NCBI RefSeq assembly: GCF_001194135.2
Contig: NC_068993.1
Location: 21,806,484-21,870,483, forward strand
Length of the DNA stretch: 64,000 bases
Reading direction: 5' to 3'
DNA from: Octopus bimaculoides
Taxonomy: Eukaryota
Both the position numbers and the translations under genes were made by a program. This document shows, piece by piece, positions 1-64,000 of this stretch. The notes beneath the pieces were generated by a model. It made no database searches and was not told the origin of the DNA. It saw only the letters and a program-made list of their open reading frames with translations. How positions within the stretch are numbered: position 1 is the first letter of the stretch; each line of letters begins with the position of its first letter.

Positions 1-364
1 GTTGGTGGATATTATAACCTCTTCCTGGTATTTTTCGGCTTCCTTTAAGACAGAAATCGGTCTTTGTTTTTCTAATGCACTGTGGCTAGTTTTATTAATT
101 TTCTTTGGCTCTGAATTAGATATTTATAGTCCCATGATGGATTATTTATAGCAGATTTCTTGTTGTATAAAACCTCTACTTCTTCAATTCGTTGTAAATG
201 TAAGCTTACTATATCAGATTTTGTATGGCTTATTCTAATACAAGCACAGGCACAAATACAGACATGCATACTCACATACAGTTTGCTCAGTTCATTTAGT
301 GTCCAAATTAAGAATATTGTAATTGTAACTAATAAATGGGACAGATAGAGTAATGATGCCTGTT

Positions 365-845
365 GCCTTCTTTTCGCATTGAGCTCTGTTTTAAGTATTA
401 ATCCAACTCTTCTCTGATATTCCTTCCGTTTGTGTGTGTTCGCTTATTCCTAAGAATGTGTATGTCTGGGTTTGATTTAGTTCTATTATCTTATTTTCTT
501 TATCTGATGTAATATTGTTATTCTTAATTAGTTTTCTGCTTTTCAACATTGCTTTGGTACATTTTTCTAAGCCAAATTTCATATATACTTCTTTGATAAA
601 TTCGCGCACTGTCTGTAGCAATTTTTCCAGTTGTTTATCAATTGCAGCATACAACTTGAGATCATCAATATGGAAGAGGTGGTTGATTTTTTTATTTTTT
701 TATCATGGTTGTTGAATCCGTATCCCGTTGTGTTTAGCATGTCAGTTAAAGGCGACAGTGCCAGAGAGAAAAGAAGTGGAGAGAGTGAGTCTTCTTCGAA
801 TATTCCTCTTCTAATTGAGATGGCTTTAGTTTTTATAATTCCCAT
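365..845 (-). mobile_element. R4/Dong-like non-LTR retrotransposon reverse-transcriptase fragment (decayed)
   Basis: Minus-strand translations give GIFEEDSLSPLLFSLALSPL (GIFQGDSLSPLLF-like), HIDDLKLYA, KFGLEKC and ILKTELNA. These are the same motifs as the larger element at 45.7-48.0 kb. Frameshifted; abuts an (ATC)n tract. Confidence 0.8.
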
Positions 846-876
846 CATCATCCTCATCATTTTCGTCATCATCATT

Positions 877-914
<38 letters not shown>

Positions 915-915
915 G
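843..915. repeat. (ATC)n microsatellite
   Basis: Direct reading of the sequence; source of the spurious poly-M/poly-I ORFs. Confidence 0.95.
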
Positions 916-924
916 ATTATTAAG

Positions 925-1110
925 AAGGCAGCGATCTGGGAAAATTGTTAGCCACGCATTTCGCCCGTTCTAACGTTCTGATCTCAAATTACGCCGGGGT
1001 CGACTGAACCTTTTATCATTTTGGAGTAAAAGAAATAAGTAGCAGTGATGAAATCGGGTCGATGTAATTGACGTCCCTCTTCCTTCAACAACTCATGGTC
1101 CTGTGTCAAA
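925..1110 (+). mobile_element. tRNA-derived SINE, octopus family A (degenerate copy)
   Basis: Matches the GGCGGCGAGCTGGCAG...GAGTTCAAATT...GGGGTCGAT family repeated across the window. Confidence 0.6.
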
Positions 1111-4100
1111 ATTTAAAACCTTTATTATCATTGTATCACCTGTTACTGTGATATCAGGTTGATACCACAATTTCATTACCCACTACTACCAGTGAGAAAA
1201 GGCGATGAATTACCAGTAAATCATCGTATAGAAAATTTCGCAGTATTCCCTTGAAATGCTTTAGATTTTAGCCTGAAAACAATGGATTGAATCAAAATCA
1301 ATTTTTACTTTATATAAACAACATAAACTTGAAATCTTTACTGGTGTCCCATCAGCACAGGACTGCTTTAAGAAATTTAAAGCAGGAAAAAGATCGCTTT
1401 CCAGTGGCTCTGGGGTATTGTTTTTAACCCCTCAGATATCCATAGGCTTTTGTATGACACTCTGAGTCGCGAGCTAATGCATCGCGGAAAGCCCACTTGC
1501 CATAGTGCCTTGTTAACAAACTTCCTGTAGAGACCTGCTTGACTCTTCATATGTATGTAGTATATAGATCATTTACTAACCACACAAAACGAGTGATGTA
1601 TTATATAATTCATGTTTAACAATATAATAAATTTTATCTGAGAGAAGTTGATGAACAGAATAGTTTATTGTTCATTTGATAAAGCTTCTTTTTCACTCAG
1701 ATTTAATGTTAGCTTTTAATTGGTTTTCTCTACCTTATGCAGAACACACACATAAAATTATACTACTTTCTCATAGATACATTGTTCAAATGTTGTATTT
1801 AAGGGAACGCTTGCAGGAAATATAAAGCAATAAATCGCTTAAAAAGTTTTATTGAAGTTCATTTATTTTTTCTGCTGTGAAATTCTACGGTTAACCCTTG
1901 ATTCCAATGAAGAAGTCTCTTCGAGATCTTTCGAGAGTACTGATGGTGCGTAACTGGAAGATGTTATAACTACAGTTGATCATTGTTGTTCAACTAAATT
2001 TACGGATACCAGGGGAATCTTTAGTATGCAACAATAATTAACGTGGGACGATTTGTCAGTATTATTCACTGAAATAAAGAAACGTTCTTGTGCATAGTCA
2101 AAAATCCCGTGATAATACCAGAATAGAAATTTGCATAACGTTTCAAACGGAGGTCCTCGCCAGAATGAAGTACATAGGAGAAAAAGAAAGAAAATTAGAA
2201 AACACTGGGCTGAAAATGCACTTAGTGCTTTGGTGTAGCCCACACATTACAGTCCAGTCATACCATTTTGAATTTCGAAATTCTAAAACGATTTCTTATA
2301 AACCCTCTTCGTGCATATATACTAACACGTTTATTGCGTTTTATCGATTTTGCTATCTTGCATTTTAAAATTATACGTATGTATGCATGTATGTATGTAT
2401 GTATGTATGCATATATGTATGTATATATGTATGTATATATATATATATATATATATAGTAGGAGAAGGTTATGACGGAAAAAACTGTTTTGTTACTATTC
2501 CTGATAGTAGGTTTTTATTGTTTCATTTTATTGTCAGTTTTTATATCCTTTCAGAAAGCAGAACTCTCACAACCTTCAAAACACGCTGTTCCCATAAAAA
2601 TCTTTCCTAGAAGTTATTCTGCACAACAACTTTATACAGCGTGTTACGTTGACGAGATGTTATAGTCTTTGGGAGAAAATTTATGTACATTGTCAGTAGC
2701 TGGAAGTGTATGTAGAACAAAATCTATATACTTAAACGTACTTTACTAATAATTTGCTAATAGTTTACTAATAATTTAGAACAAGCTAATAAAACAATTA
2801 TGAGAAAATTTCATGAGTGCATTTTCTGTTGAAAAGTGAATATGAAATCTAAACAATCTTTCGCTTCAACTTCATCTAATTGTGCATGCATTTAAGAACC
2901 CAACGAAATTCTTTTTGTTTATGAATTTTATGGCACAAAACCTATCGTTAGTTTAAAGCATTTCAGCAGTACTATGAGTGTTTATTCATAACGTCCTATC
3001 GGATTTGCGACTGTAGGAACGCAGTAATAAATTATAGATATAATCAATTTATTTATTTGTTGTTTATATGTGATTCATGATTTTTTTATTGAGGAATATG
3101 ACAAATATGAATGATTGTTTTGTTAACATTTACATATAGTAAGATAGCGGTATTTAACCCCTGCTTTATTTTATACATCTTTCATTCTACAACCTAAAAA
3201 TCATAGTCCAAACACTATTTGAGCACCAAATAACATAACCTATGTTATTAAATGACAATTACTTGATGTATATATTCATAACCCGTTGTTCTTTCAACAC
3301 AGGCCTGGCAATGGGCAATGTCTATATTTACACGGAGGAGAGATGATAAGATAGAATAATGTTATATTGTTTTGCAATGAAATTATACCGATGAGATGTA
3401 GATATAAGATAGGACCGTATTGCAATCTGATGAATATAACACTTTACTGCCGCCAGACATTGTAGAATGTATGATTTTGTCAAGTAGCGAGTGAAGGAAG
3501 AGAAAGCTAGCAGCATATCTGAAATGGGGACTTAGTAATATTTTATCCCTCTAGATCTTCCGTTTCAATAAAATAAATTTTCGTCATTATTTTCCCATTC
3601 CGTTTCTACCATGTTGTGCACCATGTTGCATGGACAATATTTCTTTTACAGCTCTCATTTGTTTTTCTCAAACAAAACAAATTTCGAACACATCATTTGA
3701 GCGTTAACAAGATTGCCGTGAGAAATAGTTTCATTCATTGGCCAATATGAGTTACAAAACTTGGGCTTGAATGCAGATGTTTTTAAGACAGCAGAATATA
3801 ACTAGTCGGAGGTATAGTCTGTCAAAAGTATATTCCTTTTGCTAAAAAGAGATAGCTGTATGACTCGATACGGCTCTAATTTGACAACGGCTGTAATTTG
3901 ACGACGGCTGTAAAGTGCAAGTTCAGTGGAACGATGGACAATATGAATTGTGGAATTTACTTCACTTTGGCGTCTGAGTTCAACGTAGCATTTCGTCATT
4001 CTTTTGCCGACGAAAGGTACTGGTTTGATGTGTTCCGCCATACTGCCCACAAGGATTTTTCCTTCCTCCTATGCTGGTAGTCTGTGCAAGGGAGAGACTA

Positions 4101-6199
4101 GCGGATGATGAAGTCTGAAAAGCTTCGAACAAACTATTTTGCAGATTTATGAAGTTAAATTAAGCCAATTTCCAGTTTTGTCTTTCATCACATCAGCTTC
4201 CATCAAACAACTACCATTCCATACGTAACATAAAACAGTATGGTTTTGTGTCTACGTAGGAAACCATTGTTATTTGAGGCGTGATCGAGTGACAAGAACG
4301 ATAGGTGCCAAATTAAGAAAATTTAACTGATTGTAAACAGAGACGGAAAGGAGTATAAAACGAAAATAATTGTTATGGGTCCAAGAGAATTTCAGGTTGT
4401 GGCGGTTTTATAATAAACAAACTATATTTGATCAAATTGTAAGGGAATTAATCAAATATCAAAACTTAAAAATCAAATTTAAATATACTGAAAGGAAATA
4501 AAATGCATTTATTGCATTTTCACTTGTATGGTTCTTCTGTTGCTGAATCGTTAAATCAATCTCCCTCACCCCAACCAATACACAATTTCTCAACATCTTT
4601 TTTCTGTACTCTCTCCTTCTCACTCTCTCCTGCACACAGTCTCTCGCACATACACACTATTTCCCACATTTCGTGTTTTACATATAACTATATACATAAT
4701 TATTTTTCTCTTCTTTTCTGACTACACGCGTAACTTGCACGCATATACACGCTCACAGAGAGATGATGCGCGCACACACATGCATATAAATATGTAAATA
4801 TACTCAGAAAATGGCATAAACAAAGACACGGTAACATACACACACCACACAAATTATTCTCGACTCTCAGACTTATTTTTGTGTGTTGTCACTGTGTATG
4901 TATGTATGTATGTTTGTATGTATGTATGTATGTATTATGTATATATGTATGTATGTATGTTAATCGGTAGGTACAAACACAGAATACAAACAAACACACG
5001 CGTAAAAAATAAAATAAATACCTATTATTGAAAAAGGAGCTAGTTCCCCTTCACTGACACAAAATCCTTTAAAATAAGATAATAAAGTAAATTAGCAAAT
5101 AATTCAATTGTTTACCAGACATCTGAAACAATGTAATGAAGTATACAGAAATGATCAACTTGTGTGATCTGTGTATTAATGTGTTTGTGCATGCTCGCTT
5201 GTGTGTTGTGTTCAAGTGTGCGAGTGCAAGTGTGTGTGTTAGTATATTCGTGAGCAAATGGTCTGTGTGCGCGCTCAAGTGTTGTACATTATGTGTTGCG
5301 TTAGAAGATCTGTATGTAGATGTGTGTGTGTGTGTTTATATTTCTGTGAGTAATATCCACGTGTGTATCGATGCATGTAGTTGTCCTATTATTATATTCG
5401 CTTATGTGTGCGCTGTACCTATGTGTGTGCTACGAGCGCATGTGTATGCACCAGTCTTTATTTGCAAGTGTGCGTGTATGTTGTGTGTCTGTTTGTAAGT
5501 CTGAAAGCGCTTGTTGTAAGAGTATGTCTATTTATATCTTTCGATGCAAGTGCATTTGTTAATGTCTCTGTTCGTCTTTGTGGCGTGTGTATGTATGTGG
5601 GCTTGTCTGACTGATTATGAATTTGTGTCTTTGTATGTTTATTTGTAAGCCTCTTCCTGTTAGTACGTGGTTATGTTTCTGAATGTGTGTATTTGTCGTA
5701 TATTTATCTTTGTTCACTCTACTGAGAGATTCAACATTAAATAAATAATATACAAAAACAAATATATAAACTATAAATATATAAATAACCCGAACTTGTG
5801 ATGAAAGAGAAATATATCTCTTTGTCTTTATACAATTTATAAACAATACTGAAGCTGTGAGCAACCTTAGTGGTAGTGGTATCGGTGTTGATGATAGCTG
5901 GGGTTCTAATAATGGGGGCAATAGATAGGATTGCTGTGGTGCTGGTGTTCGAATTTTGGTTGTAAAAATGGTAGAATTATTTGTTTCTTTTTCTTGTGTT
6001 TAAGCACCAGGAATGCTTTAACTAATCAATACATTACATTTGCAATTTTTCTTGGGTATTTGCAAAGAATGGGAAATGTTATTCCTATTCTATCCAAAGC
6101 AGCAGACGGTAGTGTAATGTGAGAGAAATTTAGCTGCTATTTCAACCGAAGTGGGCGACTACGTAGATGCTCGAGGTTTGGCTGAGTGTACTGTTTCAT

Positions 6200-6400
6200 A
6201 ATGACGTCAGTGATGATGATGGCTTCTGAAGTACCTGTATTGCAAAGGGCCAGTCTTGCCACACACTGTGTCACGCTGAATCTCCCCGAGAACTACGTTA
6301 AGGGTACACGTGTCTGTGGATTGCTCAGCCACTTACGCGTTAATTTCTGTTGATCGGATCAACTGGAACCCTCGTCGTCATAACCAACGGAGTTCCACGT
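6200..6400 (-). mobile_element. Short interspersed repeat, family C (GTTGTTGGCACTCCGTCG... type)
   Basis: Reverse complement matches 25120-25345 (GATCCGATCAAC, AATTAACG, GTGGCTGAGCA, CCCTTAAC, GATTCAGCGTGACACA). Confidence 0.75.
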
Positions 6401-7719
6401 GATATATNNNNNNNNNNNNNNNNNNNNNNNNNNNNNNNNNNNNNNNNNNNNNNNNNNNNNNNNNNNNTATATATATATATATATATTTATGAGTGAGTGA
6501 GTGAATGATTGAGAGGATGTATGTATGTATGTATGTATGATCTAGTACGCAGGAAAACAGTTGAGCTGTGTCTTGGGCGTTTTCAAGATTCGCGTCACCA
6601 TTTCAATAGATTAAGCTGTCGGTTAGACATGAGAGGAAAAAGTACTGAGCTGAACTAGGCACAAATTGGATGACAAAAGAAGAGCAGTAGAGTGATCCAG
6701 ATAGGCTTGGGGACAGGTGAAACTGTACGTGTCTGTTCCAACGTGCAGAGGCATCAGCTCTAGCGCTAGAAAAGGCAGGTTGGGAGAAGTTACATAAAAT
6801 ACACGTTACTGCGATTTAAATACATTCGCTAATTCCAAGTGCGAGTTATCATACATACACACGTTCATATAATGTGAACGCACCCGCACAATATTATTAC
6901 GCAACGATATGCGTACATATAACTTTTTTTTTCTCGTATTGGGCACTCAACTACAAATGAATTTAGGGGTGTCATCATGACGTATGGATCGGGATGGGCA
7001 TTTTTAGACTCGGCTGACCCCGTGACCCCGATTCTCTTTTAATAGGTTAACAACAGCCACTTGAGAAAGAAATAGAATAGACAATAGTACAGGAATGGCA
7101 CGATGTCGTTCCTCAAAGGATGAATAGTAAAATTATCTTTGGTGATAAGTAACATAGAACGTCGATAAAGGGAACGAACATGATAAGACACCTGATACAT
7201 TACGACGCAAATAAAATGCCACCCTTCACACGTGAGCACCCATATACACGCACTCGCGCGCACACATACAAACATATACACACAGTCACCAGTATTTATG
7301 TACAAGAGTTGTTAGATTGGGAGAGTCGTTAGTGCGTCGAATGTAATGCTTTATTATTTTCCTTCTAGGTTTCTACACTCAAAATTTAGTTTCTAATGCG
7401 GTTGAGTTTGCATTCGTTTTTTTTCAGATCGATAAAGATTAAACTATATGAATTTCACTACGACCCTCTCACCCTACAATATTAACATCCTGGGTAATCC
7501 ACTGGATCAAGTGTGGGAGTCTCGAGGTAGCGTCTACTTTAAACAACGTAAGCACGTAATCTATAAGAAAGAGTGATGGCAAGCCATAGTCAACTGAACT
7601 TGATAGACGTACTGATCTTGTTACGTGCACGCACGCACACACACACACACACTCAAAAGCACACACGTATACGTACAAATATATTCGCTATTTCCTACTC
7701 ATGTAAACTTCGAGTGCCT

Positions 7720-8095
7720 TTGTGGCAAGAAGCTTGCTTTCCAACCACATGGTTCCGCCTTCAGTCCCACTGAAACTGTCTTCTACTATAGCCTCAGTCT
7801 TGTGAGTGGATTTGGTAGACGGAAACTGAAAGAAGCCCAATATATAATATGTATATATTTATGTGTGTGTATCTTTCTGTCTGTGTTTGTCCCTTCAACA
7901 CCACTTCATAACCGGTATTGGTGTATTTACATCCGCATAAGCTAGGCGGTTCGGCGAAAGGGAACGATAAAATAACCACTAGGCTTAAAAAATAAGTTCT
8001 AAGGTCGATTTGTTCTCCAAAAATCTTTCATGGCGATGCTGCAGTATGGCTGCAGTCAGATGACTTAAACGAGTAAAAGAATAAAATAATATATG
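7720..8095 (+). mobile_element. tRNA-derived SINE, family B, with internal TA/TG tract
   Basis: AAGAAGCTTGCTTTCCAACCACATGGTTCC...CAGTCCCACTG...GTGAGTGGATTTGGTAGACGGAAACTGAAAGAAGCCC; homologous to 27140-27490 and 39293-39700. Confidence 0.8.
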
Positions 8096-8614
8096 CATCA
8101 TAGCGTGTTGTCTTGCTTCACATCATGTCAAGTCGTTTTAAAGACTTTAGAAAGCTTTAGTTATCAAGCAATTGAATTTATGATTAAAATTATATTGTTG
8201 TCATCTATTTTTGTTACAACTTGCTTGGTCAAGAAGTTTCTTTATATTTTGAAATGGTAGAAACGTTAGTGTCACACAAAATACCTTGTCGTCTTCTCGT
8301 TACCGGTCTTCGTCTATTAGTTCATATCCCAGCAAAAAACATCTCTTGTCGATGGAATACACACTTGGCAATAAATGGTGATATTAAATATCCTGCTTTA
8401 CAAGAAGTATCAGTGGACGAAATACCATGCAGTATTTCTCCGTACTCTGTGTTCCGATATCAAATCCCGCTGATGATAATTTTGCCTTTCTTCTATCCAG
8501 GGTCTAAAATATAGTACCGGTTAAGTTTTAGTTTAGATTTAATAGATGAAGCTCTCCCTTGATTTTAGGGTATATGTCTATATTACAAATAGTTTCTATT
8601 ATTTTTTTTACAGC

Positions 8615-9030
8615 AGCAATATGTGGAGCTCGCAGAAGCGATTGGACGCCGGGCAAAAAGGCTTAGCGGCATTTTGTCTGTCTTTACGTTCTGAGTTCAA
8701 ATTTCTCCGAGGTCGATTTCTCCTTTCATGCTATCGGGGTCGATGAAATAAGGACCGGTCATGCACTTAGATGTAATCGGCTACACACTGCCCTAAAATC
8801 TCGGGCCTTGTGTCTATAGAAAGGATCATTATTTGCACCAACAAGGGGGCGAGCTTGCAGAATTCTTAGCATACCAGGTAAAATGATTAGCGGCATACGT
8901 CACCTGTTTTTATATTGTCGTTTGTTCGTCCAAGGTCGATGAAATAAATACCAGTTGAGCACTGGTGTCGAGAAAATCGACTAGCCCATTCTACAAAGTT
9001 TCAGGTTTTGTGCCTATAGTAAAAAAAATT
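8615..9030 (+). mobile_element. Two tandem family-A SINE copies
   Basis: Two successive units, each with TTAGCGGC, GGTCGATGAAATAA and TGTGYCTATAG. The first retains the B-box-like GAGTTCAAATT. Confidence 0.7.
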
Positions 9031-10197
9031 ATTTTTTTACTCCATTATTGTTGTCATCGTCATTACCAGCAACAATGTCATCTTTTGTATCACTAACATC
9101 ATTCTCATTAACAATATCGCCTTTAGTATCACTAATATCATCATTAATGCAGGGATGTTTTAGAAATCAAACGGATCAAAATAAGAAGCTTTATCGTGTT
9201 AAGAATATCTTTTAACCAGATTAAGTTAATAAAACAAAATCACCAACGCATATGTACAAAGCAACACTTATCTATTAATTGTAAGGAAGTATGAAAGAAA
9301 GACGGAGACAGACAGATGACGAGGAGGGGGCAAGAGAGAAACATAATACAACAGCAGAACTGAAAAGGGAATAACCCTCAACATTGATATTCACTACGTC
9401 ATTAATAGAATATTAAGATATAAGATTCATATATTAATACTTTCCTTCGCATAAATTTACAACCTCACATTAATTTAATTACAATTAAACGTATATTTAT
9501 GTACGCTTACGCACAGCTGTGGAACACAACCAAATTGATATATATATATATANNNNNNNNNNNNNNNNNNNNNNNNNNNNNNNNNNNNNNNNNNNNNNNN
9601 NNNNNNNNNNNNNNNNNNNNNNNNNNNNNNNNNNNNNNNNNNNNNNNNNNNNNNNNNNNNNNNNNNNNNNNNNNNNNNNNNNNNNNNNNNNNNNNNNNNN
9701 NNNNNNNNNNNNNNNNNNNNNNNNNNNNNNNNNNNNNNNNNNNNNNNNNNNNNNNNNNNNNNNNNNNNNNNNNNNNNNNNNNNNNNNNNNNNNNNNNNNN
9801 NNNNNNNNNNNNNNNNNNNNNNNNNNNNNNNNNNNNNNNNNNNNNNNNNNNNNNNNNNNNNNNNNNNNNNNNNNNNNNNNNNNNNNNNNNNNNNNNNNNN
9901 NNNNNNNNNNNNNNNNNNNNNNNNNNNNNNNNNNNNNNNNNNNNNNNNNNNNNNNNNNNNNNNNNNNNNNNNNNNNNNNNNNNNNNNNNNNNNNNNNNNN
10001 NNNNNNNNNNNNNNNNNNNNNNNNNNNNNNNNNNNNNNNNNNNNNNNNNNNNNNNNNNNNNNNNNNNNNNNNNNNNNNNNNNNNNNNNNNNNNNNNNNNN
10101 NNNNNNNNNNNNNNNNNNNNNNNNNNNNNNNNNNNNNNNNNNNNNNNNNNNNNNNNNNNNNNNNNNNNNNNNNNNNNNNNNNNNNNNNNNNNNNNNN

Positions 10198-10244
<47 letters not shown>

Positions 10245-10437
10245 CATACATATATATATATACGTACATATATATGCATATATATACATATATATATATG
10301 TATATCTATATAAATACATATACATATATATATACCCACCCACGCACACACGCTAACACACACATGCGTACATACATACATACACACACACATTCATGCA
10401 TATATGCAACACAAAAGAACTAACATTCGTTTTGTTC

Positions 10438-10526
<89 letters not shown>

Positions 10527-13500
10527 AGGAAAAGGGGAATGTGGTGACATAGCAGAAGAAGAACAAATGGAGGAGACTATTGGTTTTGTGATTACTTAAT
10601 GAAATTAAGATATTTTAAAAATAAACAAAGATACCATATATAAAAGAGTAGTCTGATAGGAGGCAATTGCAGTAGTTTCAATGAAACGTGATATATTCTG
10701 GTGCCGTACCGTTAAACGGACATTTCTTTATGTACATCTCTGTGTATGAGCATCTGTAGTACGTATGTATGAATATGTATACATGCATGCATGCGTGTGC
10801 AAAATGAGTGTTTGTATGTATGTGTTTAAGTATGGAACATCAGTCGATCAAGAGTTGGATCAAGAGCTTCGCAACAAGAATCCCATTAATCAAATATCAT
10901 TTCTGCATTGCACCATTTTTCTTCTACAATGGCACCATTGAAGTTAACGTTGCTACACACTCACAAAAAAAACCCAAAACAAAAAACAAAAACAGCCAAA
11001 AACATGTGCTTTCGGAACACATACACAAATATTTACGAATATATGTGTATATATATATGTATGCTTACATGGATAGATGAATGGTAGATGGATGGATGGA
11101 TGGATGGATGGACATATAAACTGGGATAGCATTTTATTGGACATCTACCAATGCAGATATATCAAATGACTATTAGTGATTCTTGTTTCATTTGAATAGA
11201 TTTCTGGTGTTTTTTTTTTCTAATATATCTTTTAGCAGCGGCTTGCTGTGCAACGAAGGCATATCGCGAATAGTGATAAGTAGTAAAGAAACAGGTTTAT
11301 CTCTGAAGCTTGTAAGAGGGAGCTAGATAACCAAATACAACATATCTATATACGGATGTGTCTGTGTATATGTAGTTATTTGTACATATGTGTGTATGTG
11401 TGTGTATGTTTGGTTATTTGTATGTGTTGCATATATGAGTTCTGCACTTATATGATGTGATAATTGTCAGTGTGTATGGATGTCTCTGATACGATCAATT
11501 GATGTGTCACTGATCTATTATTGAAAAAAGCCTGAGAGATAAGACAACCCCAGTTACCATATTAGCATATTTATCAATTTGTATTATAAATAGAATAAAT
11601 AGTGGAAAATATATAATATTCATTATTAGTCTGTTATAATTCTTAGTTATTAATTCATGGAAACGGAAAAAGTTGGAAAGTGTCTCATGCAGTCGATTGT
11701 GAAAACTATTAGTATTTTTTTCACTCACTGTACTAAAATGTGATAACGTTTATCTAGTGTGATAATGGGCCGACGTGACAATATGCCTTATAATAAATAC
11801 ATCTCGACGGAATAGCTATCAAAATAAGTTGCTATTATTTGCCGCTGTCAATATAACAACCACAAGTGAATATGAACAATGTAGTGTGTCTGAATAATTC
11901 TCTCCAGAACTGAAGTATTTGAGCCGCTTGACCGATGGTAAACTCGTGCAATGAAATGAAATGTGAACCTGTAATTATACTCAAACCAATAGTCAGCATC
12001 CTTTTTTTTTTTTGGAAGCCATCTTAGAAAAGTATACTGTCTTCTGACGGAAGAGAAGTATGACAAGATGTGAAGATAATTTTCTTCTCAATATATTAAC
12101 TATTCAGATACTTCAGCATATATATTTAGTATGCAGGACGTTCTAAGAGTTACTTTCTTTCATCCAAATTCTTAATTTTTCACCACCAGCATCAGAATAT
12201 TCTCTCTTTCTCGATAAATTAAGTACCAGTTGCGTACCGGGGTAGATCTAATGGACTGGACCCCTCCCCCAAAATTTCGGACCTTGTGCCTAGAGTAGAA
12301 AAGAATATTTGTACTTTATATATACTAATTTCGCAGTCTTGTCAAGGAAAAAGACCATGCTTTACTAAGGAAATTCTTAATACCGAAGCGTTTTTCGTTG
12401 ATTCATCACTTCACTTTATAACAAAACTTACATCTATATGTATCTTCTTTAATTTGCTCTCATGGCATTTATCTCTCTTTGTTATTGATATTAAAGCTAT
12501 AAACTTCTAGTGGGTGTTTTGTCTACAAACTTCAAAATCTCGATAAATCGGAGGTTTGAAACTCAGAGTATAAATACGAATCTCTATAGCATGTGCATCT
12601 ATTACGCAACAAGTTCTCCGGCGGTATTTCTCTCAGTCATATATTTACTATTTATAGAGTGACTTCGTGATTTTTCATAAGAACTACCGGTGGTATAAAT
12701 AAAAAAAGGCTCCCACCATATCCTAAATAGTCTTGGTTGCCGAATTCGAGTTTCTTTGCTTATCCTCATTTTGCCATCTAATTTCCTCCGGTCAAATATT
12801 TTAGGTCTACTCAAGATGTATACATAAGATCACATACGAGGGAAAATGTATTCGTTGAGAAGACACACTAAAACGTAAAATCTTCATCACAGCTGCTATT
12901 AAAGGAAAAATGTCAGTTTTAGTGCATAATATTTATGAAGTCGAAATAACTTTAAATTTATCACCAATATTTACTTTTGACATTTTACTGACGATGCGCC
13001 GCGGAAAGGAATTTCGTAGGGTAATCAATCTGTCGATTTCCTGTCTACGGGTGTAAAACATTTGAACTGCGTTGACTACACATAAGAAAAAAAAATGATG
13101 ATCGTGTTTGAAAGAATAACTTTCACTCCTGCCATTTGAATCTTGTGAATGACGATTTGACATAGCTTCGATGAATTAATTCCATTAAGTTTCCTCAGTA
13201 GCTAAACTAGTATTCCTAATATTTAGATATCTTCTAAAGAAATACGGCGAAAATAGTGTGCCAAGTACGTCATGAATATGCCTGCTAATCTCATTGAAAC
13301 ATGCTTGATTTATGACTAACTAGACGTTAATCATGGGCCTCAGTCATTAATAATTAAAAATATAATTGCAAAACTTATCGCCGAAATTAAAAACCAATAA
13401 TTAATATAAAGGTTAATACAAACATGACTTTGAAATGATACCAATCACATGATTTCTTATTTAATTCTTTCTTTTTTTTTCTATCTCATTCATTTAGCTC

Positions 13501-13859
13501 AGTTTTCAATTGGCCCATTCAGATCTCCGCTTGTTCTCTATCAAGATTGTTTGAGAGTAAAGTAAAGGCTCATTTGAATATCGCAATCTGAAATCAGTTA
13601 ATGATGGCCTATACAAAGTAAATATCGATAATGATGTTGTGCTTTTCAATGAAATAGAATTGAAATTTACCAATAACCACCGGAGCCTATAGAATATTTT
13701 TCCCAAGTTAATCAGCAAATGACCGTTAATGTTAAAGCCACTGACATTTACTGTTTATTCTTTTGTGTTGTTCCTTCATGTTTACATTTTTAAAGTTTCT
13801 TCGTAAACCCCATCTGAGTTGTGAGCATCTAAGCTGATTCGCTATAAAATATAAATGCC

Positions 13860-13970
13860 ATTATTATTATTGTTATTGTTGTTGCTGTTGTTGATGATGG
13901 TGATGATGGTGATGATGGTCGTGATGATAATGATGATGATGACGATAATGATAATGATGATGATGATGAC

Positions 13971-14018
<48 letters not shown>

Positions 14019-14020
14019 AG
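13860..14020. repeat. (TTA/TTG)n-(ATG)n compound microsatellite
   Basis: Direct reading. Confidence 0.95.
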
Positions 14021-17000
14021 AAATGAATCACAATTTGCACTTTAATAGCTACAACTTCTCATAGATATGTACCTAGAATCTAAGTTTTAATAAAAGGAGT
14101 AAGGATGTCCTCAATGAAGAAATGGAAAATTGATAATATAACATATATTATATATATTTATATATATAAAGCGCAATAACAGAAGAGAATCGTCCGACTT
14201 AGGGTAGATCATCACACGACACTTGCCACTCCACTGAATTGTTATGTCTATACCCGTAGTTTTCCGTGAATATCTTTGGTGTCGGATCAAGTTCGACATG
14301 TCTTGCATGACTTGGTCGATTACATTTTATGATTTCATAAACCCCTCAGATGGTTTCACGGGGAATTTATTATTTAGGCTTTCAGAAATGATCGAACCAT
14401 TTTTCTCCGCCAATCACCAGGTTATTAAGCTCTTCTTCAGTTGTTTTGCCTTGGGAAGAACTATTAAGTTCAGTATGACGAGTGGAGAGTTAGGCGCTTT
14501 ATATGTGCATTACTTTACATTTATATTACTTTGTGCTAGGGTGATTTTTAAAAAAATTCTAATTCCCTCACCGCTGTCTCCGACATTTTACCTACTTGCT
14601 GTCCGTCTCTTTTACATTATCAGAAAATGATACGATAACGTTGCGAGTTAAAAGAGGAAGAGTTGATTACAGGGCTTCTTCAACGGCTCTTGGAACTAAG
14701 GACAAAATATACAACTTCCAATTTGAGAATCCACGCATATAGCTTCCGCAGCTTGCTGCTGCTTTATTGATTCTTATAACTTGCCCAGCCATTTTGGTTG
14801 AAAAATCTTATATGATTTTTACTGGCATATGGATAACAGCTGAGATTTCTTTTCTGAGCCATCAGTCCTAAAACTTCTACTCATTACTAAAGGGCACAAA
14901 TAGGCAATCATTTTGTGAACTTCTGGGATCGTGAAGATACGTCCATATACATCTCATGTGACAACATATCACCAATATTCACATCAATAGTGATCCCTTG
15001 CGAAAGTGACCACCAGCCAGTATCTCATCACGTCTCCGATGCCTTTTACTTCATTCCACGGATAAGTATGTGACACACAACTTGGAGTTGTCGTTTTCTC
15101 ACCTCCTCGGTTTTATTTTGTCATAAACATCCGTTCGAAATATGGAAAAGATCCTATTTCACACAGCATATACACCTCTCTGCAGTTGCTAATTGGGCTA
15201 ATGAGAAAATTCACACGGTTTTTCGAGATGCCGTGACAATATTTTTATCGTATATAGTTTTTCTTCTTTTTGGTACTCTGTAAAAAACTGTGTTGTTGAT
15301 GTACTTAATCACACAGCTCTACCAGGAAGGTTTTTACCACCCTAATTACTTATATCTAATACCTGTCTGTTTCAGTTCGCTCCAGCAAAAGCAGGACTAT
15401 TAAAATGCTTTCCTGTTTCTGAATTAGAACCCTCCCATTTTCTGCTGTTCCTTCCTTAATTAGGTTTCTGTTTGACAGCAACTATGTGAGCATTGTTATT
15501 ATTGTTGATTTTGGGATATCAGTTTGTTTTTTCTGTTTATCTTTGTTTGACTTTTTTCACTAGAAAACTAAATGATCGTTTTATGTTAAAATGGCGTAGT
15601 CAGTGTTATTCTCTCCCTTGCTTGCCTTTTTTATTGTTCTTCTACTAAGAGTCAGACTGGAAATTATTTTAAATGCCATAAAATTCCAGCGAGAAATATA
15701 ATAGTATTTTAAACAGACCCTCTGTCTACTTCAAGGATTTGGATAGATCTACCGACGTTCTATAGTCTCCTGATTCTAAAATAATCCAAACTTATAATTT
15801 TCATCCACTAAAGAACGATAACAACCCAATCTCCTCGGACACGTCAAAATAAAAATAATAATTGTTCAATTTAAATGTCTCCAAATCCAGTTAATTAAAT
15901 ATAGCCACATTATGCAAAATGGGTTACCTGACTTATGGTTGAGGTAATATAAATATACAATCGAGGGATGGGATAAACATAGAATACACGATGACAAAGG
16001 AAAATTTGTAAACACACGCACATTTGATCGAACACTTTCGCGTGCGCATGCACACGCACCCGCGCGCACACACACGCACCGTCACCAACTAGGGACAATG
16101 ATTTCTTACATTTTTAAGCAAAGTTGCAAATAAAGGAAGATTATACGGTTGATTTTTACAAAGAATAAGAAGACAGACACGACGAACAAATGGTCTTGGA
16201 AAGAATTAAATGAAACTCTCCATTAAGAAGAAATTCATCTGGTGTCGCTTAAACATAGATTCAGAATAGCCTTTATCACTAAGTGTATATGCAGACTCTC
16301 GACTATGTGTTCCGGTCTATAACCTCTAATCTTTCCGTCCTCAATTTCCACTCTATATGGAATTCGAAGAATTTCATTGTTCCTTGACCGAAGCGCAACG
16401 TGCCTATCATCCATGACATGATCAAAAGAAAGCAATTTTTGTTACTAGAAAAAAAGTTCCTGTCACCTCGAATAATCTTCGCTATCACAATCTGCACTTC
16501 GGTCAGGAAATTGAAATCTCTCTTCCTAAAATTACTCGTGTGTAAGTCTTCAGTTAGAGCAGGCAGACATGATCCTCGTCTAGGTTACAATGTAAATACT
16601 TTTCTTTGTAGCCAGCAAAATCCCGAAAAGCAAACTGTTTTTTTTTTATATACCCTATGTAAATAGAGTCTGTGTAAATTAGTCCTAGATCTGTCTCTAA
16701 AGTCTCGTATACTTCATTTAAAGGTAGATGGGATGTGGTGCATGAACAGTAATGTGTGCTGTATTTCTCTTATCCTTGCTGTAATTGCTGCTGTACCATT
16801 CACCGCTTCTCGAATTTTGCCTGGTAGCGAGTCCTCAAATGATATTCACTGTCCCTCATGTAATACTTACACTTTCTACCTTCAGGGGGATTTTCCTTCC
16901 CTACGCTTGATGTGGTACAATGTAAGCATAATAAAAATGATATTTCGTAAAGAGCCGCAAAACTGCACGTTTGGTGCAAAATGATCAGTCGTTCAAATCG

Positions 17001-17722
17001 AATTCAATATGTATTTTAAAGTTCCAGAAATATAAAATCCAACAATTTTCCGAGTCCTGATTTACTATTATGATAACGACAATGAAAATAGTTCAGAAAC
17101 TCGTAATAATTATTGTTGTCACAATTATCATCATTTTAAATGAAGCAATGCATGTGCTTAAATTTATATGAACTTTTTCAATATTTTCGACTTGTTGAAA
17201 AGGTATCTCTCTCCTACCGTTTTCAGACCAACGTTGACAAAATAACTAAGCTTGCACTTCATTTGAACATATTCATTTCTTAGTATTCACGTTAAACTTG
17301 GAACAGATAATAATGAATAGAAACGAGGCAGAAAAACTAACATGCACCACTATATTCTATTCGCTATATTATTTGTGTTATATTTTTAATGTTCATACAA
17401 CAAATTATTCAGAGAAGTAGTTCCAAGGTGATATTCATAAAGTTTATGTTTTAGCAACATTTGAATATAAGATAGTATTATAAATTAGTTGCGGAGGGTT
17501 TCTCTGTAGTTGTTTGTCTCTTTACTATTACTACTGCAGGTGTCGTAGTTGGTATTATCACGAAATAGGGAATATGACATTTGTCAGATTATTATACATT
17601 GAACTACTTTGACAACCAACAGAAATATGTATAATCTAAATATCGGACTGAAAAATTTACAAGCTTTTCTCGTTGATCATACGGTCTCTTGAACTAACTT
17701 TCTTCTTAGCTTGATACTCTTC

Positions 17723-17775
<53 letters not shown>

Positions 17776-18080
17776 TGTTTGTATATGTAAGTATATATGT
17801 GTGTGTGTGTGTGTGTGTGAGTAAGTATGTATGTATGCATGTATGTGTGAATATGTATATACTTATACATTTGCATATAATGTGTGTCTGTGTGTGACTA
17901 TGCATATAAGTATGAATGCCTATAGGTATGTACGTTCGTACGAAGTCATTCGAGCCTAGGGGGAATCTCAGATAAAAGGGAAAATCGTAGAAGTAAAAGT
18001 AACGTCTACTATTCTTTCAGTCAGGCTGACTCTTACTCTGTATCACTCGCTGTCTTTCTCTCTCGACTTCCTTCTGCTTT

Positions 18081-18124
<44 letters not shown>

Positions 18125-18850
18125 GTACACATATATACATTATATATAAAAATATATTTGTATATGTTTTCATGTATGTGTGTATATATTGTATGTATAT
18201 TTTATTTATGCGTGGGTAATTTCCATTTAGTCTTGTAATATATTTATCAGCCAATGTGTGTCCAGCCTACACCGGTCTGAAATTAAATGTCAGAAATTAA
18301 ATATGGAAAAGTTTGATAATATAATTTTGACTACCCTGGGAGTACCGCAGAAGAAAAATGTAAGCTTAAGATATATGGTATATTTGCTCTTGGGTCAATT
18401 TTCTGGTGAACAACAATTTATTTCATCAATATAGGTTATACCCAATATCAAACTATGAATATTGTAAAGTATTTGTTGCTTTCTACCACAAAGTATAAGG
18501 CCGTCTATATGGACAGATAAAGCTAATATATTTCTAAGAATTAATAATTTTTGCCAGTGTAGATGTTTCATAATCTGTTGTCTATAAACCGCCTGTGGAT
18601 CACTGATATTTCTAAAACAAATATTCATTTGCTCAAAGTAAATTACGTTGTAAATCTTCGATTCAAACGAACTCAGCCATTTTTAGTGTCCAGTAAAGTT
18701 GTTCAATTGCGAAGTATTTTATCGCATTATCTAAGATTATTCTACTATTATTATATTGAAAATATTATTTGTCTATAATAGATTATAAAATCTTACGTGG
18801 GCCATCGGACATGTCGGTACATATTTTAAATGGATTCGATCATGTCTCTA

Positions 18851-19078
18851 TAGCTATTATTATTATTATTATTGTTAAGTAGTTTTATTTTTGTAACGTG
18901 CTTTCACTTCACTACCGAGCGCAGCTCTGTGCGCCTTGGGTATGTGCTGTGGTTTGCTGTGGTGCTCTTATGTTTACTGTATTGAAAGTGTTTTGCGTAG
19001 AATGTGTGCAGTACCCAGTAGTGCAATTTTCTGTATGTTATATATATTTGTAAGTCCTGGTGTTTTTGTTATGTATTT
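18851..19078 (-). mobile_element. 3' end of an R4/Dong-like LINE with (TAA)n tail
   Basis: Minus strand reads KYITKTPGLTNIYNIQKIALLGTAHILRKTLSIQ*, matching the C-terminus of the 45.9 kb element (QKIVLMGTAHILRNILS). A 3' UTR and TAA repeats follow. Confidence 0.8.
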
Positions 19079-19088
19079 NNNNNNNNNN

Positions 19089-19138
<50 letters not shown>

Positions 19139-19483
19139 TTCATATCTATATACATATATATGTATATAAATGTATGCATGTATGCATGTATCTATCTATA
19201 TAATATTATATGAAAAATAGAGCTTAACATACAGGCACACACACATAGACATATATATATGTCTATGTGTGTGTATATATTTATATATGTATATATATGC
19301 AATCGTTTGTGAATATGTATATATATATATATATATATATATGAATATATAGTATTAGTATAAATATATAGTATAGTATTATATTTATATATATTTTATA
19401 CTGTGAAACTTAATTTAATTTTAATTTTTAATAAAAATGATTTTAATTGACTTTTTACCTGTAATTTTGGATTTTATCCCTTA

Positions 19484-19525
<42 letters not shown>

Positions 19526-21504
19526 CATTATTATTCTTATTATATTTTTGATATCTGTCGATATTACCACAATATGTAACGTTGCTTTGTACTCTGTAAC
19601 CAATTGTCACAGTGTTTATCAAATGGTTGAGAAAAATCTTTCTAGTGAGATGATATGGCGGGTTACTACTTCTGACGAATTATTCCATCACATCTCTGCA
19701 GGAAATATGTCGTTATTGCTGGAATATCTCTGGCCACAGTGAGTGTCAGCACTTCTTTACCGTATTCCTTTTACAAATAGTCGAAACTATGTGTAGAGTT
19801 TGTCATTCCATAACTTATCGTTAATATGAAATGCAATCTCAATGCATTTCATATCGAATGCATTGAAAATATTTTTGAAAAAACGTAAAGTGACTTATTG
19901 TAAAATTCGGATTAGATGATTATAGTAACAGCTCATTGCTAATGATTATCGATTCATTCATATACAATTCGTCTGATTCGTTCTACATATCTCATTCTAA
20001 GACATACCCTATGCATGATTTAGAACAAATTTGACATGAAAAATAAGTGAGAATATAATAATTGCATTACACATAACGTAAGAGACTTTATCATAATCTT
20101 AAGCACAAGTTTTTGACCAATAAACATGGCTTATTATTATTTCTACTCAGAGCTGGTATGTAAATTCTTCGTTGATCATTAAAAAAACAATATTAGAAGT
20201 GAGGTCCCCGAAGAGAAAATATAGACACTAATCAGAAGAAATATTTCATGTTAATAGATAAGGGAAACAGTAAACAAAGAATGATCGATATAGAATAGAG
20301 AATATACGTTAATTATTAGATCATCCTGGACTTAGCCATCTGTAAATATTTGACGAGGGAATTTCAGAACGGTAATTCTATTGGCTGAAGACTAATTGCG
20401 AATCCAATCCAGTCAGATTTTATATCACTGGTTCAACGCAATTAAAACTAATCGTTTGAAGGAATAAATCTCGCATTGATGAAGCTTTTGGTATTAAACT
20501 TATATTACTCATTATTGTTGTTGGTTTTTGTTGTTGTTGTTGTTGTCGTTGTTGTTGTTGTTGATGATGATGATGATGATGATGTTGATGATGATGATGG
20601 AATTCTTAGCAGAATATTTTTCTGGGGAAAAAGCTGCGAGTCATAGTTTGAGAGCACATAATTCTAAGGAAAGGAACCGTAAAAGAAGACTTGGGAACAA
20701 ATATGTAGATACATGAAGTACAGTTTGACGTCATATTCCTCCAAAGTTAGGTTACTCGAAAATTGATGAAGCTGGTCACTGTTTTACTAGAATACTGGTC
20801 GTTTTATCTACTGGTCTGCTATTGGCATCCTATTATCATCGAGATGCGCCTATGACGAAATACGTCAATCCCTCGGCAGTCGATCGACCAAAACTTATAC
20901 AGATATATGTATTACTGTATGTTGTTGCATAAGACAATGTTTTGGTTGAAAAATAGAAAATTATTTCTGTGGAGACAGTGTCCTTGGTTGAATAATTCCA
21001 ATATATCTTTGTATAACTGGTACTTATTTCATCGACCAAAGCTTGTTGAACAACATATTCCGGAGGCATAAGAGGCTGAGAGTTAAATTAGATAAACGAC
21101 TTAATTGGCTATTCTACTGTCTGCAAACACACCTCCATAAATACATAATATTAAGCTGAAATATACCTGTGAGTATGCAAACAATAAACTCGGCTGTTAT
21201 TTCCCTGCAGAAAACAACAAAACACCCAAATTTAGATGTGACTCAAATGCTATCTTGAGATTTCTTTAATGGGCGTTTCACATACGACATATCTAATATC
21301 TAGTAATTCATGTATAAATTCAATATGCTACGGATTTGATAAAAAGATAATCGATAAATTTGATAGATATCAATATATTGAAACAATACTCAATGATGAA
21401 TTGCAATGCATATTACTATACCGCTTAAAATTTCAATTAAATGTAGTATTAATATTCACTGATAAAAATATTGGAATCAGTTTCACATTTCAAAACATAT
21501 TTTG

Positions 21505-21559
<55 letters not shown>

Positions 21560-21804
21560 CACATATATATATATACATATGCAATAATTGTGTGCGTATG
21601 TATGCGTGTGTGATAGTGTAATAGTTGAAATAATCTTAGGTACCATAGTAGAAAGTTTTCAATCAACAATTAAGAATTAGAAGATTGTCTGGCTGGGATT
21701 GCTCTTTATGTGGTGAGGCAACTATAGTAAACAGGGAAAAGGATCAAACAACAGAGAAAACCCCCCACAAAACGAACATATAAAACTGGCGAGACAAATC
21801 CTGT

Positions 21805-21820
21805 GAAATCTATCTATCTG

Positions 21821-21859
<39 letters not shown>

Positions 21860-21860
21860 G

Positions 21861-21951
<91 letters not shown>

Positions 21952-21958
21952 CTCTATC
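21805..21958. repeat. (ATCT)n tetranucleotide microsatellite
   Basis: Direct reading. Confidence 0.95.
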
Positions 21959-22172
21959 AATATGTATATATATATTCAGAAGTTTTTTCTCTAAAATACT
22001 TGATACGACCGAAATCATGGAAAGAACAGCTCCTTAAAAGTTATTAACTATTTAAAAACATCTTAGAAAAGACGTGAACAGCGAAAGCTTTTGCACACAA
22101 TGCAAAAAATTCGTTCCAAGTGTTCATTTTGTTTTAAGATATTTTAAAAATAGTTAATAACAATTAAGAAAA

Positions 22173-22236
<64 letters not shown>

Positions 22237-24479
22237 ATATATGTGTGTGTGTGTGAGGATTCTTTCATCTCGTAAGATGATAACCGTCACGAATAATAGA
22301 GGGACAACTGCACGTCATAGTATTGGAGTGATAAAATAATACAACTCTTTTTCCACTTTCTCGGTCTCCATACTAGGTGACAAGCATTGCAAGATGTCTG
22401 CAATTATTTTGTTTGCAAAAGTTAAGTCAGAGTGTCTTTCTCTTAGAAGAGGCCTCTTCCGAAATGCCTTTTCAAACGTAACCGTGGCCTCCTTCAGCTG
22501 TGACAAATCTATTTAACCTACAGATAGAAGTCTGACAGATACTACTGCTCTGTGTCAGATGAGAACTGGGAGGAATGGTAATGAAAGAGTGACTCCACGC
22601 TTCCACATAAATGCTTTGGTATATGATTTTAAGAAATTTCTTTGACGCTTTAGCCATTACATTATATGTCATATTAGAGCAAGTTCATGAGGGTGCTATT
22701 ATTTCATTTATTTTTTTGTTTGTATGTTTCTGAAATATGTGTTACTAATTTCCTAACAGTTTGTTTACTTTTCTGTTAGGCAACGGTCTATGTGTGTATA
22801 TAATTTGCTGTGTGTGTGAGTACATGCTTATAAGTTCAAGGAACATCACATCTGAAGACTAGCAGAAAACATTAATGGAAATGCAGAGCAAATAAGAATA
22901 GTAAAGCATGGGATTAATATTCCAATTAATCTTTACTCGCATGCTTGCACTATTTTTGATAAAGAAGATCAATTTATTCCTAACTAAATACAGACCCTGG
23001 AAAACAATCAGAAGATTCACTTCAAAACGAATATTGATTTTATCATTATGTTTATTTTGTGTTAGTGTGTGAATATGCAGATGTTTAAAGGGTGCATATG
23101 ATTGTGTGTGTTTTTGCGATTAAGAAAAGTATATGACTGAATTTGACTGGCATATGAAAAACTGCTTTCAAAATATGTTGATAGAAAGTAACTACCGACT
23201 TGATGAGAGTAACATGAATTTGGTAGCACTATAGTCTTCCTTGAATATAATGCGAGGTTTTATGTACAAGACACTCTACATTTCTTTGCATGTATGTGTG
23301 TATGTGCACATGTGAGCGACTCAGCCACTGATCTATATACATTCACAGCTTTGAACTTTTGTTCGTGGTTCGTGCAAAAAAGGAGTCGTCTGAAGTGATT
23401 TTTTTTTTAGTAAATGTACAGAGAAACTGCAAACTATTCGGTAAAGTCTGGATATTAGAAAACATGCTGTTGAAATTTCACTTTATGGAAAACAGCTACG
23501 TCTGGCGGAGGAAAATAGTTTTTGAAAAAATCTCCACAAAAAAAAAGGTGGAATTACGATTATCTGCTCTTGACTGTTTACAAAATATTTTCAGAAATGC
23601 GTGAAATTAAGATTAAAACAGTAAAATTATTTTATGAATTTGACATAGCTAAAGGGTGCATACTCTTTTCTCTCGTCACAAGCTGACAATCACATAAAGC
23701 ATTTTCAGAAACATCCCAAAAGTTAAATCTTAAACTTTCGGTATATGATTGTTATAAGATACTTTTCTATATGACATACTAAAGTATTCAGCTTCAATAT
23801 TTTATTCGACGGATATAATACATTGTTGTCTTTAATAAAGTTGTCTACATAAAGATGTGTAAGGCACATATATGTGTGTATGTGTTTCTATATGTGAGTA
23901 TTCTTTATATTATGGAGAAGATTTATTTTATGATTGTCTGTGGTTCCTATTATGCAAAAGAGAAAGAAGAGAGAAAATTAGAAGAACACATGGAAGAGCA
24001 CTGAGTTACACAATCAACATTATATTTCATCACCATATAAATTATGTGACAAACTGCATGTGCTTTATTTCCATAGCATAATTTAGCCATTGCAACCGAG
24101 GCAATACTAGAATAATATTTTTAGAACTGAGTATGTAGTTTCATTGATTCAACAATGTTGTGTAATTTTCTGTATATTCCGTATCTGAAACTAATGATTC
24201 ATCAGCGGAATGGGTGCTGCTCCATTCTAAAATAATTTTACAGATAACATTTAAGGAGTGGCAGAAAGCAATGTGCTGTTGTAACTGTTATTTGGTTAAT
24301 TTTAAGCATCTTTTATGCAATGATGTAATCGAAAGTTTTTAAGTACCTAACTTATGTTGTAGAAGCTAATTATCCGACAATTAGCAAAGTGAGCTTTGAG
24401 ATAACTACATTGATCAACCTTGTGTGTAGAGAACAGTTTTGCGTATCATATCATGAACATATGATTAGAAATGCTGATT

Positions 24480-25003
24480 TCAAATGTTGGCTCAAGGCCA
24501 GCAATTTCAGGGGGAGGAGTTTAGTCAGTTACATCGATCCCAGCGCTCAACTGGAACTTAGTTTATCGACACAGAAAGGATAAAAGGCATAGTCGACCTC
24601 GGCAGAACTTAAACTTACAACGTGAAGATCGACGAAATACCGTTAAGCTTTTAACCCGGCTTGCTACTGATTCTGCTTGCTCGCCACCTTAATCATGTTA
24701 TAAATATTGCAACCTATGTTTTATATTTCATGATATATAATTTCATGACTTTACCAAAATTTACCTCTATATACTTCATGAGACACTCTATATTATTTTC
24801 TAATCTAGGTACAAGGCCCAAAAAGTTTGGGGAGGGGGCCAGTCGATTTCATCGACCCCAGTACACAGCTAGTGCCTAATTTAGCGACCCCGAAAGGTAA
24901 AGCCGACCTCGGCGCAATTTGAACTCAGAACGTAAAGACAGACGAAATACCGCTAAGCATTTCGGCCGGCGTGCTAACGTTTCTGCCAGCTCGCCGCCTT
25001 ATA
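24480..25003 (-). mobile_element. Two family-A tRNA-derived SINE copies (~24480-24685 and ~24805-25003)
   Basis: The reverse complement of the second begins AAGGCGGCGAGCTGGCAGAAACGTTAGCACGCCGG...GAGTTCAAATTGCGCCGAGGTCGGC, with pol III A- and B-box-like motifs. Confidence 0.85.
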
Positions 25004-25116
25004 AGGCACTCTATATTACTACAGTGACAATCTTTTTCTTTCTTGCCTCCGTTTATCATGCGTTAAGTTCATCGATAACATTCTGACTGTGTCATGCTAT
25101 AGTCTTCTATAATAAT

Positions 25117-25345
25117 ATTGTTGTTGTTGGCACTCCGTCGGTTACAACGACGAGGGATCCAGTTGATCCGATCAACGGANNNNNNNNNNTGTTGGCACTC
25201 CGTCGGTTACAACGACGAGGGATCCAGTTGATCCGATCAACGGAACAGCCTGCTCGTGAAATTAACGTGCAAGTGGCTGAGCACTCCACAGACACACGTA
25301 CCCTTAACATAGTTCTCGGGGAGATTCAGCGTGACACACTGGGCT
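25117..25345 (+). mobile_element. Short interspersed repeat, family C
   Basis: Homologous to 6200-6400 in the opposite orientation. Confidence 0.75.
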
Positions 25346-26675
25346 ATTGCGCCTCCGTAATAGTACTGATATCTTGTATATAAAACACAACCAACCAGTA
25401 TGACAAAGAGATATATGACACCTTTATAAATTGTCACATCAAAAAGTATGTACGTTTAATACTATCTACTAACAGAGGCACAATGAATGAGAGAGAGATG
25501 GGGGAGGGAGACAGACAGACAGAGTGACAGGGAAAGAGAAGTGAATTTTTTCGCGCATTCTTTGAAATGCACATTGAACAACCAGAAAATCTTTTGCTTG
25601 TGTGGATATCAGTACATTTGTTCTCATCATGAATTCATTGAATTAAGAACTGGGGATATTAAAATAAAGTACTGACACAGCATGAGAAATGCGTATATGG
25701 TCAATAGGCATATATTTAGCCTGTCTATATATGTTGTCGCTGAGGAGATCGAAAAGGAGTGAGAAACTTTCTTGACACTTTCCATCACTTATCTGTATCA
25801 GCTACACTGGATACATAGATCCATCCATCCATCCATCCATCCATCCATCCATCCATCCATACATACATACACACACATATATATANNNNNNNNNNNNNNN
25901 NNNNNNNNNNNNNNNNNNNNNNNNNNNNNNNNNNNNNNNNNNNNNNNNNACATATATACATACATACGTATATACATACATATATATATTCATACATATA
26001 TACACATATAAATATACACATATATATTTACCTATATATGTGTGTGTGTGTGTATATAGATATGTATATATATATATATAAAAATGAGAATGTGTCTGTA
26101 CATATATATATATGCAGAGGTATAAACACACGCACACAAACACACGCACACAAACATACTTATATATATATATATATTTATAGATAGATAGATAGATAGA
26201 TAGAGAGTTAGATAAATTAGCTGTGTGCATATATAACTATAAATCAATTCACCAACTCTAACAATTTCTGAGACTAAGATGTTTTGCCTGGAAGGAGGTA
26301 ATATCTAAAAGTATATACACCTCACTAGACATCAATCAAATTAAGAACAGTTATGGAATAATGTGACACACCAAATGAAGAGGAAATGTTCAAATATTCG
26401 CTTGCGTTTATGTTGCAACATTATATTTATTAATCTCGTTCTACATTCATTTAGTTGTGATTCGTATTTCCTTCAAATAAGAAATCTAAATTCGTCGGCA
26501 GTCAATCACTGCCTAATATGTTTTCTCTTTAAACTGTCCTCACATTCTTTAAAACAAGACATGATCATCGCTTAGCCAAAAGTATCAAAGTGATTTATAG
26601 CTTATGCAGGTGTGGATATTTATGTAAATATGTATATATGTTTATATATATACATATTTGTTGTAAGTGTATTTA

Positions 26676-26737
<62 letters not shown>

Positions 26738-26774
26738 AGACACACAAATACAAACACAAATACACAATTTTCTA

Positions 26775-26955
26775 CTCTAGGCACAAAGCCCAAAATTGTA
26801 GGGGTGGGGGCCAGTCGATTAGATCGACCCTAGTACGCAACTAGTACTTCATCTATCGATCCCGAAAGGATGAAAGGCAACGATGACCTCGGCGGAATTT
26901 GAACTGGGAGCGAAAAGAGAGACGAAATAACGCTAAGCATTTCGCCCGGCGTGAT
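26775..26955 (-). mobile_element. Family-A SINE
   Basis: CTCTAGGCACAAAGCCC...GGCCAGTCGATTAGATCGACCC...CCCGAAAGGATGAAAGGC...GACCTCGGCGGAATTTGAAC, same family as 24805-25003. Confidence 0.8.
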
Positions 26956-27139
26956 AAACACACACACATGTATAAAGGCAAAATCAATAGAAGTCACAAA
27001 ACTGACAGAGTGTACTGACTAGCACCGCTTTTGTTAAATGTAAGCGTTAAACTAATTCAAACGTTTGTGGCTTTGAGTTAATTTAACCCTTACATTTAGC
27101 AAAAGTGGTGCTAGCCCTCTGACACCTTTGTGACTTATA

Positions 27140-27490
27140 TTAACTGGAGCACCACCTTTAGTCCAACAAATCAACCCCAGTACTTATTCTATCGATCTTT
27201 TTTGCCGAACCGCTAAGTTACGGGGAGGTCAACACACCAGCATCGGTTGTCAAGCTATGTTGGGGGGACAAACACAGACACACAAACATATACACACACA
27301 CACATACATATATGCATATACATATACGACGGGCTTCTTTCAGTTTCCGTCTACCAAATCCACTCACAAGGCTTTACTCGGCCCGAAGCTATAGTAGAAG
27401 ACACTTGCCCACGGTGCCACGGAGTGGGACTGAACCCGGAGCCATGTGGTTCGTAAGCAAGCTACGTCCCACACAGCCACTCCTACGCCT
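27140..27490 (-). mobile_element. Family-B SINE
   Basis: Reverse complement matches 7720-8095 and 39293-39700. Confidence 0.8.
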
Positions 27491-28698
27491 ATACATACGT
27501 ATGTATGTATATATGTGTGTGTGTGAATGTGTATGTATCTTCTCTATTTCATCAATTATATTCTTTCTTTGAAGTTGGAGCTGGTTTCTAACAAAGATAC
27601 AAGGCTCTATCTTTGGAATGTAGATAACGTAAACAAAGTCACATTTTAAACCAGAGAAGTCTTGTATAGTTTTACTGTTCCACCTACAGATATTAGTTGT
27701 AATGTCCGAATGAGTTAGTTGATGTCTTTTTCTGAAAACCTTATCAGATCGCTTACTGGTGTTGTGTTGCTAATTTCAGCCATAATCGTGGTGGAGAAAT
27801 TCCACGTGGTATAACATATATGTTTAAAATCCAGTCTGAATAACGCTATGTTAGTAGGTAAAGGGATTTTCTCTTATTTACAATAGGAGAAATAAACTAG
27901 TTACTGATTTAAGCTGGAGGAATCGCAATAAATATAGAAGGGAACGTTAAGAAAAAGTACGTCTGATGTTGAGGGTGACATCTTGTATGTATGTGTGTAT
28001 GTATGTATGTATGTATGTATGTATGTATGTATGTATGTACGACTCTATGTATGTATATATTATGAATGTATGTATGATTGCAAATACATATACACAGCCT
28101 TGCAGGTGAGAGAAAGCTGGATTGCTATTTTTACAACTAGCTGCATACGTTTGCTTCATTTAACCTTCAAATGGAAATGTTAATTTTGCTACGAGCAACA
28201 TATATTTAAATAGCACCTGTTGCTTTCAATTTGTGTGATTAAAATAACATAATAAATGGTAATGCTGATTGCTCGTTGCCGATATACTGTATCTTAGGCA
28301 GATCAACGCAAACTGATTTAAGCTATACGTAAAAAGGAGACTCAAACTGTGTACAACATACTCAGGAAATAGTGGCCATATAAATACCACTTTCTTTTCT
28401 TTGATGAACAGCATTTCTCTTCTCAATACGCAGCATCTGTTTTGGTTGTCATTCATTATGGCAACTTGTCTACATTAAGTTATTGGCTTATGAGCGTAGA
28501 GAGACCACAGCTGCTATGCATATTGGTTAGAGCAACCAAACACCAGTCACTTAGATAATAAATTAGCATTTCACCTATTTTCAGTAAGCCGCTGTTCTCT
28601 TGTACATATAATTAATTACAGCAATTGCAGTTTGTATTCATCGTCAATAAATTGTTCTTTTTCTTTTCTTATTTTTTACAGATTAAAAGGAACCCATA

Positions 28699-28840
28699 AT
28701 GAGTGGCTTGAGTCCCTTCAGTTTGTTAATTTTTATTTTCATCTACTGTCTCACGGTATATGCTGCAACAGCTATGAGCCTGGCTCAGGCATGTATGGAA
28801 TCACCCAGTATGTGCGAAAGTATCTCGCTTTCTCATTTAA
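28699..28840 (+). CDS. FMRFamide: FMRFamide precursor, signal-peptide coding exon (47 codons + 1 nt, phase 1)
   Basis: Pyrimidine tract and CAG acceptor ending at 28681; ATG at 28699; donor GTGAGT at 28841. MSGLSPFSLLIFIFIYCLTVYAATAMSLAQACMESPSMCESISLSHL is a hydrophobic signal peptide followed by LAQACxES, resembling the squid/cuttlefish FMRFamide precursor N-terminus as I recall it. Phase matches the acceptors at 36087 and 61606. Confidence 0.9.
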
Positions 28841-28984
28841 GTGAGTATCGTTTTTTGACTTCACTCTGTTTTGCTTTTCCACAATCACAGAATTGATCAG
28901 TCAATTTACGTGTATACATACACACACGCCGCTAACACCAGCAACATTGATAATTTCTTAATTTGGGTTTGATATCTTGTTTAC

Positions 28985-29083
<99 letters not shown>

Positions 29084-29134
29084 TGTGTATACATGCATAT
29101 CTATATATAATATATATATATATATGTATGTATA

Positions 29135-30621
29135 TTGGGTCGTCCCATAAACTATGCAGGCTTTTTTATACTTCTTATGTATTTCAAAATTAAGATAAAC
29201 CAAGTTATTTTTTAATCTAAAATATACTCTCCTTCATTTTCTACAAAGCTCTTCAATCTATCTGGTAGACCTCACGGCCCCCACTTCCAAAATTCACTTG
29301 TCCATGACGAAAAATACACCTCCACTACTGTTCTGACGCCGTCTACAGATTTCAGATTGTTCCCATCCGAATGATTTTGATGAGAGAGGAATAAATGTTA
29401 ATCACATCAAGAAAAAATGGGTAGTGGGGAATCAAACTACTCCAGCCTTTGGAATGTCATCTTCGCTGTATGTAGCCGAACATTATCCTGATAGAAGAAC
29501 ATATTTCGTCTTGAAACGAAAGATGGTTGTTTTTCTTCTAGTGCTGACTTAAGCCTCTCAAGATGCTCGCATTAGAACTCCTTAGCTAATGTTTGGTTTG
29601 GGTTTAAAAGTTGAAAGTGAACTAAAAATTTTCATGTTCCACCAAACAGCTAACAACACCTTACGTGTGGGAAGACATTCTTTATCCTTGGAGGCGGTGT
29701 TTCTCCTTTCCCTACCCACTGTCTTCGGCACTAGACATTTTTCTAGAGAACCCATTTCTCGTTACCAGTCACTATTTGATCCAAAAATAGGTTCATCCGT
29801 GAGACGTGACAGCAAAGAAGAGCACATATTCACTCTTTATGCACGATCAGACACCGAAATTTTGTGAGGAACCCATTGACCTAATTTGCTGACTTTACCT
29901 TTTCTGCTCTAGGGACAAGGCTCGAAATTTTGGGGGAGAGCAGGCCAGTCAACTAGATCGACCCCAGTATGCAACTGCTACTTAATTTATCGACCCCGAA
30001 AAGATGAAAGACAAAGTTGACCTCGGCGGAATTTGGGTTAAGGAACGTAAAGACAGACGAAATACCGCTAAGCATTTTGCCCGGCGTGCTAAAGTTTCTG
30101 ACACCTCCCCGCCTTAAATTTACTGACTTTTCCGATGGCATACAAATGTCGATGAACAGTTGAATGACAAAATCCAAACTTCCTGCCAGCTAGTTCTTCA
30201 AAAGTTGCGACGGCATTTTGTTCCACCAGTTTTTGCGGGACGTACTTGTCGAGCTCTACAGATCTACCAGGACGAGGTTCGTCTTATAGGCAGTTGTTTC
30301 TGGGTTAGAATTTCTGGAACCACCGTCCATACTGACTTACGCTTATTGTCCGATCCCCATATACTGCATTAATATTCCTAGCACTTTCCGTTGCACTGTT
30401 TCCTTTCTTGAAATCATAAGCGAAATATGCCGAATATGCTTCTATGTAAATTCAATTATAGATTTCACAAAAGTAACTGTTTAAATCGAACTGCACTCTT
30501 CAAAACTTGCAATAAGATTAAGTCTAAAGTGAAATGATTACCTGCTTTTATAGCGAGTTTGTCCCCCTCCGTCTTTTAGTTCATGCAATAAAAAAACACC
30601 ATTATTTATGGGCTGACCCAA
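29135..30621 (-). mobile_element. Near full-length decayed mariner (Tc1/mariner) in the FMRFamide intron
   Basis: Inverted termini TA-TTGGGTCGTCCCATAAA (29133) and TA-TTGGGTCAGCCCATAAA (reverse complement, ending 30623). Minus strand gives HIRHI, YDFKKGNSATESARNINAVYGDRT, RWFQKF, DEPRPGRS, QDNVRLHTAK and ENEGEYILD*. About 1.28 kb once the nested SINE is removed. Confidence 0.85.
29906..30115 (-). mobile_element. Family-A SINE nested inside the mariner
   Basis: Family-A sequence interrupts the transposase. The same SINE/mariner junction recurs at ~54290. Confidence 0.85.
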
Positions 30622-30820
30622 TATATATACATACACACACACATACANNNNNNNNNNNNNNNNNNNNNNNNNNNNNNNNNNNNNNNNNNNNNNNNNNNNN
30701 NNNNNNNNNNNNNNNNNNNNNNNNNNNNNNNNNNNNNNNNNNNNNNNNNNNNNNNNNNNNNNNNNNNNNNNNNNNNNNNNNNNNNNNNNNNNNNNNNNNN
30801 NNNNNNNNNNNNNNNNNNNN

Positions 30821-30851
<31 letters not shown>

Positions 30852-31874
30852 GAGAGAGAGAAGGGGGAGACAGACAGGTAAACTGACAACGAGCGGTGTG
30901 TGTGTGTGTGTGTGCATTATTAAAAGGAAATTACGACCTTGACTTCGGTGCTTCACAAATATTACTTTCATTACAGAATATATTTTCTTTCAGTTCGTCT
31001 TGTGAGCAGAGTTGTTGTAAAGTAGATGTAATGCAATATTGCGTTTTGTTGCAAACAAACATGTCTTTGTGGCTGCTTTAATTTATTGTTTTGTATAAGT
31101 AAGGATTTGTAAGTATAGAAAACCGAAAAGATAAAAAAGAGAAAGCAAAGAAAAGATGGCAAAGAAAATACTGTCTAGGATGCGTCATCATCTTTGTTCA
31201 ATACAGGTAGGTAAGAGATTTTAAATTGGATTCATTTGTGGAAAGAAGTTAGGAATTAGATTTATGTTAAATTTGATACTTCCGAAGCATTTATAGAAAC
31301 AAAGAGGGTGAAATTCATATGTAAGAACAAGTATTATGTTTTGAGGTGAAAGTTCACGTACAAGCACAAGTTATCTTGAGCAAGACGGTCCATTTAAAAG
31401 TCCTGGATTTGTGAAATACAGTGGGATAGTAGTTTGTGATTCACATACATGCATACAAGCATGCGCGCATACACATAAACACATACACATATATGCATAT
31501 ATATATATACGTCTGTGTGTATCACTCCTAACGTCTGAAATGATATATGTACGTTCATTACTAAAGTTCTCGTAAGCCGTTACACGTATATCTGCATATA
31601 TACACGCAAACATGCATACATTGTCGCTCAAACTGTAGAACTCTTTTACTCATATACATATAGAGAGGCGCATAAGCTGTTATATTATTTTCTTCATAAC
31701 TTCTCTTCGGTTTCTCACCCATAGCGAAGCAGTTTTTGAAACTTGGACGATGACCATGCCGGCTATTATCTTGCGAATGAAATTGGTATGGAAGGCCTAA
31801 ACTATATAGAACACAGTCATGTGAGTGTCCGTGTGTGTATGAGCGTGTGCTATCGTTTGTGTATTTGTGTTCGT

Positions 31875-31923
<49 letters not shown>

Positions 31924-32149
31924 CCCCGACCATTTATTTTCATCGCTCAGCAAATAGCGCTGTAGAATGTTGGCATCTAGGCTATGGGAACGAAACCAAA
32001 TCTGGTTGCGATTAGGAAAACCGTAATTTAACGATGGCTGGTATGGACAAACGCTTTAGACTAATATAAATTGATAATCTTTTTACCAATGTCTCATTTA
32101 AAATGTATCGTTTGCAATATAATTTAACTACGGAGATATCTGTCAAGAA

Positions 32150-33600
32150 ATCACTTTGGCTATTGCATCTCTGATAACACTACTAAACACAAGCGATGTT
32201 CTCTTGGCGATCACTTTTATTGTAACCTTTAACTCAGTGTGTTAAAGATTTACGGGTTAAAAAATTTCTATCATTTCGCCTCGTTCTAGCTTTTCTTGAA
32301 CAGTGCAACCATAATTTTGTTGTTGCTGCTTTTATAGTTAATAGGAAATATCTCGCCTTCCAAGCAGAAATCACAGTAACATATTTATTCAATCGGATAA
32401 CGGATCCTGTTCTAATTTACTATTTATGATTCTTATAATGATCCGCTTATTCGGCGATAATTCATCCGACAACACAGATAGGTAATGATTGCTTGGATTA
32501 TGACTTCTTTATTTATCTATTTCAGAATAATTTATTCTAATAATTTTGTCATTAGAAAATAATATAATATGGTTAGTTAACGCTATTTAAATGGGCAGTC
32601 ATTATTTTCTTGTTGAGTGGATAACTCTTTACGTCGTATATCTTTTTATCAGGCCTCCCTCTTAGTATTCCTCCGTTAATGAGAATTTTTCATTCGACGA
32701 AGCTGTTAGTGTTTCTAGTTTATATACTGAACTTCCCAATGAATTTTGATGTGAATCGGTGAATGTAGAACCAGCAACGAAGCAGTGGAAAATTGTCCTT
32801 GTTCTAGAAGTCAATGTTGAGCTCTCTGCATATTTCTAATTCTTTTTTTTTTTTTGTTATCATTTAGTCGAATGTTATTTGCATGCTTACCGCTAGTTCA
32901 CACATGTCCCTGTTATATTTACCCAGTTGTTAGTTTGGATATGGAAGAAGAGCATGATCTTGATATTGATGAAATGAGAAGCGTGTTTCTTAGAAGGTGG
33001 TGACTGTAATTTAAGTACAAAATAATTCGTTTGTGCTTTCTTTATCTAGAGTTATTTCCTCTGCTTTAACCATCGAAGATAAGGTTTGATCATGACGTTT
33101 TGGATTCTCATTGAATGTGTTCTTGCTAGAACACCATCATTTCTAATATTGTCATTCGATTAGATTTTCAAGAACGACTGAATATTTTCATGCTGAAAAT
33201 GTTCGTGTTGGCGTATTTGATGTTGATAAGCTATTTATGGATCGGCAATGAGTTAAAACAAAGAACATTTTTGTTATCATTTTTTGCTGCTCAGAGACAG
33301 AAGTGTTATGAGAACCAAATTTCCCGAATAACAAGTTGTAAAAGGTTTCTCTTTATTACAATTACCAAATGGCAATTGAGAAAGCTCCGTATGAGAAGAG
33401 ATGATTTTAAGGATCAAACATTTTCCAAAATTAAAATGCTATTGAAGAAAATAACAGACTTATGATTTGTAAAGAAGAAGAGAATCGCGGACATAGGATT
33501 TTGCCTGAATTGGAGTTTCCCTAACATGTCTCCTGCAACAAAAACACATGGACGTATACAGGAGGCGTAGAACATATGTATGGCCTAAATAGTTTAACTA
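32150..33600 (-). mobile_element. Heavily decayed Penelope-like element (RT thumb + GIY-YIG remnants); duplicate at ~57790-59500
   Basis: Fragmentary minus-strand motifs: KSTNELFLYLNYSHH (KPTDxHxYLxxxSxHP-like), SISRSCS, NDCPF and CDFCLEGEIF (CxLCLxEK-like). Many stops. Confidence 0.45.
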
Positions 33601-33825
33601 AAGATTATGGTATTCGTTTTGCCACGAGGATGTAGATATTTTATGGCATCCTGTGCAAATGTCATAAAGTATAGACAGAAATTGTGAAAACTTTCTCTGG
33701 TGGTTTATAAGTAGAATTCTGACGCTACAGCTTTGACAAACATTGATTGATACACGCTGATTCTTCTTTAAAACTGACGTTATGGGCACATATGCACTAT
33801 CATAACGAATACTTATAGATGCATA

Positions 33826-33900
<75 letters not shown>

Positions 33901-34750
33901 CTTCCACTTTTTCTATCCCCAAAGGTTTATCAATGTTATCCTCTTATTTATAGATTTATATATTGTTACCAGTAGTAGACAGAGTGGATAAATCTTGTAA
34001 CATACGTATCATATATATGACAAACAGATATATTTTATTACCATCAAGACATAACATAAGATGTTGTGCGTTTGATCAATGGAATGATAATTAATTAAAT
34101 GTATATGTTGTGGAAAAATCAAAATTGTGTCCATTAATAAATTTTGAAATTCTTTATGCAATTTAATGTATGTTTTGTATTTAAACGACAACTGATTACT
34201 ATCTAAATTTGTGCTTTGTTTCCAATATGATTTAATACACACTTGTTTTTTTTTATTTCCTTATTACATCTTGAAGATTTTGGAGAATTTTGGTTCTGTA
34301 TTTCAATATTTATTGTTCTTCAATTCTCGTAGATCACTGTCGTGATAAATTTCATTGAGACACAAATTCAAAATGAAACATGATTGCGGTAGCCCATGTA
34401 CAAAGTATAATATTTAGTCCGTACTTCAAAATATCGGTGTTGCATTTATTAGAGATGCACGATGTTTTATAATTGCGATACTAGACTTACAATTATAACT
34501 ATGTACACCTTGGTGAAACGAAGAAAATGTGAAAGAATACGGAGAATAGTGGAACATTTTATGAACGCAAGCAGCTGCAGCACTGTTCTATCGTGGGGAA
34601 ACCACTGGCTCACCTATCAAATTTGGTATGTATTCAGAGTGAATAATAATAAAATAATAAATCGAAATATTAACTAAATCGATGGATAGATAAGATAGGG
34701 TCGTTGATAGGTACTATGGTCCGTGAGTACTAACATATATAGGTATATAT

Positions 34751-35200
34751 AAAATTTAATAATGAGGGTAGAAATCGATATTAATCAATCAAAAGCAGTG
34801 GCCTAGCATATTTAAAAAATCCGAAGATTAAAATTATATTACATACAAAATTAAGAGGAATGACCACCAAAAGTGGACTCCTATATGCTAGAAATAGATG
34901 CCAAATTACCTAACCTCGAAGAGTGTGTTCTCAAGAAAAAACTTTCAGCAAATCGCCAGACTGTAAAAATGAGCAATACAAATGAAAATATATGAAATGA
35001 AAAAAACGATTAACTTACGTACCAATGGTTACACAAGTAAATATCTGCAGGATCATCAGTGTAGTCTGTCTATTACAAAATATGATTTTCAGAACTAAAC
35101 ACAGAACGTTCACCCCAGAGGAAGCATGTGTAAAGTTCTGCAAATTACATTCGGTGTATTTTTTGATTAATATCAATTTCTACCCTCATTATTAAATTTT
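34751..35200. repeat. ~40-bp inverted repeat pair (34751-34794 / 35161-35200) in a copy-1-specific insertion
   Basis: AAAATTTAATAATGAGGGTAGAAATCGATATTAATCAA versus the reverse complement of TTTTGATTAATATCAATTTCTACCCTCATTATTAAATTTT. Confidence 0.85.
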
Positions 35201-35295
35201 TGAATAACGATGTTCTCAAACCGGTAAATAAGCTGCAGAAATTTATCAATTGCAGAGTTATTTCCGGCCTCAGCGCGCCAGATAGGTCGTGCTAC

Positions 35296-35338
35296 TTCAG
35301 GCTGATGACGAGCAATGACTCAGAAACATGTCCCTGAA
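35296..35338 (+). ncRNA. Minimal type I hammerhead ribozyme motif (Penelope-associated type)
   Basis: TTCAGG-CTGATGA-cGAGcaatgaCTCa-GAAAC-AT-GTC-CCTGAA: 6-bp stem I (TTCAGG/CCTGAA), intact CUGAUGA and GAAA cores, GAG/CTC stem II, palindromic ACATGT stem III and a GUC cleavage triplet. Confidence 0.75.
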
Positions 35339-36087
35339 TGCAGGCTAGGCTGGGTGGGGATGCTTGTCTCCCCCTCACAAATATAAGGACACAGAAAATG
35401 TGTAAAGGCCGATATGAAGTGGTCCAGCTTCCTAGGGCTAAATAGCGGCAGTATGATTCCCTAATAGCGACTGTAGATAGTTATATGGATGTAAGGATAG
35501 ATATATAGATAGTACGAAATAATTTCATTTAATCTCTAAGGTACATTTACTCAAGCAAAACGTACGCATTGTAATTTCAGTTATATAAATAACGTGTCAG
35601 ATTTAATCACATCAAAACCTCTAATATGAAGAAGACTTAACTTATTAGTCAATAATATATTATAATCTAAGCCTATCATTTCCAAAGGATGTATATTAGA
35701 CGAAAGTGGTATTGTAATATCTGAGCGTTGCGGGGACAAAGGTCATAGTGGAACATAGAATTGTGAAACGAATTAGTTATAGCCCCGTAAATTATGATTC
35801 CGTATTTCTTTAACGTTGTATATATGGTGTTGATAACCTCGGTATATGTAAATAGACCTTATATAGTTATGAATATAGTAGTTGTAGTAGTATTCATAGA
35901 AAAAAAAATCTGTTTGAAACATTGTGAGATAGGGCAAGTCTCTGCGATAACAGTACAATAACAATCATACTAATATTGCTAGTGAGAACAATGCCAATAG
36001 TAATGTCAGTACTAATAATGATGATGTTAATTATGATACATTAAGACAAATATTTATGCCTTTTTTTCTTTTCTTATCTCTTTGCAG

Positions 36088-36899
36088 GTTCTGAAGAAGG
36101 ATTAAAGAGCAAACGCTTTCTTCGTCCAGGAAGAGCTCTTTCTGGAGATGCTTTCTTGAGATTTGGTAAGAATGGTCTAAATTTACCATTCGAAGATAAA
36201 CGATTCCTTCGATTTGGTAGAACTGATCGTCAATTTGAAGATATGCTAAAGGAAGTTTTACAGAGAGCTGAAAACGTTGACAATAGACAAAAGAGATCCA
36301 CTGACAACATTCCTCAAAGCTCAGTTCAAGATGACAGTTCGAAAATTACGAAGAGAAATGCTGACGCCAGTGATAACGGAATGGACAAGAGGTTTATGAA
36401 ATTTGGTAAATCCGGTGATCTTCCTTACGTCAATGAGTGGAGTGACAAGCGTTTCATGAGATTCGGTCGGGAACCTGACAAGCGATTCATGCGATTTGGA
36501 AAATCTGATGATAAACGATTCATGCGCTTTGGTAGAAACCCAAATGAACTTGAAGATAGACTCGAAGAAGGAAAACGCTTTATGAGATTTGGACGGGGCA
36601 ATGAGGAAGAAGAAAAACGGTTTATGAGGTTTGGACGAGATCCTGACAGTAAGTTAATGGGTTATGGTAATAGTGAGGAAGAAAAACGCTTTATGCGCTT
36701 TGGTAGAATGTCAGACGAAGCTGATGCTCAAAAAAGGTTCATGAGATTTGGCCGAAGTGTTGATGATGACAAGGCGAACAGGTTGAAAAAATCAAACGAT
36801 CAGCTTCGTACGATAAGAATGGGACGTAGCGTTGATGATAAAAAGGTGAACAGCGCTAATGGGGATGCGTACCTAAGAATTGGACAAAGTGATGAATAA
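36088..36899 (+). CDS. FMRFamide: FMRFamide precursor peptide-coding terminal exon (copy 1)
   Basis: Strong pyrimidine tract and TTTGCAG acceptor ending at 36087, in frame with the signal exon. Encodes KR-FLRP-GR, ALSGDAFLRF-GK, KR-FLRF-GR, an RQKR furin-type site, KR-FMKF-GK and seven KR-FMRF-G(R/K) units; stop TAA at 36897-36899. Joined CDS is 954 nt, 317 aa. Confidence 0.97.
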
Positions 36900-38389
36900 G
36901 ATGTTGGTACGTTGAGCAGGCTGACGGGATCCGTCCCATCTTTGGAAATAAGAAAATCAACTTTTTTCAAAACAAATAACTGCAGTAACAACAACAAGGA
37001 GCAACATCAGCAAGAATATGAGTAGGAACAAATAGAATATCAATACAACAACAACAATACCAATCAGATTTTGTGATCATATCTTGAACGTTGTGTTTAC
37101 ATCTATCATAAAACATCTGTTGGAGAGTAACGAACTGCTTGTTTAGGAGGAAACATTTTGATTTCTATATGACCAGTTCTAATTGAAAAGAAAGAAAGAA
37201 GGACATTATAAATTCATCAACAACTCAACTCTCTTATGGTGGTAGTTGGTATATTTCTCTATATTGTACAATTTATATAAAACTGGATCGATAGATCCTC
37301 GTCGTATCCAGAAATTCAGGACTTATACCAGCCTTCAATGTAGAGCTTTCTTCAGCATGCTTCATCACTATGTGTATATATGTATATGTGTATATGTGTT
37401 TATGTATACATTTGTCGAAAACCCCACTCTATATATATACCACTGTATATTTATGTTCGTGGTTATGTATGTGCATGTATGTTATATATATATATACATA
37501 TTTATATATGTACATACTATCATATATGTGCACTAGTTTGCATACATAACCCTCTCACATATGCATCAATATGCATCACAGACAAACATATAAATATATA
37601 TACATAGAAAAGAACCACCAAATAGAGTGAGTTTGATGAAATGGTTTTATGAAAATTAAATGTAAATTTTGTGGAGAATTAAAATTTTATTATATATCCT
37701 TCACGAGATTTCAGATTTACTTATCCAACTTAATGTACGTATTCTAATTAAACAATAATTATTTGCTGCCAAATGTATTTCTTACTTCAAATGTAGTTGA
37801 ATGCTTTGTTGTTGTTATATACTGACAAAATTGCTGGTGGTAAATCTGCATATTTAAACTCTTTTTGATTCTTTTATTCCTACATATAAAATTTGCAATA
37901 GAGTTTGGTGAAACATGGCTGTAATCAGAGATCAGGTCTCCGAAAGAATTATCTGTGGGGTCAACAACTGGCATGTTTATTTATTAGGTACAAGAGCTGA
38001 TATTTGTATCTAGTATTTATACATATTTTCAGTGTGATGAACTGAGATGTACCGAAAGAGAGTAAGAAGTGTGCCAGGCTACTAACAATAGTACACAATT
38101 TTATAGGTAGACCTTGCACATGGCGACTGATCTTTCAAAAGTTTGTAGCCGATTATAACAATTATACAATTTAATTGTTGTTCAATTTATTGACACAGTA
38201 AAGATGAAAAGCAAAGTCAAATGTCACAGAAGCTGAACTCAGAGCGTGGAGGGTTATAACTAAATACCTTGTGATAGTTTGTTTGAAGTTCTGCCAACCT
38301 GCTGCCATTATATCTAAGTAGAGGAAGATGATTGTCTTACTAGAAGTACAAGAGTTTCGATACACACNNNNNNNNNNTATTTTGCCTTT

Positions 38390-38590
38390 GCGGCTCCATT
38401 GGTGGCTAATGAGCCCTGCACTTGACAAGCATACACGACTGCAAACATTGCAGACCAAGCTTTCCCCAGTGACTATACGAGCCGTGCGCTTTCGCGTAGC
38501 TCGCTTAAGTTCTTCATGCTGGATACGTGCTCTCTCAAAAGTGTTGATCCCCTCCTTAACCTGCTTCTTCCATCAGTGACGATGACAGGC
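38390..38590 (-). mobile_element. RTE-clade LINE 3' end fragment
   Basis: Minus strand WKKQVKEGINTFERARIQHEELKRATRK followed by a Cys/His-containing tail, typical of RTE C-termini. Confidence 0.6.
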
Positions 38591-38926
38591 ATTGTTCTCC
38601 CAGTCAGTGTCCTGCATATCACAATATATATATATACATACATATATATGGAGTGATCCCTCGACTGTCGCAGGTTTTACGCTTATCATCCTCCTCCTGC
38701 AATGGATGACAGTCCGCGAAGTAGAAAAAGTACTGCACTGTATATGCTATCTTATTTTTTTTAATAATTTGCATATATTTATTTTATAAATGCAAATCAA
38801 TACCTCGGAGGAATCGACGTATGCTTAAATAATAAACCGCAAGAGGTGAACCATGATATGGCGAGGGATTACAGTATAGACAGGTTGATAGAGAGATTGA
38901 GAGAGAGAGAGAGAGAGAAAGAGAGC

Positions 38927-39017
<91 letters not shown>

Positions 39018-39292
39018 AGAAAAAGATTTTTAATAGTTTTGTTTGTATGTTGGCGTGTTTGCAACAAGTGCAACATATTTTTCTACGAATATTTAAATAA
39101 ATATATACTATTTCATACAGTTAAAATAAAATGTAACGGAATGGCCTAGAAGTTTTTATAAGAAAACAAACGTTCCATGTTTTGAATTTCATAATTTGGA
39201 ACAGAATATTTTTCAAAAAAATTTCAAAGTATTCCAGTTAATATAAGTCAGCAAAATATACCAATTTTAATGAAAAGAAATAAATATAGAAG

Positions 39293-39493
39293 GCAAGCGT
39301 GGGTGTGTGGTAAGAAGCTTGCTTTCCAACTATATGGTTCCAGGTTCAGTCCCACTGCGTGGCACCTCGGGCCAGTGACTTCTTCTGTAGCCTCTGGCCG
39401 ACCACAGCCTGAGTGGATGTAGTAGACGGAAAATGAAAGGAGCCCGTCGTATATGTATCTATATATGTCTGCCTGTATATATATGTCTGTCTG

Positions 39494-39541
<48 letters not shown>

Positions 39542-39700
39542 TGTTTGTGTTTGTCCCCTCTACAATCGCTTGACAACCGATGTGGGTGCGTTTACGTTAC
39601 GGTAACTTAGCGGTTCGGCACAATACACCGATCAAATAAGTACTAGGTGCTCCAGCCTGGCTGCAGTCAAATGACTGAAACAAATAAAAGAATAAAAGAA
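39293..39700 (+). mobile_element. Family-B SINE
   Basis: GTGTGGTAAGAAGCTTGCTTTCCAAC...GTTCAGTCCCACTGCGTGGCACC...internal (TA)n...GCAGTCAAATGACTGAAACAA. Confidence 0.85.
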
Positions 39701-41299
39701 TATATGACTAATGCAGCACATATCTGTTTCATTAGTTTACTGTGCTAGTATAGAACCTGACGCTAACGTACGTTGCTACAAGCCGGCGTCCTTTTTAATG
39801 ACCCAATTCTCTTTTAATAAGCTGAATTCATAAACATTTAAAGAGGCTTGAGTATGTTGGGATATCTATCGGTGGCGAAAATTAAAACGATTGCAATACA
39901 AAGAAATAAATCAAAGGAAGAAAAAATACCTTAGTACCAGATCCTCCTGAAATACTGAATTCCAAATATTACCTTCAAAATTCTGAGTTTCTCAAACCAA
40001 GCCTAATCATGAAAGTAATATAACTCATTTCATTTGCTATCATGTGAAGTCGCTGATATTAATTCATGTTTGATTTTTTCGTTACTATCATATTCAGTTA
40101 GAACTTTTTCAAATACTCTGTTAACGCTATCGTGCCATTATCATTAGTGTAATGAGCTAAACTTCTGACTCTGATGCACTGTCTAGAAACTATTTTATGA
40201 TATTGTGGTGCAGTTCATCAACGGTGAAATAATGAATACTATGGCTTAAAATAAAGAAGTAAATTAGGATATATATGTAACGATGGTGAAAGGCTAATTT
40301 GAAACTTAAGCAATTCATTTTCGAAATATACTTAATGACGTTGCTATTACTTTTGATTGCATGAATTACATAAAACTAATGAATGGTATGTCTTCCTTTG
40401 AATGCTTTGTTTTCATGAAATGTGTCTAGGATAATTCGCCTTTGAAAAGACCATCGTTCACTGACGTATACTTAGAACAGTAATCGTACATAAAGCTGCT
40501 ACAGTGACATTGCGTACACTGGTGAGTTTGCACCTTTCCTATATACACATGGATTTCACTGGACTCTTCCGCTGATGAGAAATCGCTCCAATACACCACG
40601 ACGTTCGAACCCTTTTGAACTTTTCTAAAACTCTTTTGGAATTTCTGGTTTTTCCTATTGTTGATTTTTCTTACTCTGTTTTCTCTCAATCCGTACTTTG
40701 ATACTTTGCCCCCTCTCTCTCTCTCTTTCCCTTTCCTTTTCCTTTTCGTCTTCACTTCTTCCTTTCTTCTCCCTTTCACCCCGTTTCTTCCTTTTTTCTC
40801 CTTCTTTCTCAACTTGTTTTTATTTTTCTTCTCCTCTTGCCTCCTATATTTTTTCTAGTTTTTAAAAAAAACGTTTTCTTCTCTTTTTACCTTTTGTATT
40901 TTTTCTCCTCAAGCCTTTTGAAGTTTTTTCTTCACGCCTTTTGAATTTCTTTTGATCGTCTATATTCCGTACATCATTTTTTGTCACCTTCTTCTCCCCC
41001 ATTTTTTCTCCTTTTTCAATCACACGCGATTACAAATCATTCCTCCTCCACCTTCACCACCACATAAAGAACACCTTTCCACATTTCCTTTCCGCTGCTT
41101 TCAACCTTCTATTAATCGTTCCCAACTAAATGAAAAAAAAAAAAAACACGCATCTCTAACCGCGGTTCATTTCTCAGTCGCTGCCTCCATCACCGCCTCA
41201 TCCCCAAAGGTGCCTGACTCCATTTCCACCCTACACTCCACTTTGCTTAAGCCCGTACTACTTCCATATTATCATTGTGCCATATTATGACAGTTTCTT

Positions 41300-43070
41300 T
41301 ATGTCATCGTTACGAGAAGATCCTTTCGGCAGCCAACGTGGTTTTGTGTGATGCTGTCTATTTGTGATTCAGCACAAGAACGTAATACTGATTACATTAC
41401 ATTAAAATCTCATCTCAAATATCTGGATCTTTCTTTATGGCTCATGAATGAAAGTATATATTTGGCATACACAGAAAGATAGGGAATATACCCCTGCACG
41501 CAGGGATCTAATTTTACTGTTCATGGTTTAATCACTTCATCTTGATATGTCCGTGTATTCTTTTAAAGCTTCTTGATTGTGGTACTTTGTCATAAATAAT
41601 ATCACTCTGTATTTCAACTTACTGTACCATCTCTAGTTTATCCTTCTTGAAAAGTTTGTTCAGATAACACAACTGGCATTTGTCATGAGTTTTTTTTCTC
41701 CCCTAATTTCTGTCTTAAATTTGAGGGCATTTCCACTAGATGTATATACATTTATATACATTTCCACTGTATATAATGTATACATTTCCGTCCAGTTCAC
41801 CAATATCTTCAGCAAATCTCTCGTTTGTAAATTTTCTTTCTGAGTTGCTGAATGTACCCACATCGTCATAAAGATGATTGCTCAAAATCCACTCCAGGAA
41901 AATGCTGAAGGAAAACTAGGAAAAATTGGTATTTCTGAAATACTACTGCTTCATTGAATCACCAATGATGCATTGTCCTAGTATTGCTTTCGTTTTCATT
42001 AGGTGTAAAGTTATTATATAGCATGAGTTAACTTCTGCCGTGTGAAAAATTTCCCCATTGTGAGGTACAGCGCTTCATTTATTAAACGCCATCATGAATT
42101 GCATAAAGCTATTTTCATATAGGGCGCAGAGATACAAAATGTACTCAGTTGCGATTCTAACGTTATATAAGCAACAATTTTCTCTGTCTAAGATCTGTCA
42201 TTTCTGGGTGACTCTGAGCATTACTGAGACATGTCAGATCTCGTAGAATAGTTATAAGGATGTCTGCTGTGGCTTTTATTCGTTGCTTAGGGTTTGAAAA
42301 AGATTCTTGTATCTAAGCATATGGAGGTTCCCTGCATTTTCAGCACATTTAAATCACCAACATTTTATTAATGTTATAATTCTGAGTGCATTGTGTCCAT
42401 TTTTCTTTTAGTACAGTAAGAACTTTTTCTTTATTTTTAAACATGTTTTGTTTCGATGTGTTGTCTTTGGGGAAGCCTTTTGCCTGTTCTAACGCTTCTT
42501 GTGTTGTACTGGAATAGCTATTTTTAATTTTCTTTATATTGTAAAGCTAATAATTTTTGCCGTACTTCCATATGTTCTCTCGATATCTAAGTGATCTTAT
42601 AAGTTTTCTTCCTCTTGTTGTATTGTTATTGCCTCTGTTGACTCATCTATCCTATATCTTGTTTATAGCCCTTGGCTTAAACTTACAATGTCTTTTCACC
42701 AGATCTTCACTCATCTTCTCTGTCCTCATAGTGTTGAAATCGTTTGCAACAATCTCTTCGTTAACTTGGAGGAGATTTAATGCTACAAATTTCTTCCAAA
42801 AGTGTTGCCTGAAATTCTTTAGGATATATTGTGAAATTATACGGCCAAAATTTCCTGATGCCTGCCTGAAATTCATTCCAACAAGGTTAAGATCACTACC
42901 TGTATCTGTTCGTTATAATATTTTTGTTGTTTGTATTTACACACGACTGTTTGCATCATTGTCCGAAAGTATAGTCTATCTTGTAGACTTCGATTAGGAG
43001 TACGCTAAGTGTACATTTTGGATGCCTTATTCATGTCTAGGGTAGTATCATGTTTCAACTGACAAACTAG
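41300..43070 (-). mobile_element. Decayed RTE-like LINE (endonuclease to RT)
   Basis: Minus-strand remnants GSDLNLVG, GNFG and IVANDF (APE-like), then FLEWIL, TNERFAEDI (TNLRFADDI-like) and EKKLMTN. Many stops and frameshifts; boundaries approximate. Confidence 0.55.
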
Positions 43071-43767
43071 ATAGAGGTGTCCTCCTTTTATCTCAGAGTA
43101 ATTTCCTGAAGAAGCGATGAAAGCGCTACACACATTTTGTGCATCATTCTCTCACACTCAACTTAACCTGTTAGAGCTGAATGCCGCTATAAGCTGTTTT
43201 CTGATTTAGGTTTTGTTAAAACGGTTTTCGGACTCATAACTGTAAGATCATAAGCTCTCAAAATTATTGGTATCAATTCTGTTTCAATATATCTCGAAGA
43301 ATGGAATGTAAACAACCAGATTGTTTGCAGATGTGATATGCAAGGCAATTATCACCTTCCTCGTGTGATATGCAATAAGGTTATTCAAGACAATTTACAA
43401 GAAATCTTTAATCTATCAAACATTGCCAACGGAAGAGAAACATGGGACTTACATTCACGTGGGAGACGCAACGATACTAATAACAACCTTTATTTACAAG
43501 ATTTATCATTTGCATAAATAATCGATTTGAACTTACACACACTAAATACATGCATAATGTACATGAATGTACTGTATACGAGCATACATATACATGCAAG
43601 CATACATTCACACATTCACAAACTGACACACAGAGGCACATATTGATGCATAAGTGTATATGTATATGTATAGTAAACCCCAAAGACGAAGTTGAACAAA
43701 CACAAAAACCAACAACGCGACGACGTGGTACATGTAAAATATTAGCAGAGCTCAGGAATGAAAGAAA

Positions 43768-43810
43768 GCTAGTTTAACGTTTCGAGCAACGCTCTTCTTC
43801 AGAAAGAAAG
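43768..43810 (-). ncRNA. Degenerate minimal hammerhead-like motif
   Basis: Minus strand TTT-CTGAAGA-aGAGCgttGCTC-GAAAC-GTT-AAA: cores intact and a GAGC/GCTC stem II, but stem I is only ~3 bp. Confidence 0.45.
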
Positions 43811-43958
43811 GAAATTCCAATAGAAAGGAAGACGGGGGAAGAAAATAGCCAGCGATTCACATGTCGTTACATTTTGAAACGACTGGTATATATGTATTTC
43901 AAAATAGAAAGAAAAAGTCATCCAACACGCAGGGATGCTTAGTTTTTTAAACTGCTCT

Positions 43959-44013
<55 letters not shown>

Positions 44014-44149
44014 ATGTATGTGTATATATATGTGTGTGTGTGTGTATGTATGTGCATATGTGTGTATGTGTGCGTGCGTGTGCGTGCATGTGTACTCATG
44101 TCTCAAGGCAGTCTTTGCTACACAGCCATGTTTGTGCTTTTACAAACTT

Positions 44150-45090
44150 TGTGCTTATATATTGCACTCGATCAAATGATGATTGATACTGTCGTCTCCT
44201 CTACTCTAGATTGTACCTTCGCTGTCTAAGTGTTTCTTATTTATCTTTGCCTTTATCAGATTTGTTCTGCGGGCTTGGTCCTGGGCAGCTATAATTAGAA
44301 TTTCTATATCTCGTTCGGTGTTCCCGTCGCCAACGAGAGCCAGCGATATTTATCTCTAACATTCTTGGTTTGCTACATAAATTGGCCATGTAGTTCTATT
44401 TATTTCTATTTATTTGCTATTTTCTTCATTTTCCCTTTGTATTCTCCCACTGTTTCAGTCACTTTTGGGGTATCTCTGGCTGCTCGTAGTATTCGCTCTA
44501 TACTCAGCACAACAATTTTTCAGACCCAGTATCGCAATATTAACAGTGACCTCTGCGTTCAGTAATCCTCTGTCACATTTCTTTCTTGGTAGGTGGAGAG
44601 GGTCGGCATTGCGATTAGAATGGAATCGGTGAGCATTCTAGTTCTGAACATTTCTAGTTCTATCCAAGATATTAAGCTCAAACTTTTTTCCATTTCTGAA
44701 AGGGAGCTGAATATCTCAATATTAGCTCAGCCCATGTATTTATGGTTTAATGATGATCCCTGCATTTAATTTAGTTTCTAGCACCCTAATGATTGTCTAG
44801 TAGTCTTTAGTGGTTTTCTCTCTCAATCTCCTCCCTCTCATTATCTTATCATCATGTGGCACTCATAGATATTTGTATCTCTCATTATTCCACAGCCATC
44901 TAATGATGGTGTCTTGTGTTAATTTTAGGCCCTCATAATTTTATGCGCACATCTGTACCCCCAAATACGTTCCAATATCTTTACTGAATAGTTTCATTCT
45001 TGGATCAAAGAATGTGACCACACTTATTTTAATATATAGCATAATGTCATCCATATACAGGAGGTGATTTACTCTCATCTTAATTTTGAT
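44150..45090 (-). mobile_element. Second decayed R4/Dong-like LINE fragment
   Basis: Minus strand NHLLYMDDI (~45040-45070), LHGQFM and TERDIEILIIAAQDQARRTN. Confidence 0.7.
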
Positions 45091-45693
45091 AAACTCATTT
45101 GTGTGAGAGAGCAATGCATGCCATCAAAGTGACACTGGGATACAAATATACGCAGCCCAATATACACATCGTGACTACCCGTCTGATAAGAGGACATTAA
45201 GCACATGCATCACAAACATATGTGTGCTACATGGCGATATCATATCAAGATATACAGAGCATGACCTTGCAGGTAGGTCCTAAAATTTTTTTTCAGTTTG
45301 AGTAGTCCAACTTGCTCAAAAAGTCGCTGAACGAAGCATAGATGAACTGTCCAAGCCCCAAAGAATTCCTCTCAAAACGTAGTTATGATGCTTCCCCACT
45401 ACTTATGCTCGTGATCAAAGACGCACATATCGTCAGTCACTAAGGGATTTGCTCAACTAGTTAAGGTCGAGCAGCTGATAAGTAAATATGTGGTATTGAA
45501 CAGAATATTTGCTGTAGCCTGTCTTTTATACCATGACAAAGCATGTACATGATAACACTTCCAATCAGTGTGATCAAAAGCCATAAGAATCACTGCCTGG
45601 TACTGCATCAGAGTAGTTATTGCTATCATTATTATTATCATCATCATCATCATCATTATTATTATTATCATTATTATTATTATTATTATTATT

Positions 45694-48003
45694 TTATGTT
45701 TGACTTTTGTTTTGCATTTGTACAAGTTGGATCTAAGTCTCACCCAGAGACCTCAAGAGACAACAAGTTAGAAGTTCATGTAGGTGTTATGCCTAGGGTA
45801 CCATATATTTGGATTTGTACATAGTGTTCTAGAGAATGTTTAAGAAACCATAAGAAAATTATGTATTTGTTTTAAAATTTGAGATCACATAGACAGTATA
45901 TTACGTAGGATATGGGCAGTTCCCATGAGCACTATCTTTTGAACTTCAGCCATTTTGGGGTTTCCTGGTATCTGAGCTAGGTAGTAACCAGCCTGTTTCG
46001 CTGTCATTCCCAGGGCACCTATGACAATAGGTATTGTTTTAGTCTTCAGGTTCCACATTTTGCTAATTTCTATTTCAAGATCTTTATATTTGCTCAGTTT
46101 TTGGTAGGTCTTGACAGATACGTTTATATCGATTGAGACAGTCATATCAATGAGGAGGCATGATTTTTGTCTGAAGTCTTTCAGTATGATGTCTGGCCTA
46201 TTTGCATCTATTTTTCTCTAAGTTGGAATGGTGAAGTTCCAGAGGAGTGAGATGTGATTATTTTCAGGCACTGGAGGTGGTTTGTGTTCCCATCAGTTTT
46301 ATCATGGGGCAGGTCCAGACTTCTGCAAATTACCCAGTGAATATATTGTGCAGCTCTATCATGCCTGCTGAGATACTCTGTAGGCGCAAGCAGACTGCAC
46401 ATGGAGACAACATGATCAATAGTTTCATTTTGTTGTTGACATACACGACACGTTGGGAAGCTGACGTGTTTAATATGTTGGCCTGGTAGTTTCTTGTCGG
46501 TAGGCATTGATCTTGGGCTGCTATGATAAGCTCTTCTATTTGTGATTTTAAGCCAGAAGCCATTAACCATTGATGGGTAAGGGCTTTGTCAACATCGGCA
46601 TTATTAGCTCTCTTTGGGTATTTGCCATTGAGCGGTTTTTCGTGCCATTTATCAGTCAGAATATCTAAGGCAGCACTTTTAACACGGGTTTTCATGCGCT
46701 TAGCTGTTTCTCTGCTTCTTTCTAGTACGTCAAATTCTGGAACTTGTTGTATTTGGAATTCACTTAAACATTCCTTTGCCTGTTTTTTTACAGAGTATGT
46801 TGCTTTCTTGTTTTCAGGTTTTAACATCCAGTCCTCATAGTTTTCAGGTAGGTGCCTAGGGCAATTGTGGCAACCTTCATTGTTAATGCCAGTTGTAAAA
46901 GTCCACGGCCTCCCTCTTTTCTTCGCAGATAAAGTCGTTCTATATCTACCTTGGTGTGGTGCATTCTATTCATTGTCAACAATTGTCGTATTTTTCTGTC
47001 AAGATAACATATTTCAGTAATTGACCAGTTAATGATATTGAAACTGTAAGTCACGACTTGCATGGCTAAAGTATCGATCGCTTCGATCTTGTTTCTTGCA
47101 TTCAGCTCTGTTTTGAGTATAGCTCTCACCCTGCGTTAACATTCTCTTCTTATCCTTTCCCTCATCACTGAATGTAAGATTCCGCCCCCTTCAAATACCC
47201 ACTAGGTATTTGTAGCTCTCCGCTGGTTTTCTAACTCCTTTGTGACATTCTGCTGGTCAAAGTTAACTTTAGATGTTTTTGTCATTTTTCCTTTGATAAA
47301 GCTAGCTTTTGCACATTTATCGAGGCCAAAGTGCATCCTGATATCATAACTGAATTGTTTAACATTCGCTAGTAAGCCCTGAATTTGTTGATCATTTTTT
47401 GCAAAGAGCTTTAAATCATCCATGTAAAAGAGATGATTTATAACTTTATCAAACAATTCACAACCGTACTGTACATCACTGAGCAATTTCGAGAGATGTA
47501 TTGAGGCTAAACAAAAGAAGAGTGTTGGTAGTGAATCACCCTGGAAATTGCTGCATGAAAGTCTTACATTTCCAGCATTTAGAGATTCATTATCACTGTT
47601 CAAAATCAGTGCGGTTCTCCATGATCTCTAGAAGAAGAATTTTCGCAGAGTACGTGGTAGACTATCAAAAGCTTTTTTTATAATCTATCCAGGCTATTGA
47701 AATTCTTTGTGTCGTTTGTGACAATCTTCCAAGACCCTCTTGGTTGTAAAGTAGATGATCTTGACAACCATAGGATCCACGTTTACATTCTTTTTGCTCA
47801 TTTAGGAAATATGCCACTTTCTGATAAAGCTATAGGTATATTCAGTCAAGGCAGATGTTAGCGTTTTATACATTATTGTTAAGCCGGTTATGTGGGTCGA
47901 TAATATTCTGGTTCATTTGTTTCTTCATTTTTGGTAAGTACGAATGTTAAACATTTACTAGCCAAGAGGGAATCATAATAGGATGTTGCAAAACATTATT
48001 GTA
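45694..48003 (-). mobile_element. 5'-truncated R4/Dong-like (RLE-type) non-LTR retrotransposon, pseudogenised
   Basis: Motifs in the expected order on the minus strand: PSWL, YRP, FQGDSL, NHLFYMDDLKLFAK, FGLDKC, RLYLRRKEGGRGL, IIAAQDQCLPTRNY, CCHC knuckle (CRVC...ETIDHVVSMC), RHD, RPDII and KYKDL...PIVIGALG. Flanked by (ATT/ATC)n at 45626-45693 and 48004-48053. Confidence 0.9.
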
Positions 48004-48317
48004 TATTATAATAATAATGATTATTATTATTATTATCATTATTATTATTATTACAATTATGTAGTGTAAATGATAATCCTCGTAGCATATCTAGGGCATA
48101 ATGAACAGGACAATTCGTAAAAAGAAGAATATTTGAATCCCCACATCCAGATTTTGAGATCACTGCATGAAACTTGGCAAGAAATTCCGGAAGAGAATAT
48201 TCATCTGATCTAATAGCGTTTTTGCATTGAAAAATGCAAAGAGAATGTCTTCTAAATATTGGATATTCACATTATAGTAATCAATAAATAGTTTGAATGT
48301 ATAATTTCAGATTTAAA

Positions 48318-48765
48318 TAGGTCATCCCACAAGTTCTGCCCGAATTTTGAATAAGGAAAACAAATGATCAAATATTATATTTAATTATCAATGTACTTCC
48401 TTCCATCTATTTACAAGCTTTTTAATCCCATCAATCTAAAACTTTTTTGGTTTCAAAGCGTAGAACGCTGAAATGTCAGTTTCGACCTCCTCCAGGCTTG
48501 CGAAAGTTATGTCACTCCATAGACTACGAAACAAATGGTAGTCTGAGGGGCAAGGTCGGGAATTTTTTTCCCAACCGAGCTCTTCGATCTTCTCTGATGT
48601 GATCTTTGCAGTGTAGGGGTCGCGCATTGTCCTGATGAAACATCACTCCTTTTACATTCACTAAAGCGGGTCTTTTTTTTCTTCAGTAGACTTGAGCATT
48701 GATTGGTAATCCCACCAGATAGAGAGAACAAACTTTTTCCCATAAAAAACGTGGATCTTTGTCCA
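48318..48765 (-). mobile_element. Mariner transposase C-terminal fragment with terminal repeat
   Basis: Minus strand HQDNAR, KIEELGWE, PSDYHLFRSL and GIKKLVNRW; TA-GGTCATCCCACAAG terminus at 48318. Confidence 0.8.
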
Positions 48766-49278
48766 CAATTATCAAGGTATGCATATACATGTATATGTGT
48801 ATATACATACATACACACACACACACATATATATATACTTGTGTGTGTGTCTGTGTGTATTTTAATAATAAAGGGTAAGAGCAATAATAATTTTACCGGG
48901 TTCCCAGCACGGAAATAGAAATCTTTTAGGCAAATTTTACAAATTATTTTATAATCATATACATAATCATAATAACGGGTCTGGTTTATGTTTCGCCACG
49001 TACCGATTAGAAATAGATGCTAAATTCTTTCTTACTACCATAAAATCTATGAGAAATAATACACTTTTAATGCAGGCAAAAGACAAATAATGAATCAACA
49101 AGGCCGATTAATTATGAACGCGTTTCGAACTTAAAGTAAAACACATTACTTACTGTTTCTATATGAGTATGCGTATATGTATATGTTTATGTATATGTGT
49201 CCATATATTTATATGTATAAATGTCTAATATATATGTAAAGATATATATATATATATGTATATATATATATCTATATA

Positions 49279-49331
<53 letters not shown>

Positions 49332-49754
49332 GTATATATATATGTACATACATATATGCGTGTGTGTGTGTGCGGATATGTGTATGTATATATTTGTGTG
49401 AGTATGGGTATTTATATATATATATACATGTTTGTGTGAGTGTGTACATATGTAGGTGTTATCATCGCAGAAGGTCTCCATATATTGTGAGAATATGATT
49501 GCATGTACTTTTTACCGTTTATAGTTTTCTTACCTATTAGAGTAGCTTCCCTTTTATTCAACAGTTTTTTTACAGCGTCTGTTGTCATAATAGCCGATGA
49601 GAATGCATATTAGCTCTTAGCTCCCGCATATGAAACACTGAGTCCTGTTATTACAACTTACTGATTGTCCTAAACTCTACATATGTAAGTTCCTCTGTTT
49701 ACTTAATATCCAAGTCTCATTCTTTTGTTGTCATTTTATTATTATATATTAGAG

Positions 49755-50013
49755 GAAGAAAAACACCGCGTGCTCCAGTTCTCGTCCGGCTGCAATCATC
49801 AGCTGAGTGCCGTGCTTCGCCGAGATTTCGGCCCATTATGCTCTCCACACGGTTGTCTCACAACAGCTGGACGTATTGCGTTGCAACCGGACTCATGCCA
49901 GTTCTGTGGTCTTATACGCTTTCACAAACCTCCTGGTAATCCAAGCACTGCCCTCAACAGCTTTCTCCCCACATTCCTTGATGATCTTCCTCTTCAGCAT
50001 ATACACCAGCTAC
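49755..50013 (-). mobile_element. Probable RTE-like LINE fragment (truncated by gap)
   Basis: GC-richer block translating to MLKRKI...VWRA*WAEI, resembling the RTE thumb region (RxRWAGHV). Weak match. Confidence 0.4.
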
Positions 50014-50927
50014 NNNNNNNNNNNNNNNNNNNNNNNNNNNNNNNNNNNNNNNNNNNNNNNNNNNNNNNNNNNNNNNNNNNNNNNNNNNNNNNNNNNNNNN
50101 NNNNNNNNNNNNNNNNNNNNNNNNNNNNNNNNNNNNNNNNNNNNNNNNNNNNNNNNNNNNNNNNNNNNNNNNNNNNNNNNNNNNNNNNNNNNNNNNNNNN
50201 NNNNNNNNNNNNNNNNNNNNNNNNNNNNNNNNNNNNNNNNNNNNNNNNNNNNNNNNNNNNNNNNNNNNNNNNNNNNNNNNNNNNNNNNNNNNNNNNNNNN
50301 NNNNNNNNNNNNNNNNNNNNNNNNNNNNNNNNNNNNNNNNNNNNNNNNNNNNNNNNNNNNNNNNNNNNNNNNNNNNNNNNNNNNNNNNNNNNNNNNNNNN
50401 NNNNNNNNNNNNNNNNNNNNNNNNNNNNNNNNNNNNNNNNNNNNNNNNNNNNNNNNNNNNNNNNNNNNNNNNNNNNNNNNNNNNNNNNNNNNNNNNNNNN
50501 NNNNNNNNNNNNNNNNNNNNNNNNNNNNNNNNNNNNNNNNNNNNNNNNNNNNNNNNNNNNNNNNNNNNNNNNNNNNNNNNNNNNNNNNNNNNNNNNNNNN
50601 NNNNNNNNNNNNNNNNNNNNNNNNNNNNNNNNNNNNNNNNNNNNNNNNNNNNNNNNNNNNNNNNNNNNNNNNNNNNNNNNNNNNNNNNNNNNNNNNNNNN
50701 NNNNNNNNNNNNNNNNNNNNNNNNNNNNNNNNNNNNNNNNNNNNNNNNNNNNNNNNNNNNNNNNNNNNNNNNNNNNNNNNNNNNNNNNNNNNNNNNNNNN
50801 NNNNNNNNNNNNNNNNNNNNNNNNNNNNNNNNNNNNNNNNNNNNNNNNNNNNNNNNNNNNNNNNNNNNNNNNNNNNNNNNNNNNNNNNNNNNNNNNNNNN
50901 NNNNNNNNNNNNNNNNNNNNNNGTATG

Positions 50928-50959
<32 letters not shown>

Positions 50960-50970
<11 letters not shown>

Positions 50971-51140
50971 GTATCTGTGTTTGTCCCCCCAACATCGCTT
51001 GACTACCGATGCTGCTGTCTTTACATCCGGTAACTTCGCGGTTTGGCAAACGAATAAATACTAGGCTTACAAAGATTAAGTCCTGGGGTCGAGTAGCTCG
51101 ACTAAACGCGGTGATCCAGTACGACCACAGTCAAATGTCT
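50960..51140 (+). mobile_element. Family-B SINE 3' half
   Basis: GTGTTTGTCCCCCCAACATCGCTTGAC...TAAGTCCTGGGGTCGAG...CAGTCAAATG. Confidence 0.75.
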
Positions 51141-52100
51141 AGACACATATATTTGAATCCAAACGTATATATCCATATACGTTTATTTATCTGTCTAACT
51201 AGCTATCTTTCGATATATTTATCACTATACATATATATAGAGAGAGTAAAGTAGTACGGTATATATATTTTCATTTGTATACATTAATGCACAAAAACTC
51301 ACCCACCCACATTTGTGTAAATTTATGTATGTATAAGTCTGTGTATTTGTATGTTGTATATACATATAAGCGTATATATGCATATATACATACATACATA
51401 CATACATGGCATTCAGCTGTGACCAAAGTTGAAAAATTTCACATTAGGCTTTTTTTTATTTCAATAGGACGTTTCTGAATGCTATCCTGCTCTGTGGACC
51501 AAACTCAAGATATACGTTATTCCCTTCCCAACATCACTGCTATATAGAAAATGATGTTGGGAATATGAAGCAGACTGAAAGTTTCTAAACACGGGATCTC
51601 AGACTACTTCTTAGTAACTCCCACTCTGATGTCGGGAAGTTGATATCCCTGCATAATGTATATCCATCGTATGAAATATATGAAAACAATGTAGTTACAG
51701 CTGAGAAGTAAATTTTCTATTTAAGATTATAAACACTATAAAATTAGGGGTTAATGAAGTTGACTTTTACTTGGGAAATATTGTTTTGAATTTCCAACAG
51801 GGAGAGGTCTATGTTTGTGGTGTTTGTAGTGGGTCATTAGGGATGTGACCTGGGTGCCAATGTAGCGGCACTCCCAAAATGTTTGGGAGCCACTGCCAGA
51901 AAATATATTAGTTTCTAATTTTGGCAGGACAGCAATTTCGGAGAGGAGCAAAATCGGTTACATTGACTCCAGTATTCAACTGGTATTTATATTTCGAACC
52001 TGAAAAGATCGCCTTATTGCCTTAAAACATATTAATGCTTAGCAGTACACAGTCAAGCAGTTACCAGTTCATAAGAAAATTTTGGATACTTAACTGTATG

Positions 52101-53261
52101 TATTGCTTTGGCATCTAAGTTCCCGCAGTTGTTTTTAGATTTAAATGTTTTAAAAGGTTTAATGAAAATTAACAACTAATTAATCAATAATGTATTCACC
52201 CTTGTTGTTTACAACTTCTTCCCAACGTTCAACAAGATTTTCAATACCACGTTGGTAGAAATTAGCCGATTTCGACTCGAAAAATTGATCCAACCAAGCT
52301 CTCAATTCTGTATCAGTATTGAACGAAACTCCGCACATAGCATTTGAAAGAGATCGAAAGAGGTGGAAATCTGTTGGTGCCAAATCAGGAGAGTACGGTG
52401 GGTGTGGCAGCACATCCCAGCTATGCATTTGATTGGCTTCCTTGGTCATATTGGCGATATGAGGGCGGGTGTTGTCGTTCAGCAGAAGAACTCCAGGTCT
52501 TTTCTCGTGAATAGCCGTGTTGAGTCGTTCCATCTGCTGAACATAGAGTTCCGCGTTGCCCGTTTAGCTCCGTTCAAGCAATTCGTAATGGATAATCCCT
52601 TCCCAGTCCCATCATACGTACAACATCGCTTTACGCGGACGAAGATCTTCTTTCACGTGCGGTGTCGCTTGTTTACCGAGGCTAAGCCATTCCTTACGCT
52701 GCTTCATATTGATATACGGGCACCATTTTTCGTCGCCAGTAACGATTCGGTAAAGAAATCGTTGCTTGTGTCCATGAGGTGAGCGGTGACGAGCAAGCAA
52801 ACCAGTGGAGATTGTGGCTCGTTGATTGTTGTTGTTGTTGTCAGTTAAAGCATGCGGAACCTATGCAGCATACTTCTGAACCTTTCCCATCGAGTGAGGA
52901 TGCTTCTCTATTGCAGTGTGGGAGCATTCCATTTTCTCTGCCAGTTCTCTCGCCGTTTGACGAGAATTTTCGTGTAAAAGTTGATTTAATTGCTCTTCAT
53001 CGACCTCAACTGGACAGCCAGAACGAGGTGCGACTTTGAGGTCAAAATTTCCATTTTTGAACATGGCATACCAATCACGAGCGGTTCTTTCAGCTATGGC
53101 ACCCTCTCCATACATAGCACAAATGTCACGAGCAGCTTTTGCGGTCTTAGAATCTTGATTAAAAGCAAAAAAAAGGAAGTGTCGAAAATGCTCGTTTTTC
53201 TTGACATTCCGTACTAATGATCTGAAAATAAACAAGAATTAACTAAAATTAACTAGAAAAA
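52101..53261 (-). mobile_element. Mariner (DD34D-type) transposon with inactivated transposase
   Basis: Minus-strand ORFs 52861-53235, 52612-52800 and 52180-52533 form one transposase: HTH (AARDICAMYGEGAIAERTARDWY), *VPHAL, RIVTGDEKW, LLNDNTRPH and HPPYSPDLAPTDFHLF. Two Trp codons are mutated to stops. Terminus at ~52101; the other end lies in the gap. Confidence 0.92.
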
Positions 53262-54771
53262 NNNNNNNNNNNNNNNNNNNNNNNNNNNNNNNNNNNNNNN
53301 NNNNNNNNNNNNNNNNNNNNNNNNNNNNNNNNNNNNNNNNNNNNNNNNNNNNNNNNNNNNNNNNNNNNNNNNNNNNNNNNNNNNNNNNNNNNNNNNNNNN
53401 NNNNNNNNNNNNNNNNNNNNNNNNNNNNNNNNNNNNNNNNNNNNNNNNNNNNNNNNNNNNNNNNNNNNNNNNNNNNNNNNNNNNNNNNNNNNNNNNNNNN
53501 NNNNNNNNNNNNNNNNNNNNNNNNNNNNNNNNNNNNNNNNNNNNNNNNNNNNNNNNNNNNNNNNNNNNNNNNNNNNNNNNNNNNNNNNNNNNNNNNNNNN
53601 NNNNNNNNNNNNNNNNNNNNNNNNNNNNNNNNNNNNNNNNNNNNNNNNNNNNNNNNNNNNNNNNNNNNNNNNNNNNNNNNNNNNNNNNNNNNNNNNNNNN
53701 NNNNNNNNNNNNNNNNNNNNNNNNNNNNNNNNNNNNNNNNNNNNNNNNNNNNNNNNNNNNNNNNNNNNNNNNNNNNNNNNNNNNNNNNNNNNNNNNNNNN
53801 NNNNNNNNNNNNNNNNNNNNNNNNNNNNNNNNNNNNNNNNNNNNNNNNNNNNNNNNNNNNNNNNNNNNNNNNNNNNNNNNNNNNNNNNNNNNNNNNNNNN
53901 NNNNNNNNNNNNNNNNNNNNNNNNNNNNNNNNNNNNNNNNNNNNNNNNNNNNNNNNNNNNNNNNNNNNNNNNNNNNNNNNNNNNNNNNNNNNNNNNNNNN
54001 NNNNNNNNNNNNNNNNNNNNNNNNNNNNNNNNNNNNNNNNNNNNNNNNNNNNNNNNNNNNNNNNNNNNNNNNNNNNNNNNNNNNNNNNNNNNNNNNNNNN
54101 NNNNNNNNNNNNNNNNNNNNNNNNNNNNNNNNNNNNNNNNNNNNNNNNNNNNNACTGGTTTATCGATCCCGAAAGGATGAAAGACAATGTCGACCTCGGC
54201 GGAATTAGAACTGAGAACGTAAAGACAAACGAAATACCACTAAGCATTTCGCCCGACGTGCTAAATTTTCTGCCTCCTCGCCGCTGCCTCTTCTGATGGC
54301 ACACAAGTGTCGATGAAGGGTTGAATGACAAAATCCAAGCTTCTTTGCTATTTCATCAACAGTTACGATGGCATTTTGTTCCACCAGGTTTTGCGGGACG
54401 TACTTGTCGAGCTCTACAGATCTTCCAGGACGAGACTCGTCTTATAGGCTGTAGATTCTGGTTTGGTATTTCTGGAACCACCTTTCCCACTGACTTATGT
54501 TTATTGTCCTATCCTCATATACTGGATTAATATTGCTTGCACTTTCGTTGCGCTGTTCCTTTGTTGAACTCATAAAGCAAAATATGCCGAATATTCTCCT
54601 CTGTCACTTCCATTATAGCTTTCGCAAATATAACTGTTGAAATCGAACTGCACTCTTCAAACTTGCAATAAGGTGAAATGTCTACCTACTTTTATAGCGA
54701 GTTGGTGTAGGTAATGTATCCGGACCCCCTCTGACTTTAAATTCATGCATTATTTATGGGCTAACTCAATA

Positions 54772-55774
54772 TATATAAAGGGATACAAAAAATGGGACAA
54801 GAACGCAAAACATCCAGACAGTTTGATGGTACAAAAAAGGGACTAGATTCCTTGGAAAAAAGAGCACTAGATTCCTTGAAAGAAAGCAGCGAATGTATAC
54901 GAAAATAAGGTCGCAAAAAAAAACAGAGAAATTGTGCACAAATACAAAAGCAATAACAGGACATTAACAACAGGTGTCTTTCGACTAAAGACGATTTAAA
55001 GTGAGCTGGCGTGTGTCGAAGCGAAGCCTTAAGGCAGGGACGTAAGAGATGACAGGCATGGAGAGGAATATAGATGTTGCATGATGGAAGTCGAACCAAG
55101 AAAGAAAGGTCAGTCTTGGCCGAAGACCGGTTACGTGGAGAGAGAAGAGAGAGGTAGAGGCAGAGCGATAGAAGAATAGGGAGGGACTAGAAAAAAAGAA
55201 AAGGGACAGAGTGAAGTGAAAGAGGAGAGAAGGTGAGACTGAAGATAAAGGCAGGAAATATGAGAGAGGGGGAACAAAAGAAGGAAGAGTGGAAAGCACG
55301 AAGTAAGTGTGAAGGGGCTGATAGAAGGAAAGAAAGAAAGAATGAAAGAATAAGAGAGACGTACAAAATTTAGATATATATATATTTACTTACATATAAG
55401 AGATAATAGTGTACGTACGCCGCCGTATGTATATAAAAAGGAATTAAAAAAATGGGACAAGAGCGCAAAGTATCCAGACAGTTAAATGATACATAAAATG
55501 GACAACAAAACATCCAGAGAGATGATCCAATAAAAAAGGGACAAGAAAAACAATGACGGGTCATTCGGAGTTCCAGATTATCTTTGCAATTTCGGCTGGT
55601 TATACCCGAGATTGCTCCAATCTGGCCAACCCCAAAGAAAAACTAAGCTAAGAGCACTAGATTCCTTGGAAGAAAGCAGCGAATGTATACGAAAAAAAAG
55701 GACGGGAAAAAAACGGAGAAATGGTGGACAAAAGCAATAACAGAACAATAACAACAGGCGTCCTTCTACTATGG
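54772..55774. repeat. Unclassified insertion with ~200-bp internal direct repeats; no visible counterpart in copy 1 (equivalent position there is partly a gap)
   Basis: AAAAATGGGACAAGA...CATCCAGA...GAGCACTAGATTCCTTG(G)AAGAAAGCAGCGAATGTATACGAAAA...AACAACAGG(T/C)GTC occurs at ~54790-54985 and again at ~55450-55770. Confidence 0.6.
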
Positions 55775-58700
55775 NNNNNNNNNNNNNNNNNNNNNNNNNN
55801 NNNNNNNNNNNNNNNNNNNNNNNNNNNNNNNNNNNNNNNNNNNNNNNNNNNNNNNNNNNNNNNNNNNNNNNNNNNNNNNNNNNNNNNNNNNNNNNNNNNN
55901 NNNNNNNNNNNNNNNNNNNNNNNNNNNNNNNNNNNNNNNNNNNNNNNNNNNNNNNNNNNNNNNNNNNNNNNNNNNNNNNNNNNNNNNNNNNNNNNNNNNN
56001 NNNNNNNNNNNNNNNNNNNNNNNNNNNNNNNNNNNNNNNNNNNNNNNNNNNNNNNNNNNNNNNNNNNNNNNNNNNNNNNNNNNNNNNNNNNNNNNNNNNN
56101 NNNNNNNNNNNNNNNNNNNNNNNNNNNNNNNNNNNNNNNNNNNNNNNNNNNNNNNNNNNNNNNNNNNNNNNNNNNNNNNNNNNNNNNNNNNNNNNNNNNN
56201 NNNNNNNNNNNNNNNNNNNNNNNNNNNNNNNNNNNNNNNNNNNNNNNNNNNNNNNNNNNNNNNNNNNNNNNNNNNNNNNNNNNNNNNNNNNNNNNNNNNN
56301 NNNNNNNNNNNNNNNNNNNNNNNNNNNNNNNNNNNNNNNNNNNNNNNNNNNNNNNNNNNNNNNNNNNNNNNNNNNNNNNNNNNNNNNNNNNNNNNNNNNN
56401 NNNNNNNNNNNNNNNNNNNNNNNNNNNNNNNNNNNNNNNNNNNNNNNNNNNNNNNNNNNNNNNNNNNNNNNNNNNNNNNNNNNNNNNNNNNNNNNNNNNN
56501 NNNNNNNNNNNNNNNNNNNNNNNNNNNNNNNNNNNNNNNNNNNNNNNNNNNNNNNNNNNNNNACTGTGAGTTCGGTGTTTCACAAGTATTACTTCAATTA
56601 CAGAAAGTACTTCGTTTCAATTCAACTTGCGAGTAGAGTTGTTGCAAAGTAGATGTAGTGTAATAATGCGTTTTGCTTCAAAGAAAATATATCTTTGTTG
56701 ATACTTTAATTAGGATTTGTCAGTTTAGAAAACAAAAGATAAAAAAGCGAAAGCTAAGAAAAGATGGCAAAGAAAATACTGTCTACGATGCGTCATCATC
56801 TTTGTTCAATACAGGTAGGTAAGAGATGTTAGATTAGATTAATTTATGGAAAGAAGTTAGAAATTAGATTTATGTTAAATTTGATACATCTGAAGCATTT
56901 ATAAAAAGAAATTCATATATGAGAACAAGTATTATATTTTGAGGTGAAAGTTCACGTACAGGCACAAATTATCTTGAGCAAAGTGGTCCATTTAAAAGTC
57001 CTGGATTTGTGAAATAAAGTTCGATTCTAGCATGTGATTCACATACACGCACACAAGCACGCGCACATACATGTATAAACACACAAACACACACACATAT
57101 ATATAAATATACATGTATGTATGTATGTATGTATGTATGTATGTATGTATATATAAGTCTGTGTGTATCACTCCTAAAGTCTAAAATGATATATGTACGT
57201 TCATTACTAAAGTGCATATACAATTCTCGTAAGCCGTTACACATATATCTATATATATATACACGCAAACATGCATACATTGTCGCTCAAACTGTAGAAC
57301 ACTTTTTCTCATATATGCATAGAGAGGCGCATACGCTGTTATATGATTTTCTTCATAACTTCTTTTCGGCTTCTCTCCCATAGCGAAAAAGTTTTTAAGA
57401 CCTGGACAATGACCATGCCGGTTAATATCTCGCGAGTGAAATTGGTATGGTAGGCCTAAACTATATAGAACCCAGTCAGGTGAATGTGCGTGTGTGTATG
57501 AGCGTGTGCGATCGTTTGTGTATTTGTGTTCGTGGTGTGTGTGTGAGTGTGTATGTGTGTGTATGTGTGTGTCTGTGCGTCCCCGACCATTTATTTTCAT
57601 CACGGCAGATAGTGCTGTAGAATGTTGGCATCCAGGCTCTGGGACCAAAACCAAAACCAAAACTGGTTGCGATTACGAACACCGTAATTTAGCGATGGCT
57701 TCTATGGACAAACGCTTTAGACTAATATAAATTAATCATCATTTTACCCGAAGTCTTATCTAAGATGTACCGTTTGCAATATAATTTAACTACGGGGAGA
57801 TCTGCCAAGAAATCATTTTGGCTAGTGCATCTCTGATAACACTACTAAGCACAAGCGCCTTTCTCTTGGCGATCACTTTTGTTATCATCTTTAACTCAGT
57901 GAGTTAAAGATTTACAGGTTAAAAATTTTCTACCAGTTCTAGTTTTTCTTGAACAGTGCAATCATAATTTTGTTGTTATTGTTATTATAGTTAATATGAA
58001 ATATCTCGCCTTCCAAGCAGAAATCGCAGTAACATATTTATTCAATCGCGTAATGGATCCTGTTCTAATGTGCTATTTATGACTTTTATAACGATCCGGT
58101 TGTTCAGTGAGAATTCATCCGACAACACACATAGTAAATGATTGAGATTATGGATTCTTTATTTATCTATTTCAGAATAATTTATTCTAATATTTTTTTC
58201 TGTTAGAAAATAATATAATACGCTTAGTTAACGCTATTTAAATGGGCAGTCGTTTTTTTCTTGTTTGGGTGGATAACGCTTTTCGTCGTATTTCTTTTTT
58301 ACCCGGCCTCCCTCTCAATATTACTCGGTTTACGAGAATTTTTCATTCGACGAAGCTCTTAGCGTTTCCAGTTTCCATACAGAACTTTCCAATGAAGTTT
58401 GATATGAAACGGTGAAAGTAGAACCAGCAACAAAACAACGAAGCATTGGAAACTATCCCTGTTCTAGAAGTCATCGTCGAGCTTCCTGCATATTTCTAAT
58501 TCTTTTTGTTTTAATCATTTAGTCGAATGCTATCTGCATGCTTACCGCTAGTTCACACATGCTCCTGTTATATTTACCCAGTTGTTAGTTTGTATATGGA
58601 AGAAGAGCATGATCTTGATCTTGCTGAAATGAGAAATGTTTCTTAGAAGTCACAATAAGCGGTGACTGCAATTTAAGTACAAAAAACTTAGTTTGTGCTG

Positions 58701-60804
58701 TCGTTTCCTCTACTCTAACCACCGAAGATAAGGTTTGGTCATGACGTTTTGGATTTGCATTGAATGTGTTCTTCCTAGAACATCATTATTTCTGACATTG
58801 TCATTCGATTTGATTTTCCAAAAAGACTGAATTTTTTTATGCTGAAAATTTTCGTGTTGGTGGATTTGATAATTATAAACAATGCAGAGAGTACGAGCGC
58901 CTAGCATACAAAGCCTTTCCATTTCAGTTTCAGGTGAAAGACGGGATATGAGAAGTACTGAAATTCTGTGTCGTTGTTGGAAGACGTTTGTGATGTAATA
59001 TTAAAAAAATTAGAATATAGAAAAGCTGCTACAAAGATAGCAAAGGGAATATCGAATTTCCTTCGATTAGTTCATCATAGATAACAATTTACATAAAGCT
59101 TCCTTGGTCAAGTGGACTGAGTTCTGGATTTAATGTGCTGAATGAATCAAAAACCTGTACGCGCGAAATTTTTGGATCAGCGATGATTTAAAACAAAGAA
59201 GAGCATTTTTGTTATCCTTTTTTGCTGCTCAGAGACAGAAGTGTTTTGAGAACCAAAACTCCCGAATGAGAAGTTGTAAAAGGTTTATCTTTATCACAAT
59301 TACCAATGAACATGCTATTGAGGAAAATAACAGACATATGATTTGTAAATACGAAGAGAATCGCGGACACATGTTTTTGCCTAAATTGGTGTCATCAGCT
59401 CACGGAATTCCAGTAACTTGTCCCTACATGGACGTATACACAAGGTGTGGAATATATGTATGGCCTAGTTAATTTGCCCAACGATAATAGTATTCGTTTT
59501 GCAATGACGATGTACATATTTAATGGCTTCTTGGGTAAATTTCACAAAATATAGAAAGAAATTGTGAAAGCTTTCTCTGGTGGTTTATAAGTAGATTTCT
59601 GACGCTACAGCTTTGATACACATTGATTGATACACGCTGATTGTTCTTTAAAAATGTCGTTATGGGCACATATGCATTATCATAACGAATACTTATATAT
59701 GTATATAATTATATACATGTATGTGTACCTATTTATTTACATGTATGTATGTGTACGTTTACTTATATACAGCTTTGCACCTTCCGCTTTTTCTATCCAA
59801 AAAGGTTAATCAATGTTATCCTCTTATTTATAGATTTATATATGTATATGTGGTGTACTTCGTGCGAGATATTTCCCAAAGTTATATATATATATATNNN
59901 NNNNNNNNNNNNNNNNNNNNNNNNNNNNNNNNNNNNNNNNNNNNNNNNNNNNNNNNNNNNNNNNNNNNNNNNNNNNNNNNNNNNNNNNNNNNNNNNNNNN
60001 NNNNTATTATTACCAGTAGATTGATTGTATAAATCTTGTAACATACCTATCATATATATGACAAACAGAAATATCATTTTGCTATCAACACTCAACATAA
60101 GATATAGTGTGTTTCAACAATGATATGATGATTAATTAAATGTATATGTTGTGGAAATATTAAAATTGTGTCCATTGATAAATTTTGAAATTCTTTATGC
60201 AATTTAATGTATGTTTTGTATTTAAACAACTGATTACAATCTAAATTTGTGCTTTGTTTCCAATATGATTTAATACACACTTGTTTTTTATTTCCTTATT
60301 ACATCTTGAAGATTTTGGAGAATTTTGGTTCTGTATTTCAATATTTATTGTTCTTCAATTCACGTAGATCACTTTCGTGATAAATTTCAATGAAACACGA
60401 ATTTAAAATGAAACATGATTGCGGTAGCCCATGTACAAAGTATAATCTTTGGTCCGAACTTCAAAATATCAGTATTGTATTGATTACAGATAGATAATGT
60501 CTGATAATTGGAATACTAGACTTACAATTATAGCTGTTTACAATTGGGTGAAACGAAGCAAGAAGTGACAGGATACCGAAAATAGTCGAACATTCTGTCG
60601 TGGGGAAACCACTGGCTCACCTGTCGAATTTGCTTTGTGTTCAGAGTGAATAATAATAAAGTGATAAATCAAAATATTAACTAAATCGATGGATAGGGTA
60701 GTTGATAGGTACTTTGGTCCGTGAGCACTAATATTCATATATAAAATATAATGATAGATAGATAGGCAGAAAGAGAGGGGGAAAGAGAAAACTAACAGAC
60801 AGAC

Positions 60805-60853
<49 letters not shown>

Positions 60854-61606
60854 TAGATAGATAGATAGATAGATAGATGGTTGGAGAGATGATAGTATAA
60901 AAGAATTTCATTTTATCTCTAAGGTACATCTACTCAAACACAACGTTAGGGGTGATTTCCACACGAATTATTTTGAAGCTCCCTGTCAAAATATGAGAGG
61001 CAAACACACAGATACACAAACGCGCATACATATAGACACGCCGAAACACAAACACACGTGCACATTGTAATTCAGTTATATAAATAAAGTGTCATATTTA
61101 ATCACATCAAAGCCTGTAATCTGAAATAGGCTTAATTTATTAGTTAATAATGTATTATAACATTAAACTAAGCCTATCATTTCGAAAAGATGTCTATTAG
61201 ACGAAAGTGGTTTTGTAATATATATTAATACGTAATATCTCAGCGTTGCGGGGATAAAGGTCATAGTTGAACATAGAATTTTGAAATGACATTGTTAAAG
61301 TCCCATAAGTTATGATTCCATACTTCTTTAATGTTGTATGCCTGGTATTAATAACCTCGGTATATGTAAATAGACCTTATATAGTTATGAATATAGTAGT
61401 TGTAGTAGTATTCATAGAAAAAAAAATCTGTTTGAAACATTGTGAGATAGGGCAAGTCTCTGCGATAACAGTACAATAACAATCATACTAATATTGCTAG
61501 TGAGAACAATGCCAATAGTAATGTCAGTACTAATAATGATGATGTTAATTATGATACATTAAGACAAATATTTATGCCTGTTTTTTCTTTTCTTATCTCT
61601 TTGCAG

Positions 61607-62040
61607 TTTCTGAAGAAGGATTAAAGAGCAAACGCTTTCTTCTTCCAGAAAGAGCTCAAGATGACAGTTCGAAAATTACGAAGAGAAATGCTGACGCCAG
61701 TGATAACGGAATGGACAAGAGGTTTATGAAATTTGGTAAATCCGGTGATAAAAAGGTGAACAGGTTGAAAAAATCAAACGATCAGCTTCCTATGATAAGA
61801 ATGAGACGTAGCGTTGATGATAAAAAGGTGGACAGGTTGAAAACATCAAACGATCGGCTTCCTGTGATAACAATGGGACGTAGCGTTGGTGATAAAAAGG
61901 TGAACGGGTTGAAAACATCAAACGATCAGCTTCCTGTGATAACAATGGGACGTAGCGTTGGTGATAAAAAGGTGAAAAACGCTATAAGACAAGGCCCTAC
62001 TGGGTATCCGTACCTAAGAATTGGGCGAAGTGATGAATAA
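61607..62040 (+). CDS. Remodelled duplicate of the FMRFamide peptide exon (candidate alternative terminal exon, or second exon of a paralog)
   Basis: Intact TTTGCAG acceptor at 61606, same phase 1, open to TAA at 62038-62040: (I)SEEGLKSKRFLLPERAQDDSSKITKRNADASDNGMDKRFMKFGKSGDKKVNRLKKSNDQLPMIRMRRSVDDKKVDRLKTSNDRLPVITMGRSVGDKKVNGLKTSNDQLPVITMGRSVGDKKVKNAIRQGPTGYPYLRIGRSDE. Expression unproven. Confidence 0.7.
61747..61974 (+). repeat. 72-nt coding tandem repeat, 3 full units + 12 nt
   Basis: Units 61747-61818, 61819-61890 and 61891-61962 derive from the single unit at 36765-36836 in copy 1. Confidence 0.95.
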
Positions 62041-63069
62041 GATATTCCATCTTTGGAAATAAGAAAAACAACTTTTTTCACAGCAAATAAATGCAGTAAT
62101 AACAAGGAACAACATCAGCAAGAATTTGAGTAGGAACAAATAGAATATCAATACAACAACAACAATACCAATCAGATTTTGTGATCATATCTTGAACATT
62201 GTTTACATCTATCATAAAACATATGTTGGGGAGTAACGAACTGCTTGTTTAGGAGGAAACATTTTGATTTCTATATGACCAGTTCTAATTGAAAAGAAAG
62301 AAAGAAGGACATTATAAATTCATCAACAGCTCAACTCTCTTATGGTGGTAGTTGGTATATCTCTCTATATTGTACAATTTATAAAACTGGATCGATAGAT
62401 CCTCATCGTATCCAGAAATTCAGGACTTATACCAGCCTTCAATGTAAAGCTTTCTTCAGCATGCTTCATCACTATGTGTATATATGTATATGTGTATATG
62501 TGTTTATGTATACATTTGTCGAAAACCCCACTCTATATATATATACCACTGTATATTTATGTTCGTGGTTATGTATGTGCATGTATGTTATATATNNNNN
62601 NNNNNNNNNNNNNNNNNNNNNNNNNNNNNNNNNNNNNNNNNNNNNNNNNNNNNNNNNNNNNNNNNNNNNNNNNNNNNNNNNNNNNNNNNNNNNNNNNNNN
62701 NNNNNNNNNNNNNNNNNNNNNNNNNNNNNNNNNNNNNNNNNNNNNNNNNNNNNNNNNNNNNNNNNNNNNNNNNNNNNNNNNNNNNNNNNNNNNNNNNNNN
62801 NNNNATGAAATGGTTTTATGAAAATTAAATGTAAATTTTGTGGAGAATTAAAATTTTATTATATATCCTTCACGAGATTTCAGATTTACTTATCCAACTT
62901 AATGTACGTATTCTAATTAAACAATAATTATTTGCTGCCAAATGTATTTCTTACTTCAAATGTAGTTGAATGCTTTGTTGTTGTTATATACTGACAAAAT
63001 TGCTGGTGGTAAATCTGCATATTTAAACTCTTTTTGATTTTTTAATTCCTACATTTAAAATTCAAAATA

Positions 63070-63900
63070 TTAATGGCAGACCTCATCAGAGTAATGAGAA
63101 ATGTGTCCCGCATGTGCGACCCTACAGTGTTAAAGAGACACATACGACATTTCGTTCACTGCAAGCAGTTCTCAGGATTACAGCCATAAAGAAATGATCA
63201 GACTATACAAAGGAGCAATGAGGAAATTTGAAACTATCATATATATCGATAGAAATGGGATTTGCCCACTCTATAGTATCAAGTCATGGAACACAATTGA
63301 AAGTACTAAGAAGAAAATATGGAAGGCCAAATCATGGTATGATAGCCACAAATATCTGAGTGTCATGTTCGTCGACACCACCCCTAGAGGCGAACTGGCG
63401 CACCACTTTAGAAGGTCCCTAGACAAACTTAAGCTAAGAATTAAGGTTGTTGAAAGGCCAGGCAACCCTATCAAATCCCTAATCGGTAAAACCTACCCTT
63501 GTAGTAGAACTCCTGTACTGATAGGACCTGAACTGTATGTAGATTTAGCCCACAAACAAACTGTGAAGCCAGGAATGTAGTGTATAGCATAAGATGTACA
63601 GAGGGACAATGCAATAACAGGACAATGACGTATGTAGGGGAGACAGCACGGAGCATAGGAGATCGGGTAAACGGGCATTTGTTGGAACTTAAGGAAGAGG
63701 ACTCATCGGTTCTGTACCAGCACGCCGAGCAGGAACGAGGGCTCACTCAACAACATAGAAGTTAAAATCTTGTCCACACATAGAACAGACGCAACGCTTA
63801 GACAAATTAAAGAAGCTACACACATAATAGAAGATAAACCTAGCCTGAATAGGAAACTGGAAGGGAACATTTGCACACACGCCCAACACACCACAACCTA
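63070..63900 (+). mobile_element. 5'-truncated Penelope-like element (RT C-terminus + GIY-YIG endonuclease), frameshifted
   Basis: VMRNVS, CPLYSIKSW, WY, SVMFVDTTPRGEL and IKVVERPG (PLE linker), then RNVVYSIRC...YVGETARSIGDRVNGH (GIY-YIG) and LRQIKEATHI...PSLNRK. Confidence 0.85.
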
Positions 63901-64000
63901 TGACAGATCAAAATCCTCATAAACTGATAACAATATGAATATAATATAATACAATACAAAGATAGATAAATGAAATTAAATATCTATATACATTAACAAA

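Follow-up and report, generated by a model that had tools for sequence, protein, structure and literature searches.

A partial, apparently old duplicate of the FMRFamide precursor gene in Octopus bimaculoides, with a downstream copy that may be mostly a relic exon

FMRFamide is a neuromodulator and a much-used neuronal marker in cephalopod neurobiology, where it is treated as a matter of one gene and one transcript. The 64,000 nt stretch of O. bimaculoides DNA analyzed here (the window; contig NC_068993.1, positions 21,806,484–21,870,483) carries part of this gene at two places, raising the question of whether the downstream copy is a second gene, an alternative exon, an allele or a remnant. 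The answer that we favor, with a probability of about 0.55, is an old, partial duplicate of the precursor gene whose downstream copy is mostly a relic exon, probably decaying or drifting, and less likely a second FMRFamide gene. A piece of 8–9 kb that takes in the greater part of the last intron, the only peptide exon and the entire conserved 3′ UTR was copied, apparently to a place about 16 kb downstream, leaving out the promoter and the signal-peptide exon, and the functional gene is the upstream one. In practical terms, probes, primers and read mapping on the 3′ UTR or on the exon-intron junction match two places that are 98–100% identical.

Self-BLAST comparisons revealed that the two segments, designated here copies 1 and 2 (Table 1), are co-linear on the same strand in ten blocks with 79–99% identity and E-values from 0 to 1e-46, far exceeding chance. 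The preliminary description of the locus had reported the 3′ part of the gene to be repeated, in the same orientation, about 25 kb downstream, which these comparisons confirmed; the copy-specific insertions that it placed at 34690–35500 and ~60940–61060 were roughly right, with ~34760–35555 in copy 1 and ~60755–61055 in copy 2 failing to align. Likewise, only the 3′ part is duplicated, as it had claimed: the signal-peptide exon (28699–28840), assembled once, is located 1.1 kb before the repeat begins, and tblastn found no second one assembled in the window. We rejected a retrocopy origin because the intron was copied too and the 3′ breakpoint has no poly(A) tract, as well as a 24-kb unit of copy plus spacer, because the sequences beyond copy 2 (63063–64000 and 70470–72040) are unlike the spacer.

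Table 1. Coordinates, in the 64-kb window, of the features of the FMRFamide locus and of the blocks shared by its two copies.
Feature	Position	Strand	Remarks
Signal-peptide exon	28681–28840	+	ATG at 28699; ends in phase 1; donor GT at 28841; outside the duplication
Copy 1 segment	29986–37893	+	6.1 kb of the 7.2-kb intron, peptide exon and 3′ UTR; self-BLAST
Second high-identity tract	34111–34416	+	Copy 2: 60152–60451; 95–97% between copies
Gene-conversion tract	35838–36420	+	Copy 2: 61356–61749
Copy 1 peptide exon, coding part	36088–36899	+	Stop 36897–36899; corresponds to XP_014775928.1
Copy 1 3′ UTR and conserved flank	36900–37893	+	97–99% identity to O. vulgaris; UTR ~1 kb
ATTAAA signals, copy 1	37655, 37678, 37747		
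Spacer between copies	37894–54153		16 kb
Spacer gaps	38368–38377, 50014–50922, 53262–54153		No reference sequence to size them
Non-LTR RT fragment in spacer	46208–47603	-	
Mos1-type HTH in spacer	52861–53235	-	
Copy 2 segment	54154–63062	+	Four small contigs, in the order of copy 1
Copy 2 contigs	54154–55774, 56563–59897, 60005–62595, 62805–64000		1.2–3.3 kb
Copy 2 exon (putative relic)	61607–62040	+	Acceptor AG 61605–61606 conserved; stop 62038–62040 at homologous position
72-bp (24-codon) tandem array	61744–61976	+	3.2 copies, 93% matches; TRF
Copy 2 3′ UTR version	62041–63062	+	97–100% identity to copy 1
ATTAAA signals, copy 2	62824, 62847, 62916		All three of copy 1 kept
Self-BLAST block	29986–30629/54159–54777	same strand	78.7%
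Self-BLAST block	30940–33229/56567–58878	same strand	83.1%
Self-BLAST block	33233–33368/59168–59306	same strand	89.2%
Self-BLAST block	33429–33963/59305–59843	same strand	81.6%
Self-BLAST block	33961–34763/60005–60755	same strand	83.5%
Self-BLAST block	35560–36138/61056–61657	same strand	89.1%
Self-BLAST block	36750–37489/61876–62595	same strand	88.1%
Self-BLAST block	37636–37893/62805–63062	same strand	98.8%

Copy 1 belongs to a working gene. Its signal-peptide exon, which was placed by tblastn of protein models and to which transcript contigs align (28679–28842), is separated by a 7.2-kb intron from a peptide exon containing seven FMRFGR/K units, one FMKFGK, one FLRFGR and ALSGDAFLRFGK (motif counts: FMRFG[KR], 7; FLRFG[KR], 2; FMKFGK, 1); the 5′ UTR exon of the two transcript contigs was not found within the window. 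The peptide exon matches the Pfam FARP profile with 58.5 bits (E = 1.1e-16; curated cut-off, 15.5 bits), is 97–99% identical to that of O. vulgaris and is under purifying selection, with a pN/pS of 0.16 against that species. The gene matches XP_014775928.1 and RNA contigs, its transcripts are present in the Logan RNA assemblies, and it is the positional ortholog of the single locus of O. vulgaris and O. sinensis, with synteny across positions 18083–47169. With one exon for the signal peptide and a single peptide exon, it is the O. bimaculoides ortholog of the cephalopod FMRFamide precursor genes from Sepia officinalis (FMRF_SEPOF), Doryteuthis pealeii and O. vulgaris/O. sinensis (XP_029644126.1), and it encodes the same seven FMRFamide, one FLRFamide and ALSGDAFLRFamide peptides tabulated for the O. 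vulgaris precursor (PMC4208409).

The corresponding exon in copy 2 is thoroughly remodeled. It retains an open frame in the phase of copy 1 and an identical acceptor region (polypyrimidine tract and AG) save for a 1-nt insertion; its length changes with respect to copy 1 are −189, −348, +72, +72 and +15 bp. The 189- and 348-bp in-frame deletions, with unique junctions and only 2–4 bp of microhomology, took out all seven FMRFamide units plus the FLRFamide and ALSGDAFLRFamide units; 10 of the 11 RFamide-type units are lost and the sole survivor is FMKFGK (KR-FMKF-GK). What is left comprises FMKFGK, PMIRMRR, two PVITMGR and YLRIGR, where a Q-to-R change generates a new predicted Gly-Arg amidation site. 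The 72-bp array has grown from the C-terminal unit, of which copy 1 and O. vulgaris each have 1.3 copies; the downstream exon has shed its canonical peptides in two deletions and expanded in a C-terminal spacer unit. FaRP precursors match the FARP profile (PF01581) and have multiple x-RF-Gly units between basic cleavage sites, whereas positions 61609–62037 gave no hit to the profile at E ≤ 0.01 and such multiple units are missing from copy 2. The duplicated peptide exon of the preliminary description is therefore real in that the exon region occurs twice, but it does not hold as a second FMRFamide-coding exon.

The pattern of change points in the same direction. The exons of the two copies differ by 22 nonsynonymous and one synonymous changes, and pN is 0.116 vs. 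a pS of 0.022 in the copy 2 tail. Nearly all the changes being nonsynonymous, the copy 2 exon lies outside the purifying selection seen on copy 1, and it does not show the constraint expected of an alternative 3′ exon. The nonsynonymous excess is not significant when changes shared by repeat units are counted once (p ~0.15–0.17; binomial test, 0.15). A pN above pS could also mean positive selection rather than decay, which counts against a relic. Equally counting against it, the acceptor, stop and poly(A) signals are retained, there is a new Gly-Arg site and each of the five length changes in the exon is divisible by three, vs. 22 of the 71 noncoding indels between copies; the chance of frame-preserving lengths is ~0.03 over the three exon changes whose size the repeat unit does not dictate. 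The open frame on its own was discarded as a sign of function, since ~18 random substitutions would leave it uninterrupted in about 56% of cases. The 3′ UTR of copy 2 has lost 30 bp right behind the stop codon and accumulated 14 private substitutions and four private indels, compared to three private substitutions in copy 1, which corresponds to an evolution about five times faster.

The copies are as distant from each other as copy 1 is from another species. In unconverted intron sequence, the copies differ by ~13%, and copy 1 differs from its O. vulgaris counterpart by 12.6%, indicating that the duplication took place at about the time when the two species split; genome-wide, the divergence of O. 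bimaculoides and O. vulgaris is ~8% (PMC6472339). Three-way site patterns over 2400 unconverted intron sites gave branches of 121, 177 and 161 for copy 1, copy 2 and O. vulgaris, respectively, and indels followed the same pattern (25, 44 and 45). Conversely, the last 221 aligned intron nucleotides (35863–36087) have no differences between copies and 28 vs. O. vulgaris (12.7%), a 94-nt exon stretch within the same conversion tract is identical in both copies, and either copy is only ~87–91% identical to O. vulgaris in the second high-identity tract. These patches indicate later gene conversion, which re-homogenized several parts of the duplicate, including the intron/exon junction. Uncollapsed haplotypes or an assembly duplication artifact, which a short-read assembly with many gaps and tracts with 98–100% identity might evoke, are extremely improbable: the substitutions and 71 noncoding indels equal the distance to another species and far exceed octopus heterozygosity, which is at most about 1% (PMC6472339), both copies contain insertions of their own, and the unique, microhomologous junctions of the copy 2 exon are unlike k-mer collapse. 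The view that this is an old duplication rather than a pair of alleles was thus borne out.

Current annotation partly covers copy 2, so the locus has not wholly escaped notice. The Gnomon model XP_014775931.1 (FMRFamide-related neuropeptides-like isoform X2) ends in 127 residues that are the copy 2 translation of 61657–62037, whereas its N-terminal part, with 63 codons that copy 2 lacks, derives from copy 1; the model leaps 25 kb between the exons inside their 94-nt identical stretch, leaving the duplication unrecognized, and is probably a chimera of two paralogous exons and no true splice form. Additionally, a 109-aa ORF was called at 61711–62040 in GCA_001194135.2. Both entries suggest some RNA or predictor support for copy 2, an observation against a relic. 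Among 1.84 billion representatives or 5.8 billion clusters, an exhaustive phmmer search and a search with XP_014775931.1 found the copy 2 tail in no protein besides that model; since the annotated 109-aa ORF itself was not returned, this absence counts for little. A lookup of XP_014775931.1 gave no gene-product record.

These data bear on whether the signal-peptide exon splices to either a proximal or a distal functional last exon, with an FMRFamide-rich proximal product and a distal one containing one FMKFamide, two ...LPVITMamide and one ...PYLRIamide. At the level of sequence, the distal exon has the acceptor and polyadenylation signals of an alternative 3′-terminal exon: the splice phase is shared, the frame has survived every indel, the 3′ UTR is kept with the same signals, and the novel processing site, the high pN and the use of the tail in isoform X2 would all fit. 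We nevertheless consider it unlikely. Collections that include copy 1 transcripts returned no transcript-derived protein with the tail; isoform X2 depends on a weak AG|GT junction inside the identical stretch and may be an alignment artifact; and use of the distal exon demands read-through of a strong proximal poly(A) site. The open frame, the nonsynonymous excess and the fast UTR, as assessed above, weigh on the same side. The more specific proposal of a young functional alternative last exon that shed its RFamide units and gained new amidated peptides, possibly under positive selection, is rather doubtful; if true, a cephalopod would hold an independently evolved counterpart of the two-precursor FMRFamide locus of Lymnaea. 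Copy 2 is most likely a relic exon without its own promoter or signal peptide, to which read-through transcripts could join the signal-peptide exon as a minor alternative last exon, given its perfect acceptor and poly(A) signals.

The position of copy 2 next to copy 1 depends on scaffolding. The word tandem in the preliminary description goes beyond the data: linkage crosses two ~900-N spacer gaps (50014–50922 and 53262–54153), with a 6469-N gap after copy 2, and the v2 chromosome (CM046613.1), 100% identical over positions 18699–46899, has the same contigs and gaps and is not an independent check. Mate pairs anchored in near-identical tracts (250–850 bp, 98–100% identity) might hence have drawn in the four small contigs of a real duplicate from elsewhere; we hold this to be distinctly unlikely, because the contigs are ordered and oriented just as in copy 1, repeated conversion tracts fit close linkage best and the arrangement survived Hi-C scaffolding. 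The homology starts 0–5 bp past the second spacer gap (at 54159 by BLAST and 54154 by MAFFT), which hides the 5′ limit of the duplication. An exon may sit inside these 892 Ns, another point against a relic, and the duplication may reach further 5′; copy 2, with its separately called 109-aa gene, would then be an independent second gene with its own promoter and 5′ exon(s) in that gap or in unassembled upstream sequence. This is very unlikely: the copy 1 signal-peptide exon lies 1146–1287 bp upstream of the start of homology, more than the estimated gap; the sequence to the left of this gap, a Mos1-like element, shares no homology with the region upstream of copy 1; and the 109-aa ORF lacks a signal peptide. 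Over its first 9 kb, the spacer shares synteny with the region that follows the gene in O. vulgaris and O. sinensis, where we found no second copy up to ~10 kb past the stop codon (equivalent to ~46.9–47.2 kb of the window), short of the position of copy 2.

The gaps do not affect the reading frame, since none is in exons. The 209-N gap in the copy 2 UTR (62596–62804) corresponds to 146 bp of conserved 3′ UTR in both copy 1 and O. vulgaris, with a perfect alignment on either side; judging from this alignment, the sequence is continuous and the gap length overestimated. The flanks of gap 59898–60004 adjoin neighboring copy 1 positions (33963/33961), and copy 2 keeps near it 45 bp common to O. 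vulgaris that copy 1 lacks; this gap probably hides part of an ancestral segment of ~270 bp. The copy 1 gap at 30648–30820 is spanned by ~110 bp of copy 2, and gap 55775–56562 sits within an insertion exclusive to copy 2.

In squid, a single FMRFamide gene with a single transcript is reported (PMC3892160); in contrast, the octopus carries the 3′ two-thirds of the gene twice, with the second exon remodeled. In Lymnaea stagnalis, as summarized in PMC3892160, the signal-peptide exon of the FMRFamide gene is shared by products that are spliced alternatively in a cell-specific way (Saunders et al., 1992). The octopus architecture would likewise permit one 5′ signal-peptide exon with two alternative peptide exons; however, both Lymnaea products are expressed, processed and conserved, whereas the octopus distal exon is a recent and degenerate copy of the proximal one, free of purifying selection. 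Copy 2 is closest to partial 3′-end duplicates or relic exons under interlocus gene conversion, which it resembles in the absence of a promoter and first exon, in its mosaic divergence and in a relaxed constraint evident in the faster UTR, the large deletions and the almost exclusively nonsynonymous change. Unlike typical relic exons, it keeps the frame, acceptor, stop and poly(A) signals, and its exon indels are all in frame. The evolutionary point is modest: a multi-copy neuropeptide exon was duplicated, lost its canonical peptides and grew in a former spacer. The locus would be of greater interest only if the distal exon were expressed.

Two intron segments common to both copies (28927–31383 and 32223–32793 in copy 1) are absent from O. 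vulgaris and O. sinensis. If they were transposable element insertions, the duplication would postdate the species split; the 570-bp segment at 32223–32793 has no other copies and is flanked by a repeat of merely 4–5 bp.

The FMRFamide locus of O. bimaculoides is best regarded as an old, partial duplication of the gene in which gene conversion has taken place. Self-BLAST gave co-linear, same-strand blocks linking 29986-37893 (copy 1, in the working gene) to 54159-63062 (copy 2) at 79-89% identity, with 98.8% in the last block, and a global alignment confirmed this repeat and revealed segments specific to each copy. The repeated part comprises 6.1 kb of the intron (7.2 kb in all), the entire peptide exon and a downstream stretch of about 1 kb; the signal-peptide exon lies outside it and is assembled only once. 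The duplicated segment stops at 37893/63062, just past three conserved ATTAAA signals, and a retrocopy was rejected because the breakpoint has no poly(A) tract. At the other end, copy-2 homology starts at the first bases past gap 53262-54153, which leaves the true 5' limit hidden. Since the assembled 5' edge lies inside one copy of a dispersed repeat of ~200 bp, possibly SINE-like (see table), this element may have mediated the rearrangement.

Features of the FMRFamide locus and its duplicate (positions in the window)
Feature	Position	Strand	Details
Signal-peptide exon	28681-28840		ATG 28699, phase 1
Proximal peptide exon (copy 1)	36088-36899		7 FMRFG[KR], 1 FMKFGK, 1 FLRFGR, ALSGDAFLRFGK
72-bp unit array (copy 2)	61744-61976		TRF, 3.2 copies, 93% matches
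109-aa ORF (copy 2)	61711-62040		Called gene in GCA_001194135.2
Gap (copy 1)	30648-30820		About 110 bp from copy 2 span it
Gap (copy 2)	55775-56562		Inside an insertion private to copy 2
Gap (copy 2)	59898-60004		Copy 2 retains here 45 bp common with O. vulgaris, lost from copy 1; probably hides a further part of a ~270-bp segment common with O. vulgaris
Gap (copy 2)	62596-62804		209 N, standing for 146 bp that copy 1 and O. vulgaris both have in conserved form; flanks align perfectly
Dispersed repeat, ~200 bp	24478-24691, 24795-25001, 26768-26958, 29900-30116, 54159-54284		72-87% identity
Dispersed repeat, ~200 bp	8625-8752	minus	As above
Non-LTR retrotransposon fragment	46208-47603	minus	RVT_1, zf-RVT
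Mos1/mariner HTH_48 fragment	52861-53235	minus	Adjoins the gap immediately 5' of copy 2

The window contains 12 N runs; the coding sequence is free of gaps. The tandem layout rests on the joins at gaps 50014-50922 and 53262-54153, and the position of copy 2 is thus assembly-dependent. Window positions 18699-46899 match, with 100% identity even in their gaps, CM046613.1:21,825,182-21,853,382 of the chromosome-scale assembly (GCA_001194135.2), which therefore provides no independent check of the arrangement, as its contigs and gaps are the same. That assembly has a 6,469-N gap directly after window position 64000 (window-equivalent 64001-70469; 12291-18759 in L009, the stretch extending past the window end), so copy 2 lies in an island of small contigs between large gaps.

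Both copies were aligned with the single syntenic locus of O. vulgaris (L006) and O. sinensis (L007). Because these two loci are co-linear with 18083-47169, on both sides of copy 1, copy 1 is the positional orthologue. Over 2,400 unconverted intron sites, 121 substitutions were assigned to the copy 1 branch, 177 to copy 2 and 161 to O. vulgaris, and noncoding indels numbered 25, 44 and 45, respectively. The copies differ from each other by about 13.3%, close to the 12.6% between copy 1 and O. vulgaris (14.9% for copy 2). The repeat noted in the preliminary description is confirmed, and its rejection of alleles is sound: a divergence of ~13% is impossible for alleles against a heterozygosity of about 1.1% in O. 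vulgaris, whose genome-wide similarity to O. bimaculoides is 92.4% (PMC6472339). As the divergence between copies approximates that between species, the duplication is roughly as old as the split of the bimaculoides and vulgaris lineages. A 570-bp intron segment (32223-32793/57886-58456) and part of a 2.46-kb segment (28927-31383) are common to both copies and absent from O. vulgaris and O. sinensis; if they arose by insertion in the bimaculoides lineage, rather than by deletion in the vulgaris lineage, the duplication is younger than the species split. A further intron site is hypervariable: O. vulgaris (L006 13086-13885) and likewise O. sinensis carry a ~300-bp unit in roughly threefold tandem repeat, its place being taken in copy 1 by ~720 bp of unrelated sequence (34751-35474) and in copy 2 by ~300 bp that contain a TA/CA microsatellite. 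Downstream, the 3' part of the non-LTR fragment (up to ~47169, where the fetched loci stop) is orthologously placed in O. vulgaris and O. sinensis, with ~84% identity.

Identity between the copies is a mosaic. The intron end at 35863-36087 (221 aligned nt) shows no differences between copies and 28 against O. vulgaris; the exon stretch 36326-36419 (94 nt) is likewise identical between copies, with three differences against O. vulgaris, and the tract 34111-34416 has a similar pattern (3, 9 and 25 differences). Such tracts, identical or nearly so between copies and diverged from O. vulgaris, point to gene conversion after speciation, cross-assembly being a less likely source. The similarity of the 3' UTR (37043-37890) is another matter, and largely reflects constraint, since copy 1, copy 2 and O. 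vulgaris are all 97-100% identical. Here both copies have 16 states in common against O. vulgaris. Private to copy 2 are 14 substitutions and four indels, compared with three substitutions in copy 1, so that copy 2 is evolving at about five times the rate of the constrained copy. Between O. bimaculoides and O. vulgaris or O. sinensis the 3' UTR (also 62151-63062) has 97-99% identity, exceeding the conservation of synonymous sites in the coding exon (pS 0.076) and of the intron (~88-90%), which suggests strong post-transcriptional constraint.

The two exons of the working gene form exactly XP_014775928.1 (isoform X1, 317 aa), and the copy 1 peptide count agrees with the O. vulgaris precursor table (PMC4208409). 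Copy-1 transcripts are present in sequence collections: two RNA-derived Logan contigs, L001 and L005, contain the 28840 to 36088 splice and extend into the 3' UTR. Both also contain a 34-nt 5' UTR exon (GACAGACG...GGCAG; L001 nt 1-94, L005 nt 1-63), preceded by intron-like sequence, which is absent throughout the window as assembled; the gene's first exon and its promoter are located either within a gap or over 28 kb upstream.

The peptide exon, described preliminarily as duplicated, is indeed present twice, but copy 2 is a stripped and remodelled derivative rather than a second FMRFamide exon. Compared with both copy 1 and O. vulgaris, it has lost ALSGDAFLRFGK and FLRFGR through a 189-bp deletion and all seven FMRFamide units through a 348-bp deletion, and has gained two additional copies of a 72-bp unit and a 15-bp insertion. 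The copy-2-specific junctions, GAAAGAGC/TCAAGATG at 61655/61656 and GGTGAT/AAAAAGG at 61749/61750, have a microhomology of just 2-4 bp, and we therefore rejected k-mer assembly collapse as the origin of the deletions. The acceptor region is the same as in copy 1 save for a 1-nt insertion, with the AG retained, and the first exon base is T in place of G, so that the split codon now encodes Ile rather than Ser. The product reads SEEGLKSKRFLLPERAQDDSSKITKRNADASDNGMDKRFMKFGKSGD, three 24-residue units (…PMIRMRR, and …PVITMGR twice) and …GYPYLRIGRSDE, and has no match to Pfam FARP (58.5 bits for copy 1). Its predicted peptides would include TSNDRLPVITM-NH2 and …GYPYLRI-NH2.

Evidence for selection on this exon goes both ways. 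In favour of maintenance, all five length changes are divisible by three (22 of 71 among noncoding indels), copy 2 retains the stop codon, the acceptor and the poly(A) signals, and a Gly-Arg site has arisen after YLRI through a Q-to-R change. Speaking against maintenance are the 22 nonsynonymous changes to one synonymous relative to copy 1 (pN 0.077, pS 0.014; pN/pS is 0.16 for copy 1 versus O. vulgaris), an excess that loses significance when changes common to repeat units are counted once, and a simulation of ~18 random substitutions, in which the frame stayed open in 56% of runs. Our reading is one of relaxed constraint, with neofunctionalisation as a minority possibility. A less likely but more interesting interpretation of the locus is that the copy-2 exon serves as a putative alternative last exon, as in the Lymnaea FMRFamide gene (PMC3892160). 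The NCBI model XP_014775931.1 (isoform X2) does join the signal-peptide exon and copy-1 sequence through FMKFGKSGD to the exact copy-2 tail, which hints that this tail occurs in RNA data. However, the splice is possible only at the single AG/GT in the 94-nt stretch identical between copies, where the acceptor lacks a polypyrimidine tract, so the model is probably a chimaera produced by alignment or assembly. The copy-2 tail was found in no other protein among 1.84 billion representatives or 5.8 billion clusters, a weak negative in that the 109-aa call was itself missed.

In Argonauta hians (GCA_054771915.1), a complete FMRFamide gene occurs at two sites on one chromosome, 9.3 Mb apart and in opposite orientation (BAAFZT010000020.1:45057483-45079088 and 35721301-35742906, the latter reversed). 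These 21.6-kb loci encode the same 281-aa product and are 98-99% identical throughout, the explanation being either assembly redundancy or a large inverted segmental duplication of very recent date.

What the first reader, a model, noticed from the sequence alone, without database searches (positions are those of the whole stretch)
61607..62040. Duplicated FMRFamide exon rebuilt in frame: candidate alternative terminal exon with a different peptide set
Relative to copy 1 (812 nt), the exon (434 nt) has four length changes, all multiples of three. These are -189 nt (36138-36326), -348 nt (36420-36767, removing all seven FMRFamides), +2x72 nt and +15 nt; 812-189-348+144+15=434. Four independent lengths preserving frame has roughly a 1-in-81 chance under neutrality. 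There are no stops, and the acceptor and phase 1 are intact. Splicing 28840 to 61607 would give a 191-aa secreted precursor. This parallels the Lymnaea FMRFamide gene, where one signal exon is spliced to mutually exclusive peptide exons in different neurons. Here it would have arisen independently by exon duplication (inference).
Basis: partly seen in the sequence, partly recalled or inferred. Interest (0 to 1): 0.9.

Follow-up and report, generated by a model that had tools for sequence, protein, structure and literature searches.

The report
Remodelled duplicate of octopus FMRFamide exon
The Octopus bimaculoides FMRFamide neuropeptide gene has a second, rebuilt copy of its peptide-coding last exon 25 kb downstream; the copy is still readable and spliceable, but no transcript found here uses it, and much of its apparent preservation comes from sequence copying between the two exons.

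Summary
Window 61607-62040 is a 434-nt open copy of the 812-nt FMRFamide peptide exon (36088-36899). The length arithmetic is correct, and joining exon 1 (28840) to 61607 gives 191 aa.

It belongs to a segmental duplication of at least 7.9 kb (29986-37893 <-> 54159-63062). This covers 6.1 kb of intron, the exon and the ~1 kb 3'UTR, but no copy of the signal exon.

- The intact acceptor and phase lie in a gene-conversion tract (224 intron sites: 28 derived states shared against O. vulgaris, 0 private).
- The -348 deletion (TGAT microhomology, always in codon phase) and the 72-nt expansions are frame-preserving by construction. The odds are about 1 in 9, not 1 in 81.
- Staying free of stops has P of about 0.4-0.5.

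New hints of coding selection: 19 of 20 copy-2 substitutions change an amino acid (P about 0.015-0.055), and cleavage and amidation sites are kept or gained.

No transcript or protein in the collections joins exon 1 to this exon. An old RefSeq isoform X2 and a stand-alone 109-aa gene call use it differently.

Verdict: a partial gene duplicate kept similar by gene conversion. I put an unused relic at about 50% and a true alternative last exon at about 30%.

The parts
28682..28840 (+). Signal-peptide exon of the FMRFamide gene (ATG at 28699; 142 coding nt, ends in phase 1; donor GTGAGT at 28841). It is the only copy in the assembled window.
   Evidence: The mRNA contigs L001 and L009 align to 28679-28842. 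tblastn and blastn find no second copy.
36088..36899 (+). Copy 1: the parental peptide exon (coding part, 812 nt). It encodes ALSGDAFLRFG, FLRFG, FMKFG and 7 x FMRFG. With exon 1 it gives the 317-aa precursor XP_014775928.1.
   Evidence: It is 97% identical to O. vulgaris and O. sinensis. Pfam FARP 55.6 bits, 9 stretches.
36900..37893 (+). Copy 1 3'UTR and the end of the duplicated segment. AATAAA/ATTAAA signals lie at 37655, 37678 and 37747. Positions 37070-37886 are 97-100% conserved with O. vulgaris.
   Evidence: The mRNA contig L009 covers it to 37375.
53262..54153 (.). Assembly gap (892 N) that hides the left edge of the duplication. Sequence to its left has no collinear match to 27000-29986.
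   Evidence: Homology starts at 54159 <-> 29986. A copy of exon 1 would need at least 1.29 kb here.
54159..63062 (+). Copy 2 block: a duplicate of 29986-37893 (3' 6.1 kb of the intron, the peptide exon and the 3'UTR). It is collinear with the parent, in the same orientation, and contains three internal gaps and one ~1.5 kb insertion.
   Evidence: Self-BLAST, global alignment with identity profile, sharp right breakpoint at 37893/63062.
61378..61749 (+). Gene-conversion tract shared with copy 1 (35860-36419, minus the 189-nt deletion). It covers the acceptor-proximal intron and the first third of the exon.
   Evidence: Intron part: 224 sites, 28 shared derived states against O. vulgaris, 0 private. 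Exon mid part: 92 sites, 3/0/0. Only the first 50 exon nt carry 3 private substitutions, all non-synonymous.
61607..62040 (+). Copy 2 peptide exon (434 nt, open, phase 1, stop TAA at 62038-62040). It keeps FMKFG and has lost ALSGDAFLRFG, FLRFG and all FMRFG units.
   Evidence: Pfam FARP 13.3 bits, below the 15.5 cut-off.
61744..61976 (+). 72-nt tandem array (3.2 copies, 93% matches) derived from the C-terminal tail of copy 1. Each unit reads KK-V(N/D)(R/G)LK(K/T)SND(Q/R)LP(M/V)I(R/T)M-(G/R)R-SV(D/G)D.
   Evidence: Unit translations and 0 synonymous differences among units.
61711..62040 (+). 109-aa ATG-to-stop CDS that is on record as a called gene on GCA_001194135.2. It has no signal peptide.
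   Evidence: The equivalent mechanical ORFs of copy 1 are not on record.
62041..63062 (+). Copy 2 3'UTR. It has a 30-nt deletion just after the stop, a new AATAAA at 62086, and retained signals at 62824, 62847 and 62916. Private divergence is 1.2%, against about 7% in unconverted intron.

Best explanation
The 434-nt segment is the coding part of a 5'-truncated duplicate of the FMRFamide gene.

Shown:
- At least 7.9 kb was copied 25.5 kb downstream in the same orientation: the last 6.1 kb of the intron, the peptide exon and the whole 3'UTR. No signal exon or promoter was copied in the assembled sequence.
- The duplication is about as old as the O. bimaculoides / O. vulgaris split.
- Gene conversion has since re-homogenised collinear stretches. 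These include the splice acceptor and the first third of the exon.
- The coding remainder was structurally rearranged: two deletions, a 72-nt unit expanded to three copies, and +15 nt. It escaped conversion and diverged at least as fast as intron.

Inferred:
- In today's genome the exon is most likely an orphan terminal exon that is rarely or never joined to exon 1.
- The proximal copy-1 exon has an equal or better acceptor and its own poly(A) signals, and it is transcribed first.
- The open frame is then largely a by-product of conversion, frame-neutral repeat-mediated rearrangements and moderate luck.
For: - Extent and mosaic identity of the duplication.
- Three-way site patterns with O. vulgaris. 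In the conversion tract at the acceptor the counts are 28 shared / 0 / 0. In unconverted intron (2208 sites) they are 138 / 153 / 109, with JC distances c1-c2 0.137, c1-Ov 0.129 and c2-Ov 0.153.
- The exon tail has 17 private copy-2 changes in 132 sites, against 0 in copy 1.
- Frame preservation is largely built in: TGAT phase, preset 72-nt period.
- P(no stop) is 0.39-0.55.
- There is no second signal exon and no homology left of the gap.
- The 191-aa product is absent from the protein collection, and no Logan-derived protein carries the copy-2 tail. Copy-1 mRNAs were recovered from two RNA-seq runs.
- Isoform X2 is held only in an old snapshot (eukprot). Its single possible GT-AG junction uses weak sites inside the 97-nt tract where the copies differ at one base.
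- A 109-aa stand-alone model exists instead of an exon-1-linked isoform.
- The residue before the amidation Gly of the parental tail unit differs between species (M in O. bimaculoides, T in O. vulgaris). The expanded unit is therefore not a conserved bioactive peptide.
Against: - Two free indels (-189, +15) are both in frame (about 1/9).
- 19 of 20 independent copy-2 substitutions are non-synonymous (P 0.015-0.055 under neutral simulation). This is what positive selection on a translated sequence would give.
- KK and G-R processing sites are retained in units 2 and 3, and a new G-R site is created at the C-terminus (GQ to GR).
- The 3'UTR and its poly(A) signals are as conserved in copy 2 as in O. 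vulgaris, though older conversion could also explain this.
- Two automated annotations include the exon in a model, which may reflect RNA coverage.
- The transcript sampling available here is thin.
Confidence: 0.5

Rival explanations
1. True alternative last exon. In some cells exon 1 is spliced past copy 1 to 61607. This gives a 191-aa secreted precursor without FMRFamide. Under standard dibasic cleavage and Gly amidation rules it would yield FMKFamide, VDRLKTSNDRLPVITMamide, VNGLKTSNDQLPVITMamide and VKNAIRQGPTGYPYLRIamide.
For: - Open frame, phase-1 acceptor with an intact polypyrimidine tract, shared signal exon and complete 3'UTR with poly(A) signals.
- N:S of 19:1 on the copy-2 lineage.
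- -189 and +15 are in frame.
- The repeat layout KK-peptide-G-R-acidic spacer is kept, and a new GR site is gained (sequence).
- The copy-2 3'UTR evolves about 6 times slower than intron.
- Gastropod precedents exist (Lymnaea, Helix, Haliotis; PMC4208409).
Against: - No transcript or protein with this junction was found. RefSeq-type models do not make it.
- The acceptor and phase are conversion products.
- The copy-1 acceptor has the preferred G at +1 and lies 25 kb upstream with its own poly(A) sites.
- Unit 1 has lost its amidation Gly.
- Squid shows a single FMRF transcript (PMC3892160).
Confidence: 0.3
2. Separate paralogous gene. Copy 2 has its own first exon (a copy of the signal exon, or a new one) hidden in an assembly gap or in the 24-kb spacer, and is transcribed independently.
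For: - The left edge of the duplication runs straight into gap 53262-54153.
- A stand-alone gene is called on copy 2 in an annotation of the v2 assembly.
- Further gaps lie at 50014-50922 and 55775-56562.
Against: - A collinear copy of exon 1 would need at least 1.29 kb left of 54159, but the gap is sized at 892 bp and the sequence left of it is unrelated.
- No exon-1-like sequence exists anywhere else in the window.
- The stand-alone model starts at an internal ATG and has no signal peptide.
Confidence: 0.08
3. Assembly artefact. Copy 2, or its stretches that are 98-100% identical to copy 1, results from mis-assembly or from gap filling with copy-1 reads in a short-read draft.
For: - There are twelve N gaps in 64 kb.
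- The 98-100% identical patches lie near contig ends.
Against: - Most of the block is only 79-90% identical to copy 1 with many private indels. That is too divergent for haplotypes or collapsed reads.
- All rearrangement junctions lie on one gap-free contig (60005-62595).
- Private variants flank the identical tract: a G insertion at about 61580 and three exon substitutions.
Confidence: 0.04

Closest known systems
Lymnaea stagnalis / Helix aspersa / Haliotis asinina FMRFamide genes (alternative peptide exons behind one signal exon)
   Same: One 5' exon encodes the signal peptide and downstream exons encode different peptide sets. The proposed octopus product would likewise share only the signal exon with the canonical precursor (PMC4208409).
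   Different: In the gastropods both mRNAs were cloned and shown to be expressed in different neurons. Here no transcript is known. The gastropod second mRNAs still encode FaRPs, mostly heptapeptides in Lymnaea and Helix. Copy 2 keeps only FMKFG and falls below the Pfam FARP threshold. It would be an independent, lineage-specific exon duplication.
Cephalopod FMRFamide precursors (Sepia, Loligo, Octopus vulgaris)
   Same: Copy 2 descends from this gene. Copy 1 is the orthologue: 97% identical to O. vulgaris, with 7 FMRFa, FLRFa and ALSGDAFLRFa.
   Different: Only one transcript per species has been described in cephalopods. In squid, alternative splicing was ruled out in stellate ganglion: 228 identical cDNA clones (PMC3892160).
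RefSeq model XP_014775931.1, 'FMRFamide-related neuropeptides-like isoform X2' (O. bimaculoides)
   Same: It uses the copy-2 tail (KKVNRL...YLRIGRSDE) as the C-terminus of an FMRFamide-gene product, so automated annotation has already touched this exon.
   Different: X2 is exon 1 + copy 1 up to ...FMKFGKSGD + the copy-2 tail (254 aa). It keeps the 189 nt that copy 2 lacks. Its junction must lie inside the 97-nt tract where the copies differ at one base, and the only GT-AG register there is weak. It is held only in an older snapshot. It is not the 191-aa model.
Partial (5'-truncated) tandem gene duplicates homogenised by gene conversion
   Same: The copy lacks a first exon and promoter. It shows mosaic identity, with tracts that share derived states relative to an outgroup.
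   Different: Such copies usually accumulate frameshifts or stops. This one has none, and it shows a non-synonymous excess.
Calcitonin/CGRP (CALCA) type alternative terminal exons (own knowledge)
   Same: In that system the choice between a proximal and a distal terminal exon, each with its own poly(A) site, yields different peptide hormones behind a common N-terminus.
   Different: The CALCA exons are unrelated in sequence and their regulated use is demonstrated. Here the two exons are paralogous and use is unproven.

Membership tests
FMRFamide-related peptide (FaRP) precursor, Pfam PF01581 | Multiple X-X-R-F-Gly units flanked by basic cleavage sites, scoring above the Pfam gathering threshold | tested here: not met
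   The 191-aa product scores 13.3 bits against a 15.5 cut-off, with one stretch (FMKFG). The copy-1 precursor scores 55.6 bits with 9 stretches.
FMRFamide-related peptide (FaRP) precursor, Pfam PF01581 | Descent from the FMRFamide gene (homology) | tested here: met
   Collinear duplication of intron, exon and 3'UTR.
FMRFamide-related peptide (FaRP) precursor, Pfam PF01581 | N-terminal signal peptide | tested here: inconclusive
   A signal peptide is present only if exon 1 (28699-28840) is spliced on. No private signal exon is assembled. The 109-aa stand-alone CDS has none.
Alternative peptide exons behind one signal exon (Lymnaea-type FMRFamide gene) | Splice compatibility: same donor, acceptor in the same phase, open frame to a stop, own poly(A) signal | tested here: met
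Alternative peptide exons behind one signal exon (Lymnaea-type FMRFamide gene) | Existence of the second mRNA | tested here: not met
   The 191-aa product is not in the 15-billion-protein collection. No Logan-derived protein carries the copy-2 tail. Only copy-1 mRNAs were found. Sampling is limited and raw reads could not be searched.
Alternative peptide exons behind one signal exon (Lymnaea-type FMRFamide gene) | Mutually exclusive, cell-specific expression | not testable with these tools
   Needs in situ hybridisation or single-cell data with exon-specific probes.
Non-functional partial duplicate (pseudo-exon) | Lacks promoter and first exon | tested here: met
   No exon-1 homologue outside 28699-28839. 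The duplication edge lies in gap 53262-54153, which is probably too small to hold one.
Non-functional partial duplicate (pseudo-exon) | Disabling mutations (stops, frameshifts, lost splice site) | tested here: not met
   None is present. About a third of the exon and the acceptor were recently converted from copy 1.
Non-functional partial duplicate (pseudo-exon) | Neutral substitution pattern (N:S as expected from mutation alone; rate similar to intron) | tested here: inconclusive
   The rate is at or above the intron rate: 17/132 against about 7%. N:S is 19:1 where about 15:5 is expected, P 0.015-0.055.
Interlocus gene conversion between tandem duplicates | Tracts in which the paralogues share derived states relative to an outgroup, embedded in older divergence | tested here: met
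   35860-36087 gives 28/0/0 and 34141-34360 gives 14/4/1. Unconverted intron gives 138/153/109.

The most novel reading that the evidence does not exclude
Copy 2 is a neofunctionalised alternative last exon of the octopus FMRFamide gene. After duplication it shed every FMRFamide copy and amplified a formerly inert C-terminal spacer into a tandem array of new amidated peptides (two ...LPVITM-amides and one ...PYLRI-amide, plus FMKFamide). This happened under positive selection, while gene conversion kept its splice acceptor matched to the parent. It would be the first alternatively spliced FMRFamide gene in a cephalopod, and a rare case where the birth of a new neuropeptide from spacer sequence can be traced step by step.
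Probability: 0.3. Interest if true: 0.7.

Novelty: new member of a known kind. Interest (0 to 1): 0.45.

Why it matters
If the exon is used, one octopus neuropeptide gene would produce two non-overlapping peptide sets from a single signal exon, as in pond snails, but by an independent and recent exon duplication. The intermediate steps are still readable in the genome: the deletions, the spacer-to-peptide expansion and the gain of a cleavage site. That would make the origin of a new neuropeptide directly testable.

If it is not used, the locus is an example of how gene conversion and phase-locked repeats can keep a dead exon looking alive. This is a caution for annotation pipelines, two of which have already produced conflicting models here.

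Tried and rejected
- Looked for transcripts by exact product. X2 is not on any contig on record.
- Looked for a second signal exon by tblastn and sensitive blastn. None was found.
- Tried to see whether O. vulgaris or O. sinensis have copy 2. Their loci (gene plus or minus 10 kb) hold one peptide exon only. The 10 kb downstream reaches only the equivalent of window ~46.9 kb, short of the copy-2 site at 54-63 kb, so the test is void.
- Tried to walk further using a conserved 32-aa ORF in the 3'UTR. It is not indexed. No called gene lies within 10 kb downstream of copy 2 to use as an anchor.
- First read the 3'UTR identity as gene conversion. Its site pattern (8/8/2) fits equally well with constraint, so this is left open.
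- First inferred that the duplication clearly predates the species split. Pooled counts show a near-trichotomy with mosaic segments.
- Considered haplotype or assembly duplication and rejected it on divergence.
- Literature searches for the accession numbers and for octopus FMRFamide isoforms found nothing on this exon.

Full report
**What is there**

The window is the FMRFamide locus of Octopus bimaculoides (GCA_001194135.2, CM046613.1). The copy-1 product is XP_014775928.1.

- The signal exon carries the ATG at 28699 and ends at 28840 in phase 1, with donor GTGAGT.
- The canonical peptide exon is 36088-36899 (812 nt). With exon 1 it gives the 317-aa precursor.
- Two RNA-seq contigs from Logan have exactly this structure: L001 (SRR16213284) and L009 (SRR32601320). 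Both also carry a 5'UTR exon that is not in the window.
- The flagged segment 61607-62040 is 434 nt and open in the same frame. It is preceded by an almost identical polypyrimidine tract and AG.
- Exon 1 plus this segment translates to 191 aa.
Tandem Repeats Finder finds the 72-nt unit in 3.2 copies at 61744-61976.

**Context: a partial gene duplication**

Self-comparison shows that the exon is part of a collinear duplication, 29986-37893 <-> 54159-63062, in the same orientation.

- It holds the last 6.1 kb of the intron, the exon and the whole 3'UTR. There is a sharp right breakpoint at 37893/63062.
- Its left end runs into assembly gap 53262-54153. Sequence left of that gap is unrelated to the region upstream of 29986.
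- No second copy of the signal exon exists in the assembled window.
- A collinear copy of exon 1 would need at least 1.29 kb in a gap sized at 892 bp. A private signal exon is therefore unlikely but not excluded.

**Age and gene conversion**

I fetched the orthologous loci of O. vulgaris (L003) and O. sinensis (L004) and made three-way alignments.

| Region | Sites | c1 = c2, differs from Ov | copy-2 private | copy-1 private |
|---|---|---|---|---|
| Unconverted intron (pooled) | 2208 | 138 | 153 | 109 |
| Intron just upstream of acceptor (35860-36087) | 224 | 28 | 0 | 0 |
| Middle exon part (36327-36419) | 92 | 3 | 0 | 0 |
| Intron patch 34141-34360 | 214 | 14 | 4 | 1 |
| 3'UTR 37070-37886 | 660 | 8 | 8 | 2 |

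- In unconverted intron the JC distances are c1-c2 0.137, c1-Ov 0.129 and c2-Ov 0.153. The duplication is therefore about as old as the species split. Some segments have copy 2 as the outgroup and others have the two copies together.
- The tract at the acceptor shows post-speciation gene conversion. The 'intact acceptor and phase 1' is thus a conversion product and says nothing about selection.
- The 3'UTR (37070-37886) is 97-100% conserved in all three sequences. Copy 2 is about 6 times slower there than in intron. Either constraint or an older conversion would explain this, and I could not separate them.

**The frame argument**

- All 11 TGAT motifs of the copy-1 exon lie in one codon phase, and every pair of them is in frame. 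The -348 deletion joins GGTGAT| to GATGAT|, so it had to be in frame.
- The 72-nt period is set by a 24-nt direct repeat already present in copy 1 (36756 and 36828). The two extra units are not independent tests either.
- That leaves -189 and +15, about 1 in 9 rather than 1 in 81.
- Non-coding indels between the copies are multiples of three in 16 of 48 cases. Large indels are as dense in the intron as in the exon.
- With 20-28 substitutions, simulation from the inferred ancestral sequence leaves the frame free of stops 27-55% of the time.

**A new signal in favour of translation**

Outside the converted part, copy 2 has diverged at or above the intron rate. The exon tail has 17 private changes in 132 sites, against 0 in copy 1.

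- Among the three units there are no synonymous differences at all.
- Counting independent events on the copy-2 lineage gives 19 non-synonymous to 1 synonymous. Neutral simulation gives so few synonymous changes with P 0.015-0.055.
- KK sites before each unit are kept. G-R is kept in units 2 and 3 and lost in unit 1. The last peptide gains a G-R site (GQ to GR).
- Under standard processing rules (inference) the 191-aa product would yield FMKFamide, two ...LPVITMamides and ...PYLRIamide.
- Against this, the parental tail unit is not a conserved peptide. It reads ...RTIRMGR in O. bimaculoides and ...RTIRTGR in O. vulgaris, and it is absent in Argonauta.

**Expression evidence**

- The 191-aa product is not in the 15-billion-protein collection.
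- A homology search with it found only three clusters. None is a transcript-derived protein with the copy-2 tail.
- The one hit with that tail is RefSeq XP_014775931.1, 'isoform X2' (254 aa). It is exon 1 + copy 1 up to FMKFGKSGD + the copy-2 tail.
- The X2 junction must lie within the 97-nt tract where the two copies differ at one base. The only GT-AG register there has a weak donor (GTTTAT after 36391) and an acceptor with no pyrimidine tract. I read X2 as a chimeric or ab initio model (inference).
- X2 is held only in an older snapshot, and X1 is now named without an isoform label.
- A stand-alone 109-aa CDS (61711-62040, no signal peptide) is on record as a called gene on the v2 assembly. 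The equivalent mechanical ORFs of copy 1 are not on record.
- Raw reads could not be searched, so expression remains untested rather than excluded.

**Other species**

O. vulgaris and O. sinensis have one peptide exon in the stretch I could fetch. The 10 kb downstream ends at the equivalent of window ~46.9 kb, short of the copy-2 site. Presence or absence of copy 2 there is unknown.

**Comparison with what is known**

- In Lymnaea, Helix and Haliotis one signal exon is spliced to alternative peptide exons (PMC4208409).
- In cephalopods a single transcript is described. In squid stellate ganglion alternative splicing was ruled out (PMC3892160).
- The copy-2 product fails the Pfam FARP threshold, 13.3 against 15.5 bits.

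**Verdict**

Origin by duplication and maintenance by gene conversion are shown. Use as an alternative last exon is possible but unproven. My estimates are:

- about 0.5 for an unused or marginally used relic,
- about 0.3 for a true alternative last exon,
- about 0.08 for a separate paralogue with a hidden first exon,
- about 0.04 for an assembly artefact.

Noticed in passing
window 37070-37886 (and copy 62178-63055): The ~0.8 kb distal 3'UTR of the FMRFamide gene is 97-100% identical between O. bimaculoides and O. vulgaris/O. sinensis, while introns are 85-90% identical. This is an unusually constrained UTR that may carry regulatory elements.
   Followed up: partly
L005 and L006 (Argonauta hians BAAFZT010000020.1, 45.06 Mb and 35.72 Mb, opposite orientation): Two loci encode the same 281-aa FMRFamide precursor and are 98-99% identical over the whole 21.6 kb fetched. 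This is either a recent large segmental duplication or an assembly duplicate.
   Followed up: partly
L001 1-94 and L009 1-63, versus the window: The FMRFamide mRNA has an upstream 5'UTR exon that matches nothing in the 64-kb window. The promoter therefore lies more than 28 kb upstream of the signal exon, or in a gap.
   Followed up: no
window 62086: A C-to-A change private to copy 2 turns AATAAC into a canonical AATAAA 46 nt after the copy-2 stop codon. A 30-nt deletion lies directly after the stop.
   Followed up: no
window 29900-30116, 26768-26958, 24796-25001, 54159-54284: A dispersed ~200-nt repeat (…ATCGACCCCGAAAGGATGAAAGACAA…GACCTCGGCGGAATT…, SINE-like) sits at the first assembled bases of the copy-2 block, right after the gap.
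   Followed up: no
window 54777-56567: The copy-2 intron has ~1.5 kb of extra sequence relative to copy 1. It contains direct repeats at 54860-54987 and 55650-55771 and a 788-N gap, and may be a transposon insertion.
   Followed up: no
window 36643-36666: Inside the functional copy-1 exon, one unit reads SKLMGYG where KRFMRFG is expected. This is a decayed FMRFamide repeat within the expressed precursor.
   Followed up: no
window 34141-34360 (and 60185-60384): This intronic patch is 98-99% identical between the two copies and about 93% conserved with O. vulgaris, above the intron average. It is a second conversion tract or a conserved intronic element.
   Followed up: partly
window 10198-10335, 19089-19394, 49160-49454: Arrays of a ~130-nt satellite-like repeat occur in both orientations and have many matches in the O. 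vulgaris locus as well.
   Followed up: no

What the first reader, a model, noticed from the sequence alone, without database searches (positions are those of the whole stretch)
61747..61962. New neuropeptide repeat born from a spacer-region unit: predicted ...LPVITM-amide peptides
The single copy-1 unit (DDKANRLKKSNDQLRTIRMGRSVD) is triplicated and diverged. In units 2 and 3, KK became KT, removing the inner dibasic site while GR is kept. This predicts the 16-mers VDRLKTSNDRLPVITM-NH2 and VNGLKTSNDQLPVITM-NH2. In unit 1, GR became RR, predicting non-amidated SNDQLPMIRM. I do not recognise PVITMamide as a described molluscan family. It looks like a snapshot of how multi-copy neuropeptide precursors originate.
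Basis: partly seen in the sequence, partly recalled or inferred. Interest (0 to 1): 0.8.

Follow-up and report, generated by a model that had tools for sequence, protein, structure and literature searches.

The report
Truncated FMRFamide gene copy, triplicated tail
The repeat is real, but it lies in a cut-down, fast-drifting second copy of the octopus FMRFamide neuropeptide gene that has no visible secretion-signal exon, so the predicted "LPVITM-amide" peptides are unproven and probably never made.

Summary
Observation confirmed. Window 61744-61976 holds 3.2 tandem copies of a 72-nt, in-frame unit (93% matches). The window is Octopus bimaculoides chromosome CM046613.1. Copy 1 (exons 28699-28842 and 36088-36899) is the canonical FMRFamide precursor, XP_014775928.1. 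Copy 2 (exon 61607-62040) lies in a duplicated segment of at least 8-9 kb (54159-63062). Two in-frame deletions removed ALSGDAFLRF, FLRF, the furin site and all seven FMRF copies; only FMKFG remains.

The "spacer unit" is a decayed FMRFGR copy. In copy 1 and in O. vulgaris it is already flanked by 30-nt direct repeats 72 nt apart, which are a substrate for slippage.

Against a new neuropeptide:
- No signal-peptide exon is assembled upstream, though N gaps exist.
- The one stand-alone gene model on record starts at an internal Met (109 aa).
- Copy 2 coding sequence evolved at the intron rate, with 20 nonsynonymous and 1 synonymous differences.
- The two LPVITM-GR sites lost the P4 Arg and are the only Gly-Arg sites that fail the usual basic-residue rule.
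- The tail is absent from Argonauta and cuttlefish precursors.

The tail is not unseen: it is in the RefSeq prediction XP_014775931.1 (isoform X2), a chimeric-looking model. No paper mentions the peptides.

Verdict: a lineage-specific, probably decaying paralogue; modest interest.

The parts
28679..28842 (+). Copy 1 (canonical FMRFamide gene): exon carrying the start codon (28699) and signal peptide MSGLSPFSLLIFIFIYCLTVYA...; donor A|GTGAGT, phase 1
   Evidence: tblastn with a cuttlefish N-terminus, sequence and RNA contigs L006/L004 spliced 28842|36088. The spliced product equals XP_014775928.1.
36088..36899 (+). Copy 1 main coding exon: FLRPG, ALSGDAFLRFG, FLRFG, furin site RQKR, FMKFG, 7 x FMRFG, then the tail. 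The 3'UTR continues to at least 37375.
36750..36851 (+). Parental single unit (36762-36833, DDDKANRLKKSNDQLRTIRMGRSV) bracketed by 30-nt direct repeats at 36750-36779 and 36822-36851 (24/30 identical, 72 nt apart). These repeats are the slippage substrate.
   Evidence: The same arrangement is present in O. vulgaris and O. sinensis.
54159..63062 (+). Duplicated segment (copy 2), paralogous to 29986-37893: most of the intron, the coding exon and the 3'UTR. Its left edge abuts N gap 53262-54153.
   Evidence: Self-BLAST blocks at 79-89% identity, 98.8% in the last block.
61607..62040 (+). Copy 2 exon/ORF. It has the same acceptor (ttgcag|) and is open to the stop at 62038-62040. Two in-frame deletions, a 15-nt insertion and the 72-nt array are present. 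The product keeps only one FaRP copy (FMKFG).
   Evidence: Pfam FARP hits only KRFMKFGKS, below threshold.
61656..61749 (+). 94-nt tract 100% identical to copy 1 (36326-36419). It is either a gene-conversion tract or a constrained stretch, and it is the place where the RefSeq isoform X2 model switches from copy 1 to copy 2.
61711..62040 (+). 109-aa ORF from the first in-frame Met (MDKRFMKFGK...). It is on record as a called gene on this chromosome and has no signal peptide.
   Evidence: Control ORFs are not on record.
61744..61815 (+). Unit 1: GDKKVNRLKKSNDQLPMIRMRRSV (KK kept, GR>RR)
61816..61887 (+). Unit 2: DDKKVDRLKTSNDRLPVITMGRSV (KK>KT, P4 Arg>Thr)
61888..61959 (+). Unit 3: GDKKVNGLKTSNDQLPVITMGRSV
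61960..62040 (+). Partial fourth unit plus C-terminal tail GDKKVKNAIRQGPTGYPYLRIGRSDE*. It carries a 5-codon insertion and a Q>R change that creates YLRI-G-R with a P4 Arg. There are 8 nonsynonymous and 1 synonymous differences from copy 1.
62805..63062 (+). End of the 3'UTR with poly(A) signals (62824, 62847, 62916). It is 98-99% identical to copy 1 (37636-37893) and to O. vulgaris/sinensis. The right edge of the duplication is here.

Best explanation
The 216 bases are three tandem 72-nt units inside the last exon of a second, truncated copy of the Octopus bimaculoides FMRFamide neuropeptide gene.

Shown:
- A segment of at least 8-9 kb (most of the intron, the main coding exon and the 3'UTR) is duplicated about 25 kb downstream of the parent gene.
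- In the copy, two in-frame deletions removed ALSGDAFLRF, FLRF, the furin site and all seven FMRF copies. Only FMKFG and the C-terminal tail remain.
- The tail unit is already a 1.3-copy repeat in the parent, flanked by 30-nt direct repeats 72 nt apart.
- The end of the unit, LRTIRMGRSVD, is a decayed copy of the adjacent KRFMRFGRSVD.

Inferred:
- Unequal crossing-over or replication slippage between those direct repeats expanded the unit to 3.2 copies. This is the same process that builds FMRFamide repeat arrays, here acting on a dead repeat.
- The duplication happened in the O. bimaculoides lineage after its split from O. vulgaris/sinensis.
- Copy 2 lacks its own signal-peptide exon, has drifted at the neutral rate with almost only amino-acid-changing substitutions, and is best read as a decaying gene relic that may still be transcribed. 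Its open frame yields at most a non-secreted 109-aa product.
- The predicted LPVITM-amide 16-mers are therefore most likely not produced.
For: Identity and paralogy:
- The spliced copy 1 product equals XP_014775928.1, and RNA contigs confirm its splicing.
- Self-BLAST defines the duplicated blocks, and the exon alignment shows the deletions and insertion.

Origin of the unit:
- Direct repeats are 24/30 identical and 72 nt apart in copy 1 and are present in O. vulgaris/sinensis.
- The unit end matches the last FMRF copy at 19/33 nt against a background mean of 9.3, and its best in-frame matches are all FMRF copies.

Timing:
- Copies 1 and 2 share about 2.4 kb of intron sequence that is absent at that spot in O. 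vulgaris/sinensis.
- Branch lengths over 3025 clean non-coding columns are c1 0.034, c2 0.054 and O. vulgaris 0.057.
- No protein with this tail from any other species appeared among 1.84 billion representatives.

No secretory entry:
- No exon-1 paralogue was found by tblastn or sensitive blastn.
- The 109-aa Met-start ORF is a called gene on the chromosome, while control ORFs are not.
- The model joining exon 1 to the copy 2 exon (191 aa) is absent from the protein collection, although copy 1 proteins from RNA assemblies are present.

No constraint:
- Nei-Gojobori counts give 1 synonymous and 20 nonsynonymous differences (pS 0.018, pN 0.091).
- All 8 variable sites among the units are nonsynonymous.
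- With the copy 2 intron mutation spectrum, 18.1 substitutions are expected in 276 nt and 21 are observed. The probability of at most 1 synonymous change is 0.03-0.06.

Processing and conservation:
- The two LPVITM-GR sites are the only Gly-Arg sites without a basic residue at P2/P4/P6/P8.
- Pfam FARP does not match the units.
- Argonauta and cuttlefish precursors lack the tail, and the residue before Gly differs between O. bimaculoides (M) and O. vulgaris (T) in the parent unit.
Against: - The frame is intact even though four indel events occurred, and two of them are not repeat-mediated.
- The acceptor site is intact.
- The copy 2 3'UTR changed more slowly than its intron (b_c2 0.020 against 0.054; 0.008 in the poly(A) element). 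This suggests the transcript, or at least its 3' end, is still constrained or was recently converted.
- The nonsynonymous excess could reflect positive selection rather than decay.
- Two gene models include this exon (the 109-aa gene and RefSeq isoform X2), which hints at RNA coverage.
- N gaps at 50014-50922, 53262-54153 and 55775-56562 could hide an exon-1 paralogue.
- The parent's exon 1 could in principle splice to the copy 2 acceptor.
- I could not inspect RNA-seq reads.
Confidence: 0.55

Rival explanations
1. The copy 2 exon is used as a coding terminal exon behind a signal peptide, either by alternative splicing from the parent gene's exon 1 (a 191-aa precursor) or from an exon-1 paralogue hidden in an assembly gap. 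The product enters the secretory pathway and is cut into FMKFamide plus new peptides, including LPVITM-amides and a ...YPYLRI-amide.
For: - The acceptor is intact and is in the same phase as copy 1.
- The ORF is open despite several indels.
- The 3'UTR and poly(A) region are conserved.
- A precedent exists: the Lymnaea and Helix FMRFamide loci splice one 5' exon to alternative peptide-coding exons (PMC4208409).
- N gaps lie upstream.
- The marginal dN>dS is compatible with adaptive change.
- YLRI-G-R and FMKF-G-K meet the cleavage rule.
Against: - The 191-aa product is not in the protein collection, and no octopod protein of that architecture turned up.
- RNA contigs run straight from exon 1 into the copy 1 exon.
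- The stand-alone model on record starts at an internal Met.
- The LPVITM-GR sites lack the usual upstream basic residue.
- There is no purifying selection on the peptide cores beyond the young U2/U3 identity.
Confidence: 0.22
2. RefSeq isoform X2 (XP_014775931.1) is a real mRNA: exon 1, then the copy 1 exon up to FMKFGKSGD, then a 25-kb intron into the copy 2 exon. This would give a secreted precursor with ALSGDAFLRFamide, FLRFamide and FMKFamide plus the triplicated tail.
For: The model exists (254 aa, P0004). Its last 130 residues match the copy 2 product (query positions 14-143) and its first 157 residues equal copy 1.
Against: - The switch lies in the 94-nt tract that is identical in both copies.
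- The only AG|GT in that tract (36391/36392 and 61721/61722) is a weak donor (GTTTAT) and an acceptor without a pyrimidine tract.
- The protein now appears only in EukProt, not in the NCBI/nr, UniRef or Logan sources. It is not on record as a gene product, though only a gene's longest product is recorded.
- This is the typical outcome of chimeric transcript evidence between near-identical paralogues.
Confidence: 0.07
3. It is an assembly artefact: the array or the whole copy 2 comes from mis-assembled short reads of the single FMRFamide gene.
For: The region is a short-read assembly with many N gaps, including 62596-62804 just downstream. No independent read-level check was possible.
Against: - Copy 2 differs from copy 1 by 11-21% in flanking blocks, with many indels.
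- It has its own branch in the three-way comparison.
- The three units carry distinct substitutions.
- These differences are far beyond haplotype or error levels.
Confidence: 0.04

Closest known systems
Cephalopod FMRFamide precursor gene (O. bimaculoides XP_014775928.1; O. vulgaris/sinensis QHX41569.1/XP_029644126.1; Sepia officinalis FMRF_SEPOF)
   Same: Copy 2 is a direct paralogue: same acceptor, same reading frame, 94 nt identical, shared intron and 3'UTR, and it retains the FMKFG copy and the C-terminal tail.
   Different: It lacks the signal-peptide exon in assembled sequence, the furin site, ALSGDAFLRF, FLRF and all seven FMRF copies. The tail unit is triplicated and its RxxRxGR motif has decayed further to PVITMGR. 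It evolves without protein-level constraint.
RefSeq prediction XP_014775931.1, 'FMRFamide-related neuropeptides-like isoform X2' (O. bimaculoides)
   Same: It contains exactly the triplicated tail and the YPYLRIGRSDE end, so the peptide sequences are already in a public database.
   Different: It is a computed model that fuses the copy 1 5' half with the copy 2 tail across an implausible intron. It is not discussed in any paper found.
Alternative splicing at the Lymnaea/Helix FMRFamide locus (tetrapeptide versus heptapeptide exons sharing only the 5' exon)
   Same: One signal-peptide exon could serve two downstream peptide-coding exons that arose by duplication (PMC4208409).
   Different: There both exons encode RFamide peptides that have been demonstrated. 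Here no junction evidence exists and the second exon has lost its RFamide copies.
FxRIamide (FLRIamide) neuropeptide family of molluscs, expressed in octopus brain and arm
   Same: The copy 2 C-terminus ...YPYLRI-G-R would end in an aromatic-x-Arg-Ile-amide like FxRIamides.
   Different: FxRIamide is a separate gene. Here YLRIG is a decayed FLRFG-type copy at the end of the FMRFamide precursor, and in the parent gene it is followed by Q, not R, so it is convergent at best.
Non-RFamide by-product peptides of FMRFamide precursors (for example the acidic 'SEEPLY' peptide of Lymnaea; from my own knowledge)
   Same: Spacer or tail segments of a FaRP precursor can be released and detected as peptides.
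   Different: Those come from the expressed, secreted parent precursor. Release from copy 2 has no evidence.

Membership tests
FMRFamide-related peptide (FaRP) precursor | N-terminal signal peptide | tested here: not met
   There is no exon-1 paralogue in the assembled sequence upstream of copy 2. The gene model on record starts MDKRFMKFGKSGDKK..., with no hydrophobic segment. N gaps leave a residual doubt.
FMRFamide-related peptide (FaRP) precursor | Multiple copies of [FYW]-[FMIL]-R-F-G-[KR] flanked by basic sites (Pfam PF01581) | tested here: not met
   Only one match, at KRFMKFGKS, scoring 14.5 bits against a cut-off of 15.5. The parent scores 55.6 bits with 6 stretches.
FMRFamide-related peptide (FaRP) precursor | Tetrabasic/furin site (RXK/RR) dividing the precursor into two domains (PMC4208409) | tested here: not met
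   RQKR of copy 1 lies inside the first deletion.
FMRFamide-related peptide (FaRP) precursor | Descent from the FMRFamide gene (homology and synteny) | tested here: met
   There are colinear paralogous blocks over at least 8 kb, a shared acceptor and a shared 3'UTR.
Amidated neuropeptide (the proposed LPVITM-amide repeat) | Gly amidation donor followed by a convertase site that fits known motifs (basic residue at P2, P4, P6 or P8) | tested here: not met
   Gly is present, but LPVITM-G-R has T, V and L at P4, P6 and P8. These are the only Gly-Arg sites in the product that fail the rule; FMKFGK and YLRIGR pass. The rule is permissive and has exceptions.
Amidated neuropeptide (the proposed LPVITM-amide repeat) | Peptide core conserved under purifying selection across copies or species | tested here: not met
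   There are 0 synonymous against 4-7 nonsynonymous differences between units, and 1 against 20 between the copies. The rate equals the intron rate. No orthologue was found. The parental residue before Gly differs between O. bimaculoides and O. vulgaris.
Amidated neuropeptide (the proposed LPVITM-amide repeat) | Expression in neurons and detection of the mature peptide | not testable with these tools
   No read-level RNA-seq or MS data were available. Exact-product look-ups found only the genome record.
FxRIamide family | Dedicated precursor with several F-x-R-I-G copies | tested here: not met
   There is a single Y-L-R-I-G-R at the C-terminus of an FMRFamide paralogue.
Unprocessed (duplicated) pseudogene | Partial duplicate with loss of essential parts and neutral substitution pattern | tested here: met
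   The start/signal exon is missing in the assembly and the peptide copies are deleted. The substitution count is 21 observed against 18.1 expected at the intron rate.
Unprocessed (duplicated) pseudogene | Disabling lesions (frameshift or stop) in the remaining frame | tested here: not met
   The frame is open from the acceptor to the original stop, and all indels are multiples of 3. The chance of no stop among 21 substitutions is about 0.4, so this is weakly informative.

The most novel reading that the evidence does not exclude
Copy 2 is a young, species-lineage-specific neuropeptide gene or alternative terminal exon that is secreted through a shared or hidden signal exon. It would be evolving under positive selection and would release peptides with no RFamide end: LPVITM-amides and/or pQGPTGYPYLRI-amide, the latter gaining a functional Gly-Arg site by a Q>R change. 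That would be a caught-in-the-act birth of new ligands from a decayed FMRFamide repeat.
Probability: 0.08. Interest if true: 0.75.

Novelty: new variant of a known kind. Interest (0 to 1): 0.3.

Why it matters
If the peptides were real, this would be a rare dated example of a neuropeptide precursor inventing a new repeat family, and it would supply orphan ligands for octopus GPCR screens. As the evidence stands, the locus matters in three smaller ways. It is a clean illustration of how FaRP repeat arrays grow (slippage between flanking direct repeats) and decay (FMRFGR > RTIRMGR > PVITMGR). It is an annotation warning: RefSeq isoform X2 is probably chimeric, and probes or reads for FMRFamide can cross-map to copy 2 through the 94-nt identical tract and the 98%-identical 3'UTR end. 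It is also a candidate for testing whether partial duplicates of neuropeptide genes are transcribed.

Tried and rejected
- The word-index protein search with the copy 2 exon and with the tail alone returned nothing. It did not even return P0004, which contains the query exactly and was found by the other two searches. These negatives are therefore uninformative.
- The exact look-up of a likely RNA-contig fragment (the last 30 aa) and of isoform X2 found nothing.
- The O. vulgaris and O. sinensis loci (L002, L003) are colinear with copy 1 but reach only to window ~47100. The presence or absence of copy 2 in those species could not be read directly, and the inference rests on the shared intron insertion and the missing homologues.
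- The extension downstream of the window (L001) is almost all N.
- The search for an exon-1 paralogue by tblastn and word-7 blastn found none in assembled sequence.
- Rfam found nothing in 60500-64000.
- I looked for a gene-conversion signature in the close relative's transcript L004, which has Gly in SVGDKK like copy 2. There is no clear tract.
- I considered that the unit and tail evolved faster than neutral. After allowing for origin of the unit head from the partial second repeat, only the last 21 codons look accelerated (9 changes in 63 nt), which is too little to claim.

Full report
**What is in the sequence**

The finding's coordinates lie inside an open reading frame that begins at a good splice acceptor (ttttcttatctctttgcag|, exon from 61607) and ends at a stop at 62038-62040. 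Tandem Repeats Finder reports a 72-nt period, 3.2 copies, 93% matches, no indels and score 410 at 61744-61976. In codon register the units read as follows:
- U1: GDKKVNRLKKSNDQLPMIRMRRSV
- U2: DDKKVDRLKTSNDRLPVITMGRSV
- U3: GDKKVNGLKTSNDQLPVITMGRSV
- then GDKKVKNAIRQGPTGYPYLRIGRSDE*

**Where we are**

An exact-product look-up places the ORF on Octopus bimaculoides chromosome CM046613.1, assembly GCA_001194135.2. About 25 kb upstream in the window lies the canonical FMRFamide precursor gene (copy 1).
- Its signal-peptide exon has its CDS at 28699-28842, with donor A|GTGAGT.
- Its main exon is at 36088-36899.
- That exon encodes FLRPG, ALSGDAFLRFG, FLRFG, a furin site RQKR, one FMKFG and seven FMRFG copies.
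- The tail reads ...FMRFGRSVDDDKANRLKKSNDQLRTIRMGRSVDDKKVNSANGDAYLRIGQSDE.

The spliced product is exactly XP_014775928.1. Two RNA-assembly contigs (L006 and L004) confirm the 28842|36088 splice and show a further 5'UTR exon that is not in the window. The composition matches the published description of the O. vulgaris cDNA: seven FMRFamide copies and the uncommon FMKFamide (PMC4208409).

**Copy 2 is a truncated paralogue**

Self-BLAST shows colinear blocks 29986-37893 <-> 54159-63062 at 79-89% identity, and 98.8% in the last 258 nt. The exon alignment shows the following:
- The same acceptor is used.
- A 189-nt in-frame deletion (FLRPGRA|...|QDDSS) removes ALSGDAFLRF, FLRF and the furin site.
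- A 94-nt tract is 100% identical to copy 1 (61656-61749 = 36326-36419).
- A second in-frame deletion joins FMKFGKSGD directly to KKVN... and removes all seven FMRF copies.
- The 72-nt array follows, then a 15-nt insertion, then a heavily substituted tail.

Pfam's FARP model scores 55.6 bits on the parent. On the copy 2 product it gives only a sub-threshold 14.5 bits, at KRFMKFGKS, and nothing on the repeat units.

**The unit is a decayed FMRFamide repeat, and its expansion has an obvious mechanism**

In copy 1 the end of the unit, LRTIRMGRSVD, matches the adjacent last FMRF copy, KRFMRFGRSVD, at 19 of 33 nt. The in-frame background mean is 9.3, and all its best in-frame matches are FMRF copies. 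The final AYLRIGQ likewise looks like a decayed xFLRFG[KR].

In copy 1, and identically in O. vulgaris/sinensis, the unit is already bracketed by 30-nt direct repeats (36750-36779 and 36822-36851). They are 24/30 identical and exactly 72 nt apart. Unequal crossing-over or replication slippage between these repeats gives the array directly. This is an inference from the anatomy.

The order of events can be read from the units:
- R>P (CGT>CCT) is shared by all three.
- U1 keeps KK and IRM and then gained GR>RR.
- U2 and U3 share KK>KT, M>V and R>T, and differ from each other at four sites.

**Age and lineage**

The O. vulgaris and O. sinensis loci (L002, L003) are colinear with copy 1 and with the sequence downstream of it as far as window ~47100. 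They therefore do not reach the position of copy 2. Two indirect lines point to a duplication in the O. bimaculoides lineage, roughly as old as the split itself.
- Copies 1 and 2 share intron sequence (29986-30629 and 30940-31380 and their counterparts) that is absent at that place in the other two species.
- Over 3025 clean non-coding columns the three branches are c1 0.034, c2 0.054 and O. vulgaris 0.057.

A full HMMER scan of 1.84 billion representative proteins found the tail only in one O. bimaculoides protein. The Argonauta hians precursor ends ...FMRFGRSVNAVKPDISKEDANE and cuttlefish-type precursors end ...FMRFGRSADKCKGCLEG, without the unit.

**Can it make secreted peptides?**

Three transcript models compete.
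- Stand-alone gene. The 109-aa ORF from Met 61711 is on record as a called gene on the chromosome. An arbitrary 128-aa ORF and the 218-aa ORF of the copy 1 exon are not on record, so the record comes from a selective, intron-aware annotation. Its longest product has no signal peptide.
- RefSeq isoform X2 (XP_014775931.1, 254 aa). It fuses exon 1 and the copy 1 exon up to FMKFGKSGD with the copy 2 tail. The switch lies in the 94-nt identical tract. The only AG|GT there is a weak donor and an acceptor without a pyrimidine tract. The protein now survives only in EukProt, not in the NCBI/nr, UniRef or Logan sources. I read it as a chimeric model.
- Exon 1 spliced to the 61607 acceptor (191 aa). 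That product is not in the protein collection, and no octopod protein of that build was returned, although copy 1 proteins from RNA assemblies were.

No exon-1 paralogue is found upstream of copy 2. N gaps at 50014-50922, 53262-54153 and 55775-56562 prevent a firm exclusion.

**Selection**

Copy 1 and copy 2 differ at 1 synonymous and 20 nonsynonymous positions over 276 alignable nt (pS 0.018, pN 0.091). The three units differ at 8 sites, all nonsynonymous. Using the substitution spectrum of the copy 2 branch in the intron, 18.1 substitutions are expected and 21 are seen, and 22.6% should be synonymous. The probability of at most 1 synonymous change is 0.03-0.06. The protein therefore shows no purifying selection. 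The pattern is neutral decay or, at a stretch, positive selection.

On the other side, the frame is open although two non-repeat-mediated indels occurred. The copy 2 3'UTR is also more conserved than its intron (b_c2 0.020, and 0.008 in the 257-nt poly(A) element, against 0.054). This keeps a transcribed, partly constrained locus possible.

**Processing logic**

This rests on established knowledge of prohormone convertase motifs: a basic residue at P2, P4, P6 or P8, the "known motif" rule, which is permissive (PMC3499383). In the parent, RTIRM-G-R has Arg at P4, like FMRF-G-R. In U2 and U3 the R>T change removed it. LPVITM-G-R are the only two Gly-Arg sites in the product with no basic residue at P2/P4/P6/P8, whereas FMKF-G-K and YLRI-G-R comply.

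If the protein were secreted, three outcomes are at least as likely as the 16-mer amides:
- cleavage at the KK sites, giving non-amidated 22-mers;
- FMKFamide;
- a ...YPYLRI-amide, possibly pQGPTGYPYLRI-amide after the AIR|Q site.

The last of these ends like the FxRIamide family known in octopus, but by convergence, not membership.

**What is known**

No paper in the searchable library contains LPVITM, VITMamide, TIRMamide, YLRIamide or the parental SNDQLRTIRM. The only hits were to 'LRIamide', in papers on the separate FLRIamide/FxRIamide gene. None cites XP_014775931. The peptides are thus undescribed, but the sequence is not new to databases.

**Verdict**

The repeat is real. It sits in a lineage-specific, truncated paralogue of the FMRFamide gene. 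The best-supported reading (about 0.55) is a decaying, possibly transcribed relic whose array grew by slippage. Interest is modest.

Noticed in passing
window 37636-37893 and 62805-63062; L002 15969-16225; L003 15955-16211: A 257-nt AT-rich element at the end of the FMRFamide 3'UTR carries three AATAAA/ATTAAA signals. It is 98-99% identical between copy 1, copy 2, O. vulgaris and O. sinensis, while neighbouring sequence is 80-90% identical. It is probably a constrained 3'UTR/polyadenylation element, and it is also kept in the truncated copy. There is no Rfam match.
   Followed up: partly
window 61999-62040 (compare 36861-36899): In copy 2 a Q>R change turns AYLRIGQSDE into YPYLRIGRSDE. This creates a Gly-Arg site with a P4 Arg, so a ...YPYLRI-amide (possibly pQGPTGYPYLRI-amide) is a better-formed predicted peptide than the LPVITM-amides. 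It ends like octopus FxRIamide/FLRIamide peptides.
   Followed up: partly
window 36111-36131 (copy 1); P0003; P0005: Where cuttlefish precursors have KRFIRFGR, the octopod precursors (O. bimaculoides, O. vulgaris/sinensis, Argonauta hians) read KRFLRPGR. This predicts FLRP-amide instead of FIRF-amide. In copy 2 the site is further changed to FLLPER.
   Followed up: no
window 36642-36668 (copy 1 exon): ...DPDSKLMGYGNSEEEKR... between two FMRFG copies looks like another in-place decayed FaRP copy (KLMGYGN against RFMRFGR). It is conserved in O. vulgaris, so repeat decay is not confined to the tail.
   Followed up: no
P0004 = XP_014775931.1; window 36391/36392 and 61721/61722: RefSeq isoform X2 joins copy 1 to copy 2 inside a 94-nt identical tract through the only available AG|GT. 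It is probably a chimeric gene model. FMRFamide probes or reads can cross-map between the two copies here.
   Followed up: yes
window 24493-24692, 24796-25001, 26768-26958, 29900-30117, 54159-54284 (also 8633-8767 and 12211-12303 on the minus strand): A dispersed repeat family of about 200 nt is present. One member sits exactly at the left edge of the copy 2 segment, next to an N gap, so the duplication may have been mediated by recombination between such elements.
   Followed up: no
window 47202-47603 (-) and 46330-46827 (-); 63194-63922 (+): A reverse-transcriptase fragment (Pfam RVT_1, E 1e-5, YMDD motif) lies between the two gene copies. A cluster of ORFs with no Pfam hit begins right after the right edge of the duplication (63062); whether it is an insertion was not determined.
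   Followed up: partly
L004 (SRR16213284 contig), protein P0002: A transcript 98.8% identical to copy 1, from a close relative or a divergent individual, has GRSVGDKKVNSA (Gly as in the copy 2 units) where the window has GRSVDDKKVNSA. No clear conversion tract surrounds it.
   Followed up: partly
L006 nt 1-63; L004 nt 1-94: FMRFamide mRNAs carry a 5'UTR exon (...GGACAGACGCTTTACATTTAAGCAGATATCGGCAG|) that is not found anywhere in the 64-kb window. The promoter therefore lies upstream of the window or in an N gap.
   Followed up: partly
The word-index protein search failed to return P0004 when queried with a 96- to 144-residue stretch that P0004 contains exactly. The full HMMER scan, and a search with the parent protein, did return it. 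Negatives from that tool on K/D-rich repeats should not be trusted.
   Followed up: yes
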